A stretch of DNA of 64,000 bases from a virus (IMGVR_UViG_3300027821_000007:27504-91503); one strand, 5' to 3'; positions 1 through 64,000 are shown, counted from the first letter of the stretch. The notes: generated by a model not told the origin, from the sequence alone. Numbers and translations: made by a program.

Positions 1-2
1 AG

Positions 3-188
3 GACAGCAAAGGCTGGACCGGTCCGCTCACCATCCAGCAGGTCGCCATCGTGCCGCCTGGTTCCTACCGCACCTGCAAGTCATGCCGCAGTGCCGATCC
101 GTTGCCGGCTAAGCAACGCTCCTACGGGCCGCGCAAGGTGCTGTCGCCGCGGCAGCGGAACCAGCACGCGCGGATGCGCGAGGCATGA
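3..188 (+). CDS. 5'-truncated hypothetical phage protein (ends ...YRTCKSCRS...RMREA)
   Basis: Open frame from the window edge to TGA 186-188; CxxC motif; translated by hand. Confidence 0.5.
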   Translation, partial: DSKGWTGPLTIQQVAIVPPGSYRTCKSCRSADPLPAKQRSYGPRKVLSPRQRNQHARMREA

Positions 189-266
189 ATGATCCTGCGA
201 TGCGCGTTGTTGCTGCTGTTCGTGCTCTCGCTGGCGGGTCTGCTGCGCTCATGTGCCAAGGTCTGA
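189..266 (+). CDS. putative 25-aa hydrophobic micro-protein MILRCALLLLFVLSLAGLLRSCAKV
   Basis: ATG directly after the upstream stop; single hydrophobic stretch; below the ORF-track cutoff. Confidence 0.3.
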   Translation: MILRCALLLLFVLSLAGLLRSCAKV

Positions 267-267
267 C

Positions 268-360
268 ATGACGACCTTCGCCCTAGGCTTCCTCGTCGGG
301 GTCGGCGTCACCTATGTCTGGTCGCGGTTGCACCGGCCTCGCTGGCTGGCCCGGCCCTGA
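268..360 (+). CDS. putative 30-aa single-TM micro-protein MTTFALGFLVGVGVTYVWSRLHRPRWLARP
   Basis: ATG 1 nt after the previous stop; GxxxG TM helix plus basic tail; overlaps the 3' end of the RHH gene antisense. Confidence 0.35.
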   Translation: MTTFALGFLVGVGVTYVWSRLHRPRWLARP

Positions 361-489
361 CAACCCGCGCTCGAGGATGTGGCGGATGGCAGCCGCCCGG
401 CTCATCAGGCGATGCTCATGCCAATAGGCATCTATCCGCTCTGCCATAGACGACGGTATGCGCAGTGGCATTGTGACGAATGCTTCCAT
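283..489 (-). CDS. CopG/ribbon-helix-helix DNA-binding protein
   Basis: Pattern MPLRIPSSMAERIDAY...SRAAAIRHILERGL is typical of RHH; start may be 489 or 507. Confidence 0.7.
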   Translation of the reverse strand: MEAFVTMPLRIPSSMAERIDAYWHEHRLMSRAAAIRHILERGLSGPGQPARPVQPRPDIGDADPDEEA

Positions 490-610
490 AGCTGATGGAT
501 GATGCATCTGCGTCGATCATGTCAATGGCATTCACGGCAGCGTGTGTCGTGGAACTTTACACCGACACCCAGTCAGAATGGGTTTTGGCATTGAGGGGGA
601 GTTTCAATAA

Positions 611-874
611 ATGGACGAAGCGACAAAGAAAGCGGCACAAGAAGAGACAAGGCAGGCCAGACAGTCGGGACTAATCAAACCGAAGCCATGCCAAAACTGT
701 GGTTACGATGATCGGCGCGTGGTGCATGCACACCATCCGGATTACAGCAGAGTGCTGGAGGTCGTGTGGCTTTGTCGCAAATGCCACGCGAAAGAACATT
801 CCCGACTTGCCCGCGAAAAGCGGGAGCGGCTTACGGAAAGTCTGATGGCCATCCGCCGAAGGCAGTTAGTGTAA
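611..874 (+). CDS. small HNH-type nuclease/zinc-binding protein
   Basis: CQNC...HAHHPDYS...VVWLCRKCHAKEH; SD GAGGGGGAG upstream. Confidence 0.75.
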   Translation: MDEATKKAAQEETRQARQSGLIKPKPCQNCGYDDRRVVHAHHPDYSRVLEVVWLCRKCHAKEHSRLAREKRERLTESLMAIRRRQLV

Positions 875-887
875 GCTCTGCCTTACA
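870..887. promoter_or_regulatory. palindromic enhancer-like site TGTAAG-N6-CTTACA (candidate sigma54 activator site)
   Basis: Perfect 6-bp inverted repeat ~65 bp upstream of a sigma54 motif; second TGTC-N6-GACA at 903-916. Confidence 0.55.
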
Positions 888-950
888 TACACCCTATAAT
901 CATGTCATTATCGACACTTAGTTTTGAGCGATATCCTTTTGTTGTGACCG

Positions 951-966
951 TGGCGTCTGGTTTGCA
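951..966 (+). promoter_or_regulatory. sigma54 (-24/-12) promoter TGGCGTCTGGTTTGCA
   Basis: GG-N10-GC spacing; matches TGGCAC-N5-TTGCW except at 2 positions; just upstream of the PEP-CTERM genes. Confidence 0.65.
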
Positions 967-1013
967 TGTCTCTTAGGCTGTCGCTTATGGCGACACAACC
1001 AAGGGGAGACACC

Positions 1014-1745
1014 ATGCGGATCCACTATCTCATCATCGGCGCGATGGCCACGGCAGTTGCCGTCGCTGCCGCGTTTCCGGCTCACGCTACACTTCAGGTA
1101 GCTGCCCAGTTCGGTGCCACCACGTTTAACTGCGTGGACAACGACAACACCTGCGACACCAATCTGTCCACAGGCACGATCCAGATCGCCAACCAGACGA
1201 TTGGTGGCGTCACGGTTAATGGCTCGGTCCAGACCTCGACCGGCACGCCGGCGAACCCTGGCGCACAGGACATCCTGAACACGTCCTCGCTGAACCTGAT
1301 CAACGTGGCAGGCGTTGCGGTCGCCTACACCGTGACGATCAGCGACACATTCTTCGCTGCTCCGGTTAATACGTTCACGGCGACCACTGCCGGGACGTGG
1401 CAGAACGCGATCGGCTCGACCGCCCAGACCCGTCTGTGGGCCGATCCGCTGAATGCGCAAGGGGCGGATGACATCAACGACCATCCCGGTGCGTTGCTGG
1501 ACAATTTCACTTCGACTGCTCTGATTTCTGCCGACAGCTACAGCCACAACGCCAGCGGCGCGTTCGTGAGTGCCAATGCGTTTTCGATTACGGAACAGGT
1601 CACCGGTTCATTGTCTGCTGGTGGTCAGCTCATCAATCGTGGGCAGACTGCAATTCTGGAGAATGTGCCTGAACCTGCTTCAATGATGCTCCTGGGTGCC
1701 GGTCTGGTCGGCCTGGGTGCGGTTTACCGTAGGCGGCGGGCATGA
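1014..1745 (+). CDS. PEP-CTERM sorting-domain surface protein 1
   Basis: SD AAGGGGAG; signal peptide ending PAHA; Thr/Asn/Ser-rich body; C-terminus VPEPASMMLLGAGLVGLGAVYRRRRA. Confidence 0.9.
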   Translation: MRIHYLIIGAMATAVAVAAAFPAHATLQVAAQFGATTFNCVDNDNTCDTNLSTGTIQIANQTIGGVTVNGSVQTSTGTPANPGAQDILNTSSLNLINVAGVAVAYTVTISDTFFAAPVNTFTATTAGTWQNAIGSTAQTRLWADPLNAQGADDINDHPGALLDNFTSTALISADSYSHNASGAFVSANAFSITEQVTGSLSAGGQLINRGQTAILENVPEPASMMLLGAGLVGLGAVYRRRRA

Positions 1746-2512
1746 AGAACTTCCTCGTCACCGGGGTTATCGCGATGGCAGCATTCTCCGCTGCCATCAT
1801 GCTTGGTCCGAACCCTGTCCACGCCGATATCATCAGTCTGCTGGGATTCACTCCCAACCTGTCCACCAGCACGCTTACCTTGGTCGCGGTGCCGCCGCCG
1901 GGCAATCAACCGATCAATAATCCCTGCTTGATTTGCGGCACGAATCAACCGCAGCAACCTGCCAACTTCGGCTTCAACAACTACCAGCAGGGCGGCAATC
2001 AGACAGCGTTCTCTGACTTCTCGACGGCGGCGACAGGCCACCAGAGCCTTGGAAACGACACGCAGGGCACGGGATATGCTGCATCGTTCCTGCGCGCGTT
2101 CCTCATCTCGCAACTGGATTTGAACGGCGTATTGAACGTCGGCATCGACGTGAATACCGCGACGGGTGCGGGTGCTGAAGTGCTGGAGCGGTTCGTCGTG
2201 CTCGACGTGGTCAACAAGACCATCCTCGCGGACTACAACCCGCTGGTTGGGACGCCTTTGCCGACCAACAACAACGGCACCGGCTTTCCCGATTACCTGC
2301 TGACCGGCTTTAATATCGACCGGAACGACATCTTACCTAACACCCAGATCGAGTTCTACGCCCGGTGGTCGAACGCGAGTGACGGGGCGGAGAGCTTCTT
2401 CCTCGTCTCGGCTCCCGGCGACGAGCCTCCTCCCGTGCCGGAACCCGCCTCATTGGCGTTGCTAGGCGTCGGCCTCGTTGGGCTGGCCGCGCTGCGTCGT
2501 CGTGTGGTTTAG
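1742..2512 (+). CDS. PEP-CTERM sorting-domain surface protein 2
   Basis: ATGA overlap with protein 1; signal peptide ending VHA; C-terminus VPEPASLALLGVGLVGLAALRRRVV. Confidence 0.9.
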   Translation: MKNFLVTGVIAMAAFSAAIMLGPNPVHADIISLLGFTPNLSTSTLTLVAVPPPGNQPINNPCLICGTNQPQQPANFGFNNYQQGGNQTAFSDFSTAATGHQSLGNDTQGTGYAASFLRAFLISQLDLNGVLNVGIDVNTATGAGAEVLERFVVLDVVNKTILADYNPLVGTPLPTNNNGTGFPDYLLTGFNIDRNDILPNTQIEFYARWSNASDGAESFFLVSAPGDEPPPVPEPASLALLGVGLVGLAALRRRVV

Positions 2513-2585
2513 CCTGGGCTTGCTAGTCGGCTTCGCAGTCGGTGTCGTGGCGACGATCGGCACGGCGACGTTTTACTACCGCTAA
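2502..2585 (+). CDS. 27-aa single-TM micro-protein MWFSLGLLVGFAVGVVATIGTATFYYR
   Basis: GTG start overlapping the upstream stop region; similar to the next micro-ORF. Confidence 0.45.
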   Translation: MWFSLGLLVGFAVGVVATIGTATFYYR

Positions 2586-2592
2586 TCTCGCC

Positions 2593-2685
2593 ATGTGGTT
2601 CTTCATCGGCTTCGTGATCGGGGTCGTGGTCGGCGTCGCGGCGGTCATCACCCTCGCAGTGTCGACCACGTCGCGGTGGTATTAA
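2593..2685 (+). CDS. 30-aa single-TM micro-protein MWFFIGFVIGVVVGVAAVITLAVSTTSRWY
   Basis: ATG..TAA; GxxxGxxxG zipper; phage-like codon usage. Confidence 0.5.
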   Translation: MWFFIGFVIGVVVGVAAVITLAVSTTSRWY

Positions 2686-2772
2686 GCATTCTCGTTTGAT
2701 AAGCCGAACCTACCGGTGCGGCGGTGCCACATGGTGCCGCCGTTTCCTTGTCGCCGGGCGGGGAACAGCCCA

Positions 2773-3141
2773 ATGGGCGACCACCAGCAGCAGAAGCCCG
2801 AAAGAACGCGTCCGAATTGGATTACCCTTTCGGTGTTGGGGGTGGCTGCTTCAATCGGGCTCTACGTGTTCACCATCGGCAGCGAACTCGGCGCGATGCG
2901 CCAGAAGCTGGACACCGACGAATTCCGCATCACCGCGCTTGAGCAACACGGCAGCGGCCCGGTGCAGACCGCCGCGGCACGGGTCGAGGCCGTCGCCCAG
3001 CGCGCCGACCGGATTTTAACCGAGCTGTTGTTGATGCAGCAGCGCATTTCGGAACTGGCGGCAACCCAGCAAACCCAGGGTGTCATCCTCAACAGGATGC
3101 AGCAGGATATGCAGGGGCGTGACAAGGAGAAGACGCCCTAG
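2773..3141 (+). CDS. membrane-anchored coiled-coil protein
   Basis: One TM (WITLSVLGVAASIGLYVFTIG) followed by a Q/E/L-rich heptad region. Confidence 0.65.
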   Translation: MGDHQQQKPERTRPNWITLSVLGVAASIGLYVFTIGSELGAMRQKLDTDEFRITALEQHGSGPVQTAAARVEAVAQRADRILTELLLMQQRISELAATQQTQGVILNRMQQDMQGRDKEKTP

Positions 3142-3167
3142 AAACTTCGGGATGAGTTTCGTTAACT

Positions 3168-3208
3168 CGGCGGCCGGTCCGCGCCATCCCGGCCGCCGTC
3201 TCTTTTTT
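3168..3208 (+). terminator. Rho-independent terminator
   Basis: 10-bp GC stem CGGCGGCCGG/CCGGCCGCCG followed by TCTCTTTTTT. Confidence 0.65.
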
Positions 3209-3247
3209 GTGGTATGGATCCGGGAAAACATCTAACCCGCTGATCTC

Positions 3248-4750
3248 ATGCCATTCGACGATCAAGGCTCAACCAAATACCTGACCCGCCGCATCGAGAC
3301 CGAGCGCGAACTCGGCCGCCGCTCGTTCCACGATTTCTACACGATGGCCTGGCCGTTCATGGATCCGGCGCCATACGTCGAGGGCAAGCATATCCGGGTC
3401 ATCTGCTACCACCTGCAGCGCGCAGCTCGTCGCGAGGTGCGCAAGATCCTCGTCTGCATCCCGCCACGCTACAGCAAATCGCTGATCTGCAGCGTCGCCT
3501 TCCCGGCCTGGGTGTGGACCTGGTGGCCATCGGCCAAGTTCATCACCTGCTCCTACGACCAGAAGCTCGGCGCTCGCGACAGCCTCGCCACCCGCCGGCT
3601 GGTCGAGCACCCGTGGTATCGCGAGCGCTGGCCCGAGGTACGTCTCGAGCGCGATCAGCATCAGAAGATGTGGTACCAGACCACCGCCGGGGGCGTGCGC
3701 TATGTCGGCTCGCCCAGCACCGGCGTGACCGGTCACGGCGCCGACTTCGCCCTGTTCGATGACCCTCATGACGTCGTGGCGGGCGAGAGCGAGGCCGATC
3801 GGGTGCGCGCGGTGACGTTCTGGTTCGAAAGCATGTCTTCAAGGTTCAACGACCCTAGCGAGGGCGTCTCGATAGTGATCGGCCAGCGCGTGCACCAAAA
3901 TGACGTGCAAGGTGAATGCGTTCGTCGCGGCTACGACACCGTGGTGTTGCCGGCGCGTTACGAACCCGACCATCCGGAACTCAATATTTACGACTGGCGG
4001 CGCACACCGGGCGAGCCGCTGTGGCCGGAGAAGTTCGACGACGACGTGCTGATCGGGCTGTGGCAGACGCTCCGCGACTACGCCGTCGCCGGGCAGCAGC
4101 AGCAGCGCCCGACCCCGCGCGAGGGCGGGCTGTTCAAGCGCGAGTGGTTCGAGGTCGTGGACCTGCTGCCGGAAGATATCGTGTGGGCGCGCGGCTGGGA
4201 TCTCGCCGGCACCAAAAAGAGCGTCAAGGCGGACCCGGACTGGACTGTGGGTGTGAAGATCGGCCGCCACCAAGTTACGGGGGTGATCTACATCGCCTCG
4301 GTGGTGCGGCTGCGCGAGGACCCGGGTGGGGTGCAGGAACGCATCAAGGCGGTGGCGCAGCAGGATGGGCCGCACACCAAGATCGGCCTGCCGCAGGACC
4401 CGGCCCAGGCCGGCAAGTTCCAGGCTCAGGTCTACGTCACCCAGGTGCTGGCGGGCTATCCGGTGCACGTCTTCCCGCAATCGGACACCAAGATGGACCG
4501 CGCCGATCCGTTCGCGGCACAGTGCCGAGCTGGTAACGTGAAACTCTACCGGGCCAACTGGAACGACGCCTTCATGGACGAACTGACCGCGTTCCCGGCC
4601 GGCAGCCATGACGACCAGGTCGATGCGGTCAGCACCGGCTACATGCTGCTGATGGATCCGACCACCGGCATCCTCGACTACATGCGCGAGTTGTCGCTGA
4701 CCCGGCGCACCGAGGACCTCGAGATGCGCCGCCAGATGGGGCTGCGATGA
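3248..4750 (+). CDS. terL: terminase large subunit
   Basis: Walker A-like IPPRYSKS, Walker B ALFDDPH, QQRPTPREGGLFK linker, RNase H-like RGWDLA and FPAGSHDDQVDA. Confidence 0.95.
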   Translation: MPFDDQGSTKYLTRRIETERELGRRSFHDFYTMAWPFMDPAPYVEGKHIRVICYHLQRAARREVRKILVCIPPRYSKSLICSVAFPAWVWTWWPSAKFITCSYDQKLGARDSLATRRLVEHPWYRERWPEVRLERDQHQKMWYQTTAGGVRYVGSPSTGVTGHGADFALFDDPHDVVAGESEADRVRAVTFWFESMSSRFNDPSEGVSIVIGQRVHQNDVQGECVRRGYDTVVLPARYEPDHPELNIYDWRRTPGEPLWPEKFDDDVLIGLWQTLRDYAVAGQQQQRPTPREGGLFKREWFEVVDLLPEDIVWARGWDLAGTKKSVKADPDWTVGVKIGRHQVTGVIYIASVVRLREDPGGVQERIKAVAQQDGPHTKIGLPQDPAQAGKFQAQVYVTQVLAGYPVHVFPQSDTKMDRADPFAAQCRAGNVKLYRANWNDAFMDELTAFPAGSHDDQVDAVSTGYMLLMDPTTGILDYMRELSLTRRTEDLEMRRQMGLR

Positions 4751-5019
4751 AGGAGTTTGTGGAATTCGTGGCGTGGGCGTTCTGGCCGGTCGGCATCACT
4801 GCCCTCGAAGCCCTGGCGATCGTCATCCTGCTGCTCGGCCTGCGCGATCTGCGCAGTCGCCATAGGGCTCTCGGCCAGGAAACCACGTACGTGCTGATGA
4901 TGCACCAGGACAACCTGGCCGCGATCGACGCCCGACTGCGCGCCCTCGGCTCGCGCACGACCGGCGATATGCCGATCCCCACAGCCGAGGAAGCGGTTGG
5001 GGGACGCTGGATGCGATAG
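4747..5019 (+). CDS. hypothetical membrane protein
   Basis: ATGA overlap; N-terminal hydrophobic segment. Confidence 0.6.
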   Translation: MKEFVEFVAWAFWPVGITALEALAIVILLLGLRDLRSRHRALGQETTYVLMMHQDNLAAIDARLRALGSRTTGDMPIPTAEEAVGGRWMR

Positions 5020-5079
5020 CGTGTCGGAGCCGGAAAAACGTGCTATTCGCCATTGATATGGCTCGAAAGGGGTGCAGGC

Positions 5080-5478
5080 ATGGGCCCGGGGAAGTTCCCG
5101 CTGACGCTGTATCGCGGCGATAGTGCCCGCTGGGGTTTCGTGCTGTGGGCCGATGCTGACAAGACCATCCCGGCTGATCTGGTGAGTGTCACTCCCAAGG
5201 CGGAAGTAAGGGACAAGCCGGCTGGTACCAAGATAGTAGCCCTGGACTGCGTGATCATCCTGCCCAACACCATCACCATGACGCTGACGGCCGACATGGC
5301 GCGCATCCTGCCAGCGACCGGCGTCTGGGACCTGCAGTTGACGTACGATGATGGGGACGTTGCCACCATTCTGGCCGGCTCTGTGCTGGTGACGCCCGAC
5401 GTCACTGACAGCAGCCTGGCGGTTCCCACCCCATCGACGCTGTTGGTGGTTCCGAACCGCGTGCGCGGCGCGGCATGA
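5080..5478 (+). CDS. virion structural protein (BppU-N/Ig-like adaptor type)
   Basis: LTLYRGDS...VWDLQLTYDDGDVATILAGSVLV pattern common in tail/baseplate accessory proteins. Confidence 0.6.
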   Translation: MGPGKFPLTLYRGDSARWGFVLWADADKTIPADLVSVTPKAEVRDKPAGTKIVALDCVIILPNTITMTLTADMARILPATGVWDLQLTYDDGDVATILAGSVLVTPDVTDSSLAVPTPSTLLVVPNRVRGAA

Positions 5479-6020
5479 GCGACGTCATCACCGAGACCAT
5501 CGTCGTTGACGTGGTGGTCGACGCGCCGCCGGTACTGGTGGTCGACGTCATCATGCCGGCGCCGATCGCGCTCGTGGTCGACGTGCTGGCGCCGCCGCCG
5601 CTGGTCGAGGTCGTCGAGATCGCCGATTTCGGGACGGTGCCGATCGGCTATCCCCAGCTTCCGGTCGAGTTGCGCCAGTTGCCGATCAGCTTCCCCTACG
5701 CCGGGCGCCCCGCGGCTGGTACAGAAATCAACCTGCCGATGAGCTTCGCGCTGACTGTGCCGGTCGGCCTGGCGGGCACGGTGAGTTATGCCAAGGCTCC
5801 GCCGGCAGCCAATGCGGTCTTTCTGCTCAATCGGTTGAGCGAAACGGACGGCGTCGTGGAACTGGGTACGATAACACTCACCCCAGCCAGCCGTTCGAGT
5901 TGCCTGCTTACCGGCGCTGGCGGCTTGCTCGAGGTCGGCGACGTCATGCAGCTCGTGGCGCCGGAGCAAGACTTGCTGCTCGCCGACGTCGGCATAACCA
6001 TACTTGCAAATCGGATGTGA
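5475..6020 (+). CDS. hypothetical virion protein with N-terminal VVDV repeats
   Basis: ATGA overlap; beta-rich C-terminal domain. Confidence 0.55.
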   Translation: MSDVITETIVVDVVVDAPPVLVVDVIMPAPIALVVDVLAPPPLVEVVEIADFGTVPIGYPQLPVELRQLPISFPYAGRPAAGTEINLPMSFALTVPVGLAGTVSYAKAPPAANAVFLLNRLSETDGVVELGTITLTPASRSSCLLTGAGGLLEVGDVMQLVAPEQDLLLADVGITILANRM

Positions 6021-6022
6021 CC

Positions 6023-6649
6023 ATGGGTTCAACGATCTTCGACTGCGCCACGATCGAAGAAGCAAAGTCGATCATCCTCACGCCCGAAATGGGGCTGTCG
6101 ACCGACGAGCGCTGGAAGCTCGAGACCGAGTGGCTGATCGAGAAGCTCGATTTCGTGCCGCTCGACATGGTCGTGGACTACGGCTGTGGCATCGGCCGGA
6201 TGAGCAAGGCCATGGTCGACCGGACGAGCTGCTGCGTGGTCGGGGTCGACCAGAGCGCCTCGATGCGCGCCATGGCCACGACGTATGTGGGCAACCCGGA
6301 GTGGTTCCAGGCGGTCACGCCGCGGTTCTTCAACTGCATGGTCGAGAACGCTTTCCTGGCAGATGGCGGGCTGACGGTGTGGTGTCTGCAGCATATCCCG
6401 ATGCCGATCCTCGACGGGGTGATGCGCACGCTAAAGGCGGGGATCAGCCCTGGTGGCACTCTGTGCACGATGGAACGGCCGGAGCGTTTCGTGCCGGTGC
6501 GCGAGGGCCAGATCTGGGGATGGGCCGACGATGGCGTGTCGGTTTTTGAACGGCTGGATCACCACGGCTTCACGTCGGTATCCGCGCTGCCGGTGCCGGA
6601 AACGCTCTGCCAGCCGGGGGCAATGCTACGCAAATGGAGGAATGAATGA
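6023..6649 (+). CDS. class I SAM-dependent methyltransferase
   Basis: VVDYGCGIGRMS motif I, VVGVDQSASM motif II, CLQHIP. Confidence 0.85.
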   Translation: MGSTIFDCATIEEAKSIILTPEMGLSTDERWKLETEWLIEKLDFVPLDMVVDYGCGIGRMSKAMVDRTSCCVVGVDQSASMRAMATTYVGNPEWFQAVTPRFFNCMVENAFLADGGLTVWCLQHIPMPILDGVMRTLKAGISPGGTLCTMERPERFVPVREGQIWGWADDGVSVFERLDHHGFTSVSALPVPETLCQPGAMLRKWRNE

Positions 6650-6882
6650 CTGAAGAAGCTCTATTGGGTGCGGCCGATGACTACCCGGCCCTGGCGGCTT
6701 GGGTAAAAGAGAAGGCAGCTGAATTACACCAGTTGTGGCAGACCTCGCCCGACAAGTATCCGGCGGCGCTCGAGGCGACGCGGGCGGAATACCAGGCCAA
6801 GCGGCCGCCGGGCGACGGCCAGCCCAAGACCGTTGTCATCGACGAGATCATCCACATCAGCGCCCAGGGCAGCGCAGGGTGA
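6646..6882 (+). CDS. hypothetical protein
   Basis: SD GGAGG; overlapping start/stop coupling at both ends. Confidence 0.6.
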   Translation: MTEEALLGAADDYPALAAWVKEKAAELHQLWQTSPDKYPAALEATRAEYQAKRPPGDGQPKTVVIDEIIHISAQGSAG

Positions 6883-7919
6883 GCCGGGCCCTCGTGGTTC
6901 GGCTCGGCGGCATCGGCGACAATCTCATCGCCGCTTCAGCGCTATCGCTGCTGGCCAAAAACCACGAGGTCGACGTCATGGCGCAGGCGCCGCAGGCCTG
7001 TGTTTTCGAGAATAACCCCTACGTGTCGCGGATTATCGTCAAGAAGGAAGGTGATATTCCGTCCGGTGGCAACGGCGAGCAATGGCATGCCTGGATGCGC
7101 GACCGCGGCAGCGAATACGACTGGTGGGTGAACCTGTCGCACAGCTGCGAAACCAAGCTGGCGCTGTTCAGGAATGAATGCGCGTTTTGGTGGCCAGATG
7201 CCTTCCGACGCAAGATGTGCGGTCACAACTACCTCGAATATGTCCACGACATTTGCGGCGTGGCGCACCAGTTCGATCCCGGTCCGCGCTTCTACCCGAC
7301 CGAGAAAGAGCAGATGCAGGCCGGGGACACGCTGGACAACGTACGTGACGGCGTGAACCGCCGGGTGGTCGGCATCGCCATCTCTGGTTCGCGCCTTGAT
7401 AAGATTTGGCCGTACTTGCCGATGCTGGTGGTGCGCCTGCTTGGCGAGCTCGAGGTCAGGGTAGTGCTGTTCGGGGCCGGCGAGCGCGATCACAAGATGG
7501 CGCAGCACGTCCAGGACTTCGTACAGCTCTGGCGTGGCTCGCTTGACGGACTGCACGCCGCCATTTCCCCCGATCCCAAGAACCCATCCTGGCCGATCCG
7601 CCGGGCGCTCGCCACCATTCAGCAATGCGACCTGGTGCTCACGCCCGACACCGGGCTGGCCTGGGCGGTGGCGATGGAGAAGATGCCGAAGGTGGTGGTG
7701 TTGTCGCACGCTTCGGAAGAGAACATCACCAAGCACTGGGTTAATACGACGTCCTTGCACGCCGATCCGGAGCGCGTGCCCTGCTATCCCTGTCACAGGC
7801 TGCATGACGACGCGAGCACCTGCGTCAAGGCTGCTGACGCCGAGGCGTCGAAGTGCATGGCGGACATCGCACTCGACACGGTTTTCACCGCCGTCCGCTC
7901 CAACCTGAAAGGACACTGA
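6879..7919 (+). CDS. glycosyltransferase family 9 (heptosyltransferase-like)
   Basis: VVRLGGIGDNL N-terminal motif, K-x-WP, DLVLTPDTGLAWAVA, PCYPC..C..CM C-terminus; GTG start. Confidence 0.85.
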   Translation: MSRALVVRLGGIGDNLIAASALSLLAKNHEVDVMAQAPQACVFENNPYVSRIIVKKEGDIPSGGNGEQWHAWMRDRGSEYDWWVNLSHSCETKLALFRNECAFWWPDAFRRKMCGHNYLEYVHDICGVAHQFDPGPRFYPTEKEQMQAGDTLDNVRDGVNRRVVGIAISGSRLDKIWPYLPMLVVRLLGELEVRVVLFGAGERDHKMAQHVQDFVQLWRGSLDGLHAAISPDPKNPSWPIRRALATIQQCDLVLTPDTGLAWAVAMEKMPKVVVLSHASEENITKHWVNTTSLHADPERVPCYPCHRLHDDASTCVKAADAEASKCMADIALDTVFTAVRSNLKGH

Positions 7920-7920
7920 T

Positions 7921-8319
7921 ATGGCTGGCATTACTCCATATGGCGTGAAAGCGATGCTCGATTACACGCTGGGCGGCGCGGCCGAGCCGGCGATCGCCGC
8001 CTGGGCGGTGGCGGTGGCGACCAGTACGGCGCCGACCACGGCGAGCATGTACGAGATCGCCACCGGCGAGGGCGCCAACCGGGCGACGGTGACGATGGGC
8101 GCCGCGGCCTCGCCGGCCGGGTCGTGCTCGAACGCCAACACGCTCAGCTACGGGCCGTTCAGCAGCGCGCGCACGATCTCGGGGATCTCGATCTGGGACA
8201 CGGCGGCAGTGACGGGCGGCAACGCGCTGTGGTTCGGCACGCTGTCGGTGGCGCGCACCCTGGCGATCGGCGACAGCCTGCTGATCAACCCGGGATCGCT
8301 GCTCATCACCCTCGCCTGA
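7921..8319 (+). CDS. virion/tail-fibre associated protein
   Basis: IWDTAAVTGGNALWFGTLSVARTLAIGDSLLINPGSLLITL pattern typical of phage fibre accessory proteins. Confidence 0.6.
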   Translation: MAGITPYGVKAMLDYTLGGAAEPAIAAWAVAVATSTAPTTASMYEIATGEGANRATVTMGAAASPAGSCSNANTLSYGPFSSARTISGISIWDTAAVTGGNALWFGTLSVARTLAIGDSLLINPGSLLITLA

Positions 8320-8576
8320 TGTGGGTCCGGTCAGGTGAGTGCTGTCACTGCGGTGACTGTTGTATCGGCTCGCCGCCGGGGGAAGCCGCCCCCGTCGACG
8401 GCATGTGCCCCCGTCTGCGCCCTGGTCCGGAGGGCAAACGGCTATGTTCTGTGCATGATACCGATCACGCCTACTGGCAAGGTGCGTGCAGGCTCTGGCC
8501 AAGTCACCCAATACACGTTGAAGCCTATGCTCGGTGCACGTTTAGCTTTGCCTGGGTCGAGGAAGGACAGGGTTAA
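8319..8576 (+). CDS. Cys-cluster protein (YkgJ-like CxxCxxCC, zinc/Fe-S binding)
   Basis: MWVRSGECCHCGDCC...CP.L...CSVH...CRLWP; TGATG coupling. Confidence 0.7.
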   Translation: MWVRSGECCHCGDCCIGSPPGEAAPVDGMCPRLRPGPEGKRLCSVHDTDHAYWQGACRLWPSHPIHVEAYARCTFSFAWVEEGQG

Positions 8577-9046
8577 TGCCCTCATATAGCGCCAACAATC
8601 GTCTGGGCGGCACCCAGCAGGTCATGACGACGACCTACAAGACGTGCCTGTCGGTGAGCGCACAGACGACGGGCCTGCGTCGGGCGCACATCTACGAACT
8701 GAACCTCGGGGTAGATGGCACGCCGGCCGACAACGTCGTGGTCTGGGATGTTTCACGCCAGACGACGGCGGGCACGGGCGGGGCCGCGGTTACACCGCTG
8801 GTGACCGAACCGGCCGATACCGCCTCGACGATGGTTGCCTACGCCAACCCGACTGCTGAGCCCGGTATCACGGCGACCAGTTCCATGCTGACCGTCGCGG
8901 TCAACCAGCGGGCGACCTATCGCTGGGTCGCGGTGCTCGGGCAGGAGTTGGTTATTCCGGCGACCAACCTGAACGGCATTGCCACGCGCGCGCTCAGTCC
9001 GGTCTACACCTCGACTTTCCTCGCCACTGTGATGTGGCTGGAATGA
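8576..9046 (+). CDS. Thr-rich hypothetical virion protein
   Basis: TAATG coupling; beta-rich composition. Confidence 0.6.
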   Translation: MPSYSANNRLGGTQQVMTTTYKTCLSVSAQTTGLRRAHIYELNLGVDGTPADNVVVWDVSRQTTAGTGGAAVTPLVTEPADTASTMVAYANPTAEPGITATSSMLTVAVNQRATYRWVAVLGQELVIPATNLNGIATRALSPVYTSTFLATVMWLE

Positions 9047-9313
9047 GTGATGCGACGCCCGGGCGGTTACGCGGTCATTACCGGGCCTGACGGCACCAAG
9101 GAGCGGGACACTTTCACCTGCTTCCACTGCCAGCACATTGTCCACGTTCCGCCCAAGGCCGATCCGGCCGCGATTGGCGGCATGTGCTACCAGTGCATGC
9201 GATTGATTTGTCCGAACTGCGTTGGTTTCGGTGGCTGTACTCCGTTCGAGCGCAGGCTCGAGGCCATGGAGCGGCGGGCTGACGCGCTGCGGTCGTATGG
9301 GGTGGGAGAGTGA
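9047..9313 (+). CDS. zinc-finger protein
   Basis: CFHC, CYQC, CPNC, CTPF motifs. Confidence 0.7.
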   Translation: MMRRPGGYAVITGPDGTKERDTFTCFHCQHIVHVPPKADPAAIGGMCYQCMRLICPNCVGFGGCTPFERRLEAMERRADALRSYGVGE

Positions 9314-9314
9314 G

Positions 9315-9632
9315 ATGGAGTGGGTCAGTGGCAACGTCTTCATTCGCAAAATCCAGCCGACGAAAGGCGCTACATCAGGCGGCCATACCCACAATTTTGA
9401 TCACACAACGATTGTCTTTAAGGGCGCCGTGCATGTCTCGGCCACGCTGCCCAACGGCACGGTCATAGAGCGTGACTTCCATGCCCCGACGCACTTCCTT
9501 GTTCGTCGCGACGTGTTGCACGCGATCACCGCGCTAGAGGACGGCACTGAATACTGGTGCGTCTACAGCCACCGCACCCCGCAGGGTGAGGTGGTGCAGG
9601 AATGGGACGGGTGGCGCGAGGCCACCGTGTGA
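9315..9632 (+). CDS. cupin-fold protein
   Basis: GHTHNFDHTT...HAITALED...WCVYSHR metal-binding cupin motif. Confidence 0.75.
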   Translation: MEWVSGNVFIRKIQPTKGATSGGHTHNFDHTTIVFKGAVHVSATLPNGTVIERDFHAPTHFLVRRDVLHAITALEDGTEYWCVYSHRTPQGEVVQEWDGWREATV

Positions 9633-10045
9633 TGGCGGAAATGCTGCTCTGGATGCAGGACCGGCAAGGCGCTGACATCGAGCACACCAGCAAGCTGTCG
9701 CAGCGTGGCGACGTGATCGTGGTGCAGCCTGACGGCTGGGGCTGGAGCTTGGCCGAACAAACCGACCCATTTGTTGTGGTCGTGGTGCCCGATGCTACCG
9801 TGACCGATCTGGAATCATTCTTATCGCCCGAAATGCCGCAGCCGGGGAACGAGGACGCCCAATGGTGGGACACCACCAACACCCTGCAATTTCGCGGCTT
9901 CAGGGTGGACGTGGACAGCTACACCGGCGGCGTCTTGCGTTCCGGCGCCAATGTTCCCCTGGATGAAGTGCTGGCCTTGAAAGTACAGAAGCCCCCGCTC
10001 CCCGATCCGAAGGTGATCGGTGATAGCGGAAAGATAATTGGTTGA
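9632..10045 (+). CDS. hypothetical phage protein
   Basis: TGATG coupling; RGDVIVVQPDGWGW motif. Confidence 0.6.
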   Translation: MAEMLLWMQDRQGADIEHTSKLSQRGDVIVVQPDGWGWSLAEQTDPFVVVVVPDATVTDLESFLSPEMPQPGNEDAQWWDTTNTLQFRGFRVDVDSYTGGVLRSGANVPLDEVLALKVQKPPLPDPKVIGDSGKIIG

Positions 10046-13000
10046 CCGTCACCAGTAACATCCACACCGGCCTGGCAGCCTGGAGCAACCACAGCTTCGC
10101 GCTAAACGAAGCATGCTCGAATGCCGGCAACGCCTACCGATGCACCACGGCAGGATCATCGACCGCTGCCCCTACCGGCACCGGAACCGGGATCAACAAC
10201 GGCGGCGTTGCCGTCTTCAAATGGCTCTCGACCTACGGGGCTTCGGACTATTCCACCATCGATGCGTGGGTCACGTCGATCCCCGGCACGCTGGCGCAGG
10301 CATACGAAGGCTTGATCTGGAACAACGGCGACATTGTTCGCACCACGTATGTGTCGATTACGGGGCACACGACAACCGCCGCCAACATCATCTCCCTGAA
10401 ATGCGCGCCGGGTGAAAGTTTCGCCGACAATCCGAACCGCGCCACCAACCCGCTAATCCCCAGCGCAAGCTATGGCGTGCAGATATCCCGATCAGGCAAC
10501 TATAGTTACAATATTATCCTCCAAGAGGATTATGGGCTTCTGGACGGCCTGCAGCTTGTTCGAGCGCCAGGCGCGATCCATCAGAATGCCAGTCTGGCCC
10601 TGGGAAAAAACGGCAGCAGCGGCACCACGACGGTCAGCCGGATGGTTGTGCGCGGGGAAAATTTCGAGCAGGCCAACAACGGCATCATCGGGGCTGGCGG
10701 AAGCTCATCGGTCGATCATGTCAACTGCGTGTTCATCGACGAATCGGTGGCAGGGTCAGGCAGCCCGATATGGAACGGCCAAAACAATAGCTGCAGCTTC
10801 ACCAACTGCGTGATGATCGCGCTGAACTCACAAGCCGGTTTCGATGCCATCCACCGCAACTACTCCGGCACCACGACGGTCACGAATTGCATAATCATGG
10901 GGTGGGGCGGCATCGGTAATGCCAACCTGACCTCGGGCGTCGCGCGCAACAACGTCGTGAACTGGACCAGCTATCCGTCAGGATGGACCGATACCGGGAC
11001 GCTGTTCAGCAAGACGGCGGCAAACCAGTTCGTAGGCATTGGCACCGACTTCAAACTGAAGGCGGGAGCCGACGCGCTCAACACGGGCTACACCGACACC
11101 GTCCACATCCCCAGCGCCACAGACATCTATGGCACGACGCGGCCGCAAGGCAGCGCGTGGGACGTCGGCCCCTATGAAACCCCTGCGTCGTCTGCGGCCT
11201 TCTTCGACTACATTGCGGAGGCTCGCCTTGTCCGCCAGCCGCCGCGCGCGCGACAGCCGCCTGCCCTGATAGCGCCGGTCTTGCGGCCGGTTCCCGGCGC
11301 GGGCTCGCCCAAGACCCTCTACATGCTGAACACGGCGGCCACCACGCCGGACTGGTTTGGCGTGATGCAGGACGGCGGCACCGCACCCACTGCCGCAGCT
11401 AGCGCGTTCGGATGGACGACTGCCAAAACTGCCACCACCACGCCTTTCTGGCGCGCTCGAATTGGCGCCACCGCCACCGCCACAGTTGCGTCCGCGACGA
11501 GCAATCTCGACTTTGCCGTTGATCCGAACGCCGGCACCGGCGCCACCATCACCACCTCGGGCGATGCGTTCCGTTCGCCCGTGCGCTATGCCGGTACGTT
11601 TGGCGCCGGCAACTGGACGCTCAATTTCGGCATGCGAACCCTCGCGGCAACGGTCGTGGGGAATATGCGCTGCCGGATCTGGGCCGGCCCCGCTTCGAAC
11701 GGCGTCAACGCGCGAGAGCTGACCAGCGGCGCTCTGACCGGCTCGACCGTGTCGATGATAGCGACTGCGACGACCTACACGTCCACCATCACCTGGAACG
11801 CGCCGACCATCATCCTGGATGGCGAATACCTGTTCTTCCAGGTCGAGTGGAACGAGACCACCGCGGGCACGTCCAATTCCTGCGCAGTGGTCTTTTACCA
11901 GTCCGCCTGTACCATAGCGACCGCGAACTGGTCGGCGGCCGCGGGGGTCACGGCGGCAACGACGATTGCCGGACAAGGGCAGTTCGACACGCCGGATAAT
12001 ATACCCCAGGTCTTCGCGATCGGCACGGCACAGCAAAAAACGGGCGGCGGCGCAACGCCGGTCACCTTAACGGCTAACGTGCCGGCCGGCTCCTTGATCG
12101 TAATATACAGCGCGTCAGTCACGGCTTCCGGCGGTGCCAGTTTCAACAGCCCCCCTACTGATTCGGCAGGGAATGTTTACACCCAGGTCCCCGGAAACTG
12201 GATCCTTACTACACCCTCATTCGGTGTAACCAGAGCTTACTGTCCCAACTGCCTGGCGCTAAGCGCCGGCCAAACCATTACGATCCCTATTGTTGGAACC
12301 GCTCTAACCGCCGCCATTTCGATCTTTTATGCGACCGGATTGCAACGGAGCGTGCTTCCGACGCCTCAAAGCTCATTTACTCAAAATACCGCCATTACTA
12401 ATCCGAGCCGGAATTTTAACCCTAGTTTGGCTTATGGCGTGTTGATAGGGGTGAGTGCCGTCGCCGGCGACGTTGTCGAGACGTTCACTAACGACACCAC
12501 CCATAATTGGACTACTCCGCCGCTTACTCGTGTCGGCAATACCGGCGGCGTCGCGAACACGAATGCCACTCTCAACGGAGCGTGGAAATACATTCAAGAC
12601 ACCACCCAGCAAACCTACTCTCCGACGTTGGGAACCGCTCGCGAGAATGTAATCGCAGTAGAAAACTGGGGTGCGGCCACCCAGGGCAGGCTCAGCCAGA
12701 ACCTGGCCGCCGCCGTTTCTATTGCCGGCGTCGGCGCCGTCGCGGTCGATGCGACGCGGATAGGCCCTGCTGTCTATACCGCCAATGCAACTCTTGCTGG
12801 CGTCAGCGGTCGGACCAATTCGATCCGCAACCCCCGCGCCGAGGGCGCTGTCGCTGGCACGCCAGGCACCGCTCCTACTTTCTGGAACGGATGGGGCGAC
12901 AATTTAGGCCTGACGTTCAGCATCATCGGTATCGGCACCGAAGACGGCATTCCCTACATTGATGTCCGCTACGCCGGCACGACTAACGTCGCTGGTTTCT

Positions 13001-16000
13001 TCACCACCGCTTACTTCGAGCCCACTGGGACGGCGGGCATTCCCAGCGGATTTGCCGACACGTGGTGGTTGAGTTTCTACCACCGCTTAGTTGGCGGCAG
13101 CACGGTCAACACCACCGGGGTCCAAGCTGGCTGGCGTGAATTTAATGCCGCCGGCACTGCGGTTGCGGTCCACAACAACGGCGCTCCCTTCGACCCGACC
13201 ACGGCGCCCCTCATAAGCCAACGTCAGTTGGTTGTCGGGCCCGGCCAAAATCTGGATCGCAATACCTACTATGTTTCTCCATTTTGGGGATTTGGTGTTA
13301 CCGGAAGTGGTGTTGCTATCGACATCACTTTTAGGATCGGCGCTCCGCAATTTGAACTAGGGAGTAACGTCTCCGGCCTGATCCTGCCGCCGATCGGCAC
13401 ACCGGGCATCTCGTCGCGTGCCATCGAGATCCGCGAGCGTGTCAGCGCGGTCGCGAAATCGACGATCGCGGGCCTCGGCGCCGTCGCGGCCGATGCGACA
13501 GTCGTGGCGGGCACGGCCGGAACCACCTACACCGGCGCCGTCACGATCGGCACGCTGCCGTCGTGGAACCCGCTGTCCCCGGACGCGCCGGCCACGACGC
13601 TGTTCACGAACAACAACCGCACGATCACGAAAACTGCCGGCGGTTTCGACGGCGCCAAGGGCAACTCCGTCGTCAGCAGCGGCAAGTTCTACGCCGAATT
13701 CACGCCGGGCAGCGGCTTCGACGGGAACAGTAGCTTTGGCGTCGCCACGACGGCCCTCACCACCTATTTCGAGGTCTATTCCCCGAGTACCCACTGCTGC
13801 ATAGCCGTACCCGGCATGGGAGTGCTGCTGAACGGCTCTAACACGGGAATACTGTTCTCCTGGTCGACCGCGTCGATCGCCATGGCGCTCGACATGGACA
13901 ATAAGCGGATTTGGTTCCGTCAGCTCCCGAGCGGCAACTGGAACGACAACGCCTCGAACAGTCCGACCACGCCGTCGACCGGCCTGGACATCAGCGGCCT
14001 GGTGCCGGTCACGCCGCTTTTCATAGTGACCCAACTGGGGGTGAATTCCGGTATCAGCGCCACGGTCGAGATGGGCCTGGGCTCCTTCGCCAACACTCCG
14101 CCCTCGGGTTACACGGTTTGGCCCTCCACCCCGGGCGGCACCGGCTACGTCAAGGCGTACGCCACGGTGCACACCGGCACGGTGACTGCTGCAGCCACCA
14201 TCGCCGGCGTCAGCGGCAGAACCAACTATATCCGTAACCCACGCGCGGAAGGCGCGGTTGCCGGAACGCCGGGCTCCATTCCGACCTACTGGAGACAGAT
14301 AGTAAACAACGCCGGTCTTACCCAGCAGATCGTCGGGACCGGGGTCGAGAATGGCATCGACTACATCGACGTTCGCTTCACCGGGTCCACGCCCGGCGGC
14401 GGTGAGATCACCATACAGCCTGCCCAGGATGGCGATGCGACACCGGTCCCAAGAACCTCGACCTGGGCGTCGTCGTTCTACATGCGCATTATCCCCGGCG
14501 ATGCGTCGTTCATCGATTACCTCTGGGTGTCGATGCAGAGCTACGCCAATAGCGGCGGGCAAGTCGATTGGATTACTGACACCTACTTCACCCCTTCGAC
14601 CCTGGTGCAACCAGGCGGATTGGGCACCCGCTACGTGTCGGTGGCGAACAACGCCACCACGACAGCCGGCGCCGACTACATGCGTCAATATATCTATGTC
14701 GATACCAAGATAAGCGGAGCCGCGCTTGACTTCACGCTGCGCATTGGTTGGCCACAACTGGAGAACGTCGAAACCACCGGCAATATCCTGCCGCCGGTCG
14801 GTGCTCCAGCGATAATCACACGCGCGATCGAGATCTACCCCAGGTTGCAGGCCGTTGCGGCAGTGACGATCGGCGGCGTCGGCACCATCGCGGTCGACGC
14901 GACCCGGGTGGCCGGTGCGGGCACCCAGTGGACCGGCGCCACGACGATCGTGGCTGCCGGCAACGTCGCGGTCAGTGCCGTTCAGCGCCAGGTTGCGGTC
15001 AGCACAATCGCTGCTGCCGGCAATGTTGCGGTCGATGCGCGGCGCATTGTCTATGCAGCCAGCACGAGCGCCGGCGTTGCTGTGGTCAGTGTTGCCGCGG
15101 TTCAACGCCAAGTTGCCGCCAGCACGATCGCCGGCCTGGGTGCGGTTAGCGATAGCGCTGTTCTGAGAGCGCGAACTGTCAGCACTATCGGTGGCTTGGG
15201 CAATGTCAGGGCCTGGGATTTTCACCCGGTCTACACAGCCTCGACGACTGCGGGCGTTAGCGGCCGGACCAACGTCATTCGCAATCCGCGCGGGGAAGGC
15301 GGAAGGGCGGGCGATCCCTCCACCAGTGAAGGATCGCCGCCGACCTACTGGACCGGGTGGGGAAACCCACCGTCCGGCCTGTTCGAAACTATTGCCGGCG
15401 TCGGCTACGAAGACGGCATTCCCTACATCGACATTCATCTTGTTGGTACGGTGGCGGGGAGCACGGCCTACTATCCGCATTATTTCGAAGACTACGACAC
15501 CATCCCGGTACCCCCGAGGAAAACCTGGTCAAGCAGCATCTACGTCAGACTGGTTGGAGGCAGCACCTCCAATGTTGCGTCTCTTGCCGTTGGCTGGACA
15601 GAATATAGTAGTAAATTTGCTGATATAATCGGAGATTTCGATACCGGGCAAGTGCCGACGTCGGCGCCTTTGTCAAGCCAAAGATACAGCTACGCTAATC
15701 CTACCACCGCTCTCGCCACCTACATTCGTCCGTATTGGAAAATATACTTTACCAGTCTGGGCGTTCCGGTTGACATCATCATTCGGATCGGTGGCCCGCA
15801 ACTCGAGTTGGGACCATCTGCTTCCGGTCTGATCCTGCCGCCGGTCGGTGTTCTCGCGGTCACGTCGCGCGCGATTGAAATCCGTGACAACGTCAAGATC
15901 CAGACGAACGTGGCTATGGGTGGAGTTGGCCGCGTCGTCTGCGAAGCGCTGGTCCGAAATCCGGCAGGACATATTGCCTACGATGCTTTTGCCACCATCG

Positions 16001-19000
16001 CTGCCACCACAACCTTCAGCCCAGTCAACGTTTTTCTTCGACAGTCGGCAGTCACTTCCATCGCCGGTCTTGGCGGCCAGGCGAACTACATCCGCAACCC
16101 ACGCTTCGAGGGCGCGGTCGCGGGCACTCCGGGCACCGTCCCGACCTACTTCTCGGACTGGAGCGCCGCAGCCGCGAGCGTGGGACTGAGCTTAACCATC
16201 CTCGGCACGGGTTACGAAGACGGCATCCCCTACATCGACGTCCGCATCTTCGGCACCACCGACGGGGTACACTACAGCTCGGACTTTTATTATTTCGAAA
16301 CCAACACAGCCATCCCGGCAGGCTACGACCAGGGATGGCTATTCAGCTTTTACCTCAAGCAACTGGTGGGCGAGGGCATATGGGGCCCCGTCAGCATGTT
16401 CTACATAGGCTGGGAAGAGCTCGACGAAAACGGAGTCCACTACAGCAATCATTCCGACGGAAAATCCGCTTTCACGGGACCGTTGTGGGATTGTAGGCAC
16501 GACATCTCGGACACCAACACCTTTTCAGATGTCCGCTTCATCAGGCCTTACTGGGGCTTTGGCCTCGACAGCGCCGCCGCCGTTCCCTTCGACAACACTC
16601 TACGAATTGGCGCCCCGCAACTCGAACTCGGCTACTCGGAGGACGGTCCCAGCGATCTGATCTTGCCGCCGGTCGGGGCGCCGGCCGTTTCGTTCCGCGC
16701 CATCCAGATCCGCGAACGCGTCACCATGGTCGCGGCAGTGACCATTGCCGGCGCGGGCAACGTCGCCGCGATACTGGCCCCCGACTGGGTGTCACCAGGT
16801 GCGCAGATCCACATCGACTTCATCGGAGGATCTCCACAGGGCCGAGCTTGGGTGCAAGGGGTCGGCGTCGTCGGCATCAACACCCTCGTCGGCAACGACC
16901 CGCTCGCGGACGCCGGCTGGACGACTACGGGCTACAACAGCGCCGAACTGACCCCCGACGGCTATCTGCCAACGATGTCCGCGGCTTTCATCGGCGAAGC
17001 CCGTAACTTACTGCTGACAGCTACGACGGTGCGAACCGTCCACACCCAAACCGGTCAAAATATTTCAGGATCATCTACCGGATGTGTGGTTCTTTCTGTT
17101 TTTTCGCCGTCCGGCGACAACGGCGTGGAAATTGACTTAACCCCCTTCGCCCCTGGCGCCTCTAGCCATCTCGACGTTTCTACATGGGGCGGTCCGGCCT
17201 ACGGCGACATCTTAGGCGCAGCCAATTCCGCCGTCGGCGCGATCAACGTGACGGCCTACACCGTCACCGCGAACCGTCTCGAAGCCGACATCAACGGCTA
17301 TTCCACCCCCATCGCTTTGACTTTGATCGATGCGGACCGTCCGACAGCGGACTCCTTCAAGGCGGCAATATTCGATCACAGACCAATCCAAGGCGGCTAT
17401 GTCGCCGTCCGGTCAATCCAATTCTATGCTCCCTTACCCACAGCGGCAGGCCTGATTCCCCTATCTGCTTTGCCGGCAACTATCGAACCTGTGGCGAGCA
17501 TGGCCGCGACGGGAAACGTTGCCGTCAGCGCACGGCAAGTTTCCTATGGCGCCACGACGATCGCGGGCGTCGCCAGCATCGCGGTCGACGCGACCAAGGT
17601 AGCCCCAGCAGGCACTGTATGGACCGCTGCCGTCACTATCGCGGCCATTGGCAACGTCGCGGCGTCTGCCGTCCAGCGTCAGGTCGCGGCCAGCACGAGT
17701 GCTGGCATTGGCAGCGTTGCGATCAATGCCATCAGGGCGCAGCCGGCCGCCAGCACGAGCGCCGGCCTGGGCGCAGTCGGCGTTGCCGCTATCCAGCGCA
17801 TGGTGGCGGCCAGCACGAGCGCCGGTGTCGGTACCGTCGGGGTAGCGGCCGGCAAGCTGATTTATGCTGCGACGACGATTGCGGGCGTCGGCAACGTCAG
17901 CGCCGCTGCCGTAACGCCGGAAGCTGCTGCCGCTGGCATCCCGGGTTTCGGCACCGTCAGCGTCACGGCGATACAACGGCAGTTCGCGACGATCGCGATC
18001 GCTGGCGTTGGCGCGTTCGGCGCGAATTCGGCCGGCTCGCAGCCGGGCAATGTCGCCATTGCGGGCCAGGCCGCGGTCAGCGTTGACGCGATCGCGCGCC
18101 GGTTCGCGACGATCCCGATTGCCGGACAGGGCAGCGTTGCGGTCGATGCCGGCAAGATCGTCTATGCCGCGGCGACGATCGGCGGCGTTGGCAGTGTCGC
18201 GGCCTCGGCCGGCAAGCTGATCTATGCCACGGCCAGCATCGCGGGCGTCGGCAACGTCACGGCTGATGCGCAGTTCGTCAGCGGGGCGGTTTCCTACACC
18301 GCCGCCACGACGATCGCTGGCGTCGGCAGCATCACGGCATCCGCCACCCTTAATCTACCGGCAGCAATCGCGATCGCGGCCACCGGCAGCGTCGCCGCCT
18401 CCGCCGTCCTGAACCTACCGGCCGCCACGACCATCGCGGGCCTTGGGGCGTTCGCCGCAAGTGCCGCAGCGGCCGGCGTGCAGACAGCGACCATCACGAT
18501 CGGCGGCCTGGGCAACGTCGCGGTCGACGCGCGGCGCAGCTCACCAGCCATAGCATCGATCGACAGCCAGGGCGCGGTCAGCGTCGCGGCCGCGCAGCTC
18601 CAATTCGCTGCCGTCAGCGTCGCCGGCGTCGGCAACGTCCTCGGCGCGGGGGGTGAAGCGCAACCCGCAGCCGCCTCGATCGTTGGCGTCGGCGCGGTCA
18701 GTGCTGCCGCCGGCGGTATACGCCCGGCGGCGGTGGCGACGGCCGCGCAGGGCGCGGTTAGTGCCGGCAGCGTCCTGACCCAAGTTACGGCGGTGGCGGT
18801 TGCTGGACTGGGCACAGTCAGCATCGCCGCCGGCGTACGCCAGTTCGCCACGGTCTCGATCGGCGGCGTCGGCACCCTCCTCGTCAACGCAATCCAGCAA
18901 GGGCGGCAGGAAGGCACCACCGCGATCGCGGCCTCGGCCACGGTCAGCATCTCCACCACCCAGCGCATGGTCGCGGCCAGCGCGATCGCGGCCCAGGCCA

Positions 19001-19425
19001 GCGTCAGCATCGATGCCGCGCGCATCACCTACGGCGCCACATCGATCGCGGCCCAGGGCAGCGTGGCCGTCGATGCCTACAAGGCGCAGTTCGCGACAAT
19101 CGCGATCGCCGGACAGGGCGCGGTCAACGTCAACGCTACGGCGTTGCGTGCTGCCGTCGTTACCATCGACGCTCAGGCCAGCGTCACCGTCAGGGGCAAC
19201 ACCCGCCAGGTCGCAGCCACGCAGATCGACGGCGTCGGCGGCGGCGGCTTCACCGCCTATGCGATGTGCCCGGTTTCGGCGATCATCGTCGGCCAGGGCA
19301 ACGTCCAGATTGGTTCGGCACGAACCATCTTCATGGGCGTTGACATTGCTGGTGCGGGTCACGTCGCCGTTTCGGCCAGAACCCAGGCCCTCGCCAGCCA
19401 AGCGCGCGTCATGATGATGGCGTGA
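10042..19425 (+). CDS. giant (3127 aa) multidomain adhesin/fibre-like virion protein
   Basis: TTG start overlapping the upstream TGA; N-terminal beta-helix-like region ending in a DIYGTTRPQGSAWDVGPYE motif; SPRY-like domain; four ~210-aa repeats; long Ala/Gly/Val ~25-aa repeat stalk. Confidence 0.85.
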   Translation: MTVTSNIHTGLAAWSNHSFALNEACSNAGNAYRCTTAGSSTAAPTGTGTGINNGGVAVFKWLSTYGASDYSTIDAWVTSIPGTLAQAYEGLIWNNGDIVRTTYVSITGHTTTAANIISLKCAPGESFADNPNRATNPLIPSASYGVQISRSGNYSYNIILQEDYGLLDGLQLVRAPGAIHQNASLALGKNGSSGTTTVSRMVVRGENFEQANNGIIGAGGSSSVDHVNCVFIDESVAGSGSPIWNGQNNSCSFTNCVMIALNSQAGFDAIHRNYSGTTTVTNCIIMGWGGIGNANLTSGVARNNVVNWTSYPSGWTDTGTLFSKTAANQFVGIGTDFKLKAGADALNTGYTDTVHIPSATDIYGTTRPQGSAWDVGPYETPASSAAFFDYIAEARLVRQPPRARQPPALIAPVLRPVPGAGSPKTLYMLNTAATTPDWFGVMQDGGTAPTAAASAFGWTTAKTATTTPFWRARIGATATATVASATSNLDFAVDPNAGTGATITTSGDAFRSPVRYAGTFGAGNWTLNFGMRTLAATVVGNMRCRIWAGPASNGVNARELTSGALTGSTVSMIATATTYTSTITWNAPTIILDGEYLFFQVEWNETTAGTSNSCAVVFYQSACTIATANWSAAAGVTAATTIAGQGQFDTPDNIPQVFAIGTAQQKTGGGATPVTLTANVPAGSLIVIYSASVTASGGASFNSPPTDSAGNVYTQVPGNWILTTPSFGVTRAYCPNCLALSAGQTITIPIVGTALTAAISIFYATGLQRSVLPTPQSSFTQNTAITNPSRNFNPSLAYGVLIGVSAVAGDVVETFTNDTTHNWTTPPLTRVGNTGGVANTNATLNGAWKYIQDTTQQTYSPTLGTARENVIAVENWGAATQGRLSQNLAAAVSIAGVGAVAVDATRIGPAVYTANATLAGVSGRTNSIRNPRAEGAVAGTPGTAPTFWNGWGDNLGLTFSIIGIGTEDGIPYIDVRYAGTTNVAGFFTTAYFEPTGTAGIPSGFADTWWLSFYHRLVGGSTVNTTGVQAGWREFNAAGTAVAVHNNGAPFDPTTAPLISQRQLVVGPGQNLDRNTYYVSPFWGFGVTGSGVAIDITFRIGAPQFELGSNVSGLILPPIGTPGISSRAIEIRERVSAVAKSTIAGLGAVAADATVVAGTAGTTYTGAVTIGTLPSWNPLSPDAPATTLFTNNNRTITKTAGGFDGAKGNSVVSSGKFYAEFTPGSGFDGNSSFGVATTALTTYFEVYSPSTHCCIAVPGMGVLLNGSNTGILFSWSTASIAMALDMDNKRIWFRQLPSGNWNDNASNSPTTPSTGLDISGLVPVTPLFIVTQLGVNSGISATVEMGLGSFANTPPSGYTVWPSTPGGTGYVKAYATVHTGTVTAAATIAGVSGRTNYIRNPRAEGAVAGTPGSIPTYWRQIVNNAGLTQQIVGTGVENGIDYIDVRFTGSTPGGGEITIQPAQDGDATPVPRTSTWASSFYMRIIPGDASFIDYLWVSMQSYANSGGQVDWITDTYFTPSTLVQPGGLGTRYVSVANNATTTAGADYMRQYIYVDTKISGAALDFTLRIGWPQLENVETTGNILPPVGAPAIITRAIEIYPRLQAVAAVTIGGVGTIAVDATRVAGAGTQWTGATTIVAAGNVAVSAVQRQVAVSTIAAAGNVAVDARRIVYAASTSAGVAVVSVAAVQRQVAASTIAGLGAVSDSAVLRARTVSTIGGLGNVRAWDFHPVYTASTTAGVSGRTNVIRNPRGEGGRAGDPSTSEGSPPTYWTGWGNPPSGLFETIAGVGYEDGIPYIDIHLVGTVAGSTAYYPHYFEDYDTIPVPPRKTWSSSIYVRLVGGSTSNVASLAVGWTEYSSKFADIIGDFDTGQVPTSAPLSSQRYSYANPTTALATYIRPYWKIYFTSLGVPVDIIIRIGGPQLELGPSASGLILPPVGVLAVTSRAIEIRDNVKIQTNVAMGGVGRVVCEALVRNPAGHIAYDAFATIAATTTFSPVNVFLRQSAVTSIAGLGGQANYIRNPRFEGAVAGTPGTVPTYFSDWSAAAASVGLSLTILGTGYEDGIPYIDVRIFGTTDGVHYSSDFYYFETNTAIPAGYDQGWLFSFYLKQLVGEGIWGPVSMFYIGWEELDENGVHYSNHSDGKSAFTGPLWDCRHDISDTNTFSDVRFIRPYWGFGLDSAAAVPFDNTLRIGAPQLELGYSEDGPSDLILPPVGAPAVSFRAIQIRERVTMVAAVTIAGAGNVAAILAPDWVSPGAQIHIDFIGGSPQGRAWVQGVGVVGINTLVGNDPLADAGWTTTGYNSAELTPDGYLPTMSAAFIGEARNLLLTATTVRTVHTQTGQNISGSSTGCVVLSVFSPSGDNGVEIDLTPFAPGASSHLDVSTWGGPAYGDILGAANSAVGAINVTAYTVTANRLEADINGYSTPIALTLIDADRPTADSFKAAIFDHRPIQGGYVAVRSIQFYAPLPTAAGLIPLSALPATIEPVASMAATGNVAVSARQVSYGATTIAGVASIAVDATKVAPAGTVWTAAVTIAAIGNVAASAVQRQVAASTSAGIGSVAINAIRAQPAASTSAGLGAVGVAAIQRMVAASTSAGVGTVGVAAGKLIYAATTIAGVGNVSAAAVTPEAAAAGIPGFGTVSVTAIQRQFATIAIAGVGAFGANSAGSQPGNVAIAGQAAVSVDAIARRFATIPIAGQGSVAVDAGKIVYAAATIGGVGSVAASAGKLIYATASIAGVGNVTADAQFVSGAVSYTAATTIAGVGSITASATLNLPAAIAIAATGSVAASAVLNLPAATTIAGLGAFAASAAAAGVQTATITIGGLGNVAVDARRSSPAIASIDSQGAVSVAAAQLQFAAVSVAGVGNVLGAGGEAQPAAASIVGVGAVSAAAGGIRPAAVATAAQGAVSAGSVLTQVTAVAVAGLGTVSIAAGVRQFATVSIGGVGTLLVNAIQQGRQEGTTAIAASATVSISTTQRMVAASAIAAQASVSIDAARITYGATSIAAQGSVAVDAYKAQFATIAIAGQGAVNVNATALRAAVVTIDAQASVTVRGNTRQVAATQIDGVGGGGFTAYAMCPVSAIIVGQGNVQIGSARTIFMGVDIAGAGHVAVSARTQALASQARVMMMA
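12798..16710 (+). repeat. four dispersed copies of a ~630-nt domain (N-x-IRNPR-x-EG...[ED]GI-x-YID...RIG-x-PQ-x-E...ILPP-x-G) at ~12798, ~14205, ~15252, ~16065
   Basis: Conserved ends, divergent cores, visible in the translation. Confidence 0.85.
17490..19400 (+). repeat. tandem degenerate ~25-aa repeats (AAxTIAGxGxVAVxA)
   Basis: Directly visible in the translation; similar units also link the upstream domains. Confidence 0.8.
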
Positions 19426-19450
19426 GGCAGTAATCATGGTATAGGAGAAT

Positions 19451-19828
19451 GTGATGAGTAACGCATCGCGGAGACGCGAGATGGGCGAACCGCCCGAGCT
19501 ACCGCTACCCCCCGACGCCGCCGATTTCGACCTGTTCAAGGTCGCCTGCCCGGCGCGCGAACTGGTGCGCATCCGCTACCTCCAGCGCCTGCCGGACGAC
19601 CCCGACCTGCCGGAGGAAATCCGCGAGCGCGGGCTCGAGACCATCGTCGAGGCCCACGCGATCTCTATCGACGAGAAGGGCATCACCTTCACCCCCACCG
19701 TGCTTGAGCCGGAAAGCGAGAACGCCGAGGCGATGCAGAAGATCGCCGAACGCTTCGTGGCCCGTAAGCGGGTGCTGGAAATCCGTCGCATCGGCGAAGG
19801 CACGCCAGTCGTCGAGCACCGCAGGTGA
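19451..19828 (+). CDS. hypothetical protein
   Basis: SD AGGAG; phage-like codon usage. Confidence 0.6.
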   Translation: MMSNASRRREMGEPPELPLPPDAADFDLFKVACPARELVRIRYLQRLPDDPDLPEEIRERGLETIVEAHAISIDEKGITFTPTVLEPESENAEAMQKIAERFVARKRVLEIRRIGEGTPVVEHRR

Positions 19829-20157
19829 CCGACCCGGTCATCATCGGCAAGTGGCACGCGTTGGTACATCAATGCGATGCCAAGGTTGCCGCGTGCATGG
19901 CCGATCCGCAGAACGCCGCCCTCGAGGGGATAGCCCCGGCCTACGAGGGCGGCGCCTCTGAATTCGTCACCTTCGGCGGCTATCGCGACAAGCAGGTGCA
20001 GAACGACACCGCGGCGTGGTTGCGCGCGGTGGCCCGCGAACTGATCGACGACAGCATCTGGAACTACAAAGTCGTGGAAGCGATGGGCGGAACGGCCTAT
20101 CTCGCGCTGATATCCGTCAACGAAACCGGCTACCGGTTCGGAGAGGATGATGAGTAG
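19825..20157 (+). CDS. hypothetical protein
   Basis: GTGA coupling. Confidence 0.6.
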   Translation: MTDPVIIGKWHALVHQCDAKVAACMADPQNAALEGIAPAYEGGASEFVTFGGYRDKQVQNDTAAWLRAVARELIDDSIWNYKVVEAMGGTAYLALISVNETGYRFGEDDE

Positions 20158-20458
20158 CGAGCATGGCAAGGATCCGCTGGGGCATTTGCGCTCGATGTTC
20201 GAGGTCGGCCGGCGGCGCCAATACGCCCGCGGGGAATTCGCCAAACGCCAGCAGATAGGGCTCACGCCGGGCTGGATCACCTGCGGTTTCTGCAGCGGGC
20301 AGACGATTTATAGCCGGTTGGAATGGCGACAGCATCTGAGCTGCCTCATGTGCGGCGGCCAGATGATTGCCCAGATCACCACCGAGGACGACAAATTTCA
20401 GTTGGTCCTCTATCCGGTGGTACGCGGGCCGCCCTATCGTGAGTGGAGCGTCGAATAA
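20147..20458 (+). CDS. zinc-ribbon hypothetical protein
   Basis: CGFC and CLMC pairs; SD GGAGAGG. Confidence 0.6.
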   Translation: MMSSEHGKDPLGHLRSMFEVGRRRQYARGEFAKRQQIGLTPGWITCGFCSGQTIYSRLEWRQHLSCLMCGGQMIAQITTEDDKFQLVLYPVVRGPPYREWSVE

Positions 20459-20461
20459 TTT

Positions 20462-21010
20462 ATGAGCAAAAACAACACTCCGGCTGATCCGGTTCCACCC
20501 GATGCGGAATGGCGCGTTGTGGAATGGAACGACAATTATGGTGTGAGTGAGTATGGACACCTTCGTCGTGAGCGCGACGGATCAAATAGCAAGGCCGGCA
20601 AGATCATTAAGCCCCGATGGAACGGACGGTATTTTCAATACGGGCTTCAGCGAAATTGTGAAAAGCGATACGTCACTGCGCATGTTTTGGTTTGTGAAGC
20701 CTTTCATGGACCGCGACCAAGTCGCTTTCATCAGACGGCTCATTGGGATGGAAACAGTCGCAACTGCCACAAAGGCAATCTTCGATGGGCAACGGCGCTC
20801 GAAAATTCTGATGATCGCGATCGGCACGGCCGCATACCACGAGGAACTGATCATCCCTTGTACCGAAGCAACCTCACGGAACAGAAGATCCGAGAAATCT
20901 GCTCATCTACTGACAGCCAACGAACGCTTGCGCGCAGGTATGGCGTTGGACAACCAATGATCTGGTCAATCCGCGCTGGAAGAATTTGGAAGCACGTGCC
21001 TCGGTGTTGA
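20462..21010 (+). CDS. NUMOD4-HNH homing-endonuclease-like protein
   Basis: EWRVV..YGVSEYG (NUMOD4), AHVLVCEAFHGPRP, HWDGNSRNCHKGNLRWAT..EN (HNH_3), C-terminal HTH; visibly lower GC. Confidence 0.85.
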   Translation: MSKNNTPADPVPPDAEWRVVEWNDNYGVSEYGHLRRERDGSNSKAGKIIKPRWNGRYFQYGLQRNCEKRYVTAHVLVCEAFHGPRPSRFHQTAHWDGNSRNCHKGNLRWATALENSDDRDRHGRIPRGTDHPLYRSNLTEQKIREICSSTDSQRTLARRYGVGQPMIWSIRAGRIWKHVPRC

Positions 21011-21321
21011 TTGAGAAGCCGGCTCGACCACGTTCGCGAGATCATCTCGTCTTCGTCTGCACTCTGCGATGCATCGTCTGTGGTGCCGCCCCACCTTCCG
21101 ATCCGCATCATCTGAAATTCATGCAGCCTCGGGCAAGGGGGCTGAAATCCGGCGATTGTTGGGTTATTCCAATCTGTCGCCGCTGCCACGACGCGGTGGA
21201 GAATGCGGGCAACGAACTGGCGTGGTGGGAGCGCCTGGGGATCGACCCGGTGCCGCTGGCCAACGAGCTCTGGATGGTCTCGCGGGCGCAACTGGCAAGG
21301 CAAAAATGGCCATATCCTTGA
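21004..21321 (+). CDS. DUF968/Ref-like HNH nuclease
   Basis: HL.FV..L.CIVCG...DPHH...KSGDCWVIPICRRCH...E.AWW...GIDP; start uncertain (21004/21007). Confidence 0.75.
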   Translation: MLIEKPARPRSRDHLVFVCTLRCIVCGAAPPSDPHHLKFMQPRARGLKSGDCWVIPICRRCHDAVENAGNELAWWERLGIDPVPLANELWMVSRAQLARQKWPYP

Positions 21322-21379
21322 AATAAACGAACATCGCTGCCTATGGTCGCGGACATAGCCGCTTCCTGGAGCAGAGCTG

Positions 21380-21661
21380 ATGCCCGATCCGCTTTATTCA
21401 GACCGCTGGACCCAGATGTTCGTGGTGACGCCCTCGGCCGGGCCGATCACCGGGCCCAACCTGCCACAACGCGTCGCCCCGGCCGGCAACATCACCTGGA
21501 TCTCCGGGTTCATGGTCGACGCCACCGGCACCATCACCTTCGAGCCCAAGGAAAGCTCCTCGGTGATCACTCTGGCGGTGACCGCCGGGGTCAAATACGA
21601 CATTGCCTGCAAGCGCGTGATCGCGATCACCGGCGCCACCACCGTCTTCGGCGCCCGTTAA
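21380..21661 (+). CDS. small head decoration protein (resembles GTA head-spike base protein)
   Basis: VVTPS...F.V.ATGTITF...ITL.V.AG..YDI..KRV.A.T pattern; directly upstream of portal. Confidence 0.5.
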   Translation: MPDPLYSDRWTQMFVVTPSAGPITGPNLPQRVAPAGNITWISGFMVDATGTITFEPKESSSVITLAVTAGVKYDIACKRVIAITGATTVFGAR

Positions 21662-23440
21662 GTGGCGCTCACGCCTAGTTCCTGGAACATGCCGCACCGG
21701 CCGATGAACCTGCCGGGAATGAACCGCGACAACGCCCCATCAACCCCGGTCGAGGCGGGACTGATACAGCGGATTTCCGGGCAGATGCGAACCTGGTTGG
21801 GGATGGGGCAGGCAGGGTCTACGGAACTGCCGTTCTTTCCGCCGGGCCGGCCGCTCGATCCCGTGGCGCCCGGGGCGGGTGGTCGGCGTTTCGATTACCC
21901 CACTTCGTACAATACTATCTATACGCCGCGCTCCTTCGAGCCGATCAACTTCGAAAGCCTGCGCGCCATCGCCGACCCGGCCGTGGGCGGCTACGACCTG
22001 ATCCGCCTCGCCATCGAAACCCGCAAGGACCAGATCGGCAACCTCAAGAAGTCGATCATGCCGAAGAAGCAGGGCGATCAGGCGTCGCGGCCCAAGACCG
22101 ACGACCGCTGTCGCCAGCTCGAGGCCATTTTCGAGCGCCCCGACGGTGAGATCGGCTGGCAGCAATGGGTGTCGCAACTCGTCGAGGAACACCTGGTCAT
22201 CGATGCCGCGACCATCGTGCGCAAGAAGAACCGCGGCGGCGAGACGGTCGGCTTTGAGCTCATCGACGGCTCGATGATCAAGCCGCTGCTCAACTACGAC
22301 GGCCGCACCCCGCTCGACGGGCCAGCCTACCAACAGGTCATGAAGGGCATCGTCGCGGCCGAGTTCTCCAAGGAGGACATGATCTACGCGCCGCGCAACC
22401 GGCGGGTGAACAAGGTCTACGGCTGCAGCCCGGTTGAGCAGGTGCTGGTCACCGCGAATATCGGCCTGCGGCGTCAGGCGCAGCAACTCGCCTACTTCAC
22501 CGACGGCACCATCCCCGACGCGGTGTGGCAGGTGCCTCCGACCTGGACCACGCAACAGATCGCCGAGTTCCAAGCCTATTGGGACACCATCGTCAACGAC
22601 GCGGTAACCCGGCGGAAGATGCGCTTTGCCCCGGGCGGCGTGACCCCGGTGATGACCCGCTCGCCCGAGGCGCTGGTCGACCAGTTTGACGAGTGGCTGG
22701 CGCGTATCATCGCCTTCTGCTTCTCGCTGCCGCCGACCCCGTTCGTTCGCCTGGTCAACCGCGCGACCGGCGAGACGATGTACGAACAGGCCCTGCAGGA
22801 GGGCCTCGCCCCACTTATGACGTGGATAAAGAGTCTCCTCGACTACATCATTGCCGATTGGTTCGGGTTTCCGGACATCGAGATGGTGTGGGACGATTTC
22901 AGAAAAGTCGACCCCGCGGAGAAGGAACAGCGCGACGTCGTCCTGGTCAACGAGGGCGCGATCTCGCTCGACGACATCCGCACCGAGCGCGGCATGGAAC
23001 CGCTCGGCGTGCCGCCCTTCGTGCGCGGCATCGGCCCGATGGGCTTCCTCTCGATCGAGGGCATCAAGAAGATCATCGCGAACGGCTGGGACGTCACCGG
23101 CCTGCCGCAGCCGACGATGCCGGGCCAGGAGATGGCCGGACTGGGCGGCGCGCCCGGCGAGGGCGACCCATCGGTCGACGAACTCGTGCAGGGCCTGCCG
23201 CCGGAGATCATCGAGGCGCTGGGGATCGCGCCGCAAACTCCGGCAAACGGCGCCGAAACTCCGGCAAATGGCCAAATGACGGGCGCCATGGTGGGCGCTG
23301 AAGGTCAAATGGTGGACGCTGCCGGATCGAATGTCGTGCCTTTCCATGAACATCCCGGCGTTAAAGCAGCCTTGGCGCACGGCGAGCAGATGGCGCACAA
23401 ACATGCGGCGCAGTTGAGGTCGGCAAAGCGCGGCAAATGA
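21662..23440 (+). CDS. portal protein
   Basis: LAIETRKDQI, LVIDAATI, IDGSMIKP, YGCSPVEQ, YFTDGTIP, FDEWLARIIAFCFSLPP, DDIRTERGMEPL. Confidence 0.9.
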   Translation: MALTPSSWNMPHRPMNLPGMNRDNAPSTPVEAGLIQRISGQMRTWLGMGQAGSTELPFFPPGRPLDPVAPGAGGRRFDYPTSYNTIYTPRSFEPINFESLRAIADPAVGGYDLIRLAIETRKDQIGNLKKSIMPKKQGDQASRPKTDDRCRQLEAIFERPDGEIGWQQWVSQLVEEHLVIDAATIVRKKNRGGETVGFELIDGSMIKPLLNYDGRTPLDGPAYQQVMKGIVAAEFSKEDMIYAPRNRRVNKVYGCSPVEQVLVTANIGLRRQAQQLAYFTDGTIPDAVWQVPPTWTTQQIAEFQAYWDTIVNDAVTRRKMRFAPGGVTPVMTRSPEALVDQFDEWLARIIAFCFSLPPTPFVRLVNRATGETMYEQALQEGLAPLMTWIKSLLDYIIADWFGFPDIEMVWDDFRKVDPAEKEQRDVVLVNEGAISLDDIRTERGMEPLGVPPFVRGIGPMGFLSIEGIKKIIANGWDVTGLPQPTMPGQEMAGLGGAPGEGDPSVDELVQGLPPEIIEALGIAPQTPANGAETPANGQMTGAMVGAEGQMVDAAGSNVVPFHEHPGVKAALAHGEQMAHKHAAQLRSAKRGK

Positions 23441-26400
23441 AAAAGCGGGAGCCTGACAAACCCGGTTGGGCGTCCAGGATTGCTGGGGCCGGGTTATTGG
23501 CGGGTGGTGGTATCGCGGCCGGCATGCTTATGCGAGGCAAAGGGGCGCGTATTGCCGGGGCGATGCGGCGCAGATTCCGTTCAACCGCCGCGTCTGCACC
23601 GCGGACAGCCTTCAAAACGCCACCCCCGGCAGCGGCGGCTCCGCGTCCCTCCGTGGCGCCCAAATCGGCCGCGCCTTCGCCGGCGCCGAAGCCACAGCAG
23701 TTTCACGGGCCGCCGCCCGCGCACGGTCCTGAACCCACCACCGACCTGGGGCAGCGCCGGAGAAAGGCGTTAAACAACTGGGTCAGCCACATCCACGATC
23801 ATGTCGGCAAGACCGTCAAGTTCAGGGACGACATCAACCAACTGCACCATTCAAAAGGGCAGATCATAGCCTCCCACGGCAAGGATGGCGGCGCGACCGA
23901 TGCGCATGTCGAGTGGGCGAAGAACATTGTCGAACCCATCGTGGCAGGCGAACCGATCGGATTGAAGAAACGCGACACCACCGGCTTGCTGTCGGCGGCC
24001 GAGCATCAGCAACGCGTCGCGGCCGCGCGCAGTCCCCGCCATCACGCCGAAACCGCGATCTCGGTACGCCAGGGCAGCACCGGAGCGCCGTCGAAGGCAG
24101 CGATCGGCCTGTTCCGGCAGGGTCAGCAACGCTCCGATACACGCGCCAGCCGCAGCGTCTGGGACACCCGCGGCACCGAGCAGGCGGTTGGCTCGATGAA
24201 CGCCCGCTTCAAGCTGCACCTGCCCCAGGCCTATCGCAGCACGCTGCCGGAATCGCTGCTGCCCTACCCGATGGGACGGCCTTTGCTGGCCGAAGCGTTG
24301 GCCGAGCCGCCGAAAAAGAAGGGCAAACAGAAGGTTGGGCCGCATCGTGACCTGACGATCGAGAACCCCAGCACCTTCACCGAAGCGATGCGCCATCCGC
24401 GCATGGTCGAGATCCTGCGCCGTTCGATTGGCGTGGTGCGCGATCACCAGAAAGGCGCGGTCGAATACGGTTACAAGAAAGGCCTTATCCCCAAAGGCAC
24501 GCCGCCGGGGCTGGCGGCACGGGCCTACAAGCATGCGGCGCTGATGGCGGTGCACAAGGTCGGGGTCGGCCACTACGACTTCGCCATGGACGCGACGATG
24601 CAGCGCGAACTCGAGCCGCTCCGGCTGTTCATGCAATACGCTCATCGCCGGGTATTCGACCGCCTGCACACCGAGAACCAGCCCGAGACGTTCGAGCCGT
24701 TCAAGCGCGAGTTCGGCAAGAAGTTCAGCAGCCGCAAGCACGGCAAGCTGACCGGCACCGAGCGTTACCGGATGTCGCCGAACAACGTTTTCATCAAGCG
24801 AGCGCCACTCACCCGTGTGCTGCGAATTGCCGGGCAGCATATTGGCGATCTGATCCGGCGGCCGACGGCGATCGGCAAAAAACCGTCATTTCCTGAGATC
24901 AAGCGAGATCTGTTGCGGGCCAATGCTTTGCGCAGGGAACGGCTGATCATCACCGATCCAAAGGGGCATGTAAGTCATCGCGTCACCGGAAGGCCGTATT
25001 CCACTCAGGTTAAAATGCCGATCAAAGGATTTCGTGATTTCCAAGGGTCAAACACATTTCACAACCATCCGACCAAAATCCCTCCAGGGGCATCAAGTGC
25101 TGACTATTCTTTTTCGATGGCTCTCGGTGCAACGCCTGAGAAGCCTCACACTATCATAACGCCCCATCATCGAGCGATCACACGCTACTTTTCCTCGCTT
25201 AAGCACGGAGTTGGTCTGAAAACGAGATACACTTCAGGCAAGGTTGAACAGCAGGGTGATTTCCCGCGGTCCCGAAAGGCGCCGCAACTCGGCAAGAAGA
25301 ACGAGGGTGCGATGCGCAAGGGTTGGACCAACGCCACAGGGGTCATCAACGCACCCGGTCGCGGCCCGACCGACCAGCCCGGCGACCAGCCGCCCGGCAA
25401 GATCCATCATGCCCGGCTGAAGCAGGCGATGAAGCATGGCCATGGCATACGGCTGTCGTTGAGCGGGCCGGTGCCCGAGCCACCGGGCGGTCTGCCGCCG
25501 CCGGCACATCCTGGGCTTCACGTGAAACACGCCGCACGCGAGGTCGAGCGGCATTTCGGGGTTGGCAAGATCAGCGGCGCCGCCGGGCTGCGTAAGGACT
25601 TCGACGATTTCATGCTGGCCGATCCCGGTTACTCGCCGGGGTTCAGCTACACCGACAACCCGGCCCTGCTGTTGCGCCGCTCGATGCGGCCGCGAATTCG
25701 CCGACGCCGCCAGGGATTGCGGCTGAACACCCAGAAGCACATGCGCCGCGCCTTGTCCGGCGGGATCACCCGCCACGAACGCTGGCTGTTGGGCGTCAAG
25801 CCGGCGCGGTGGGAAGCGTCCAAGAGTGGGGACTCTGCTGACGCCAGACTGCAGAAAGGCATCATCGGTTCGGCGATGAACTTCGGTGCGACCCACCTGA
25901 AGCCGTTGTTGGGCCAGATCAGCGGCGCGGCCACGCGCGCGAAGGGCGCGATCGGCAGCGGCTTCAAGCGTGCCGGATCGGCGATCGCGGGCAGCCGTGG
26001 CGGCCAAGCTATCGCCGGAAAGGCGAAGCAGTTGGCGGCCACGCCAAGAGGTCAGCGCATCGTCGGCAGCTCGCGCGTTCAAGCGTTGCACCACGAAGCC
26101 AAAGCCTTCCGTGGTGGCGGGTTTCGCGAGGGCGTCATGGCGAATGTTGGCGGGTTTACCGGGGCGGCGCTTGGTGGCCATCGTGGCGCCAAGCTCGGGC
26201 GCACCGTGGGTTTCGCTGCCGAATACGCGCCGTATGCCTATGCTGGAGCCAAAGCCGCGCAGCACTTCATGGGTGGCAAGGATAAGGAAAAGGCGGTGGA
26301 GAAGATCTCGCCGCGGATGATGTTCGGGGCCGGGGTTGCCGCGGTCGCGGCCCGACGGGCGGCAGCCAAGCTTGCGACCCATCCGCGCGTTGCTCCGGTC

Positions 26401-26826
26401 GTGAACGAACTGCGCGCGCAAGGCACCATGAAAACCCCGCTCTGGCGCCTGGGACGTCTTACCGGCGCGGCCATTGCTGGCGAGAAGGGTGCCAGGATCG
26501 GCGGCCATGTCGGGCGGACGCTTGAAATCGCTCCGATTGTCGCCGGCGGCACGCACATCCTGATCAACCGCAAGAAGCGCCAGCAGGAAACGAAGAAGCA
26601 GATCGACCGCCTGAAGGCGATGCCCGGCCAGTTAGTGATGGGCAAGAACAGTCCGGCCCGCGATATCTATACCAGCGACCTCAACGAGACCGTGCGGGCA
26701 CATCTGCGCTCGATTTCCGGCGGCGGCTATTCGCCGCACCAGCTCGCCCAGGTCAGAGCAATCCTGGCCGCAAGTAGACGTCACACCCAGTCTCGGGCAC
26801 AACCCGCGGCACAACAGAGCCAATAG
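23437..26826 (+). CDS. modular basic head-associated polyprotein (1129 aa) with a JAB-like and glycine-zipper modules
   Basis: ATGA coupling to portal; very basic; modules bounded by L/M/V-x-K sites; HNHP..SxxD at 25060-25104. Confidence 0.7.
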   Translation: MKKREPDKPGWASRIAGAGLLAGGGIAAGMLMRGKGARIAGAMRRRFRSTAASAPRTAFKTPPPAAAAPRPSVAPKSAAPSPAPKPQQFHGPPPAHGPEPTTDLGQRRRKALNNWVSHIHDHVGKTVKFRDDINQLHHSKGQIIASHGKDGGATDAHVEWAKNIVEPIVAGEPIGLKKRDTTGLLSAAEHQQRVAAARSPRHHAETAISVRQGSTGAPSKAAIGLFRQGQQRSDTRASRSVWDTRGTEQAVGSMNARFKLHLPQAYRSTLPESLLPYPMGRPLLAEALAEPPKKKGKQKVGPHRDLTIENPSTFTEAMRHPRMVEILRRSIGVVRDHQKGAVEYGYKKGLIPKGTPPGLAARAYKHAALMAVHKVGVGHYDFAMDATMQRELEPLRLFMQYAHRRVFDRLHTENQPETFEPFKREFGKKFSSRKHGKLTGTERYRMSPNNVFIKRAPLTRVLRIAGQHIGDLIRRPTAIGKKPSFPEIKRDLLRANALRRERLIITDPKGHVSHRVTGRPYSTQVKMPIKGFRDFQGSNTFHNHPTKIPPGASSADYSFSMALGATPEKPHTIITPHHRAITRYFSSLKHGVGLKTRYTSGKVEQQGDFPRSRKAPQLGKKNEGAMRKGWTNATGVINAPGRGPTDQPGDQPPGKIHHARLKQAMKHGHGIRLSLSGPVPEPPGGLPPPAHPGLHVKHAAREVERHFGVGKISGAAGLRKDFDDFMLADPGYSPGFSYTDNPALLLRRSMRPRIRRRRQGLRLNTQKHMRRALSGGITRHERWLLGVKPARWEASKSGDSADARLQKGIIGSAMNFGATHLKPLLGQISGAATRAKGAIGSGFKRAGSAIAGSRGGQAIAGKAKQLAATPRGQRIVGSSRVQALHHEAKAFRGGGFREGVMANVGGFTGAALGGHRGAKLGRTVGFAAEYAPYAYAGAKAAQHFMGGKDKEKAVEKISPRMMFGAGVAAVAARRAAAKLATHPRVAPVVNELRAQGTMKTPLWRLGRLTGAAIAGEKGARIGGHVGRTLEIAPIVAGGTHILINRKKRQQETKKQIDRLKAMPGQLVMGKNSPARDIYTSDLNETVRAHLRSISGGGYSPHQLAQVRAILAASRRHTQSRAQPAAQQSQ

Positions 26827-26835
26827 GAGGATTAA

Positions 26836-27360
26836 ATGCCGACCGCCATGTTGATCGCGCCTTCCCCCGGATCGTCCTTCCTTTCCCGCAATGGCCACAC
26901 CTATACCGCCGACAATCGCGGGGTGATCCGCGACGTGCCGTTCGGCACCGAAGTGCAGGATCTGCAGTCCAGCGGCTGCAACCTGGTGCAGGCCGGCCGC
27001 TATCCGATGATGGCAATCAACGCTGACCTGAACACGCTCGAGGACCAGCGCTTCGACACCTCGCTGATCGGCAGCGGGTTGTTCCTCCCCGACAAGGTCG
27101 TGGCGTCGGGCGCCAGCATGCCGCTGACCGCCGCGGCCGGCAGCATCTACACTCGGAACAACAAGGAAGGCGACAAGATCGCCTCGCTGACGTTCTCGGC
27201 GCTGGACGGCACGACCGAACCGCAGGCGGTCGTGGTCCTCCTCGACCCGACGGTGGCCGGCAAGGTTCAGCACGGCGATCTGTGGTTCACGATGGATACG
27301 GTGCAGGGCGAGCCCGCCACCTGCACGATCTTCGTCTACGGGGATCTCGTCGCGGTCTGA
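26836..27360 (+). CDS. hypothetical virion protein
   Basis: SD AGGAGG; beta-rich C-terminus ending IFVYGD. Confidence 0.65.
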   Translation: MPTAMLIAPSPGSSFLSRNGHTYTADNRGVIRDVPFGTEVQDLQSSGCNLVQAGRYPMMAINADLNTLEDQRFDTSLIGSGLFLPDKVVASGASMPLTAAAGSIYTRNNKEGDKIASLTFSALDGTTEPQAVVVLLDPTVAGKVQHGDLWFTMDTVQGEPATCTIFVYGDLVAV

Positions 27361-27383
27361 CCTAACCCAAAGGAGCCCATGCC

Positions 27384-28178
27384 ATGAGCGGCGTCCTACC
27401 TCCAGTCAATGTCGACGTCCCCTACGCGTCCCAGAATGGCAATGTGTTGAATTGCACAATGGGCAACTGGCAAAACGAACCGACCGCATACTCTTATCAA
27501 TGGAATGACGGGACAGCGGATGTCGGCACTGACACTGCCGACTTCCCCATCTATCCGGCATACGTGGGCAGGACCTTCACCTGCGTCGTGACCGCGACGA
27601 ATGCCGGCGGCTCGACAGTGGCGCCGCCGTCCAACGGCGTTGAAGTCGTCGGTTCGGAGCCTCCCACCCAGGAGGATATCGATCGCGTGTTCAGGGCGGT
27701 GCGAGCGCAAAGCACGTTCCTGGAAACCCGCGAAAACTGGATCGAGCAATGCGAGCACTACAGCGTCTCGCTCAATGAAGCTTTGATCTTCTGCACCGGA
27801 CCGGAACCCGAGACGCATCTTGCCGAGATCGGCGAACGGCTCGACTGGGCGATCGACCACGTCGGCGAACTGCGCGCCGAAGTGGCGGCGGTAGAACCGC
27901 CGGCGCCGGCGGAACCATCGGGAACGCCGCCCGCGTCGTTGACCCAGCAGGAGGTCGATGCCGCGGAACGGATCGCCAACGCACTGCGCATGCTGGCCGA
28001 GTTGCAGGGCAACGTGCTCCGGCAATGCGACCAGATTACCGTGACACTGCAGGTCGCCAAGCAGTGGAGTATCGAAGAGGACGCCGCCGAGCATGTACCC
28101 GCGATAACCAACGGGGTGCATGGCAGCATCGAGCAAACCGCCCGGCTACGCAGCATGCTGGGATCAACCCAAACCTGA
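27384..28178 (+). CDS. Ig-like domain protein plus duplicated helical domain
   Basis: PPVN...LNCTMGNW...YSYQW...GRTFTCVVTATNAGGS Ig-like signature. Confidence 0.7.
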   Translation: MSGVLPPVNVDVPYASQNGNVLNCTMGNWQNEPTAYSYQWNDGTADVGTDTADFPIYPAYVGRTFTCVVTATNAGGSTVAPPSNGVEVVGSEPPTQEDIDRVFRAVRAQSTFLETRENWIEQCEHYSVSLNEALIFCTGPEPETHLAEIGERLDWAIDHVGELRAEVAAVEPPAPAEPSGTPPASLTQQEVDAAERIANALRMLAELQGNVLRQCDQITVTLQVAKQWSIEEDAAEHVPAITNGVHGSIEQTARLRSMLGSTQT

Positions 28179-28240
28179 TGTCTGACAGGCGACGGACAGG
28201 CGGCAGCCGCCGCCGGTTCGGCCCTTGGAGAGAGAATTCT

Positions 28241-28657
28241 ATGAGTGACGCGAAACCCATTCCGCCCGCCCGCGTGGCCGCGCAGGCCGGCGACAAGAGC
28301 TACGTGCCGGACTGGGATCCGGGGCAGAACGCGCTAACGGGCCAGCCGCCCCAGGTGGTGCCGGTGATGAACCGTCCGCTTGATGTCGGCGCGCCAGTGA
28401 TGGTCGAGGGACTGACCATCCGGCCAGCCAAGCTGATGGACGCGCCCGAAGCGCGCAACACCATGTCGCGGATAATCAACGACATGCTGGTGTGGATCGA
28501 GGATTTCCCGCACGACCTGGTGGGCGAGGGCGCGCATGTGCTGAAGGTGTTTCAGGACCTCAAGGCGCGCCGCTTTGCTCGCGTGATGGCGGCGCAGCAC
28601 GACCAGGACATTGAGCCGGACGCGATCGACAAGGCGCGGTTCAAGCCCGGTCCATGA
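28241..28657 (+). CDS. hypothetical protein
   Basis: SD GGAGAG before ATG 28241. Confidence 0.6.
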   Translation: MSDAKPIPPARVAAQAGDKSYVPDWDPGQNALTGQPPQVVPVMNRPLDVGAPVMVEGLTIRPAKLMDAPEARNTMSRIINDMLVWIEDFPHDLVGEGAHVLKVFQDLKARRFARVMAAQHDQDIEPDAIDKARFKPGP

Positions 28658-29172
28658 TCCTTCCCACGCCGTTTCCGAAGCCGCCGGACCCTCCCGACCC
28701 GCCGGTGCCGCCGGCGCCGCCCGAGATCCCGCAAATTCCCGGCGGCTTGCCGTCGCTGCTCTACTATCCGCCACCGATCAGCCCGAAGCCCGACGCGGTG
28801 CGCGGCCATCTGTTCGAGAAGCCGCGCTGGACTATCGCGGAGATCGGCCGGCCGGAGCGGCGGGCGCCCGATCAACGCGTTGGCGACGAACCGGTGCAAT
28901 GGGGTGCCGTTCCCCAGGCGAAACCGCCGCCGACATTTTCCTGGCAGTGTCCCGAATGCCTGATCGGGCACTGGGAAAGCGCGGTGATCAAGCGCAGCAC
29001 GTACAAGAGCACGATGCCGGTGGCGACGTTCTACGACAAGGCGAACACCCTGCATGTCCACGACCCCAACCTGCTGACCACGTGGTTCACCTGCACCCGC
29101 GCGCACATCTGGTCCATTCAGGAAACCCTTACCTGCCCGAACCTGAGCTGCATCTGGCCGACCGTTGTATAG
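28654..29172 (+). CDS. Pro-rich protein with C-terminal zinc-binding motifs
   Basis: ATGA coupling; CPEC, CTRAH, CPNLSC. Confidence 0.6.
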   Translation: MILPTPFPKPPDPPDPPVPPAPPEIPQIPGGLPSLLYYPPPISPKPDAVRGHLFEKPRWTIAEIGRPERRAPDQRVGDEPVQWGAVPQAKPPPTFSWQCPECLIGHWESAVIKRSTYKSTMPVATFYDKANTLHVHDPNLLTTWFTCTRAHIWSIQETLTCPNLSCIWPTVV

Positions 29173-29184
29173 GAGGCCTTCACC

Positions 29185-29352
29185 ATGCTGATCTTGCTGA
29201 TCGTGCTGCTCGTGCTGCTGCTCGCCGGAGGCGGATGGGGCTACAATGCCGGGCATGTCGCCTGGGGCAACCCTCTGGGCATCATCCTCTTCATCCTGCT
29301 GATCATGGTCATCTTCGGCCTGGTCGGCGGCCCGCGCTTTGGCTGGTACTAG
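29185..29352 (+). CDS. 55-aa two-TM protein, DUF3309-like
   Basis: SD AGGAGG; MLILLIVLLVLLLAGGGWGY...GNPLGIILFILLIMVIFG; absent from the ORF track. Confidence 0.75.
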   Translation: MLILLIVLLVLLLAGGGWGYNAGHVAWGNPLGIILFILLIMVIFGLVGGPRFGWY

Positions 29353-29401
29353 TAAATAAACCCTTGCCGGTGTGCTGAATTCATGCGGGCATGGGCCCGT
29401 C

Positions 29402-29785
29402 ATGGCCATTCTTCCCGCTGACAAGCTGAAGCGCCTGATCCAGTTCTGCGGCATGCTCGGCAGCGATTTCCCCGGCGAACGGGCGAACGCGGCCAAGATG
29501 GCCAACGACCTGTTGCGCGAGCACAAGCTGACCTGGGAAGAAGCGCTGGGCGGCGCCAAGCCGAACGGAGCGAACCCGTTCACGCCGCCGCCCCCGGGTT
29601 GGAAATCGTCGAAGCCGGTGGCCTGGCGCGAGCAGGCACGCGAGTGCCTCGAATATCCCAGCGAAATGAGCTCGTGGGAGGCCGAGTTCCTCGCCTCGAT
29701 CCTGAAGCAACCCCGGGCCACGTTGTCACCCAAGCAGGCAGCGGTCCTCGACAAGATCTACGGGCGGCTTTTCGACGCCGATTGA
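29402..29785 (+). CDS. hypothetical phage protein
   Basis: GMLGSDFPGERANAA...WEAEFLASI...LSPKQAAVL pattern. Confidence 0.7.
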   Translation: MAILPADKLKRLIQFCGMLGSDFPGERANAAKMANDLLREHKLTWEEALGGAKPNGANPFTPPPPGWKSSKPVAWREQARECLEYPSEMSSWEAEFLASILKQPRATLSPKQAAVLDKIYGRLFDAD

Positions 29786-29829
29786 GGAAAAGTTGCTTTT
29801 GTTTCAGTCATCGGGCAAAACTTGACTTC

Positions 29830-29854
29830 AAGCGGCCAGAGGGCCGCTTTTTTT
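29830..29854 (+). terminator. Rho-independent terminator
   Basis: AAGCGGCC-AGAG-GGCCGCTT followed by a T run. Confidence 0.75.
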
Positions 29855-29870
29855 GTGGGTTCAGTGCCGA

Positions 29871-32093
29871 TTGTCCCTGCTCAAACATAGTCCGGGCGCG
29901 CCCCTGACGCCGGCGGAATTGATCCAGCGGCGCAATGCCGCGCGTTCGCGCTGGAAGGCCGGCGGGGTGCAGGCTGGCGTTCTCGCGGCAGGCGGCGGCG
30001 TCGGCGGGGGTATCGGTGCGGGCGTCGGCGCCTACCACGGACTCAAGGAAGCTGGCGCGCGCGAATTCAAGCGCCGGTCGCAGGCTTCGGCCGAGGCCGA
30101 GGCGGCGTTCCGCACCAAGGCGGTCGAGGCGCAGCACGAGATCAACGCCGCCAGGCGCGCGTTGCGGGAGGCGCGAACCCGCGATTGGATGAAGCAGTAC
30201 AATCGCTGGGCCGAGCAGCTCCGCGAGACGGTGCCGAAGCAACGGGGCAAGAAGCAGCCGAAGAAGACCCTGATCGAGGCGATGTACGGTTCGGAAACCG
30301 TGCTCGAGATGAAGGCGCGCAAACTCGTCAACGAACGCAACGAAATGGGCATGGCGGGCGGCGCGCCGCGGATGACCAACGAAGAGGTCCACGAGACCTA
30401 CAACGAGATCCTGAACGATCTGAAGCGGCAGGCGCGTCCGGCGCCCGCGGTCGAGTTCAAGCCGTTCCGGCCGATTATCGGCAACAAGCAGAACAAGCTC
30501 ATCTACGACCGCGAGATCTGGGACCTGAAGGAGAAGAAGCTCAAGCCGGCGATAGCGTGGCGGGAGCGGTTGATCACCAAGGAGGTCCTGGCCGTTGGCG
30601 GCGATCCGACCAATGCGGCCGAACGCGCCGAAGCCGCCGCGACAAACGCGGTAAGGCCGGCACATCTCGAGATTTCCGACATCAACCGGCAGATCAAGGA
30701 TTTCGAGGACCTGAAAACCCGCGGCTTCCGGCGTCAGGCGCGCTCGGGCCATGTCCAGCAACGCAAGACCGGCAAGGTCAACATCGCCCCGCAGATCGTC
30801 GAGCAGCATCGCGGCGGCGACACTGTGGCCGGGATGATGGGTCGGCGCAGTAAGAAGAAGGCCAAGATCGAAGCGGACATGAAGCGGTTCCTGGGGCGGC
30901 ATGACCTCCAGACCGCGCGCCGGGTCAAGGAACTCGAGCGCCACATCGCCGACCGACTGGTGAACGAGGCGAAGATCGAGGCCGGGTTTCGCCAGTTCAA
31001 GCAGCCGATCTGGGAAGCTGGCCCGGCCGCCGCCAAGGCCGGCGCGATCCATGGCGGCAAACTCGGCGCCGCGATCGGCCTGACCGCCGCCGGGGTTTCG
31101 CTGCTGGCCTACCACGCCGTCAAGGCGGTGCATCGCCGGCTCAAGAAGTCCGCCGACGGCCTGCCGCTACTGGCCAAGGCGGCCACGCCCGAGGACGAGG
31201 CGTCGATCAGCCTGGCGCGGGCCTATCGTCGCTGGATCGATCGCCTGCTGGGCCTCGACGAACGGCCGATCAATTTCGGCGACGGCTTCGCCGAGGCGCT
31301 GGCCCCGTTGATCTCCGACTCTTTCGCCAAGGGATTGACGACGGCGCCGGTCGTCCAGCCGGACGATCCGCGCTACCGCATCGACGTCGATTTCGACCTC
31401 TTCGATCCGGCGCAGGAGCGCCACATCGCCGAATACGCGCTGCGCCAGATCGTCGAGATGAGCAACGCTCAACGCGAGGCGATCCGCGCCGCGGTGCGCG
31501 ATCAGTCGGTGCTGGAAGGAATTGGTCCGATCGAGGTCGCGCGCACCATCCGCCAGGCGATCGGCCTGACCACCTACCAGCAAAGCGTCGTGGCCTCTTT
31601 CCGTACCCAACTCGACCAGCTCGACCCGCGCGCGCTCGAGCGCGAACTGCGCGACAAGCGCTACGACCGCACGCTGCGCGCCGCGATCGCGAGCAACACG
31701 CCGCTCGATGCCGACAAGATCAATGCCATGGTCGACGCTTATCACCGCCGGATGCTGGCGTTGCGGGCGCAGACCATCGCGCGCACCGAATCGATCCGGG
31801 CCGAAAGCTATGGCGGCCTGTCGCGGGCGCAACAGATCCTCGACCAGAACCCGGAGCTCGAGGTTACCAAGCGCTGGCTGGCGACGGCTGACAACCGTAC
31901 CCGCGACACCCACCGCGACCTCAACGGCAAGGAGGTCGACGGCATGACCACGCATTTCATCACCTCGGCCGGCAATCAGATCCGCTGGCCGCTGGATGAC
32001 ACGGCGGCGGCCGACGAGGTCATCAACTGCCGCTGCACGCTGCAATACATCTTCAAACCGAGACGGGGGCATCTCATGGCGGTCGCGGCATGA
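29871..32093 (+). CDS. head morphogenesis (MuF/SPP1 gp7-like) protein with ~430-aa N-terminal extension
   Basis: C-terminal RAQTIARTE...KRWLATADNRTRDTH..LNG...RWPLD....DEVINCRC; start TTG 29871 (or 29853) uncertain. Confidence 0.85.
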   Translation: MSLLKHSPGAPLTPAELIQRRNAARSRWKAGGVQAGVLAAGGGVGGGIGAGVGAYHGLKEAGAREFKRRSQASAEAEAAFRTKAVEAQHEINAARRALREARTRDWMKQYNRWAEQLRETVPKQRGKKQPKKTLIEAMYGSETVLEMKARKLVNERNEMGMAGGAPRMTNEEVHETYNEILNDLKRQARPAPAVEFKPFRPIIGNKQNKLIYDREIWDLKEKKLKPAIAWRERLITKEVLAVGGDPTNAAERAEAAATNAVRPAHLEISDINRQIKDFEDLKTRGFRRQARSGHVQQRKTGKVNIAPQIVEQHRGGDTVAGMMGRRSKKKAKIEADMKRFLGRHDLQTARRVKELERHIADRLVNEAKIEAGFRQFKQPIWEAGPAAAKAGAIHGGKLGAAIGLTAAGVSLLAYHAVKAVHRRLKKSADGLPLLAKAATPEDEASISLARAYRRWIDRLLGLDERPINFGDGFAEALAPLISDSFAKGLTTAPVVQPDDPRYRIDVDFDLFDPAQERHIAEYALRQIVEMSNAQREAIRAAVRDQSVLEGIGPIEVARTIRQAIGLTTYQQSVVASFRTQLDQLDPRALERELRDKRYDRTLRAAIASNTPLDADKINAMVDAYHRRMLALRAQTIARTESIRAESYGGLSRAQQILDQNPELEVTKRWLATADNRTRDTHRDLNGKEVDGMTTHFITSAGNQIRWPLDDTAAADEVINCRCTLQYIFKPRRGHLMAVAA

Positions 32094-33595
32094 ACCCGAA
32101 CAACCTTGGCCTGCTGGTGCCGGATCTCTTCGAGATCGGTGGGCGCATCTACGCCGGGCGGCAGAACCAGGACCAGCGTCCCCACAACGTCACCACCGCC
32201 ATTCCGAAACCTCCCAGGCGCAGGAAGCCTGGTTTCATCAGCAAGCAGGAGGGTCCCGTGACCACAGAAACCACTGATCAGGCCGAGACCCAGCAACTGC
32301 TGGATGACGAACTCGCCGCCTTCGTTGATGCCTGTCCCACCCCGGAGCGCAAGGCCGAGCTTCTGGTGAAGATCGGGTTCTATCGAACCGAACTCGCCAA
32401 GCAGGCCAACATGCTGGCCGACGTCGATGAGAACCTTGCCACCGAGGTGGCCGAGGAATGGTTCGCCGCCGGCGACGAACCGCTCAAGCGGGCGATCTGG
32501 AATTCGGCCGCCGGGTCGGAAGAGATCCCACTGCGCAAGCAGGCCCCGATCCCGGCGCCCGAGCAGGCGCTGGCGAAGATGGTCGAGGAGGCGCTGAACG
32601 ACAACGTCCGCGCCCACCTGCTGCACAAGATCGGCAGCTACACCAGCGAGTACCACAACATGATCCACGGCTTGTATGGCCAGCCCGACGACCGCGTCGA
32701 GGCAGTGGTGGAGGCGTGGCTGACCGCTGATCCGGCCGAGACCCAACTGAAGAAGAACATCCTCGACGCCGAGATGCCCTCATCCGGCAAGCGGATCTAC
32801 GCCCAGGGCGTGCAAGCCGGCGACGTGGTGGATTCGCTGGCCGGCAACGCCTCGACCTACGCTGGCTCGAAGCTGCACGGCAGCGAGACCAATTCGGACG
32901 GTGCGATCAAGCGCACCATTCCGCACCGTGGCAGCGGCCCCGGCGGCGGCAGCCGGGTCGGCAACAGCAAGGCGATGCCGGGGCAGACCGGTGGCGAAAG
33001 CCCGAGTCCGGGGTCGGGCACAGCCGGGCCAGAGGGTGGCGCACCCAACCTGCAGCCCACTACGGTGCTCCGTCGCAGCGGCACAACTGGCGGCCTGGGC
33101 AGCGTGGCCGGGGCCGATGGCGGCAGTGGCGCCGCGACAGTGCAGAACGACGAGACCCGCGGCGCGAGCCAGTGGAACGGCAAGAAGGGCAAGAAGAAGG
33201 TCAGCAAGTCCGACGACGACGTCGAGTACGACGAGATCGAGAAGGCCGATTTCATCGCTGACCTGATGAAGATCGCGCCGGACGAGATGGTCGAGGCGAT
33301 TCTCGAACTGGACGAGGACGACCAGGGCGCCGCGGCCGAAATCGCCGCCGACCACGCCGCCGACCTGCTGGCCTGGACCGCGATGGAAGTGCCCGAGGAG
33401 GGCCTCGCCAAGCGCGATGTCGACGCCTCGGTCACCGAATGGCTGATGGAGAACCCTGACCAGATCCAGTTGAAGAAATGGGTCACCGAGGCGCTGGCCT
33501 CGGCGGAGGAGATCCCGCTCGACCTCGCTCAGGCGATCATCGACTGGGAACCGGAGGTGACCTCGCGCGTATCGGTTCGCCGCGACGCGGCCTGA
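32090..33595 (+). CDS. acidic head-associated protein with internal helical repeats (scaffold-like)
   Basis: ATGA coupling; alternative GTG 32258 with SD AGGAGGG; repeats LLxKIGxY and EW...LKK. Confidence 0.65.
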   Translation: MNPNNLGLLVPDLFEIGGRIYAGRQNQDQRPHNVTTAIPKPPRRRKPGFISKQEGPVTTETTDQAETQQLLDDELAAFVDACPTPERKAELLVKIGFYRTELAKQANMLADVDENLATEVAEEWFAAGDEPLKRAIWNSAAGSEEIPLRKQAPIPAPEQALAKMVEEALNDNVRAHLLHKIGSYTSEYHNMIHGLYGQPDDRVEAVVEAWLTADPAETQLKKNILDAEMPSSGKRIYAQGVQAGDVVDSLAGNASTYAGSKLHGSETNSDGAIKRTIPHRGSGPGGGSRVGNSKAMPGQTGGESPSPGSGTAGPEGGAPNLQPTTVLRRSGTTGGLGSVAGADGGSGAATVQNDETRGASQWNGKKGKKKVSKSDDDVEYDEIEKADFIADLMKIAPDEMVEAILELDEDDQGAAAEIAADHAADLLAWTAMEVPEEGLAKRDVDASVTEWLMENPDQIQLKKWVTEALASAEEIPLDLAQAIIDWEPEVTSRVSVRRDAA

Positions 33596-33619
33596 TCCGT
33601 CAGTGATGGAGGTCCATCG

Positions 33620-36600
33620 ATGACGGAGTTCACCTTCTTCCTGCCGCTGACCAAGGCGGACGAGGAAAAGCGTCTGGTGTGGGGACGGGCGGCGGTCGAG
33701 GAGCCGGATAAGTCCAAGGAGATAATGGATTATCTCTCGGCCAAGCCCGAGTTCCAGAAATGGAGCGACGGCTACTCCAAGGCCACAATGGGCAAGAGCT
33801 TCGGGAACATCCGCGCGATGCACAACCCGAAGCACCTCGCCGGCAAGGTGGCCGAGATCGTCTACAACGACGACGCCAAGGCGGTGGATATCTGCGTCAA
33901 AGTGTTGGATCCGGTCGACTGGGCGAAGGTCGAGGAGGGCGGCTACACCGGCTTCTCGATCGGCGGCGGCTACGTCAAGAAATGGGCGGACCAGGCCTCG
34001 GGGTGCACACGCTACACCCCGCGCATCCAGGAGATTTCGTTCGTCGACAGTCCGTGCATCCCCGGCGCGCGAATCATGGAGATGCAGAAGCAGGACGGCA
34101 GCCTCGAGGAGGTCCTGCTGAAAGGTGTCCCGCGCAGTTTCGCCGAACTGCTGCCGCCGCCAAGCTTCGCGCAGTTGCGCAAGGGCATCGCCGGGGAACT
34201 GGCCGGCAGCGTTGCCGGCAACTTTATCGGCAGCAAGATCGGCGCGGTGGCGGGATCGGCGCTGGGCCCGGCCGGAACGGCGGTCGGCCATGTCGTTGGT
34301 GGTGAAATCGGCAGCATGGCGGGCAGCGCGCTCGCCGGCGCTAAGGCGCCATCGATGGCGGAGGCGGCGCAGGTGGCGGGAGGAAAGGCCCCCTCCAGCA
34401 ACCTGAGGATCCCCAAGGCGCCGAAACCCAAGCAGGGGTTTCGCATGTCGAGCACCTTCAAGGGTGCGCCGGATGGCGGCATGGTCAAGCGTTGGGATGT
34501 CTCCAAGCATCCGCGCGAGCATACCGGCGCGTTCGCCAGCAAGACCGGCGAGAAGGTCGGACGGTTCACGCTCGGTGGCGCCGGCGCGGTCGGCGGCACG
34601 CTGCTTGGGCTGAAGCACGGCGAGAAGTTGGGCACGCAAGCTGGCCTCCATGCGTCATCGCTCTACCACCGCATGAAGGGCAGTCCCGGGTTCGCCGCCG
34701 GCGTGAAGGCCGGGGATATCGGCGGCTGGGCGGGCCGTCGCTATGGGGGGTTGATCGGCGCCGGCGCCCTCGGCCTCGGCGGCGCCCTGGTGGGCGGTGC
34801 AGGCGGAGCGCTGCTCGATACCGCCATGCGGCGGCGGCGGGCGAAGAAGGCAGGGCGGCTCGAAATCTACCACCGGTTGAACGCCAAGACGTCGGCGCGG
34901 CCGAACAGCTTCAAGCAGGTGAAGGCGTCCACGATGCGCGCGGTGAGCGCGGGCAAACGCGTGCGCGGCATTGCCGACGCGGTCATGGGAAAGGGCCACG
35001 CCATGGATAAGCCGGTCGAGAAAGGCCTTGGCGGTGCGGCGCTCGGCGCCGGGCGGGCGTTGGGCGCGGCCGGGTTGGCGATGGGACGCCATGCCGGGAT
35101 CAAGGTTCTTCCGCACTATATCGGCATGGCCGGCGCCGCGGCCGGCGTGAAGGCGGGTTTCCAGGGCGGTCGCCGGCTCGGGGCGAAGATCGCGGACAAG
35201 ATGATCGCGCGCAACCAGGCCAAGGGGATCGGGCCGATCACGGCGACGGCCGGCGCCGGCAAGCCCGGCCTGATCCGGCACGGCGAGAAGATCGTGCGCG
35301 GGGTTGGCGAGCAACTGACATCGCGGCAGAAGAAGATCCTGCTGGGCACGGTGGCGGGCACCGCAGTTGCCGGCGGCCTTGCCGGCGGGGTTGCCGCCCA
35401 TCAGGCGTCCCACCACACCGTCAAGCATATCGACAAGAAGCTGACCCAGCGTTTCGGCCGGCCACGCGCGCCGGGCGAGCGGATGCAGTTCGACGCCAAG
35501 AAGTCGGCCCCGACCGGCAAGATGAACAAGTTCATCGTGCCGCTTGCGTTGGGCGTCGGCGGCGCAATGCTGGGAGGCCACCTCGGCGCAAAGGGCGGAG
35601 CGCGGTTGGCGGCTCACGGCCTCCATCGGCGCATGCTTAGCGGTACTGCCAGTCATTATGACCTTACCGGCGCGCCGATCTTTACCGGCGCGGGGACTGG
35701 CGGCGTTGGCGGCATGATCAGTGGCGGCGGACTTGGCATCCATATCGGCCGCAAGATCGAAAACCGCGACGGCAAGGCCAAAAAGCAGGAACGGCGCGGC
35801 GATCTCGACAAGGCGTTCGGAGCGAAGCTTGCGCAGGGCGCGATGGCGGCGTTGCGCAAGCCAGGACGCGTGGGCGAAAGCATTGGCGCGAAAGTAGGAC
35901 AGCGTGTTGGCAGCAGAATGTTCACTGCCGCCAAGGCCCGCGGAGCAAGCGACCACGAAGCAGCCCAACGCATGTGGCGCGCGATGGGCACCGGACGAAC
36001 CGTTGGTCGTAACGTCGGCCATGGTCTCGCAGCCGGCGGCGCGGCCGCGACCGGCCTGGGCATCGCCGCCATGTCGCGGCGCCGCAATGCCGAGAAGCAG
36101 GAGCGTCGCGGTGATCTCGACAAGGGGATCGGCGGGTCGATCATGCGCGGCGCGCTCAACGCCATCGAAAGCCCGACCGGGCGCAAAGTCATCGGTAGCC
36201 TGGGCCAGGCCGGACGTTCGGTTAAAGGAGCCGCGACGTCGTTGGGGCAGAAAGCCAGCGGGGCCGCGACGTCGTTCAGGCAGAAGGCCACCGGCATGGC
36301 CAGTTCCGCCATGGCGAGCCCGGCCGGACAGTCGGTCGCGGCGGCCGGCAACAAGGCGAGCGGCATGGCGCGGCGCGGGGCGATGAAAGCGATCAACAGC
36401 CCGATAGGCGCGCAGACCATTAAAACCGCAGGCAAATTTGGGCAAACGATTGCCGCGCATCCTCGCGCCGCCACGGCTGTCCTGGCGACCGGGGCGGCAG
36501 GATATGCCCTAGGGCAGCGCCGCGGCCGGTCAGAAATGTCGGACAAGCAGGAACGTCGTGGCAATCTCGAGAAAGGCATGATCGGAGCGATCGGCCAAGG

Positions 36601-38332
36601 CATCAAAGCCGGCGCGAAAGCTGTCGGCAGCCTACCCGGCAAGGCGGTGGTCGGAACCATCCGCAAGCTCCCCAAGACATCCGTCGGGGCCGCTCTCGTT
36701 GGCGGCTACATGCTGGGCAAGCCGAAACGTCCGTCCTACGCCGACCCCGAAGCCATGAAGGCTGAACTGATCGGCCGGCTGCGCAAGAACATCCTGCTGC
36801 AGGACGACAACACGGTCAGCCAATGGAAGCAGGCGCGCGCCGACCAGTGGGGGCCGAAGCCGTTCTGGTCGATGCCCAAAGACAACAACGATCCCAAGCA
36901 GGTGACGATGCCGGGCATGCCCGAGCAGCAATACGGCCCCTCGGGCGGCCTGCTCAGCAACATCTTCAAGGGCGAGAACCCGTATGGCGAACTGGCCAAG
37001 AAGGCCAGCGCGGCGGAGCAGGAGAAAATCCACGAGACCATGCACGAGTTCAAGCATGGCAAACTGAAGTCGTTCCGCTCCAACCTGCCCAAGCGGAAGA
37101 TGCCCAAGGTCACCGATCGCAAGCAGGCTATCGCTATCGCGCTCAATCAGGCGCGACGCATGGGCAAGAGCGATGACGGCCTGTTGGTGGCGATGCTGGC
37201 TGACCGGCTGGTCAAGAACGACGTCACCATCTTCAACGACAAGACCCTTGGTCGTGGCGATCGGGCCAAATTCCAGGATCGGCAGAAGAGCAAGAGCTAC
37301 ATCCGGGCGGAGCGGGGCGGCACCGGCATCGCCGGGCAGCTCGCCGAAGCGCAGTTCAAGGGACCGCTGGTCGGGGGGGCCAGCATGGTCGGCTCCCATC
37401 TTGGCACGGGCGCGGCCGTGCGGATGGCCGAACGCCTCTGGCCCAGAGGACGCGTGCCGTATGTCGGCATGACCGCCACGCAGGCGGCAAGCCGGGTCGG
37501 TAGCAAGCTTGGCGGTATGGTTGGCAAGGACGTCGTTGGCGTGGCGGGGGCCGGCGCGAAATCGCTGATGCATTCCGCCCAGAGCGCTTACGCCTCGCGC
37601 ACGACCCGCAAGGCCATCGGCCAACTCTCGTCAGCCGAGCACGCCCAGCGGGTCGCCGCGGCCAAGGCGCGATGGAAGAAGGAAATGGGCCACGTCGACA
37701 TGGAGGGCCATCACAAGGCGGTCGAGGACTGGGCCGGCAAGGCGATCCTCGGCCGCGATGCCAAGGTCGCTCGGGCGCGGGAGCATGCCGAGCATTTCTG
37801 GCACAACGTCGCGGACGCTCATGCCGCGCACGACAAGATGCGGCCGCACGTCGACAAGGACGCGGCGATCGTCATGAAGATCCCGGGCACCTCGACCGAG
37901 CACTCCGGTCACCTGGTGCACAACCCGGATGGCATCGGCACCGATCATTTCACCCGGTTCGGCAAGCCGACCAAGAAGATCTACCTGATGCACCCCGACG
38001 AGGTGGACGACTGGGTCCGGCTGCACGGCAAGAAGGACACCAGTCTGAACATGCCGTTGTCGGAAGCCCGGCGCCATCCGACCATGGGAGCAAAGCTTGC
38101 CGAACTCGACGCGCATGAGCGCGCCGCTATGGGCAAGAGCGCCCCGTCCGGAGAAATCGTACATTTTGACGAGCTATATGAAGCGCTCGATTTATTGTCC
38201 GATTTGCAGAAGTGGCGCGGCTACACCAACGCCCTGGCCCACACGGTTTCCGGGGGCACGATCGGCTCCTCGAACGAAGAGCTCGCCGCCGAGACGCGCG
38301 CCCGTAAGCGCAAAGCGATACGGGCGACATGA
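33620..38332 (+). CDS. prohead serine protease (XkdF/S78-like, first ~170 aa) fused to a ~1400-aa cassette array
   Basis: KADEEKRLVWG, RAMH (His), GFSIGG (Ser), EISFVDSP; SD GGAGG. Confidence 0.85.
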   Translation: MTEFTFFLPLTKADEEKRLVWGRAAVEEPDKSKEIMDYLSAKPEFQKWSDGYSKATMGKSFGNIRAMHNPKHLAGKVAEIVYNDDAKAVDICVKVLDPVDWAKVEEGGYTGFSIGGGYVKKWADQASGCTRYTPRIQEISFVDSPCIPGARIMEMQKQDGSLEEVLLKGVPRSFAELLPPPSFAQLRKGIAGELAGSVAGNFIGSKIGAVAGSALGPAGTAVGHVVGGEIGSMAGSALAGAKAPSMAEAAQVAGGKAPSSNLRIPKAPKPKQGFRMSSTFKGAPDGGMVKRWDVSKHPREHTGAFASKTGEKVGRFTLGGAGAVGGTLLGLKHGEKLGTQAGLHASSLYHRMKGSPGFAAGVKAGDIGGWAGRRYGGLIGAGALGLGGALVGGAGGALLDTAMRRRRAKKAGRLEIYHRLNAKTSARPNSFKQVKASTMRAVSAGKRVRGIADAVMGKGHAMDKPVEKGLGGAALGAGRALGAAGLAMGRHAGIKVLPHYIGMAGAAAGVKAGFQGGRRLGAKIADKMIARNQAKGIGPITATAGAGKPGLIRHGEKIVRGVGEQLTSRQKKILLGTVAGTAVAGGLAGGVAAHQASHHTVKHIDKKLTQRFGRPRAPGERMQFDAKKSAPTGKMNKFIVPLALGVGGAMLGGHLGAKGGARLAAHGLHRRMLSGTASHYDLTGAPIFTGAGTGGVGGMISGGGLGIHIGRKIENRDGKAKKQERRGDLDKAFGAKLAQGAMAALRKPGRVGESIGAKVGQRVGSRMFTAAKARGASDHEAAQRMWRAMGTGRTVGRNVGHGLAAGGAAATGLGIAAMSRRRNAEKQERRGDLDKGIGGSIMRGALNAIESPTGRKVIGSLGQAGRSVKGAATSLGQKASGAATSFRQKATGMASSAMASPAGQSVAAAGNKASGMARRGAMKAINSPIGAQTIKTAGKFGQTIAAHPRAATAVLATGAAGYALGQRRGRSEMSDKQERRGNLEKGMIGAIGQGIKAGAKAVGSLPGKAVVGTIRKLPKTSVGAALVGGYMLGKPKRPSYADPEAMKAELIGRLRKNILLQDDNTVSQWKQARADQWGPKPFWSMPKDNNDPKQVTMPGMPEQQYGPSGGLLSNIFKGENPYGELAKKASAAEQEKIHETMHEFKHGKLKSFRSNLPKRKMPKVTDRKQAIAIALNQARRMGKSDDGLLVAMLADRLVKNDVTIFNDKTLGRGDRAKFQDRQKSKSYIRAERGGTGIAGQLAEAQFKGPLVGGASMVGSHLGTGAAVRMAERLWPRGRVPYVGMTATQAASRVGSKLGGMVGKDVVGVAGAGAKSLMHSAQSAYASRTTRKAIGQLSSAEHAQRVAAAKARWKKEMGHVDMEGHHKAVEDWAGKAILGRDAKVARAREHAEHFWHNVADAHAAHDKMRPHVDKDAAIVMKIPGTSTEHSGHLVHNPDGIGTDHFTRFGKPTKKIYLMHPDEVDDWVRLHGKKDTSLNMPLSEARRHPTMGAKLAELDAHERAAMGKSAPSGEIVHFDELYEALDLLSDLQKWRGYTNALAHTVSGGTIGSSNEELAAETRARKRKAIRAT
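35783..36574 (+). repeat. three 30-nt spacer repeats encoding KQERRG[DN]L[DE]K at 35783-35812, 36095-36124, 36545-36574
   Basis: Amino-acid conservation with synonymous nucleotide differences; unrelated sequence between copies. Confidence 0.9.
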
Positions 38333-41300
38333 GCAAGCCGATGTTCAATCCGGACATCATCGGCGAGTTAAGAAAGCGTGTCGCCGCGCATAACGAGATC
38401 GTCAAGGCGACGCATCCCGACATGGTGGTCAAGCTCGGCGGGGTGAAGAAGCTCTACAAGCGCTGGTACTCGGGCCCCGACCCGCATGCCCACGCGCTGG
38501 CCATGCTCGATGCCCGGTTGCTGACGCAGCAGACCATGGCGCTGGGCGAACTGGAGAAAGCGCGCCAGCCCTTCGAGGGCGCCCGTCATCCCCGCGGTCG
38601 CGGCGGCCAGTTCCGCTCGAGCGGCCGGGGCGGCGGTGGAACTGGTGGAGGTGGCGGCGGCGGCACCGTGGCGCCGCGTCCAGCCGGCGGCGGTCCCGGC
38701 GATGGCGACAACGCCCTGCTGCAGGCGGCGCAAACCCAGGTCATCCCGGAAACCCGCTACACGGTGTTCGGCCCCAAGGTCGCGGCCGCGGCGGGCATCG
38801 GCCTCGGCGCCATTGCCGGGGCGACGGCCCGTCCCGGCCTGCCCTGGCAGGGCGGAGGGTCGGTGATCGATCGCGGCGTCACCAGCATTGCCGGAGCGCT
38901 CGGCCGTCAGGGCGGCAAACTCGTCGGGATCATGGGCCGTGCCGCCGGGATCGACGCGCCGATCGGCGTGGCGCGCCGGGTGGTTCCCATCCTCAATCGT
39001 CATGGCGGCGCGTTTCCAATGCCGGGACCGACCGCCGGGGTGGCGGCGGGCGATCGGCTCGTGAACGCGGCGGGGCGGGGCGGGCGCGCGGTCGGCCGCG
39101 GCATCAGCCACGCTTTTTCGCTGGCGAACTACCCGGCGGCGCGGGTCGGACAGATGGTCGCGCGCACCAAGGGCCCGATCGCTGGCCGTGCGGCCGCTGC
39201 CATGGTCGGGGCGGCGCTTCCCGGCATCGCCTATGCCAGGACGCTGCATCACGTGCAGGGCACGATCGGGCCCTACCAGGACACGCTCTTTCCGCGACGG
39301 GTGAAGAAGATCGACGAGCAGGTCAGGGACATGGTCGGGCCGATCTGGGACGATCCGGCGGTGCTGGCCAAGCAGGCCGAACTGCTGACGTTGCCGGACC
39401 TCGCCAAGCAGGATCTGTCGGAGTTTCTCACCAAAGTATCGTTCGGCCCGGCTGTGAGCGCCGGGGGCGCCGCCGCGATGCGCTCGCTGCGCTTCCTGCG
39501 CGGCCCGGTCGCGCGCGCCACCCGGATGTTCACCAAGCCGCCGCCACCCCCGCCGCCGATGCAGGGGCCGCCCAGCGCGATCCAGCACGCGGCCGAGACC
39601 GCGTTCGGCGAGCAGGCGGGGCATTTCCGGGTGCCGCGCAATGTCGGCGTGCGTGCCGGCGTGATCGCCGGGCATGTCGCCGGACTTGGCCTTCTCGGCG
39701 CCGGGGCCGGGGCATTGACGGGCGCTGGGTTGGCGGCGTTCGCGATCCAGCATCCGCGCGATCCGCACACCGGCAAGTTCCGCTCGAAGGGGCAGGCGGC
39801 GCGGACGGGCGCGCTCCACGGCGCCGTGCTCGGCAGTGGCCTGGGTTTGGCGCTTGGCATTGTCGCGGCTCGCGGTGGGCAGAAGGAATTGCTGCGCGCG
39901 GCGCTTGGCCGATTGCGTGACCAGGTGGCGACCAAGGAAGGCGCGATGGCGCGCGCCGCGATGCATGACCGCGCCGAGAAGAGCGCCACCGACACCTTCT
40001 CCGCGACCTATATGGCCGACAATCCGCACCTGAAGATCGAGGTGCCGGACGGCTCCAGGGTGAAGCCGTCGCAGATCAGGAAGCATCAAGGCGACATCGC
40101 TGTCGAGGATTGGGTTGCGCGCGAGGGCGCCGCGATGCATGCCGGCCCGGTGACCTGGTATCAGAAACAGGTCGAGGACCACTTCGAAGCGTTCGTCGAT
40201 CGCCAGTTGCTCGCGCTGAAAAGCAAGAGACAGCGCAACCTGCCGCGCCGGAACGATGCCGATCGCCTGATCGACAGCGTCGACGATCAGATCGTGACGA
40301 CGCATAACGAACTGGGCGAGGCCATACATCACGACCCGCTCACCGTCGACCAACGCAGGATCTGGAACGGCGCTTTAGAAATGCGCCAGCGGGCGCGCGA
40401 CGAGATCGAGGCGGTCTATGCCGGCCGCAGAGCGCAGGTCAAAGAGCATGGGACCGCCGCCATCGGCCTCAAGCACGAGCAAGGCCAGCTTATCGCCAAA
40501 CTCGGTTCGGTGCGGGCGGATTGGAACCACGTCCTGCTGACCAAGCCGTCACCGTCGGTCGAGCAGTTGCGGGCGGTCGCAACCAGCATCGGCCACAAGC
40601 TGGAAGCCAAGACCAAGGAAGGCATCGTCGCGGAACTGCAGGAGCGGATCCCGCGATGGGAGCATGAGGTCGACTCCCGCATCACCCAGATCAAGGACGA
40701 AATTCCGCAACTCGAGGATGCCGCCGAGGTGGCGCGGGCGTCCGAGAAGGAGGACCTGACCCAGGAAGAACAGCGGCTCATCCGCAACCCGTTTATCAAG
40801 ACGCGCAAGGCAAGAAAGGGCAAGCCGGCGATAACGGGCTTCTTTGAGCCGCGTCTGCCTGGGGTCGGCACGGCCGCGGGCTACGACGAGATCAAGGCGG
40901 GGATCGCCGACGAAGCGAACAAGGCTTTCAACCAGGGGTTGGAACGGCACGTCATCGCGGCCAAGCAGCATCTCGAGGAACTGGCCCTGGCCGAGGAGGC
41001 CGCGATCCAGGCGCGGATCCCGGCGAACAACGTCTTCGCGGAGTGGATCAAGCGCAAAACGCCGGAATTCTCCGACAAGATGGCGCAGGGCTGGGCCGAC
41101 TACAACGAACTCACCGCGGCCTATCGGGGTCAACTCAAAGGCCAGATGAAGCAGTTATACGACGGCGTCCACGCCCACCGCGACCCGAAGAAGGCTTTCG
41201 ATACGATTAAGAAGATGGCCAAGGGGGCGGCCGATTTCTGGAACAGCGATGCCGGCAAGTGGCTGCGGCAGAACTGGAAATACGTGGTCGGCGTGGTCGG

Positions 41301-43278
41301 GCCGATGGCCGCGATAGGCATCATCGATTTGCAGGCCGGGCCGGGCAAGAAGAAGGTCGAGCTCAACCCGAAGAAGTGGCGGTGGCGTAATGTCCAGGCG
41401 CATTTCGAGCTGCCGGGCGGCCTGAAACGGCCGGACGAGGCGGTCTTCGGCGTCAAGTTCAAGGACAAGGATGGCAAGGAAAAGTTCCTGCATGCCATCC
41501 ACGTCAAGAACAAGGAAGGCGAGTACCAGAACATCGGATACGGCTCCGAGGTCAACAGCGTCAGTAACTTCTTGCGTGGCGGGGACCAGCAGGGTGGTGG
41601 GGGCCATGGCGGCAACCGGCCGAACAAGGCTCAGGTGAACAACGGCGCGGAGGTCGACAAGGCGATCGCGGACGGGATTGCGGCGGGTCACATCAACGAA
41701 GTTGGCCCGACCAGCTTCACCTATGCCCAACGCAAGATGGGCGAGCCGCAGGGCAAGAAGGAAGAGGAGTCGGTCCGCAAGTGGTTCGTCGAGAAGCACA
41801 TCAACGGATTGCAGCATATCGGCAACCAGCACTTCTCAAGCGACAAGCACGACCGGTTCTACGCCTCGCTGCGTGATCTGTTCGAGGGCGGCCGGACCGA
41901 ACTCTTCGACCGGGACACCCGCAAGCAACTGCTGCTGGGCAGCGATTTCGACAAGAGAAACCGCGGCATCTTCGGCAATCAGAAGGTCTGGCACGATATC
42001 CCGCACGATCCCGCGGCGGTCGGCGGAGCCCTGCTGCGGCAGCTCAAGATGGCCGGCGCCATGCCGTTGAACCCCGAAGAATACACCCAGATGCATCGGG
42101 CGCTGTCGTTCGTCGCCAACCTCGCTGGCCTCGACCAGAACCAGAAGAGCAGCCTGAACAAGGCGTTGCAGGACGGCTATCTGAACATCACCAAGCGAAC
42201 CTCGGTGCCCACGGTGAGCGCGAGCGGATTGGAGAACCAGAAGTCGATCGAGAGCTTCAAGACCGAGATGCTGAACAACGACAAGATCACCGAGGCGCGC
42301 CAGCGCAAGGGCCTCGACGATCAGGGTGCGTTCACCGATTTGCTCGATACCCTCTACCAGAAGGGCCGCGAGGGCGCCGTCGCCCGGAACAACAGCGCCG
42401 ACGACAACGAGCAGCACGTCGCCGGCATGCAGCATGTGCGTGAGCAGGTGTTCTTCCGGCTCAACACGCTCGGCAAGGCGGCGCCGCTGGGCGATCTCTA
42501 CAAGCTCTTCGGCATGGCCGACCGGTTCGACGAGCAGCGCCATCCGCGCGGCCATATCGGTCAGTTCCGTGCTGCGGGCCACAACGCCCCGCCACAGGTG
42601 GGCGCGATCAGCGGGGCGCGGCAGCACATGCCCACCCCGGACTCGCCCGGGCCGCAATCGGTTGGTGACTTCGCCATGCGGCGGCCGCCGGAAAGCCCCG
42701 GGATGGCGCCAACCCAGGCGCCTGCCGGCCATGGCGGGAGGTTTGGCGGCGCCGATTTCGGCGCATCGCACATGCTCGGGCAGGTCGGCACCTACGGGCT
42801 GAGCCAGGCGGGGTGGGACGTGGTCGGCAACCTCGCTTCGCACATGATGCCGGCGGGCGGCATGGTTTCGAACGCCACCAAGTTCGGGCTGCAGACGATG
42901 GGCGGCTTCGCCGGCTCGATCGGTGGCCTGAAGGGCGGCCAGGCGCTGGGCCACGCGATGGGCGACCGCAGCCCGCACCACGAGGCGCCGGCAGCCGAGG
43001 GCATCGTGCGCAACCTCGCCGGCGGCGGAGCGCAGATCGCCTTCAACGAATATGCCGGGCCTGCGGTCGGACGGGTGATCGCCGGGGCAGCCGGGCGGGC
43101 GCTGGGTGGGACGGCCGGGTCGTTCCTGGGACCCGCCGGGACGATCCTGGGATCGGCGCTGGTCGGGGCGCTCACCGATGAAGGCGTGGGAATTCTCTAC
43201 CGGCATCTGAGTCGCTACGGCGAACACGTGCCGGAGCACGCGATCAAGCATTTCCGCCACAAGGGCGCCCCCGCATGA
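38329..43278 (+). CDS. large internal virion/ejection-type protein (1649 aa) with glycine-zipper segments and three HPR..G.F motifs
   Basis: ATGA coupling; located between protease and scaffold; hydrophobic Gly/Ala segments and a helical middle region. Confidence 0.65.
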   Translation: MSKPMFNPDIIGELRKRVAAHNEIVKATHPDMVVKLGGVKKLYKRWYSGPDPHAHALAMLDARLLTQQTMALGELEKARQPFEGARHPRGRGGQFRSSGRGGGGTGGGGGGGTVAPRPAGGGPGDGDNALLQAAQTQVIPETRYTVFGPKVAAAAGIGLGAIAGATARPGLPWQGGGSVIDRGVTSIAGALGRQGGKLVGIMGRAAGIDAPIGVARRVVPILNRHGGAFPMPGPTAGVAAGDRLVNAAGRGGRAVGRGISHAFSLANYPAARVGQMVARTKGPIAGRAAAAMVGAALPGIAYARTLHHVQGTIGPYQDTLFPRRVKKIDEQVRDMVGPIWDDPAVLAKQAELLTLPDLAKQDLSEFLTKVSFGPAVSAGGAAAMRSLRFLRGPVARATRMFTKPPPPPPPMQGPPSAIQHAAETAFGEQAGHFRVPRNVGVRAGVIAGHVAGLGLLGAGAGALTGAGLAAFAIQHPRDPHTGKFRSKGQAARTGALHGAVLGSGLGLALGIVAARGGQKELLRAALGRLRDQVATKEGAMARAAMHDRAEKSATDTFSATYMADNPHLKIEVPDGSRVKPSQIRKHQGDIAVEDWVAREGAAMHAGPVTWYQKQVEDHFEAFVDRQLLALKSKRQRNLPRRNDADRLIDSVDDQIVTTHNELGEAIHHDPLTVDQRRIWNGALEMRQRARDEIEAVYAGRRAQVKEHGTAAIGLKHEQGQLIAKLGSVRADWNHVLLTKPSPSVEQLRAVATSIGHKLEAKTKEGIVAELQERIPRWEHEVDSRITQIKDEIPQLEDAAEVARASEKEDLTQEEQRLIRNPFIKTRKARKGKPAITGFFEPRLPGVGTAAGYDEIKAGIADEANKAFNQGLERHVIAAKQHLEELALAEEAAIQARIPANNVFAEWIKRKTPEFSDKMAQGWADYNELTAAYRGQLKGQMKQLYDGVHAHRDPKKAFDTIKKMAKGAADFWNSDAGKWLRQNWKYVVGVVGPMAAIGIIDLQAGPGKKKVELNPKKWRWRNVQAHFELPGGLKRPDEAVFGVKFKDKDGKEKFLHAIHVKNKEGEYQNIGYGSEVNSVSNFLRGGDQQGGGGHGGNRPNKAQVNNGAEVDKAIADGIAAGHINEVGPTSFTYAQRKMGEPQGKKEEESVRKWFVEKHINGLQHIGNQHFSSDKHDRFYASLRDLFEGGRTELFDRDTRKQLLLGSDFDKRNRGIFGNQKVWHDIPHDPAAVGGALLRQLKMAGAMPLNPEEYTQMHRALSFVANLAGLDQNQKSSLNKALQDGYLNITKRTSVPTVSASGLENQKSIESFKTEMLNNDKITEARQRKGLDDQGAFTDLLDTLYQKGREGAVARNNSADDNEQHVAGMQHVREQVFFRLNTLGKAAPLGDLYKLFGMADRFDEQRHPRGHIGQFRAAGHNAPPQVGAISGARQHMPTPDSPGPQSVGDFAMRRPPESPGMAPTQAPAGHGGRFGGADFGASHMLGQVGTYGLSQAGWDVVGNLASHMMPAGGMVSNATKFGLQTMGGFAGSIGGLKGGQALGHAMGDRSPHHEAPAAEGIVRNLAGGGAQIAFNEYAGPAVGRVIAGAAGRALGGTAGSFLGPAGTILGSALVGALTDEGVGILYRHLSRYGEHVPEHAIKHFRHKGAPA

Positions 43279-44879
43279 GCGGGGCAGGTGGCGGAGGGAC
43301 TTCGACGGGAGGCGGCGGAGGTGGTTTCACCCAGGGCACCAACGCTTTCGGAGGGCTGACGAACACCGATTTGCGGCCACGCCAGCGCCGCAAACGGCCA
43401 GTCCCGCTGCTCGACACTTCCTGGGTAACACCGCCGCACAGAAAGGAGCGCACCATGCGTAAAGATGTTTCAGGGCTCGTCGACACGCTTTACGACAGTG
43501 TCGCCGGAATAGTCGCGTCGGCATCGCCGGACACCAACGACCTGCTGACCAAGAGCTTCACCGAGTTCGGCAACGCGCTTGGGGAACAACTCGAGGCCGA
43601 GTATGGGCCGGACCCGGAGCCGTTGGCCAAGGGACTGAACCACGTCTCGGCGTTCGCCAACGCGCTGATGAAGATGGAAGTGAGCGTCCAGGCGATTAAG
43701 GCCGGCACGCCGATCTATGCCGACGACAACGAGCCCGTCGTGGCCTCGACGGCCGCCGCTCTCGACCGCTTCATGGGCCATGGCATCGTGCTGCTCAAGC
43801 AACTCGCCAACGACACCGCCCGGATCCCCGACGACGAGGAGGACATGGAGCGGGCGGAGCAGGCCGGCGAGTTGATCAAGATCGAAAGCCAGTTCGGCGA
43901 TGAGATGCTGCTGAAGACTGATCTCCCCGAAGATCTGGCGGCGTATCTCACCGACCCGCTGGACCTGATGACCGAGATCGCCGGGCTGGGCTCGAGCATG
44001 ATCGAGGACGCGCGCGGCATCGCCGACGCCTTGCTGGGGAGCGATCCGGATTCGATCCCGGAGGAAGTCGCGGAGCAATATCCGCTGGTGTTCGAGCCGT
44101 TGGAGAAGGAGTTCCCGCCGAAGAAGAAGGCCAACGGCGGCGGCTCGCCCTTCGGTGCCCAGCGCGGCCAGAGCAGTGACCAGAATGACAGCGGCGACGA
44201 CGAGGGCGACGAACCCGATGACGGCGGCGACGAACAGGGTGCGCAGGGTCAGGGCGCCATGGCGGCGCAAGGCGGGCCGGGCGGTGCCGGCGGCCCGGCT
44301 GACATCTCCGACGACACGCCGCAGAACCCGATCGACACCATCACCCGGTTGGCCAGCATCATCGTGGTGATCTCGGGATCGCTGCAGCAGGCGATGGGTG
44401 GCGGGCAGCAACCGCAGCAGCCGGACATGGCCGGCGGCCAGGGCGGCGATCCGCGCAATGTGGGCCTGCAGCGCGGCGAGCCGATCCTCGACCAGCCGTT
44501 GCAGAAGATCCTGCAGGGCGAGGCCGAGATCCAGATCCCGGGCATGGGCCAGATGACGATGGCCGAGGCGTTGGAGGAACTGGGCGAGTTGCGCAAGGCG
44601 GTGCCGCAACTGAGCAAGGCGCTCAACGAGAAGGGTGACGCGCTCAGCCTGTTGAAGACGCGGTACGACCAGATCGCCAGCCAGTCGGTGCGTTCGCCGG
44701 GGATGCAGAAGGCGGTGCCGGTGAGCAAGGCCGAGGACAGCGTGCCGGGAACGCACACGCAAGAGAACGACATGGAGAAGTTGGAGCAGTTGCAGAACGC
44801 GGATCCGGAGGGCGGCAGCGCCGCGAAGTTCCTGATCGGCCGGGTGCACCAGGGCGGCGGGGTGCCGTTGGTGCCGTAA
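43275..44879 (+). CDS. capsid scaffolding protein (alternative start ATG 43455)
   Basis: Acidic and coiled-coil; directly before the capsid gene; many L-x-K sites; SD AAGGAG before 43455. Confidence 0.7.
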   Translation: MSGAGGGGTSTGGGGGGFTQGTNAFGGLTNTDLRPRQRRKRPVPLLDTSWVTPPHRKERTMRKDVSGLVDTLYDSVAGIVASASPDTNDLLTKSFTEFGNALGEQLEAEYGPDPEPLAKGLNHVSAFANALMKMEVSVQAIKAGTPIYADDNEPVVASTAAALDRFMGHGIVLLKQLANDTARIPDDEEDMERAEQAGELIKIESQFGDEMLLKTDLPEDLAAYLTDPLDLMTEIAGLGSSMIEDARGIADALLGSDPDSIPEEVAEQYPLVFEPLEKEFPPKKKANGGGSPFGAQRGQSSDQNDSGDDEGDEPDDGGDEQGAQGQGAMAAQGGPGGAGGPADISDDTPQNPIDTITRLASIIVVISGSLQQAMGGGQQPQQPDMAGGQGGDPRNVGLQRGEPILDQPLQKILQGEAEIQIPGMGQMTMAEALEELGELRKAVPQLSKALNEKGDALSLLKTRYDQIASQSVRSPGMQKAVPVSKAEDSVPGTHTQENDMEKLEQLQNADPEGGSAAKFLIGRVHQGGGVPLVP

Positions 44880-44951
44880 CAGTTTATTCTTGTCCCCGGG
44901 AAGCGTTTTGGGTGCATAGCAGGCTCGGGACGTTTCCTTCCTAACAACTTC

Positions 44952-44983
44952 AAGGCCGTGCTCTGGGGGCACGGCCTTTTTTT
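44952..44983 (+). terminator. Rho-independent terminator
   Basis: AAGGCCGTGCTC-TGG-GGGCACGGCCTT followed by a T run. Confidence 0.8.
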
Positions 44984-45207
44984 GGGCTTGAAATGAGAGT
45001 CCCGATCTGAAAAAGCTTTGTTCCAGGTAGCGCTCGCTATGCCGGATTGAGCACCGGCTGCCCGAGAGGCCGCGTCCGGGCACGCGGCAGGAACGATGCT
45101 TTCGCGGATCCCTCGCCGAGAGGGGCGATCTGCTCGACCGCGCCGGGTGGCGCCGGTCTTCCCGTTGAACACCGCAACTGCGGGCGCGGTGGTGAGAGAC
45201 CCCTCAT

Positions 45208-46719
45208 ATGTCAGGATCCGTGTCCGAGAGCGTGCGGGCGGTACGTGAAGTCATGGCCGCAAACACGCCGCAGCTTGGCGCTTCGCCGCTGACCAAGTTC
45301 TTTGTCCAACCGAGCACCGCGACCACGGGCCTGCAGGTCTACGACCTCGAGGCACCGGCCAAGCTGCTCTATCCCGTCCTCACGCCGCTCCGCAATAAGA
45401 TCCCGCGGGTAAGTGGTGGACGCGGGATCCAGGCGAATTGGAGAGCAATTACAGCTATAAACACCACTAATGTGTCCGCTGGCCTCGGTCAGGGCAATCG
45501 TGGTGGCGTGATGGACCAGACGGTCAAAGAATACTTCGCAGCGTATCGTGGCATTGGTCTTGATAACTACGTGTCGTTCGAGGCTGACATGTCCTCGGAA
45601 GGCTTTCAGGACTTGAAGTCTACTGCTGTGCAGTCGCTATTGCGCGCTTTGATGATTCAAGAGGAGCGCATTCTCCTCGGCGGCAACGGCATCACCGGGC
45701 TGGGCACAACGCCCACTCCATCGGTCACTAATATTACCACCGGCGGGACCATCGGCACCGGCATCACGGTGCAGGTCGGCTGCGTGGCGCTGACGATGGA
45801 AGGCAAGCGACTGGCGAACATGACCACCGGCGTGCCCGGGGTCATCTCGCGCACCAACGCGGACGGCACGGTCGACACCTATGGCGGCGGCGCCGCGGCG
45901 CCCTCGACGCTGGGCACGGTGGCCACGACGACAGCGACTGCACAGATCTCGGCCCGCGTGGCGCCGGTGGTCGGTGCGTTCGGTTATGCGTGGTACGTGG
46001 GCTCGGCGGGCACCCAGTATCTGGTCGCCATCACCGCCATCAACTCGCTGCTGTTCCCTGGCCCGATGCCCGGCGCCGGCACCCAGACCTTCGCCTCGGT
46101 TTCGGGCGACAACAGCGTCAACAGCCTGGTGTTCGACGGCTTCGCCGCGATCGCGGCCAAGGCCGGCTCGGGCGCCTACTGGGCCGCGATGCCAACCGGC
46201 ACCGACGGCATCGGCACGCCACTAACTCCGGACGGGTCTGGAGGTATAGTTGAAGTAGATGCAGCACTACAGTCGTTCTGGGACAACTATAAGCTAAGTC
46301 CAGATGAGATGTGGGTGTCGTCGCAAGAACAAAATTACTTTCGCAGGAAAGTACTTACTGCGCCATCTGGCTCTGTTCCTCTGTCTCGATTTACCATTGC
46401 TACCGCGCAGAACCAGGTTCGCGGCGGTTCGTCTGTGCGCGGCTACCTCAACCCGTTCGGCATGGGGCAGGCGCAGGAAATTCCAATAAAACTGCACCCA
46501 GACATGCCGCCCGGCAATATAATGTTCACCACTTCCGAGTTGCCGTACGCCCTGAACGACGTAACCAATGTATATCAGGTGCGAACACGCAAAGATTACT
46601 ATCAGATTGAGTGGCCGTTACGCACGCGGAAGTATGAATACGGTTGCTATAGTGACGAGGTCCTACAGCATTACTTCCCGCCATCGCTTGGCTTCATCAC
46701 GAACATCGCCCCGGGTTAG
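45208..46719 (+). CDS. major capsid protein
   Basis: TTGLQVYDLEAPAKLLYPVLTPLRNKIPR, IKLHPDMPPG, DYYQIEWP...YEYGCY.DEVL; position after scaffold. Confidence 0.85.
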   Translation: MSGSVSESVRAVREVMAANTPQLGASPLTKFFVQPSTATTGLQVYDLEAPAKLLYPVLTPLRNKIPRVSGGRGIQANWRAITAINTTNVSAGLGQGNRGGVMDQTVKEYFAAYRGIGLDNYVSFEADMSSEGFQDLKSTAVQSLLRALMIQEERILLGGNGITGLGTTPTPSVTNITTGGTIGTGITVQVGCVALTMEGKRLANMTTGVPGVISRTNADGTVDTYGGGAAAPSTLGTVATTTATAQISARVAPVVGAFGYAWYVGSAGTQYLVAITAINSLLFPGPMPGAGTQTFASVSGDNSVNSLVFDGFAAIAAKAGSGAYWAAMPTGTDGIGTPLTPDGSGGIVEVDAALQSFWDNYKLSPDEMWVSSQEQNYFRRKVLTAPSGSVPLSRFTIATAQNQVRGGSSVRGYLNPFGMGQAQEIPIKLHPDMPPGNIMFTTSELPYALNDVTNVYQVRTRKDYYQIEWPLRTRKYEYGCYSDEVLQHYFPPSLGFITNIAPG

Positions 46720-46746
46720 TTCCCCGCAACCCCCCCGGTGCGATTA

Positions 46747-46788
46747 GGGTTGATGGGACGGGACAGCCTCCCCCAGTCCCGTCAACCC
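46747..46788 (+). other. long RNA hairpin after the capsid gene (stabiliser/attenuator)
   Basis: GGGTTGATGGGAC...GTCCCGTCAACCC 13-bp stem with one G-U; no U tract. Confidence 0.55.
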
Positions 46789-46801
46789 AAAAGGAGAGAA
46801 C

Positions 46802-47080
46802 GTGATGGCCCAGTACTACAAGCTGCAACCCGGCATCGGCTCGATCTCGATCGACGGCGTCGAGCACATCTGCGACCCCGAAACCGGCATCCTGACCGTC
46901 GAGATGCTGACGCCGAACCTCGCCGCGGAAATGGCCGCCCGTGGTGCGGTCGCGGTCGAAGGCCCCGGCGGCGAACCCAAGGCAGCCAAGGCCAAGGCCG
47001 AACCCGCGTCAGCACGGCACGGCCGCGCCGGCCATGCGGACACCCCCGGCAACCACGCAAGAGGGGGTTCTTCCCAGTAA
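46802..47080 (+). CDS. small head-associated protein
   Basis: SD AAGGAG; follows the capsid gene. Confidence 0.6.
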   Translation: MMAQYYKLQPGIGSISIDGVEHICDPETGILTVEMLTPNLAAEMAARGAVAVEGPGGEPKAAKAKAEPASARHGRAGHADTPGNHARGGSSQ

Positions 47081-47083
47081 CTG

Positions 47084-47698
47084 ATGGCCAGTTGGATCTC
47101 AGCCGAGGATGTCGCGGCCTATCTCTGCATCGAGGATCTCGAGCGGTCGCAGATCATCGCTGACGCGGTGACCGGCGCCTTCCGCGACTACCTCGCGCGC
47201 GATCTCGAACAGGCCAGCTACCACGAACTCTACCAGACCAACTACACCGACTACGTCATGCTCCAGAACAGCCCGGTGGTGTCGATCTCCTCGGTCGAGA
47301 TCGACGGCATCGGCAAGATCCTGCCGGCCGGGATGCGACAGCCCGGCTGGCGGATCGACCACCAGGTGCCGCGCAAGCTCAGCTTCATGGGCTACGGCCG
47401 GCTCCCCCGCAGCACCGTGCCCAACATCGAGGTGCGCTACGTTGCCGGATACCCGGTCGGCGTGCCGCCCGACCCGTTCAGCTCCGCCTGGCAGGTCGGC
47501 GACGGCCTGCCAACCGCGATCTACGAGGCGATGCGGCTGACCGCTTCGGCCATGCACACCGCCCAGGCGGCCGACCCGAACCTCGCCATGGAACAAACCG
47601 CCGGCATCTTCACCGGCCAGTTCTACCCGACCGGGGTCGGCGCCATCCCGCCCGGCGCACGCACCCTGCTCGAAGCCTACATCTCGGTGACGCCATGA
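47084..47698 (+). CDS. head-tail adaptor protein
   Basis: DV..YL, PVVSISSVEIDG, NIEVRYVAGY, LP.AI..A; synteny. Confidence 0.8.
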   Translation: MASWISAEDVAAYLCIEDLERSQIIADAVTGAFRDYLARDLEQASYHELYQTNYTDYVMLQNSPVVSISSVEIDGIGKILPAGMRQPGWRIDHQVPRKLSFMGYGRLPRSTVPNIEVRYVAGYPVGVPPDPFSSAWQVGDGLPTAIYEAMRLTASAMHTAQAADPNLAMEQTAGIFTGQFYPTGVGAIPPGARTLLEAYISVTP

Positions 47699-48408
47699 GC
47701 AGCACACTCAAATGCTACTCCCGCGCGCAATACGTCCAGGACCGCGTCGCCGGCCGCATGCAGAGCCGCGGCGAGGAAATCATCCTGCGCGCGGTCTCGG
47801 AACTCGCCGGCCCCGAACCCTACCGCAACCCGCCCGACCTATCCCTTTCAGATCTCATGGTCATCGCCGGATCGGTCACCGGCGGCCAGGCATTCATCGC
47901 CATCTCCGGCACCACCGTCACCGGCCGCCTCGTCCCCGGCGACAAGCTGATGGTCAACAGTTCCCTGCTCACCGTCATGGCGATGCCGCCCACGGTGATG
48001 ACCGACGGCGACGGTATCCCGCTCACCGACATCGCCGGCAACCCGGTGTTCGGCACCCCCACCGTCACCTTCACCGACACGCTGTCGCGCGACAACGGCT
48101 TCCCGGTGGTCGCGGTCTCCGGCACCACCGCCCCGGCCAGCCTGATCGGCAAGCGCGTCATCCGCACCAACTACGCCGCCGACCTGGCGGTCTACGGCTA
48201 CCAGCTCTCGCGCACCAAGATGTGGGCGATGGGATGGGTCGAGCTCGACAGCATCGGCGTCATGATCGCGGGCAAAGGAGTGCCCGCACCTCAGCCCAAG
48301 ATCAACGACCAGCTCATCTTCGCCGGCGGCGACATCCGCTCGATCATGTCGGTCGGCGTGCAGAGCCTGAACGGGGTCAACTTCTCCTTTCAGATACAGG
48401 CCAGGTGA
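47695..48408 (+). CDS. head-closure/neck protein with inserted domain
   Basis: ATGA coupling; synteny; C-terminal PKINDQL...FQIQAR. Confidence 0.55.
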   Translation: MSSTLKCYSRAQYVQDRVAGRMQSRGEEIILRAVSELAGPEPYRNPPDLSLSDLMVIAGSVTGGQAFIAISGTTVTGRLVPGDKLMVNSSLLTVMAMPPTVMTDGDGIPLTDIAGNPVFGTPTVTFTDTLSRDNGFPVVAVSGTTAPASLIGKRVIRTNYAADLAVYGYQLSRTKMWAMGWVELDSIGVMIAGKGVPAPQPKINDQLIFAGGDIRSIMSVGVQSLNGVNFSFQIQAR

Positions 48409-48842
48409 TGGCCGATTTCTCCACCGACGTTTCCGCCTGGGCCACCAAGATGGGTGCCCGCGCCGACATGTTCGTCCAGGTGCTGGCGTTCGAGGCGGTC
48501 AACCGGGTCAAGGAACTGACCCCGGTGCGCACCGGCTTCCTGCGCGCCAACTGGAGCGTCATCAAGAAGGGCGACGCGACACCGAAGGCCAGCGCCGAGG
48601 CGATCAGGAATTCCCAGGGGGTCGACAAGGCCAAGGCCGCCAAGGAGGTCGAGAGGATCAAGGCCGGCGACGTCGTCACCATCATCAACCCGACCGTCTA
48701 CGCCCGGCGCATCGAGTATGGCTTCGTCGGAGCCGACAGCGGCGGGCACCATTACCACCAGGGCGGTCGCCACATGATGACCCAGACCGTCACCGAATTG
48801 CCGGCAATGGCGCGCGAACTCCTGACCCGGTTGGGAGGCTGA
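48408..48842 (+). CDS. HK97 gp10-like neck/tail-completion protein
   Basis: TPVRTGFLRANW...NPTVYARRIEYG; TGATG coupling. Confidence 0.85.
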   Translation: MADFSTDVSAWATKMGARADMFVQVLAFEAVNRVKELTPVRTGFLRANWSVIKKGDATPKASAEAIRNSQGVDKAKAAKEVERIKAGDVVTIINPTVYARRIEYGFVGADSGGHHYHQGGRHMMTQTVTELPAMARELLTRLGG

Positions 48843-48843
48843 G

Positions 48844-49281
48844 ATGGGCCTCGACCTCGAACTCCGCCACTTCGACGACGCTCTCAACGGCATCCTGGCC
48901 AACGCGGTGTTGCCCGGCATCAACGGCGACGCGGCGATCGCGTGGCCCGAAAAGGTCTACGTGCCGACCAAGGGCAAGCCGTATCTCAAACCCGAAATGG
49001 CCGGTCGCGCCCGCATGCCCATGGGCGTCGGGGCGGACAGCGTCCAGCAATGGACCGGGACCTACCAGGTCTCGGTGATGGTGCCGCGCGACACCGGCAC
49101 CCGGCTGCAGAACCAGCTCGCCTCCGCAGTCATCCGGGCCTTCCGGCGTGGCCTGTCGGTCACCACGCCGCAAGGCATCGTGCTCTACGTCACTTCCTCG
49201 ACCGTTCCGGCGCCAGTTCCGTTTGAAGACTGGATCAACCTGCCCGTGCAAATCCAATGGTTCGCGCACGAGCCCCCGTAA
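48844..49281 (+). CDS. tail terminator-like protein (DUF4128-like)
   Basis: IAWPEKVYVP...GTYQVSVMVPRDTG...F.RG...PVQIQW; synteny. Confidence 0.75.
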   Translation: MGLDLELRHFDDALNGILANAVLPGINGDAAIAWPEKVYVPTKGKPYLKPEMAGRARMPMGVGADSVQQWTGTYQVSVMVPRDTGTRLQNQLASAVIRAFRRGLSVTTPQGIVLYVTSSTVPAPVPFEDWINLPVQIQWFAHEPP

Positions 49282-49298
49282 CCTAACGGAGAAGTCGG

Positions 49299-50504
49299 AT
49301 GCCCACATTCGCCACTGGCGTTGCCAAACAAGTCTCCATCGTCGAGGAGATCGCCGAAGGCGTGAGCCCGGTCACCGGCGGCAAGTACCTGCGCCGCGTC
49401 TCAAGCGATCTGGCCCTCGGCAAGGATACCTACGAAAGCCAGGAAATCCTGGTCAGCCAACAGATCCGCGACGCCCGCCACGGCGTGCTGCGGCCGCAAG
49501 GCACCTTCGCCGGCCAGATCAGCCCGGGCAGCTTCAACGATTTCTGGCAGGGGATCCTGAGGAACAATTTCACTGCCGGGATCCAGGTCGGGCCAATCTC
49601 GCCGACCCTGGCCCTCGTCACCGGGCCGCCGGCTTACGGCACCATCACCGGCACCGGCTTCCTCACCGCCGGCCTGCGCAACCACGACGTCATCCGGTTC
49701 TCCGGGCTGACCGCGCCCAACGTCGCGCTGAACGGGCTCAACATCCGCATCAACACGCTGAGCGACACGGTGATCACCTCGCGCGACATCCCGAGCACGT
49801 CCACGCCCGGGGCACTGACCGGCGGCACCATCAAGGTGGTCGGCAAAAAAATCTCCATCCCGCCCAGCGGCGCGCTCTACAAGAGCTACTCGATCGAGCA
49901 CTTCTTCTCGGACATCTCGCAGTCCGAACTGTTCGTCGGCTGCAAGTTCGGCCAAACCAGCATCGCCCTGCCGGCCACCGGACTGGTGACGTTCAGCAGC
50001 CAGGTCATCGGCATGAACATGATCCAGAGCCCAACCCAACAGCTCACCACGCCCACGCCCACCACGACCTCGTCCTCGCTCGCCGCGGTCAACGGCATCG
50101 TCGAGTTCAACGGCGTCGATGTCGCGGTCATCACCGGGATGAACATCCAGCTCGCTGGCGCGCTCGGCGCCGATCCGGTGGTCGGCAGCAACATCGTGCC
50201 GCACATCTTCCAGGGCCGCTTCCGCACCACCGGGACGCTCACGGCCATGTTCGAGAACGAGAACATCTTCAACACGTTCCGCAACGAAGTCGAGGTCGGC
50301 ATCCACCTCATGCTGACGATCGGCTCGGGGCCGAGCGCCGATTTCGTTTCCTTCGTCATGCCGCGCGTCAAGCTGATGGGCAGCACCAAGTCGGACAGCG
50401 ACATGGCACTGATCCAGTCCTTCAACTACTCCGCGCTGGAGAACGTCACCTTCGATGCCACCGGGCCGCTCACCACGTTCCAGATCCAGGACAGCCTGGC
50501 TTAG
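49299..50504 (+). CDS. major tail tube protein
   Basis: LRRVSSDLAL.KDTYES.EI...RHG, SYSIEHFFSD, FVMPRVK; synteny. Confidence 0.85.
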   Translation: MPTFATGVAKQVSIVEEIAEGVSPVTGGKYLRRVSSDLALGKDTYESQEILVSQQIRDARHGVLRPQGTFAGQISPGSFNDFWQGILRNNFTAGIQVGPISPTLALVTGPPAYGTITGTGFLTAGLRNHDVIRFSGLTAPNVALNGLNIRINTLSDTVITSRDIPSTSTPGALTGGTIKVVGKKISIPPSGALYKSYSIEHFFSDISQSELFVGCKFGQTSIALPATGLVTFSSQVIGMNMIQSPTQQLTTPTPTTTSSSLAAVNGIVEFNGVDVAVITGMNIQLAGALGADPVVGSNIVPHIFQGRFRTTGTLTAMFENENIFNTFRNEVEVGIHLMLTIGSGPSADFVSFVMPRVKLMGSTKSDSDMALIQSFNYSALENVTFDATGPLTTFQIQDSLA

Positions 50505-50513
50505 GACACCCAA

Positions 50514-50690
50514 ATGGACATCGGCTTTATCTTTTGGCTGCTCATGCTGCTGTGGATCATGTTCTGGGGCTTCGGCGTCTGGGGCGGTCCGCAGGGGCAG
50601 GTCTACTGGACCCGCGGCGGATGGTTTCCGCTGTTCATCCTGCTGTTCCTGCTCGGCTGGAAGGTCTTCGGTTTCGTGATCCGGGGCTGA
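50514..50690 (+). CDS. 58-aa two-TM membrane protein
   Basis: MDIGFIFWLLMLLWIMFWG...LFILLFLLGWKVFGFVIRG; absent from the ORF track. Confidence 0.75.
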   Translation: MDIGFIFWLLMLLWIMFWGFGVWGGPQGQVYWTRGGWFPLFILLFLLGWKVFGFVIRG

Positions 50691-50769
50691 CCTCCAGCCC
50701 GTAAGTTGTTGGTTCCTCTGGCGCCGCCTGCCAATCGTGGGTACAGGTGGCGCCGAGGAGGACCTCATC

Positions 50770-51114
50770 ATGAGTGGAACCGGCGAAGAGCCGATCGAAG
50801 GATTCCCCACGATCGGCCAATATGAGATCGTTCCCGGCCCGGGCGATCCCGGCTACGAGCCGCCGCTGGACGACCCCGCGGCGATCCAGCAAGCCATCCT
50901 CGAAGCCCTCGGCGACGACGATTACGACGAAGCCGACGTGCTCGAGGACCCCGACGAAGACGAAGATGACGACGACGATGACGACGATTACGACGACGAC
51001 ATCGTCGGCATCACCGATGAGGACGAGGACGAGGAAAACGAGGACGACGTCGAGGAAAGTGTCGAGGAGGACCAGCCCGAGGACGACGAAGACACCCCCT
51101 ACGAGGAAGGGTGA
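50770..51114 (+). CDS. hyper-acidic (Asp/Glu-rich) protein
   Basis: SD GAGGAGG; poly-D/E C-terminal half. Confidence 0.65.
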   Translation: MSGTGEEPIEGFPTIGQYEIVPGPGDPGYEPPLDDPAAIQQAILEALGDDDYDEADVLEDPDEDEDDDDDDDDYDDDIVGITDEDEDEENEDDVEESVEEDQPEDDEDTPYEEG

Positions 51115-51656
51115 GCAGCATGTCCGAGAGCGAAATCAAACCGAACGGCCACGACAAAACGAAATTCAGCCTGGTCAGCGTCATGCCGGTGCGCGCCAAC
51201 GACGGCGCGCCGATGGAAATCCGCCACTCCGAAACCTTCGAGAAAATGCACAACGCCGACGGAACCGTCGCATCGATCACCCTGCGCGGCCAGACCAGCA
51301 AGGCGTTCCGCCAGACCATCACCGCGATCAACCGCATGCGCGCCGACCAGCAGTTGACCGCCGAACAGATCGCCGACCCGCAGCATGTCTACGAGACCGA
51401 CACGCTCCTGCTGGTCGCCTGCACCGTGGGGTGGAATTTCGACGAACTCACCCCCGGCGAACCGCTGCCCTACTCGGAGGAGAATGCCAAGATCTTCTGG
51501 AGCGACGAGCGTTTCGACTACCTGCGTCTCCAGGCCACCAACTTCATGCTGAACAACGGAAATTTTTTGCCGGCGCCACCAGTGCCCTCGAACGCTACGC
51601 CCGATACCAGTTCCGAATCCACAAGCCCCTCCCCGGACCTGCAGGCAGCGGAATAG
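51111..51656 (+). CDS. tail assembly chaperone (gpG-like)
   Basis: ITLRGQTSKAFR, LLVACTVGWNF, YSEENAK; upstream of tape measure. Confidence 0.85.
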   Translation: MSSMSESEIKPNGHDKTKFSLVSVMPVRANDGAPMEIRHSETFEKMHNADGTVASITLRGQTSKAFRQTITAINRMRADQQLTAEQIADPQHVYETDTLLLVACTVGWNFDELTPGEPLPYSEENAKIFWSDERFDYLRLQATNFMLNNGNFLPAPPVPSNATPDTSSESTSPSPDLQAAE

Positions 51657-51976
51657 TCGCGGACGCGCTCAGAAACTATCGGCGGGCGCGCAAGAAACCG
51701 CACAAGATCGCATTGATGGCGCCACCGCAGCCACGGCAGCTATTCTACCTGTTCGAGTGGTTCAACCTGATCTCGCGCGGCCGTCACGAGATCTCGGCGT
51801 TGAACTGGATGGAGATCGACGCCTGGTGCCGGCTTTCCCAGATCTCGCTAGAGCCTTGGGAAATCGACGTGATTTTGAGCCTCGACCGGGTGTGGCTTAA
51901 GGTCTGCAACGAGAAAGGTCATCCGTTCGAGGATATCGAGGATGAACACAAGGCGGCGGAACAACGAGGTGGGTAA
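51560..51976 (+). CDS. -1 frameshift extension of the chaperone (gpGT-like); slippery site A AAT TTT at 51560-51566
   Basis: Canonical X XXY YYZ heptamer in the correct frame; the -1 frame encodes YLFEWF..ISRGR...LNWMEIDAW...LEPWEIDVI..LD. Confidence 0.85.
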   Translation, partial: KFFAGATSALERYARYQFRIHKPLPGPAGSGIVADALRNYRRARKKPHKIALMAPPQPRQLFYLFEWFNLISRGRHEISALNWMEIDAWCRLSQISLEPWEIDVILSLDRVWLKVCNEKGHPFEDIEDEHKAAEQRGG

Positions 51977-51982
51977 ATCGCG

Positions 51983-54900
51983 ATGAGCGGCAGCAGCGCC
52001 TCACTCTCGTTCGACATCGACTCTTCCGCCGCACAACGCGCTGTTTCCGTTCTCCAGACCCTGGTCCAGCAAGCCCAACTGACCGGGGCCGCCAGCAAGC
52101 AACTGGTCTCGAACTTCACCGACCTCTCCACCTCCTACAGCGCGAATGCCAGCGAACTGAGCAAGCTGGCCGACGCCACCAAGAGCTACGGCGGCACCCT
52201 CGAAGGACTGGTGACGCAACTCAATACGCTGCGCGGCGCGATGTCGGGCTCGCAGCAGGCGTTCGCCCAATACTCCCAGATGCTGACCCAGGCGCAGGGC
52301 TTCGCGCTGCAGATGCAAACTTCGGTCGAGGGCATCGACCGCTTCGTCAGCAAGGCCCAGCAACTCAACGTCACCAACGCCGACCTGGCAACCGGCTTGT
52401 CGCGCATCACCGCGGCGCTGCGCGGGCAAACCGCCGAGGGTAACCAGACCCGGGTGATGCTCGACCAGTTGAAGGTCAGCCTCGAGGGCATCCCGGTCAA
52501 CCGCGCCGACATGGTGCTCGACCGGATCAGGAACCAACTCGGCCAGTTCCGCGATTCGGAAGCCGGCTTGCGGGTCGCGCAGGGCATCTTCGGCAACCAG
52601 TTCTCCGGCGCCGACATGCTCCGCCTGGAGCGGCAACCCTACATTCCCGAACTCACCCGTCAGCGCGAGGCACGCGAGGCAAGCGTACGCGCGCTGATGG
52701 ACCAGCAGAATGTCAGCACCCAGCGGCAGGAGCAGACAAACCAACGGCGTCGCGACGAACTCGAGGACCTCGAGCGCAAATACAGCCTTACCGGCAACTT
52801 TTTTGGCCGGGCCGGGCTCTGGGGCCGTGGCTGGGCCACCCCCGACAACGAAGAACGCAGGGAATTCGCGCGCATCCAGGGCCTGCCGCCGGAAGAGCGC
52901 GCCCAGTACGAGAAATACTACAACCGGTTTGCTGAGTTCTCCGAAAACAACACGGTCACCAACCTCTTCCGCCACCTGACGCAGGGCCAGTACGGCCAAA
53001 ACGAGCAGGAAATCCGGAGTCGCCAAGGCAGAGAAAAGGAAGACAGCCTCTTCGGCGCGTTCTTCAACCGCCTGGGACGCGACGCCCAGAACCTCGTCAA
53101 CGCTTACGAACCAAAGCCACAAGAAGACACGCGGCCGCTCTCGGCAGCCGAGATCTGGCAGCGACGCACCGACGCCGCCGGGGTTCTCGGCCCGCTCGGC
53201 CAGACCCGGCCGGAGCAGATCCTCGGCGTCGAAGGCATCCTCAAACTAACCGACGACCCCCGCGGCAAGGTCGCGGGGGCCTACGCGCAATCATTCGGCG
53301 GCGCTGAAGAAGGCGAACGGCAGCGCCAGTTCGACATTTCGCGGCTGGAGCGGTCGCGACGCATCCTGCAACGCCCCGAGGAAGCGGCGCTCGAGCAGGG
53401 GCAGATCTCCGAATACCTGATGGGACTGGATCCCAACCAGCGCCAGCGGGCCCAGGAAGCGATCCAGTATTACCAGCAGATACGCCCCGGCCAGCCGGTC
53501 ACCCTGCGGCGCGGCCAGGGCCTCGACGCCGCCCTGCAGCTTGACGATCGCTCGAACCGCGGCCGCGTCGAGCAAACGATCGAACAGCTCACCCATCAAC
53601 AGCGGATGCAGCAGACTTTCCAGCCACAGCACGAGGCTGTGCAGGAACAGATCGAACTGCAGAACCAGCTTGCCGTGGCGATGGAGAAAGGCCAAAGCGC
53701 CGCCGAGGACCTGCTGCGCGCCGACACCGCCTACAAGGCGGCCCTCAAAGTCAGCGGCGATCCGGTGCGCGCCGACGCAGCCGCGTTCGACGCGCTCTCC
53801 GTGGCGATGTCGCAACGCATCACCCAGGGCCGCGCCCTGGTTTCGCAGATCACCGCCGAAACCGCGGCGGTCAACCAGCGCGCCACCGACGCCCAGCGTT
53901 TCGCCGGGGCCGACCCGATCGCGCGCCAGGCCTACGCCCTGGCCAGCGGCGTCGAGGCCGACATCCTGCAGCGCAAGCGCAGCGGCCAGTTGCCCTCCGG
54001 TGAAGGCGCCTACACGCCGCGGAACCAGTACGGCGTCGAGATCGGGAAAGAGGTCAGGCTCACCAGCGACCAGGCCAGAGCCACCGAGGAAGCCTACCGT
54101 CGCGAAAGCTACCAACTGTTCGGCGCCCAGGCGGCAGAGCAGGCCGGCCGACTTCGCGGCGCCGTCCAAAGTCGCCAGGAAGGCAACATCCAGGTCCAGG
54201 GCCTGCTGGACCAGGGCGTGCCGATGCAGCAGGCCCAGCAACGGGTCCAGCTTCAGCAGGAGTACCAGAAAGCCTCGGCCATGGCCCTGGCTTCGCTCGA
54301 GGCCGCGTTACGCATCGAAGGCGAGGAGGGCGAAAAAGCCAAGGCAACCGCCGAGGCCAAGGTCCGGCAGGTCGACGCGGAACAGCGCATCGCCGAGGCG
54401 CTGCAGAAGCAGTCGGGCATCATCGAGGCGATGAACCAGTTGCACGAGAAAAGCCGGCAACTGGCGGAACAGACCGCGGCCACGATCGCCGGCACGGCTT
54501 TGCCGCCCTGGATGCGCGGCTTCGGCGACGAACTCAGCAGGATACTCCAGACCTTGACCCAGGCTGGTCAGATGCCCGGCCCGACGCTGACCGGCGGCGG
54601 CGCGCGGGCTTCGATCACCGGCATCTATGGCATCATCGCGGGCCCCGAAAGCGGCGGCGGCCGCGCGGGCTTCGGTTCCAATATCGTGCAGAAAGAGGGC
54701 CGGTATGGCGACGCGCCGGCCGAGGGCTACATGCAGATCGAGCCCAGCACCTGGCGGGATTTCGCGCCGAAAGCCGGGGTCGATCTCAAACAATATCCTT
54801 CCGCGCTCACCGCTCCGCCCGACGTGCAGATGCAGGTGGCCTCGAAAATCCCCGGCGCGCGCTGGGGCAACGCCGCGCGCGAGGCCCTGCTCAGGGCCCA

Positions 54901-57610
54901 TCCCGGCGTCAACCTGAATTTGCCATTGGGCCAGATCGCTACCTCGGTTGGCGAGCCCGAATTGCCGACGGTTACCCAACTCACTCCGGGCACACCGGTA
55001 ACCTCGACCCCAGCTCCCGCCGGTGGCGCGACCGGCGGCGGCACGGGCGGGGCGGATCCAAACGACATCCTGACCCCCGAGGATGCGGCCGACGCTTACA
55101 GGATCATAACGCGCGGCGGCGATATCCAGCCAAACTGGCGCAACAAGACCCCCAGGCTGATCGGGGAAATAAACGCCGTCGCGCAACGACTGAAGGCGAA
55201 CAACCTCGCTACCGGCCAACGCACGCTCCAGGGACTGAAGGACGCCCTCGACGCCGAGGTCCAGACCTCGAACCGGCGCATCGCGCTGGGCAACCAGCCC
55301 GGTGAAGCGCAGCGGGTCATCACCCCCGATGTAAACCAACTGCCGGAGTTGCAGGGTCCGACCACCGCTCTGGAACGCCGGCGGGTCATTCAGGGACAAA
55401 CCCAGGAACAGCGCCTGACCGAGGCGCAAACCCAGACCGCGATCGGAGACCAGCAGCGCATCCAGCAAACCTATACCGGCACGCTCGCGGAGCAGACCGA
55501 GAAGCTGCGTGCGCTGAACGCGCAGATGCAGGTCGAGGCCGAAGTGCGCCAGCGCGGCAGCGGCATCGTCGACGAGCAGGCGCGCAAACAGCAACTCCTC
55601 AACCTGGCGAAAGCCCAGGAATTCACCCAGTCCCAGGCCCAGGCCAAGAGCGACCTGGAAGGCATGCAGCGCAGCCAGCAGGTCCAGAACGCGCTCAACG
55701 CGGCCGGCCCGTTCGCCGATCCGCTCGAGCTCGACCGCACCAGGCGCTACACCGAACTGGCGCAAAGGTTCTCCAAAGAACCCGGGCTGCAGGATTCGCA
55801 GGCCGGCAAGGATCTGATCCGCGCCAACCAGGAGCAGGACGCGCTCAACGAACGCACCAGGTCGATGCAGGAATACCGCGACGCGGCCCAGAGTGCGGCA
55901 CACGCGATTTCGGGCTCGTTCGAGAGCGTGCTCACCGGCTCGCAAACCGCCGGCGAAGCGGTGCTCGGCCTCGGCAACGCGCTGCAGAAGATCGCCATCC
56001 AGACCTTCATCACCAAGCCGTTCGAAAAGGCGATGCAGGGCCTGTTCAACTCGATATTCGGCAGCGACACGCCCGAGAAGGGCAGTGCCGGGGATTCGCA
56101 AGGACCGGGCGGCGGCGTTTACGACATCCTCGGCACGCTCAAGAAGGCTTCCAATCAAGCCTTGAGCGGCGGCGGTGGTGGCGGGGGCGGCGGAGGCGGT
56201 GGCGGCGGCGGGGGCGGCGGGGGCGGCAGCAGCGGAAGCGGCACCTCGGATTACGGCATGCTCGGCCGCGTCGGCAGTTGGATCGGCAACCTGTTCAGTT
56301 CCGGCAGCGGCGACAGCGGCACCAGCACCAGCGGCGGCACCTGGGGCACCGGCGGGGCGGTCGCCGGCAGCAAGCAAACCGCCGGCAGCTACGCTACTGC
56401 TACGGAACAATACGCCGCCGAGGGCGGCGGAATGGCCGGCGGCACTACCGCCGACATGAGCGGCGGCGGCACCTGGGGCTTTGGCGGCATCGCCGCCACC
56501 GCCACAGACGCAGTCGTCGGCCTCTACAACGGCGCCGAGGAACGCCCCGACGGCAGCGGCGCCAGCGATGGTCTGTCGGTCGGCGGCGGTCCGCGCCTCA
56601 GTGCGGCCGACGACAAGAGCGGCACCAGCTACGTGCCGTCGTGGCAGCGCGACAGCCAGACCAAGCCCTTCGCCGCCACCACCGGCGGTGGCGGGGGCGG
56701 GGGCGGCGGGGGCCTCTTCAGTGGCATAAGCAACCTGTTCCAGGGCGGCCTGCTCCAGCGCATCATGCAGCACGCCGGCGGCTTCACCGGCTGGAGCACC
56801 GACAAGCTGTTCGGCGAGGGCACCTACAAGGCCGGCGGCCTGATCGGCCGATACATCCTCGGCAACCCGGTCAAGGGAACCGGCGGTGCCACCGATTCAC
56901 TCAGCGGCAGCCCGCGCGCCTCGATCGGCAGCGGCCCAGGCAACCGCCTCGAAGGCTCCAACATCTATGGCGGCGGCGGAAGATACTACGGCACCGAGAG
57001 CACCGCGGACTCAGGCTTCTACGACAGCTCCTACGACGTCGGCGGCGCCTACAAGAGCAGTTTTAGCGGGGATTACGGCGGCGGGGATTTCGGCGGCGGC
57101 GAGGGCGGCTGGACCGACGTGCCAACACCCAGCATGGCCGGCGATTTCAGCGGCGGCATGGGCGGCATGGGCGGCGATTTCGGCATGGGCGGCGGCATGG
57201 GCGGCGGCTTCGGCGACTTTGGCGGCGGCGGCGCCACCTTCGCGCCCACCGGCATCTACGCCAAGGGCGGCGTGCCCGGCCTGCGCCGTTTCGCCAATGG
57301 CGGCGTGACCAACCTTTCCAGCCTGCGCAACTCCGTCGTCGAGGCCCCGACGGTATTCCGCTTCGCCGGCGGCCAGGGCATCGCCGGTGAGGGCGGCAGC
57401 GAGGCGATCCTGCCATTGCGCCGCGACGGCTCCGGCCGGCTCGGCGTCTCGGCCGGCAATTTCGGCGGTGGCGGGGGTGGCGGGGATGTTCACAACCACA
57501 CCTGGAACGTCAGTACGCCTGACGCGCAGAGCTTCATGGCCTCGCGCGACCAGGTCCAGAACCACATGAACACGGCGATGGCCCGGGCGCGCGCGAGGAG
57601 CATTCCGTAA
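51983..57610 (+). CDS. tape measure protein with a lysozyme-like (Rpf/SLT) domain
   Basis: Long Q/A/E helical protein; ESGG...GYMQI.PSTW domain; C-terminal AKGGV...GEGGSEAILPLRR..SGRLGV. Confidence 0.9.
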   Translation: MSGSSASLSFDIDSSAAQRAVSVLQTLVQQAQLTGAASKQLVSNFTDLSTSYSANASELSKLADATKSYGGTLEGLVTQLNTLRGAMSGSQQAFAQYSQMLTQAQGFALQMQTSVEGIDRFVSKAQQLNVTNADLATGLSRITAALRGQTAEGNQTRVMLDQLKVSLEGIPVNRADMVLDRIRNQLGQFRDSEAGLRVAQGIFGNQFSGADMLRLERQPYIPELTRQREAREASVRALMDQQNVSTQRQEQTNQRRRDELEDLERKYSLTGNFFGRAGLWGRGWATPDNEERREFARIQGLPPEERAQYEKYYNRFAEFSENNTVTNLFRHLTQGQYGQNEQEIRSRQGREKEDSLFGAFFNRLGRDAQNLVNAYEPKPQEDTRPLSAAEIWQRRTDAAGVLGPLGQTRPEQILGVEGILKLTDDPRGKVAGAYAQSFGGAEEGERQRQFDISRLERSRRILQRPEEAALEQGQISEYLMGLDPNQRQRAQEAIQYYQQIRPGQPVTLRRGQGLDAALQLDDRSNRGRVEQTIEQLTHQQRMQQTFQPQHEAVQEQIELQNQLAVAMEKGQSAAEDLLRADTAYKAALKVSGDPVRADAAAFDALSVAMSQRITQGRALVSQITAETAAVNQRATDAQRFAGADPIARQAYALASGVEADILQRKRSGQLPSGEGAYTPRNQYGVEIGKEVRLTSDQARATEEAYRRESYQLFGAQAAEQAGRLRGAVQSRQEGNIQVQGLLDQGVPMQQAQQRVQLQQEYQKASAMALASLEAALRIEGEEGEKAKATAEAKVRQVDAEQRIAEALQKQSGIIEAMNQLHEKSRQLAEQTAATIAGTALPPWMRGFGDELSRILQTLTQAGQMPGPTLTGGGARASITGIYGIIAGPESGGGRAGFGSNIVQKEGRYGDAPAEGYMQIEPSTWRDFAPKAGVDLKQYPSALTAPPDVQMQVASKIPGARWGNAAREALLRAHPGVNLNLPLGQIATSVGEPELPTVTQLTPGTPVTSTPAPAGGATGGGTGGADPNDILTPEDAADAYRIITRGGDIQPNWRNKTPRLIGEINAVAQRLKANNLATGQRTLQGLKDALDAEVQTSNRRIALGNQPGEAQRVITPDVNQLPELQGPTTALERRRVIQGQTQEQRLTEAQTQTAIGDQQRIQQTYTGTLAEQTEKLRALNAQMQVEAEVRQRGSGIVDEQARKQQLLNLAKAQEFTQSQAQAKSDLEGMQRSQQVQNALNAAGPFADPLELDRTRRYTELAQRFSKEPGLQDSQAGKDLIRANQEQDALNERTRSMQEYRDAAQSAAHAISGSFESVLTGSQTAGEAVLGLGNALQKIAIQTFITKPFEKAMQGLFNSIFGSDTPEKGSAGDSQGPGGGVYDILGTLKKASNQALSGGGGGGGGGGGGGGGGGGGGSSGSGTSDYGMLGRVGSWIGNLFSSGSGDSGTSTSGGTWGTGGAVAGSKQTAGSYATATEQYAAEGGGMAGGTTADMSGGGTWGFGGIAATATDAVVGLYNGAEERPDGSGASDGLSVGGGPRLSAADDKSGTSYVPSWQRDSQTKPFAATTGGGGGGGGGGLFSGISNLFQGGLLQRIMQHAGGFTGWSTDKLFGEGTYKAGGLIGRYILGNPVKGTGGATDSLSGSPRASIGSGPGNRLEGSNIYGGGGRYYGTESTADSGFYDSSYDVGGAYKSSFSGDYGGGDFGGGEGGWTDVPTPSMAGDFSGGMGGMGGDFGMGGGMGGGFGDFGGGGATFAPTGIYAKGGVPGLRRFANGGVTNLSSLRNSVVEAPTVFRFAGGQGIAGEGGSEAILPLRRDGSGRLGVSAGNFGGGGGGGDVHNHTWNVSTPDAQSFMASRDQVQNHMNTAMARARARSIP

Positions 57611-58266
57611 TGGGCATCTCCTTCGACGAAGTGCAGTTCCCGCCCGATATTTCCCAGGGTGCGGTCGGCGGCATGCGGTTTTCCACCAGCGTCGTGACGC
57701 TGTCGTCAGGCTCCGAACAGCGCAACATCAACTGGGGCAAATCGCGCGGCAAATGGGACGTCAAGCACGGGCTGAAAACCCAGATGCAGATCGAAACCCT
57801 GATCGATTTTTTTGCCGCCCGGTACGGTCGCGCCTACGGATTTCGCTTTCGTGACTGGATCGATTATCGTGTGCCCCGCTGGCAATACGCCCCCGGCGAC
57901 CTGCTGCCGATCCCGGTGATGTTCATCACCAACGCCAACAGCAAGGTCTTTCAGATCGTTAAGACCTACGGCGACGGCAGTCGCGTCTATACCCGCAACA
58001 TTACCAAGCCGGTGTCGGGCAGCGTTCGCGTGATGGTCAACGGCATCGAGGTGTTCCAGCCGCGCTGGTCCGTCAACACCACCAACGGCCTGATCACGCT
58101 CAACGACAATGCGATCTGGGGCGTCGCCAACAACCAGATCGGCGTCGCCTGCGAATTCGACGTGCCGGTGCGCTTCGACGTCGACCAGATGCAGGCCACC
58201 ATCACGACGACTGAAATCTACTCCTGGGATTCGATCCCGGTCGTCGAAATCCGGGAAATCTCCTGA
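57610..58266 (+). CDS. distal tail protein (DUF2460, GTA-like)
   Basis: FDEVQFPPDIS.GA.GG..FST.VV...SGSEQRN..W, FF.AR.GRAYGFRFRDW.D, FDVPVRFD. Confidence 0.9.
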   Translation: MGISFDEVQFPPDISQGAVGGMRFSTSVVTLSSGSEQRNINWGKSRGKWDVKHGLKTQMQIETLIDFFAARYGRAYGFRFRDWIDYRVPRWQYAPGDLLPIPVMFITNANSKVFQIVKTYGDGSRVYTRNITKPVSGSVRVMVNGIEVFQPRWSVNTTNGLITLNDNAIWGVANNQIGVACEFDVPVRFDVDQMQATITTTEIYSWDSIPVVEIREIS

Positions 58267-59630
58267 TGCCGAAAAACTCCGTCGACAGCACGATGAAAGC
58301 CCACCTCGCCCAGGGGGTGACCACCCTGGCGGCGTGCTGGCACATCGTGCGCACCGACGGCGCACAGTTCGGCTTCACCACCTTCGACGTCGACATCGTG
58401 GTTGAGGGCATCACCTACCTGTCGACCGCGGGGTTCTCGCAGACCGCGATCCAGTCGGGCTCGACCGGCCAGATCGACAACCTCAACGTGATGGGGTTTT
58501 TCAGCGACAGTCCCGGCGGGGTCACCGAGCGCGACGTCAAGAACCGCATGTTCGACTACGCCCGGGTCTACCTGTTCTTCATCAACTGGAAATCCCCGGG
58601 CTTCACGCCGATCCGCATGCGCACCGGCTGGCTGGGCGAGACCGTGGTCTCGCCGAACGGTACCTTCTCGGCCGAACTGCGCGGCCTGACCCAGGCGCTG
58701 GTGCAGGAGTTGGGCAATTTCTACTCGCCGCTGTGCCGGGCCGATCTCGGTGACAGCAAGTGCAAGGTGCCGATCAAGCCGCAATACTGGCAAGCCGGCC
58801 AACTCGTCCCGGCCGGGTTCTACGTGCGCCCGACCAACCCGACCGACGAAGGACTGATGCAGGCGATCTTCAAAGCGAAGAACCAGGGCACCACCGGCCC
58901 GGGCGAGCCACCGTGGGCGATAACGGTCGGCGCCAACGTCGAGGACTTCCAGGTGGTCTGGGAATGCGTCCCCGCCTACCGCCAGATCGGCATCGTGCTC
59001 GGCGTCCTCGATCGCCACAGCTTCCACTCCAATCCGCTGTCCTATCCGGCCGGGGCGAGCTACGGGGCCACCGCCTCGATCATGACCACCAACAGCGTCT
59101 CGATCCGCACCCTCGTCGAGATCAGCGACGGCATCAACACCTGCACGGTCGAGTTCTTCACCGACACCAAGAAGGAGCAGGCGATCGGCCGTATCGCCGA
59201 CGTGCTGATCCACAGCAATCTCGCCCTTGCCGGCCTTGCCTGGATCGGCCCCAACGACCGGCCGATCGGTCTCACCATAACCATCGGCACCGGCCTTCGG
59301 GGCAGCGTCACCAAAAGCGGCGACATCCTCGGCGGCATCATCATCGAGAATTTCGGCGACCCCTATCTCGATGCCGGTTCGCTCGAGTGGATGACCGGCA
59401 ACAATACCGGCGTGTCGATGGAACTGAAAACCTACGACCCGGCCAGCAACACCGTTTCGATGTATCTCGGCATGATGATGCCGATCGCGATCAACGACAA
59501 GTTCTGGTACCACCCGGGCTGCGACAAGAGGCGCGATACCTGCCTGAAAAAATTCAACAATATCCTCAACATGCGCGCCGAGACCGACATCCCCGGCATC
59601 GACCGCATGCTGTCCTATCCGGACGCATGA
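58266..59630 (+). CDS. baseplate hub protein (DUF2163, GTA-like) with insertion
   Basis: TTLAACW.I.RTDG..FGFT, FSAELRGL, CRADLGD..C, PGCDKRRDTC..KFNN.LN. Confidence 0.9.
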   Translation: MPKNSVDSTMKAHLAQGVTTLAACWHIVRTDGAQFGFTTFDVDIVVEGITYLSTAGFSQTAIQSGSTGQIDNLNVMGFFSDSPGGVTERDVKNRMFDYARVYLFFINWKSPGFTPIRMRTGWLGETVVSPNGTFSAELRGLTQALVQELGNFYSPLCRADLGDSKCKVPIKPQYWQAGQLVPAGFYVRPTNPTDEGLMQAIFKAKNQGTTGPGEPPWAITVGANVEDFQVVWECVPAYRQIGIVLGVLDRHSFHSNPLSYPAGASYGATASIMTTNSVSIRTLVEISDGINTCTVEFFTDTKKEQAIGRIADVLIHSNLALAGLAWIGPNDRPIGLTITIGTGLRGSVTKSGDILGGIIIENFGDPYLDAGSLEWMTGNNTGVSMELKTYDPASNTVSMYLGMMMPIAINDKFWYHPGCDKRRDTCLKKFNNILNMRAETDIPGIDRMLSYPDA

Positions 59631-60061
59631 GGATGACCCGCGACGAAATCGTCTTCCAGGCGCGCCAATGGCTTTACGTGCCGTTCGTGCATCGCGGCCG
59701 CACCGAACGCGGCCTCGACTGCCTCGGCCTCGGCATCGTCGTGGCGAAATATTTCGGGGTGCCGCACGAGGACATGCCGGACTACTCCCATCAGCCGCAT
59801 CCGCGCCGCCTGGTGCTGACCACGATGCGCAAATGGCTCAAGCCGATGTCGCTCACCGGCAACCTCACCGGCTGCATCGGGGTGTTCGCCCAGGTCAAAT
59901 TGCCCTGTCATGTCGGCTTCTTCACCATGAAGGAGTACCGGCCGCACATCCTGCACGTCCGGATCGATGCCGGGGTGGCCGAGGAACCCTACGACGACAA
60001 CCCGGTCACCCGGTCGCTGCGCGCGATCGACGTGCTGGCTTTCCCCGACATGGAGATCTGA
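59627..60061 (+). CDS. NlpC/P60 tail peptidase (GTA-like)
   Basis: AR.WL.VPFVHRGR...GLDCLGL, HVG, ILH; start 59627 or 59633. Confidence 0.85.
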   Translation: MRMTRDEIVFQARQWLYVPFVHRGRTERGLDCLGLGIVVAKYFGVPHEDMPDYSHQPHPRRLVLTTMRKWLKPMSLTGNLTGCIGVFAQVKLPCHVGFFTMKEYRPHILHVRIDAGVAEEPYDDNPVTRSLRAIDVLAFPDMEI

Positions 60062-60064
60062 ACC

Positions 60065-63000
60065 ATGGGCTCGCAGATGGGAGCCCAGGTCGGCACGTCA
60101 GCTCTGAGCATGGCCGGCGGCTATATCGGCGGCATGGTGGGCGGGCCGTTCGGTTCCATGATCGGCTCCCTGGCCGGCGGCATCATCGGCTCGCTGATCT
60201 TCGGCCGCGCCAAGGCCAAGCCGCTGGTCCCCGACGTCCAGATCATGAACTCGAGCTACGGCAAGCCGATCCCCATCGTGTGGGGAACGATGCGGCTGCC
60301 GGTCAACATGATCTGGCAGGGCCCGATCTCCACCCACGAGCATACCGTCGGCAAGGCCTTCGGCACGATCGCCTACAACTACAACCAGAGCGTGGCACTG
60401 GCGGTTTGCGAAGGGCCGGTGACGTTCAAGAAGCTCTATCTCGATGGCAAGCTATTCATGGACTGGACCGCGCTGTTCCCCGAGGACCAGTGCAAGTACC
60501 GTTTCACCATCCGCACCTACCCCGGCGACGAGGCCCAACTCCCCGACCCGAAAATGGTGAAATGGGTGCAGGAGAACGTCATTCCGGGCGCCTCGTGCCC
60601 GGCCTATCGCGGCCTTGCCTACATGCTCTACGACGAGGCCGATATGTCGCATTTCGGCAACCGCATGCCGCAATCGACGGTCATTGTCTCGACCACGGCC
60701 GAGAGCTACACCGCCTGGAAGATCCTCGCGCGTCACACCACGAAATGGTGGAGCAACTACCGCACCGCGGTCGACTGGGATCGCGGCATGGTGTTCTGCC
60801 TCTACTACCCCCGCAGCGTCTACGACAACCTGTTCTCCTACGTTAATTGGGGGGTGATAACCTACAGCATCTACACGATGTCCGAGGTGTTGTCGGCCGA
60901 CTACGACCGGATCTTCTTCGAGGGCGGCCTGCTGCCAACCGCCCTCGGCCCGCAATTCGAGGCGGACTGGATTGCCGGCGGCCCGTCCGGAATGGTCTAT
61001 GTCGCCGGCCATAACGGCGTGCACAGCGCCCTGATCACCATCCAGCCGGGACCGATGACGTTCAGCGGCGCCTACACCCTCATGGTGCCGCGCACCGCGC
61101 CCGACCGCTACTACACCTGCAACGGCATCGCCGTTTACGGCCAGGGCAACTCGACCGCCGGCGTGTCCGACATGATCGTGGGCGTGCTCAGCGGACCCGG
61201 CGTGTTCCTGATCGACCCGCTGGGAATGCTCATCAGCAACCCGTATCCGGTCGAGTATCCGAACGGATACCACGAGTTCCAGTTGGGCAACGACGACCAG
61301 ATCTCCGGTACCCGCCAGCTCTGGATCCTCAACGGCTACGGGGGGAGTGTCGACCCGCTCTACCGAGTGTTGCTGTACACCGACATCATCGCCGGCCAGG
61401 ACCCGTCGGTGCAGGGCTCCTCGGGCAACTTCAAGCTGACCGGCACCATCAACCTCGCGGACTGGGGCGAACCGCTGATCACCAGCGTCAGCATGAGTTG
61501 GCGGACATTCTATTACGCCACCGATGACAGCATCATCATCGATGCCGGCGGCCAGAATTACATAAAATGGTCATCCCTGACGGGCGTCGGCTGGACCGGC
61601 CGCGGCGCCGGGCTGGGCTGGACCAACCGCTACGCCGACACCACGCTGGGCTACATCCCGCTCACCGGCGGCGGCCTGTTTCAGATCTTCTTCGACGGCG
61701 ACCACCTGTTCATCGACATCGACATGGCGACCGGCCGGGTCACCGAAAGCCCGGTCCGCACCGAAGAAGCCTACAACAACATCCACTGGGCGAACTCCGC
61801 CGCCGGGGTCAATTCCAACTCCTACGGCAATTACGTCGCCTACGTCGCCTCGAACGTGGGAGGCTTCGCCGCCGCCGGCGCGGGCGAGCTCGTGGTCGCC
61901 TACATGTTCCGGGTGGACGACAGGAACGCCGTGCCGGTCGCCACCATCATCCGCGACATCTGCCACCGGGTCGGCATGACCGACGAGATGCTGGACCTCA
62001 ACCTGGTCACCCAGACGACGCGAGGCTATTGCATCCAGGAACTGAAATCGGCCGGCGCGGCAATCGCGGACCTCTGCCACGTCTACCAGATCGATATGAT
62101 CGAGAGCGACTACACGCTCAAATTCATCCCGCGCGGCCAGCCCTCGATGGTCACCATTCCGCAGCGCGACCTGGTCAGCCTCGACGAAAACGACCCGTCG
62201 CAGTTCTGGCGAGTCAAGGAAGCCCAGCAGCAGGAACTGCCGATGATCCTGTCGCTGCGGTTCCAGGACGTCGATCTGGATTTTCAGACCGGCGCCACCT
62301 ACGCCAAGCGCACCGAGGCGCCGGTGCCGACGGTGTGGTCGAAACGCCGCATGACCATCGACCTGCCGATAATCACCAACAATCTCGAGGCCACCCAGAT
62401 TGCCACCAAGTGGCTGTGGACGATGTGGGCCGAGCGCGACACGGTGCAGACGGTGCTGCCGTGGAAATATCTTTGGCTCGATCCGGCCGACAACGTCACC
62501 GTCAACATGGACAGCGGCGACATCTACGAGGTGCGCATCGAGGAGCAGCACATCGGCGCCGACCTGTCGATCCACATCAACGCCGCCTTCGAGGACAACA
62601 CCACCTACGAACTGCCGTCGACGATCAAGGGCGCCACCTACGGCAGCCTGCCGCAGACCGTCGCCCAGGCGCCGTTCGCCGATTTCCTGCAGTTCAACGT
62701 GCCGCTGCTGCAGGACAGCGACGACACCGGCGGGGTCTCAACGCGGATCTACTACGCCGTCGGCAGCACCGCGGGCAGTTGGATCACCGGCGAGATATTC
62801 CGCTCGACCGACAATTCCGCGACCTGGAACGACTACATCAACATCCCCTTCTCCGTGAACTGGGCCACCACGCTCGACGCGCTCGGCGACACCGCGGCGA
62901 AGTTCTCCACCGACTACCTCAACACCGTCACCATCATCCTGAACGGCAGCAGTACATTCCCGCTGAGCTGCACCTATGACCAGATGCTGCAGGGGACCAA

Positions 63001-63664
63001 CGCGGCGCTGCTGGGCGCGGAGATCATCCAGTACCAGACCGTGACCCTCAACAACGACGGTTCGTACACGCTGTCCGAATTGCTGCGCGGCCGCCGCGGC
63101 ACCGAGTGGGCCACCAACACCCACACCGCCGGCGAACGCTTCATCATGCTGCAGGCCGGCAAGATCGGCGGCAACACACTGTCGCTGGCGGAAATCAACG
63201 TCCAGGAGTTGTGGAAGCTGGTGCCCAGCGGCCGCTTCCTCGACCAGGCCCCGATCAGCGCCTTCACCTATCGCGGTTTCGACCTGATGCCTTACGCCCC
63301 GGTCTGGATGCGCCGCGGCGCCGTCGACGGGACCGGGCTGAATATCTACTGGACCCGGCGCACCCGGATGGGCAGCCCGCTGATCGACGGCACCGACACC
63401 GCGCCGTTGTTCGAAGCCGCCGAGCTCTACAACGCCTACATCCTGCCCGGCCCGGGCGCGATCCTGGTGTTCAACCCGGCCAATCCGCTGTCATACACGC
63501 GGTCCTACATGGGCCTGACCGCGGCGACCTTCGTCTACACGTCGGGGCAGATGACCACCGACAGCTTCTACCAGGCGACGTCGACGCTCTACCTCGCGGT
63601 CTACCAGGTCTCATCCGTGGTCGGGATGGGCTTCCAGGGCTACGCCGAACTGCCTGCTTACTGA
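60065..63664 (+). CDS. tail tip/host-specificity protein (GTA megatron / gpJ-like)
   Basis: SSYGKPIPIVWGTMR..NMIW, PAYRGLAY, FGNRMP, EIIQY...L..LLRGRRGTE, WTRRTR. Confidence 0.9.
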   Translation: MGSQMGAQVGTSALSMAGGYIGGMVGGPFGSMIGSLAGGIIGSLIFGRAKAKPLVPDVQIMNSSYGKPIPIVWGTMRLPVNMIWQGPISTHEHTVGKAFGTIAYNYNQSVALAVCEGPVTFKKLYLDGKLFMDWTALFPEDQCKYRFTIRTYPGDEAQLPDPKMVKWVQENVIPGASCPAYRGLAYMLYDEADMSHFGNRMPQSTVIVSTTAESYTAWKILARHTTKWWSNYRTAVDWDRGMVFCLYYPRSVYDNLFSYVNWGVITYSIYTMSEVLSADYDRIFFEGGLLPTALGPQFEADWIAGGPSGMVYVAGHNGVHSALITIQPGPMTFSGAYTLMVPRTAPDRYYTCNGIAVYGQGNSTAGVSDMIVGVLSGPGVFLIDPLGMLISNPYPVEYPNGYHEFQLGNDDQISGTRQLWILNGYGGSVDPLYRVLLYTDIIAGQDPSVQGSSGNFKLTGTINLADWGEPLITSVSMSWRTFYYATDDSIIIDAGGQNYIKWSSLTGVGWTGRGAGLGWTNRYADTTLGYIPLTGGGLFQIFFDGDHLFIDIDMATGRVTESPVRTEEAYNNIHWANSAAGVNSNSYGNYVAYVASNVGGFAAAGAGELVVAYMFRVDDRNAVPVATIIRDICHRVGMTDEMLDLNLVTQTTRGYCIQELKSAGAAIADLCHVYQIDMIESDYTLKFIPRGQPSMVTIPQRDLVSLDENDPSQFWRVKEAQQQELPMILSLRFQDVDLDFQTGATYAKRTEAPVPTVWSKRRMTIDLPIITNNLEATQIATKWLWTMWAERDTVQTVLPWKYLWLDPADNVTVNMDSGDIYEVRIEEQHIGADLSIHINAAFEDNTTYELPSTIKGATYGSLPQTVAQAPFADFLQFNVPLLQDSDDTGGVSTRIYYAVGSTAGSWITGEIFRSTDNSATWNDYINIPFSVNWATTLDALGDTAAKFSTDYLNTVTIILNGSSTFPLSCTYDQMLQGTNAALLGAEIIQYQTVTLNNDGSYTLSELLRGRRGTEWATNTHTAGERFIMLQAGKIGGNTLSLAEINVQELWKLVPSGRFLDQAPISAFTYRGFDLMPYAPVWMRRGAVDGTGLNIYWTRRTRMGSPLIDGTDTAPLFEAAELYNAYILPGPGAILVFNPANPLSYTRSYMGLTAATFVYTSGQMTTDSFYQATSTLYLAVYQVSSVVGMGFQGYAELPAY

Positions 63665-63674
63665 GGAACACGCC

Positions 63675-63752
63675 ATGCCCGTTTCGCCCATTCTCGAGAT
63701 CAACCAGGTCGCCCCGACTCAGATTGATAAGGTCCCCGCGATCAACGACGCG
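63675..63752 (+). pseudogene. truncated start of a DUF2793-like tail fibre gene
   Basis: SD GAGGA; MPVSPILEINQVAPTQIDKVPAINDA, then the sequence changes character. Confidence 0.5.
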
Positions 63753-63782
63753 GGCCAGGTGGCGTTCACGGCGAATCTGCGC

Positions 63783-64000
63783 GGCACGCCCGGCGGGATC
63801 GCCATCCGGAGCATCATCGTGAACGGCGCCATCGTCGGAAACAGCGACATGCCGACGGCCAGGCCGGAGTCGGGTGCGCGCATCGCGACAAACGATCCGA
63901 GATACCCGAGCAACATCAGCATCATCGCGGGCTGGAGGAGGCTCTGCGCGTCGCTGATGCTGGCGCACGCCGAGCCGAGGGCCAGGAAGATCGCGCCGAA
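63783..64000 (-). CDS. fragment of a bacterial ABC-2 type transporter permease
   Basis: FGAIFLALGSAC.SISDAQ.L..PAMML...PDSGLAVGMSLFPTMAPFTMMLRMAIPPGVP; runs off the window edge and breaks off at ~63783. Confidence 0.7.

Follow-up and report, generated by a model that had tools for sequence, protein, structure and literature searches.

In bacteriophage T4 the prohead protease gp21 cuts at L/I-X-E sites and the core proteins are shredded (PMC9026906). One protease serves many head substrates there, namely the core proteins gp22, gp67 and gp68 and internal proteins with capsid-targeting propeptides; core proteins are cut to many pieces which leave the head, cargo is trimmed at one or a few sites, and the protease processes itself (PMC9026906). 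In phage SPN3US, gp245 uses A-X-E, with 14 mapped sites in nine proteins (PMC10052503), and phiKZ gp175 uses S/A/G-X-E; in both phages the short motif occurs in many large head-internal proteins of unknown function, with several copies within propeptides. HK97 gp4, a protease of the S78 superfamily, cuts the capsid protein at K103/S104 (PMC10275583). The cleavage sequence is Phe-Asn-Lys followed by Ser, with Phe as P3, and the scaffold that is removed is a domain of 102-103 residues of the capsid protein, the main substrate. Phage heads also package polyvalent proteins (Iyer et al. 2017, PMC5512222). Their genes neighbor those for portal and MuF proteins, and each is a very large polypeptide built of modules that are shuffled between carriers; by prediction, such proteins accompany the DNA and undergo processing by a peptidase.

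Literature searches on Lys-specific prohead cleavage returned nothing beyond HK97, and no description of the specificity of XkdF-type proteases was found in the searched literature. Here, a 64,000-nucleotide stretch of viral DNA (IMGVR_UViG_3300027821_000007:27504-91503; the window) was analyzed, in which head genes carry the triplet [Leu/Met]-x-Lys (Table 1). We propose that this triplet is probably the P3-x-P1 recognition site of the phage's own prohead protease, the XkdF/S78_2-type domain with which protein p1570 starts.

As in T4, the rule spans three residues (P3-x-P1) with an aliphatic P3, and the proposal has in common with T4 a single protease with many head substrates, extensive cutting of core proteins, sparing trimming of cargo and self-processing. 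In contrast to T4, P1 is Lys instead of Glu, the enzyme is apparently not a gp21 homologue (its best family match is S78_2), it is fused to >1400 residues of cargo-like sequence, and the virus is apparently long-tailed, with no sheath gene seen, and not a T4-like myovirus. Compared with phiKZ and SPN3US, which likewise show a short motif in many large head-internal proteins, P1 has the opposite charge, the protease belongs to a different family, the genome is much smaller and the sites are predicted. As in the T4 and phiKZ type of system, the motif is common to capsid, core and internal proteins, being enriched in four genes and present as single conserved sites in the capsid protein, the MuF protein and p1129. 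HK97 resembles this phage in having an S78 superfamily protease, Lys at P1, a hydrophobic P3 and, as proposed here, a scaffold removed by cleavage, whereas here the scaffold-like proteins are encoded by separate genes and giant extra proteins also carry sites; the HK97 delta domain itself holds no significant triplet excess (4 versus 2.3). Very large multi-module proteins beside portal and MuF genes, predicted travel with the DNA, predicted peptidase processing and module shuffling are shared with polyvalent proteins. However, the catalytic effector domains that define the latter were not detected, singly or in combination, the only non-protease Pfam domain found being DUF6496, and the prohead protease, instead of an embedded zincin-like peptidase, would carry out the processing.

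Table 1. Coordinates of head-module features within the window.
Feature	Position	Strand	Remarks
Portal gene	21662..23440
LKK178 of p1129	23962..23970	+	matches extreme N-terminus of orthologues
LRK720 of p1129	25588..25596	+	sole p1129 site kept in all four phages
LAK442 of 746-aa MuF protein	31170..31178	+	N-terminal edge of conserved MuF block
Block with [LM]xK excess	32090..44879	+	12.8 kb; four adjacent genes: p501, p1570, p1649, p534
p501	32090..33595	+	acidic (-32), helical, core or scaffold-like; nine LxK sites
p1570	33620..38332	+	protease fused to long basic (+118) Gly/Ala/Lys-rich extension
Prohead protease domain, XkdF/Peptidase_S78_2 type	33620..34090	+	p1570 residues 1-157, ending at conserved MQK157
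Movable cassette	34490..34993	+	p1570 residues 291-458 (168 residues); MVK290 upstream, MGK458 at end
p1649	38329..43278	+	large basic (+47) head protein
p1649 K1383 to K1392	42475..42504
p534	43275..44879	+	acidic (-41), directly upstream of capsid gene; scaffold-like by position and composition
Major capsid protein	45208..46719	+	phrog_13692 match, 1e-132
Single LxK of capsid protein (Lys30)	45289..45297	+	predicted maturation site

Enrichment of [Leu/Met]-x-Lys in four adjacent head genes

The initial annotation had proposed that a lysine processing code of the form [LMVI]-x-K runs through the whole ~22 kb head module. All Lys sites it listed were found in the translated ORFs at their places, and its end coordinate, 45297, corresponds to the Lys30 codon of the capsid gene. 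Counts were compared with shuffles within each protein, which keep the protein's own composition, and with local shuffles over 15 or 30 residues. In p501, p1570, p1649 and p534, [LMVI]-x-K was found 85 times against 55.7 expected (z 4.6). The excess was real, but it came entirely from Leu and Met: [LM]xK occurred 59 times against 28.2 expected (z 6.4, reached in 0/1000 shuffles) and [VI]xK 26 times against 27.3, and Val and Ile were rejected as P3 residues. The enriched motif in this phage is [Leu/Met]-x-Lys. LxK alone was observed 44 times (20 expected). When a-x-b pairs with sufficient expected counts were ranked without prior choice, it came first in the four genes and 173rd to 272nd elsewhere.

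In the four genes no excess was found for LxR, LxE, LxD, IxK, VxK, L..K, LK or KxL, and with Arg at P1, [LM]xR was at chance. An amphipathic-helix artefact was ruled out by these neighboring-spacing and other-residue controls, and local shuffling still gave z values of 6.1-6.9. The codon pattern of the motif occurred 59 times in frame and twice and once in the other two frames, so that the signal lies at the protein level and a DNA-level motif is excluded.

Elsewhere the triplet was near its expectation, with 12 versus 15.7 in the remaining head genes (p1129, four small ORFs, the MuF protein and the capsid gene), 3 versus 2.2 in the portal gene, 9 versus 9.2 in the upstream genes within the window and 19 versus 21.8 in the first 27.5 kb of the genome. 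Tail genes, for which no such patterning had been noticed, indeed gave 12 versus 12.9. The statistical signal thus spans 12.8 kb and not the whole ~22 kb, p1129 and the MuF protein being at chance. The 'double-Lys spacers' reported in the initial annotation, sites 6-13 residues apart, were over-represented as well, though only weakly (11 versus 6.3, p 0.04). These counts, together with the conservation described below, support the view that selection maintains a short motif ending in Lys in head-internal proteins, with tail proteins lacking it.

Triplets ending in Arg were raised in places outside the four genes: [LM]xR mildly in p1129 (16 versus 10.3, p 0.04), LxR in its orthologue in the related phage G002 (20 versus 9) and [LM]xR strongly in the tape-measure protein (24 versus 12.7), where repeats are probably the cause.

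Dense, conserved sites in the acidic proteins p501 and p534

The excess in the four genes recurs in three related phages of ~100 kb, and the protease-scaffold fusion of Brevundimonas phage Polewnik shows it as well. Polewnik and a second Brevundimonas phage, Strzyga (host B. pondensis LVF1), share the capsid family and have a protease fusion with this excess. For the uncultured virus in the window, a long-tailed phage of ~90-105 kb is indicated: tail tube-like, tail terminator and tape-measure genes were recognized, and no gene for a tail sheath was seen. Homologues of p501 and p534 showed an excess in 41 of 41 cases, and most sites hold their alignment position, the underlying alignments having ~41% mean column identity. 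At conserved sites P3 and P1 varied little (entropy 0-0.9 bits), and P2 mostly had 1.2-2.9 bits.

In p501, nine LxK were observed where 2.0 were expected. Each of the nine is kept in at least 13 of 16 homologues (range 13-16), all 16 of which show the excess, and conservation in this family was 0.94 for motif Lys versus 0.51 for other Lys (p 1e-4). Some p501 sites belong to internal structural repeats, e.g. around K94 and K180. p534 contains 11 LxK (2.0 expected), and 14 of its 23 Lys (61%) lie inside [LM]xK. At seven of its sites (K63, K93, K119, K202, K214, K278 and K411), 21-25 of the 25 homologues retain the motif, and the excess was present in 25/25 (z 4.2-8.9). A BFVD fold search with the p534 model returned nothing below E 0.01, and the label 'scaffold' is therefore based solely on position and composition. 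No sequence similarity was detected between p534 and the Polewnik protease-scaffold fusion, and a genome_contigs scan with p534 gave no prophage relatives.

In the AF2 models, K150 and K441 of p501 are in linkers, K119, K278 and K411 of p534 are at linkers or boundaries, and Pro-Leu-x-Lys sites of both proteins fall in low-confidence linkers. Overall, ~two thirds of the sites in p501 and p534 are inside predicted helices or strands, the remaining p501 sites all lying in helices. The expectation that sites fall at domain or disorder boundaries held for the capsid N-terminus, the MuF edge and the p1649 linkers, but not for most sites of these two proteins.

Alternatively, the triplet may serve structure or binding, with the acidic core proteins, for instance, using it to contact each other, the inner face of the capsid or the portal; the copy at the capsid N-terminus would then take part in the same interaction. 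The location of most p501 and p534 sites in secondary structure, some of them within repeated helical units, would suit such a role, as would the very high conservation of the individual sites and a conserved LxK inside a fold (K12 of p1570). A helix-packing motif, however, should not discriminate so strictly against Arg, Ile and Val and yet be indifferent to P2. The same triplet also occurs at linkers and domain edges of unrelated proteins (p1649, the MuF protein, the cassette, the end of the protease domain), and in the capsid family it stands just before the onset of conservation and is mostly followed by Ala, Ser or Gly, as expected of a maturation site. We therefore regard a structural role as unlikely.

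Sparse sites in p1649, p1129 and the MuF protein

In p1649, LxK was found 10 times in the window (6.8 expected), and [LM]xK in three orthologues 10, 11 and 15 times (6.2, 6.0 and 7.6 expected). K44, K77, K348 and K1392 are conserved, the last three at indel-rich linkers, whereas the ~950-residue center holds just three sites, none conserved.

The MuF protein is at chance overall (3 versus 3.8 expected), its three [LM]xK being mostly unconserved. At the edge of its MuF block, though, the alignment column shows [LM]xK followed by Ala in 5/5 phages, including the portal-MuF fusion of Polewnik. p1129 is also at chance: it has seven mostly unconserved [LM]xK, which take up 9% of its Lys, and several sites pointed out earlier (K620, K628, K807 and K956) proved to be unconserved in relatives. 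Its orthologues start with Met, then [LM]xK, then Arg-Asp or Arg-Tyr, and p1129 in the window has an extra 175-residue N-terminal extension ahead of the LKK178 point. The chance-level sites of p1129 and the MuF protein may be shielded by the protein fold; otherwise the rule is incomplete. In Pfam and PHROG scans, p1129, p1570 and p1649 yielded only the protease domain and DUF6496. Judged from alignments and composition, conserved sites lie at boundaries, closing the protease domain, occupying gap-rich linkers in p1649 and flanking the MuF block.

A protease domain encoded in the same block

A single protease had been postulated for the head module, and a prohead protease domain is indeed encoded in the same block. 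Scanned alone, it scored 25.3 bits against PF14550, a marginal pass of the gathering cut-off of 24 bits, and full-length p1570 gave an E-value of 3e-3. When the domains of relatives were scanned alone, that of L002 reached 26.3 bits, two others 22.4 and 21.3 bits, and one had no match. The domain also matched phrog_9427, head maturation protease (1e-5), and its Atlas neighbors carry S78 or S78_2; the Pfam and PHROG match lists included no gp21-type family. Two candidate catalytic residues, His68 and Ser113, do not vary among five relatives, and the Ser lies in a Gly-x-Ser-x-Gly context; in a MAFFT alignment, HK97 gp4 matched too poorly for them to be equated with its His65 and Ser114. In PDB searches, neither the protease domain nor the capsid protein or its family profile found a usable match. 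The order portal, protease domain, capsid is the same in Polewnik and three metagenomic relatives.

If the motif is cut, the cutter could be a host Lys-specific protease or another phage-encoded protease and not the N-terminal domain of p1570, and the marginal Pfam score and the lack, in the searched literature, of a described specificity for any XkdF-type enzyme would leave room for this. Against it, the motif co-occurs with an XkdF-type protease in the three-gene head module of Polewnik, where the protease is fused to the enriched segment, and the protease domain ends precisely on a conserved site. Furthermore, no other protease family was detected in the scanned head-gene proteins, and the substrates are located inside the head, where cutting is usually the task of a packaged protease (PMC9026906). 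A different enzyme is thus quite improbable.

The extension of p1570 and a movable cassette

Domain boundaries in p1570 and p1649 were drawn from conservation, gap and composition profiles. In p1570, 24 of 134 Lys are inside [LM]xK, and its orthologues, 593 to 1570 aa long, contain 15, 19 and 15 copies (6.9, 6.8 and 7.4 expected). K157, which is kept in 4/4 phages, K168, K1056, K1127, K1163, K1183 and K1199 are conserved; among the sites specific to the window are three repeated spacers that end at K731, K835 and K985. DUF6496 comprises residues 1132-1183 and begins right after K1127. K12 lies within the protease fold itself, which indicates that the motif alone over-predicts cleavage sites.

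The cassette in p1570 shares 46% identity (E 5e-23) with residues 358-526 of the p1129-family protein in the related phage G002, and [LM]xK is found before and after it in both carriers. A site-flanked cassette in different carrier genes fits the 'modular cargo' suggested in the initial annotation.

The capsid protein

The LxK at Lys30 is the only one in the capsid protein and is kept in L002 and Polewnik. Lys30 is conserved in at least 90% of a 62-sequence alignment, and across the capsid family 118 of 135 representatives have hydrophobic-x-K at this spot, against a background of 16%. Ile and Val are common at P3 in distant relatives. Conservation begins just after the site. It is preceded by ~30 residues and not by a ~100-residue delta scaffold domain of the HK97 type. 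The capsid protein of Arthrobacter phage Mufasa8 (25% identical, with a small XkdF protease) has no site, and is too distant to inform.

Proposed processing of the head proteins

Enrichment, specificity and conservation of the motif and the presence of a protease domain were directly established; from these we infer that the motif is cut, that the p1570 protease cuts it, and what becomes of the fragments. That the enrichment is a compositional or annotation artefact of Lys- and Leu-rich low-complexity proteins is highly improbable and for practical purposes refuted: although a Lys content of 4-8.5% in head-internal proteins, versus 0-4% elsewhere, inevitably raises raw counts, expectations were taken from each protein's own composition and from local shuffles, neighboring spacings and other residue pairs were not enriched, p1129 is at chance with 7.1% Lys, and sites are positionally conserved in 41 homologues.

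In the proposed sequence of events, the protease would free itself inside the prohead at K157 and K168, and the capsid protein would be trimmed by ~30 residues at K30. p501 and p534 would be cut to pieces of ~10-60 residues plus one long disordered piece each, which would leave the shell, while p1570 and p1649 would be cut at only a few linkers, so that the domains or cassettes set free remain with the DNA. A conserved site at an N-terminal edge is present in both the MuF domain and p1129. The site layout is best read as predicted cleavage that is dense in the two acidic core proteins and sparse at the linkers of the large basic ones. The 'dozens of products' envisaged in the initial annotation find little footing in this layout, as the densest clusters are in the two acidic scaffold-like proteins, for which many cuts more plausibly mean disposal. 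Counting against disposal, the near-perfect conservation of nine redundant sites exceeds the needs of simple degradation.

Tentatively, the head may be seen as a cleavage-delimited cargo system. [LM]xK-bounded cassettes, often with a His-Pro-Arg...Gly-x-Phe tag following, would move among carriers (the protease fusion, the p1129 family, p1649), each being released in the capsid as a separate basic or Gly/Ala-rich product, and the protease gene would be an expandable cargo array, in line with its range of 593-1570 residues among relatives.

A single head protease acting on many substrates, with scaffolds shredded and cargo trimmed, is already established for T4 and phiKZ and is not a new principle; the sites described here most likely represent a Lys-specific version of T4's Leu/Ile-x-Glu rule. 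As cuts after Lys resemble tryptic ends, standard trypsin-based virion proteomics would miss such processing entirely. If the rule holds, XkdF-type prohead proteases gain a concrete specificity, aliphatic P3 and Lys at P1, and a mature N-terminus would be predicted for a capsid family of >1000 representatives (50% clustering). For giant head proteins that lack annotation, the rule would also offer a means of telling which parts come free as separate products.

Enrichment of a Leu/Met-x-Lys triplet in four head genes

An IMG/VR virus record of 91.5 kb, with an estimated completeness of 89%, contains the window as its right-hand 64 kb. The window has a G+C content of about 64%, and in it the portal gene lies 17 kb downstream of the large terminase, with a 3127-aa ORF and other genes in between. 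In the initial annotation, processing sites of the form [LMVI]-x-K were proposed to run through the whole head module of about 22 kb, and all sites listed there were found in the sequence. Motif counts were compared with those expected from shuffles of each protein's own residues.

Genes and features of the window, with LxK counts
Feature	Position	Strand	LxK observed vs expected	Remark
Large terminase	3248-4750	+
3127-aa ORF	10042-19425	+		only 0.9% Lys; no motif excess
Portal	21662-23440	+
p1129	23437-26826	+	4 vs 5.3 (n.s.)
p1129 extension	23437-23961	+		175 residues
Four small ORFs		+		between p1129 and MuF protein
MuF protein, 746 aa	29853-32093	+	3 vs 3.8 (n.s.)	MuF domain is C-terminal third
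p501	32090-33595	+	9 vs 2.0 (p <0.002)
p1570	33620-38332	+	14 vs 9.0 (p 0.07)
DUF6496 (Pfam)	37013-37168			p1570 residues 1132-1183; starts right after K1127; conserved K1183 at match end
p1649	38329-43278	+	10 vs 6.8 (p 0.13)
His-Pro-Arg-x(3-5)-Gly-x-Phe tag	34508-34534, 38587-38613, 39751-39780, 42541-42567			one copy in p1570, three in p1649
p534	43275-44879	+	11 vs 2.0 (p <0.002)
p534 start region	43275-43457	+
Major capsid protein	45208-46719	+	1 vs 0.9 (n.s.)
Adaptor, tail terminator, tail tube-like protein (PHROG 'minor tail protein'), in this order		+		downstream of capsid gene
1875-aa ORF, putative tape measure	51983-57610	+		assigned by length and position

All genes considered lie on the plus strand. 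Pooled over p501, p1570, p1649 and p534 (32090-44879; proteins named by their length in residues), [LM]xK occurred 59 times against 28.2 expected (z 6.4), whereas the other head genes (12 vs 15.7), the portal (3 vs 2.2), the tail (12 vs 12.9), the upstream genes in the window (9 vs 9.2) and the first 27.5 kb of the genome (19 vs 21.8) were at chance. Among the scanned a-x-b pairs whose expected counts were large enough, LxK ranked first in the four genes and was unremarkable everywhere else; in the same genes MxK reached z 2.7, and LxR, LxE, LxD, LxQ, IxK, VxK, AxK, FxK, L..K, LK, L...K and KxL all stayed within two standard deviations. The signal was undiminished when residues were shuffled locally within stretches of 15 or 30, and the codon pattern of the motif was seen in the reading frame only. 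Lysines inside the motif made up 14 of 23 in p534 and nine of 27 in p501; in p1129 (7/80) and the MuF protein (3/46) the share equals the chance rate. Because of these counts and specificity controls, the alphabet is reduced to Leu/Met, Val and Ile dropping out, and the statistical footprint to 12.8 kb, so that enrichment sets four head genes, not the entire head module, apart from the tail. The feature is real, specific and narrower than first claimed.

In the tape-measure-like ORF, [LM]-x-Arg was raised (24 vs 12.7, p < 0.001) and the Lys form showed no excess; the tape measure of Brevundimonas phage Polewnik carries six LxK against 1.9 expected. Internal repeats are the likely source.

Conservation in related phages

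Capsid protein homologues that are 46% identical occur in Brevundimonas phages Polewnik and Strzyga. Polewnik has a simple head module (portal-MuF fusion, 593-aa protease fusion, capsid gene), and the expanded module is common, gene for gene, to three metagenomic phages of 98-105 kb. In these three, [LM]xK was counted at 13 vs 2.5, 11 vs 2.4 and 15 vs 3.9 in the p501 family, 12 vs 2.6, 13 vs 2.6 and 15 vs 3.4 in the p534 family, and 10 vs 6.2, 11 vs 6.0 and 15 vs 7.6 in the p1649 family; the protease fusions of relatives gave 15 vs 6.9, 19 vs 6.8 and 15 vs 7.4 (Polewnik 12 vs 4.7). A significant excess was found in only one of three relatives for the p1129 family, and none in the relatives' MuF protein, portal or capsid.

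The motif was enriched in all database homologues of p534 (25/25) and p501 (16/16), with z 3.7 to 8.9. In an alignment of 25 p534 sequences with a mean column identity of 41%, the sites ending at K63, K93, K119, K202, K214, K278 and K411 were kept in 21-25 sequences. Invariant columns are few, and the Leu/Met or Lys positions of these sites account for several of them. In p501, every one of the nine sites was retained in 13 or more of 16 sequences, and conservation was 0.94 for motif lysines versus 0.51 for other lysines (p 1e-4). At conserved sites P2 varies freely, while P3 (Leu/Met) and P1 (Lys) are nearly fixed.

In automatic gene calls p534 begins at Met61 and is 474 aa long. Most homologues nevertheless conserve the preceding 60 residues, and the start of the longer version shares an ATGA overlap with the p1649 stop. 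Met61-Arg-Lys63, invariant in 25/25 homologues, may serve as an internal start or be cleaved, or may have both roles.

AF2 models of p534 (mean pLDDT 64, pTM 0.34) and p501 (61, 0.28) are low-confidence helical bundles broken by long disordered stretches. The Pro-preceded sites (p534 K119, K278, K411; p501 K150) fall in predicted linkers or at boundaries, as does p501 K441 at a boundary, and about two thirds of the sites lie inside predicted helices or strands, so burial in folded domains, which would speak against processing, is neither established nor cleanly absent. As modelled, these helices are of scaffold type and not globular cores.

Sites at domain edges in the large proteins

Scanned alone, p1570 residues 1-170 matched Pfam Peptidase_S78_2 / XkdF at 25.3 bits (curated cut-off 24), with an invariant His and a Ser in Gly-x-Ser-x-Gly. 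In four-way alignments the conserved sites of the large proteins were few and well placed: K157 (4/4) and K168 (3/4) directly downstream of the p1570 protease domain, K1127 directly before DUF6496, and K44, K77, K348 and K1392 in p1649, the last three adjoining gap-rich, variable linkers. The p1649 centre of about 950 residues holds only three sites, none conserved. In p1570 the part that holds the three repeated spacers is specific to the window and could not be aligned; comparable Arg-rich spacers with a terminal [LM]-Gly-Lys are present in relatives.

In an all-against-all comparison the sole cross-gene match paired p1570 residues 291-458 with the p1129-family protein of related phage G002 (residues 358-526; 46% identical). 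In both carriers [LM]xK and a His-Pro-Arg...Gly-x-Phe tag immediately precede this module, and [LM]-Gly-Lys follows it. The strongest support for the proposed cargo platform comes from this module, together with the spread of protease fusion lengths in relatives (593 to 1570 residues), yet the module is one case. Three copies of the tag lie 6-13 residues downstream of an [LM]xK site, and most copies are conserved in related phages G001, G002 and G003.

Single conserved sites in the MuF protein, p1129 and the capsid protein

In the MuF alignment, including the Polewnik portal-MuF fusion, [LM]xK followed by Ala occupied the same column in 5/5 phages and bordered the conserved MuF block on its N-terminal side; this is K442, a site already picked out in the initial annotation. 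Four p1129 sites from the same source (K620, K628, K807, K956) were not conserved in a four-way alignment, in which K720 was kept in 4/4 phages. Orthologues of p1129 begin with Met, [LM]xK and then Arg-Asp or Arg-Tyr; p1129 itself has 175 extra residues ahead of the matching junction K178, which lack a counterpart in its three orthologues. Within this extension, a hydrophobic Gly/Ala segment is followed by a Pro/Ala-rich stretch. Codon 176 is TTG, so translation may in fact begin at this codon; alternatively, the 175 residues may represent an additional module fused to p1129. Leu-x-Arg was strongly raised in the G002 p1129-family protein (L002:1552-4488; 20 vs 9, p < 0.001) and also in the G003 orthologue (13 vs 7.1), and [LM]xR weakly in p1129 (16 vs 10.3); an Arg-ending variant of the site may exist in this family.

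The sole LxK of the capsid protein ends at residue 30, is kept in the L002 sequence and in Polewnik, and its Lys belongs to a set of about 34 columns with ≥90% conservation. Hydrophobic-x-Lys stood 7-16 residues upstream of the first strongly conserved block in 118 of the 135 full-length representatives taken from the 1071-member family, against a background of 16% of windows. P3 was Leu in 64, Ile in 24 and Val in 14, and P1', the residue after Lys, was Ala in 71, Ser in 16 and Gly in 9; the exceptions mostly had Arg replacing Lys.

A putative prohead protease code

These data demonstrate that the triplet is under selection and that the phage encodes a suitable predicted enzyme, and [LM]xK is most likely a protease code, a reading that we hold with fair confidence. 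From sequence we infer every step of the mechanism. The acidic p501 (net charge -32) and p534 (-41) would be core or scaffold proteins, cut up into small fragments that are then expelled; the basic p1129 (+116), p1570 (+118), p1649 (+47) and MuF protein (+34) would undergo limited trimming and remain with the DNA. The protease would free itself at K157 and K168, and the capsid protein would shed 30 residues. Since about 30-35 conserved sites were counted, the dozens of products initially envisaged are numerically possible, but most would be scaffold debris.

In T4, gp21 cleaves after L/I-X-E, shreds gp22, gp67 and gp68, and trims internal proteins that propeptides target to the head (PMC9026906); for gp245 of SPN3US, whose cleavage follows A-X-E, 14 sites have been mapped across nine proteins (PMC10052503). 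The HK97 capsid protein is cleaved at K103/S104 (PMC10275583), where our inspection of the sequence placed Phe at P3. At the level of predicted sites, the present phage shares its logic with T4 and P1 Lys with HK97, and it joins both to an XkdF-type enzyme fused to cargo. A literature search found no paper on XkdF-type specificity. The [LM]xK code would belong to a known kind of system and be new in its variant form.
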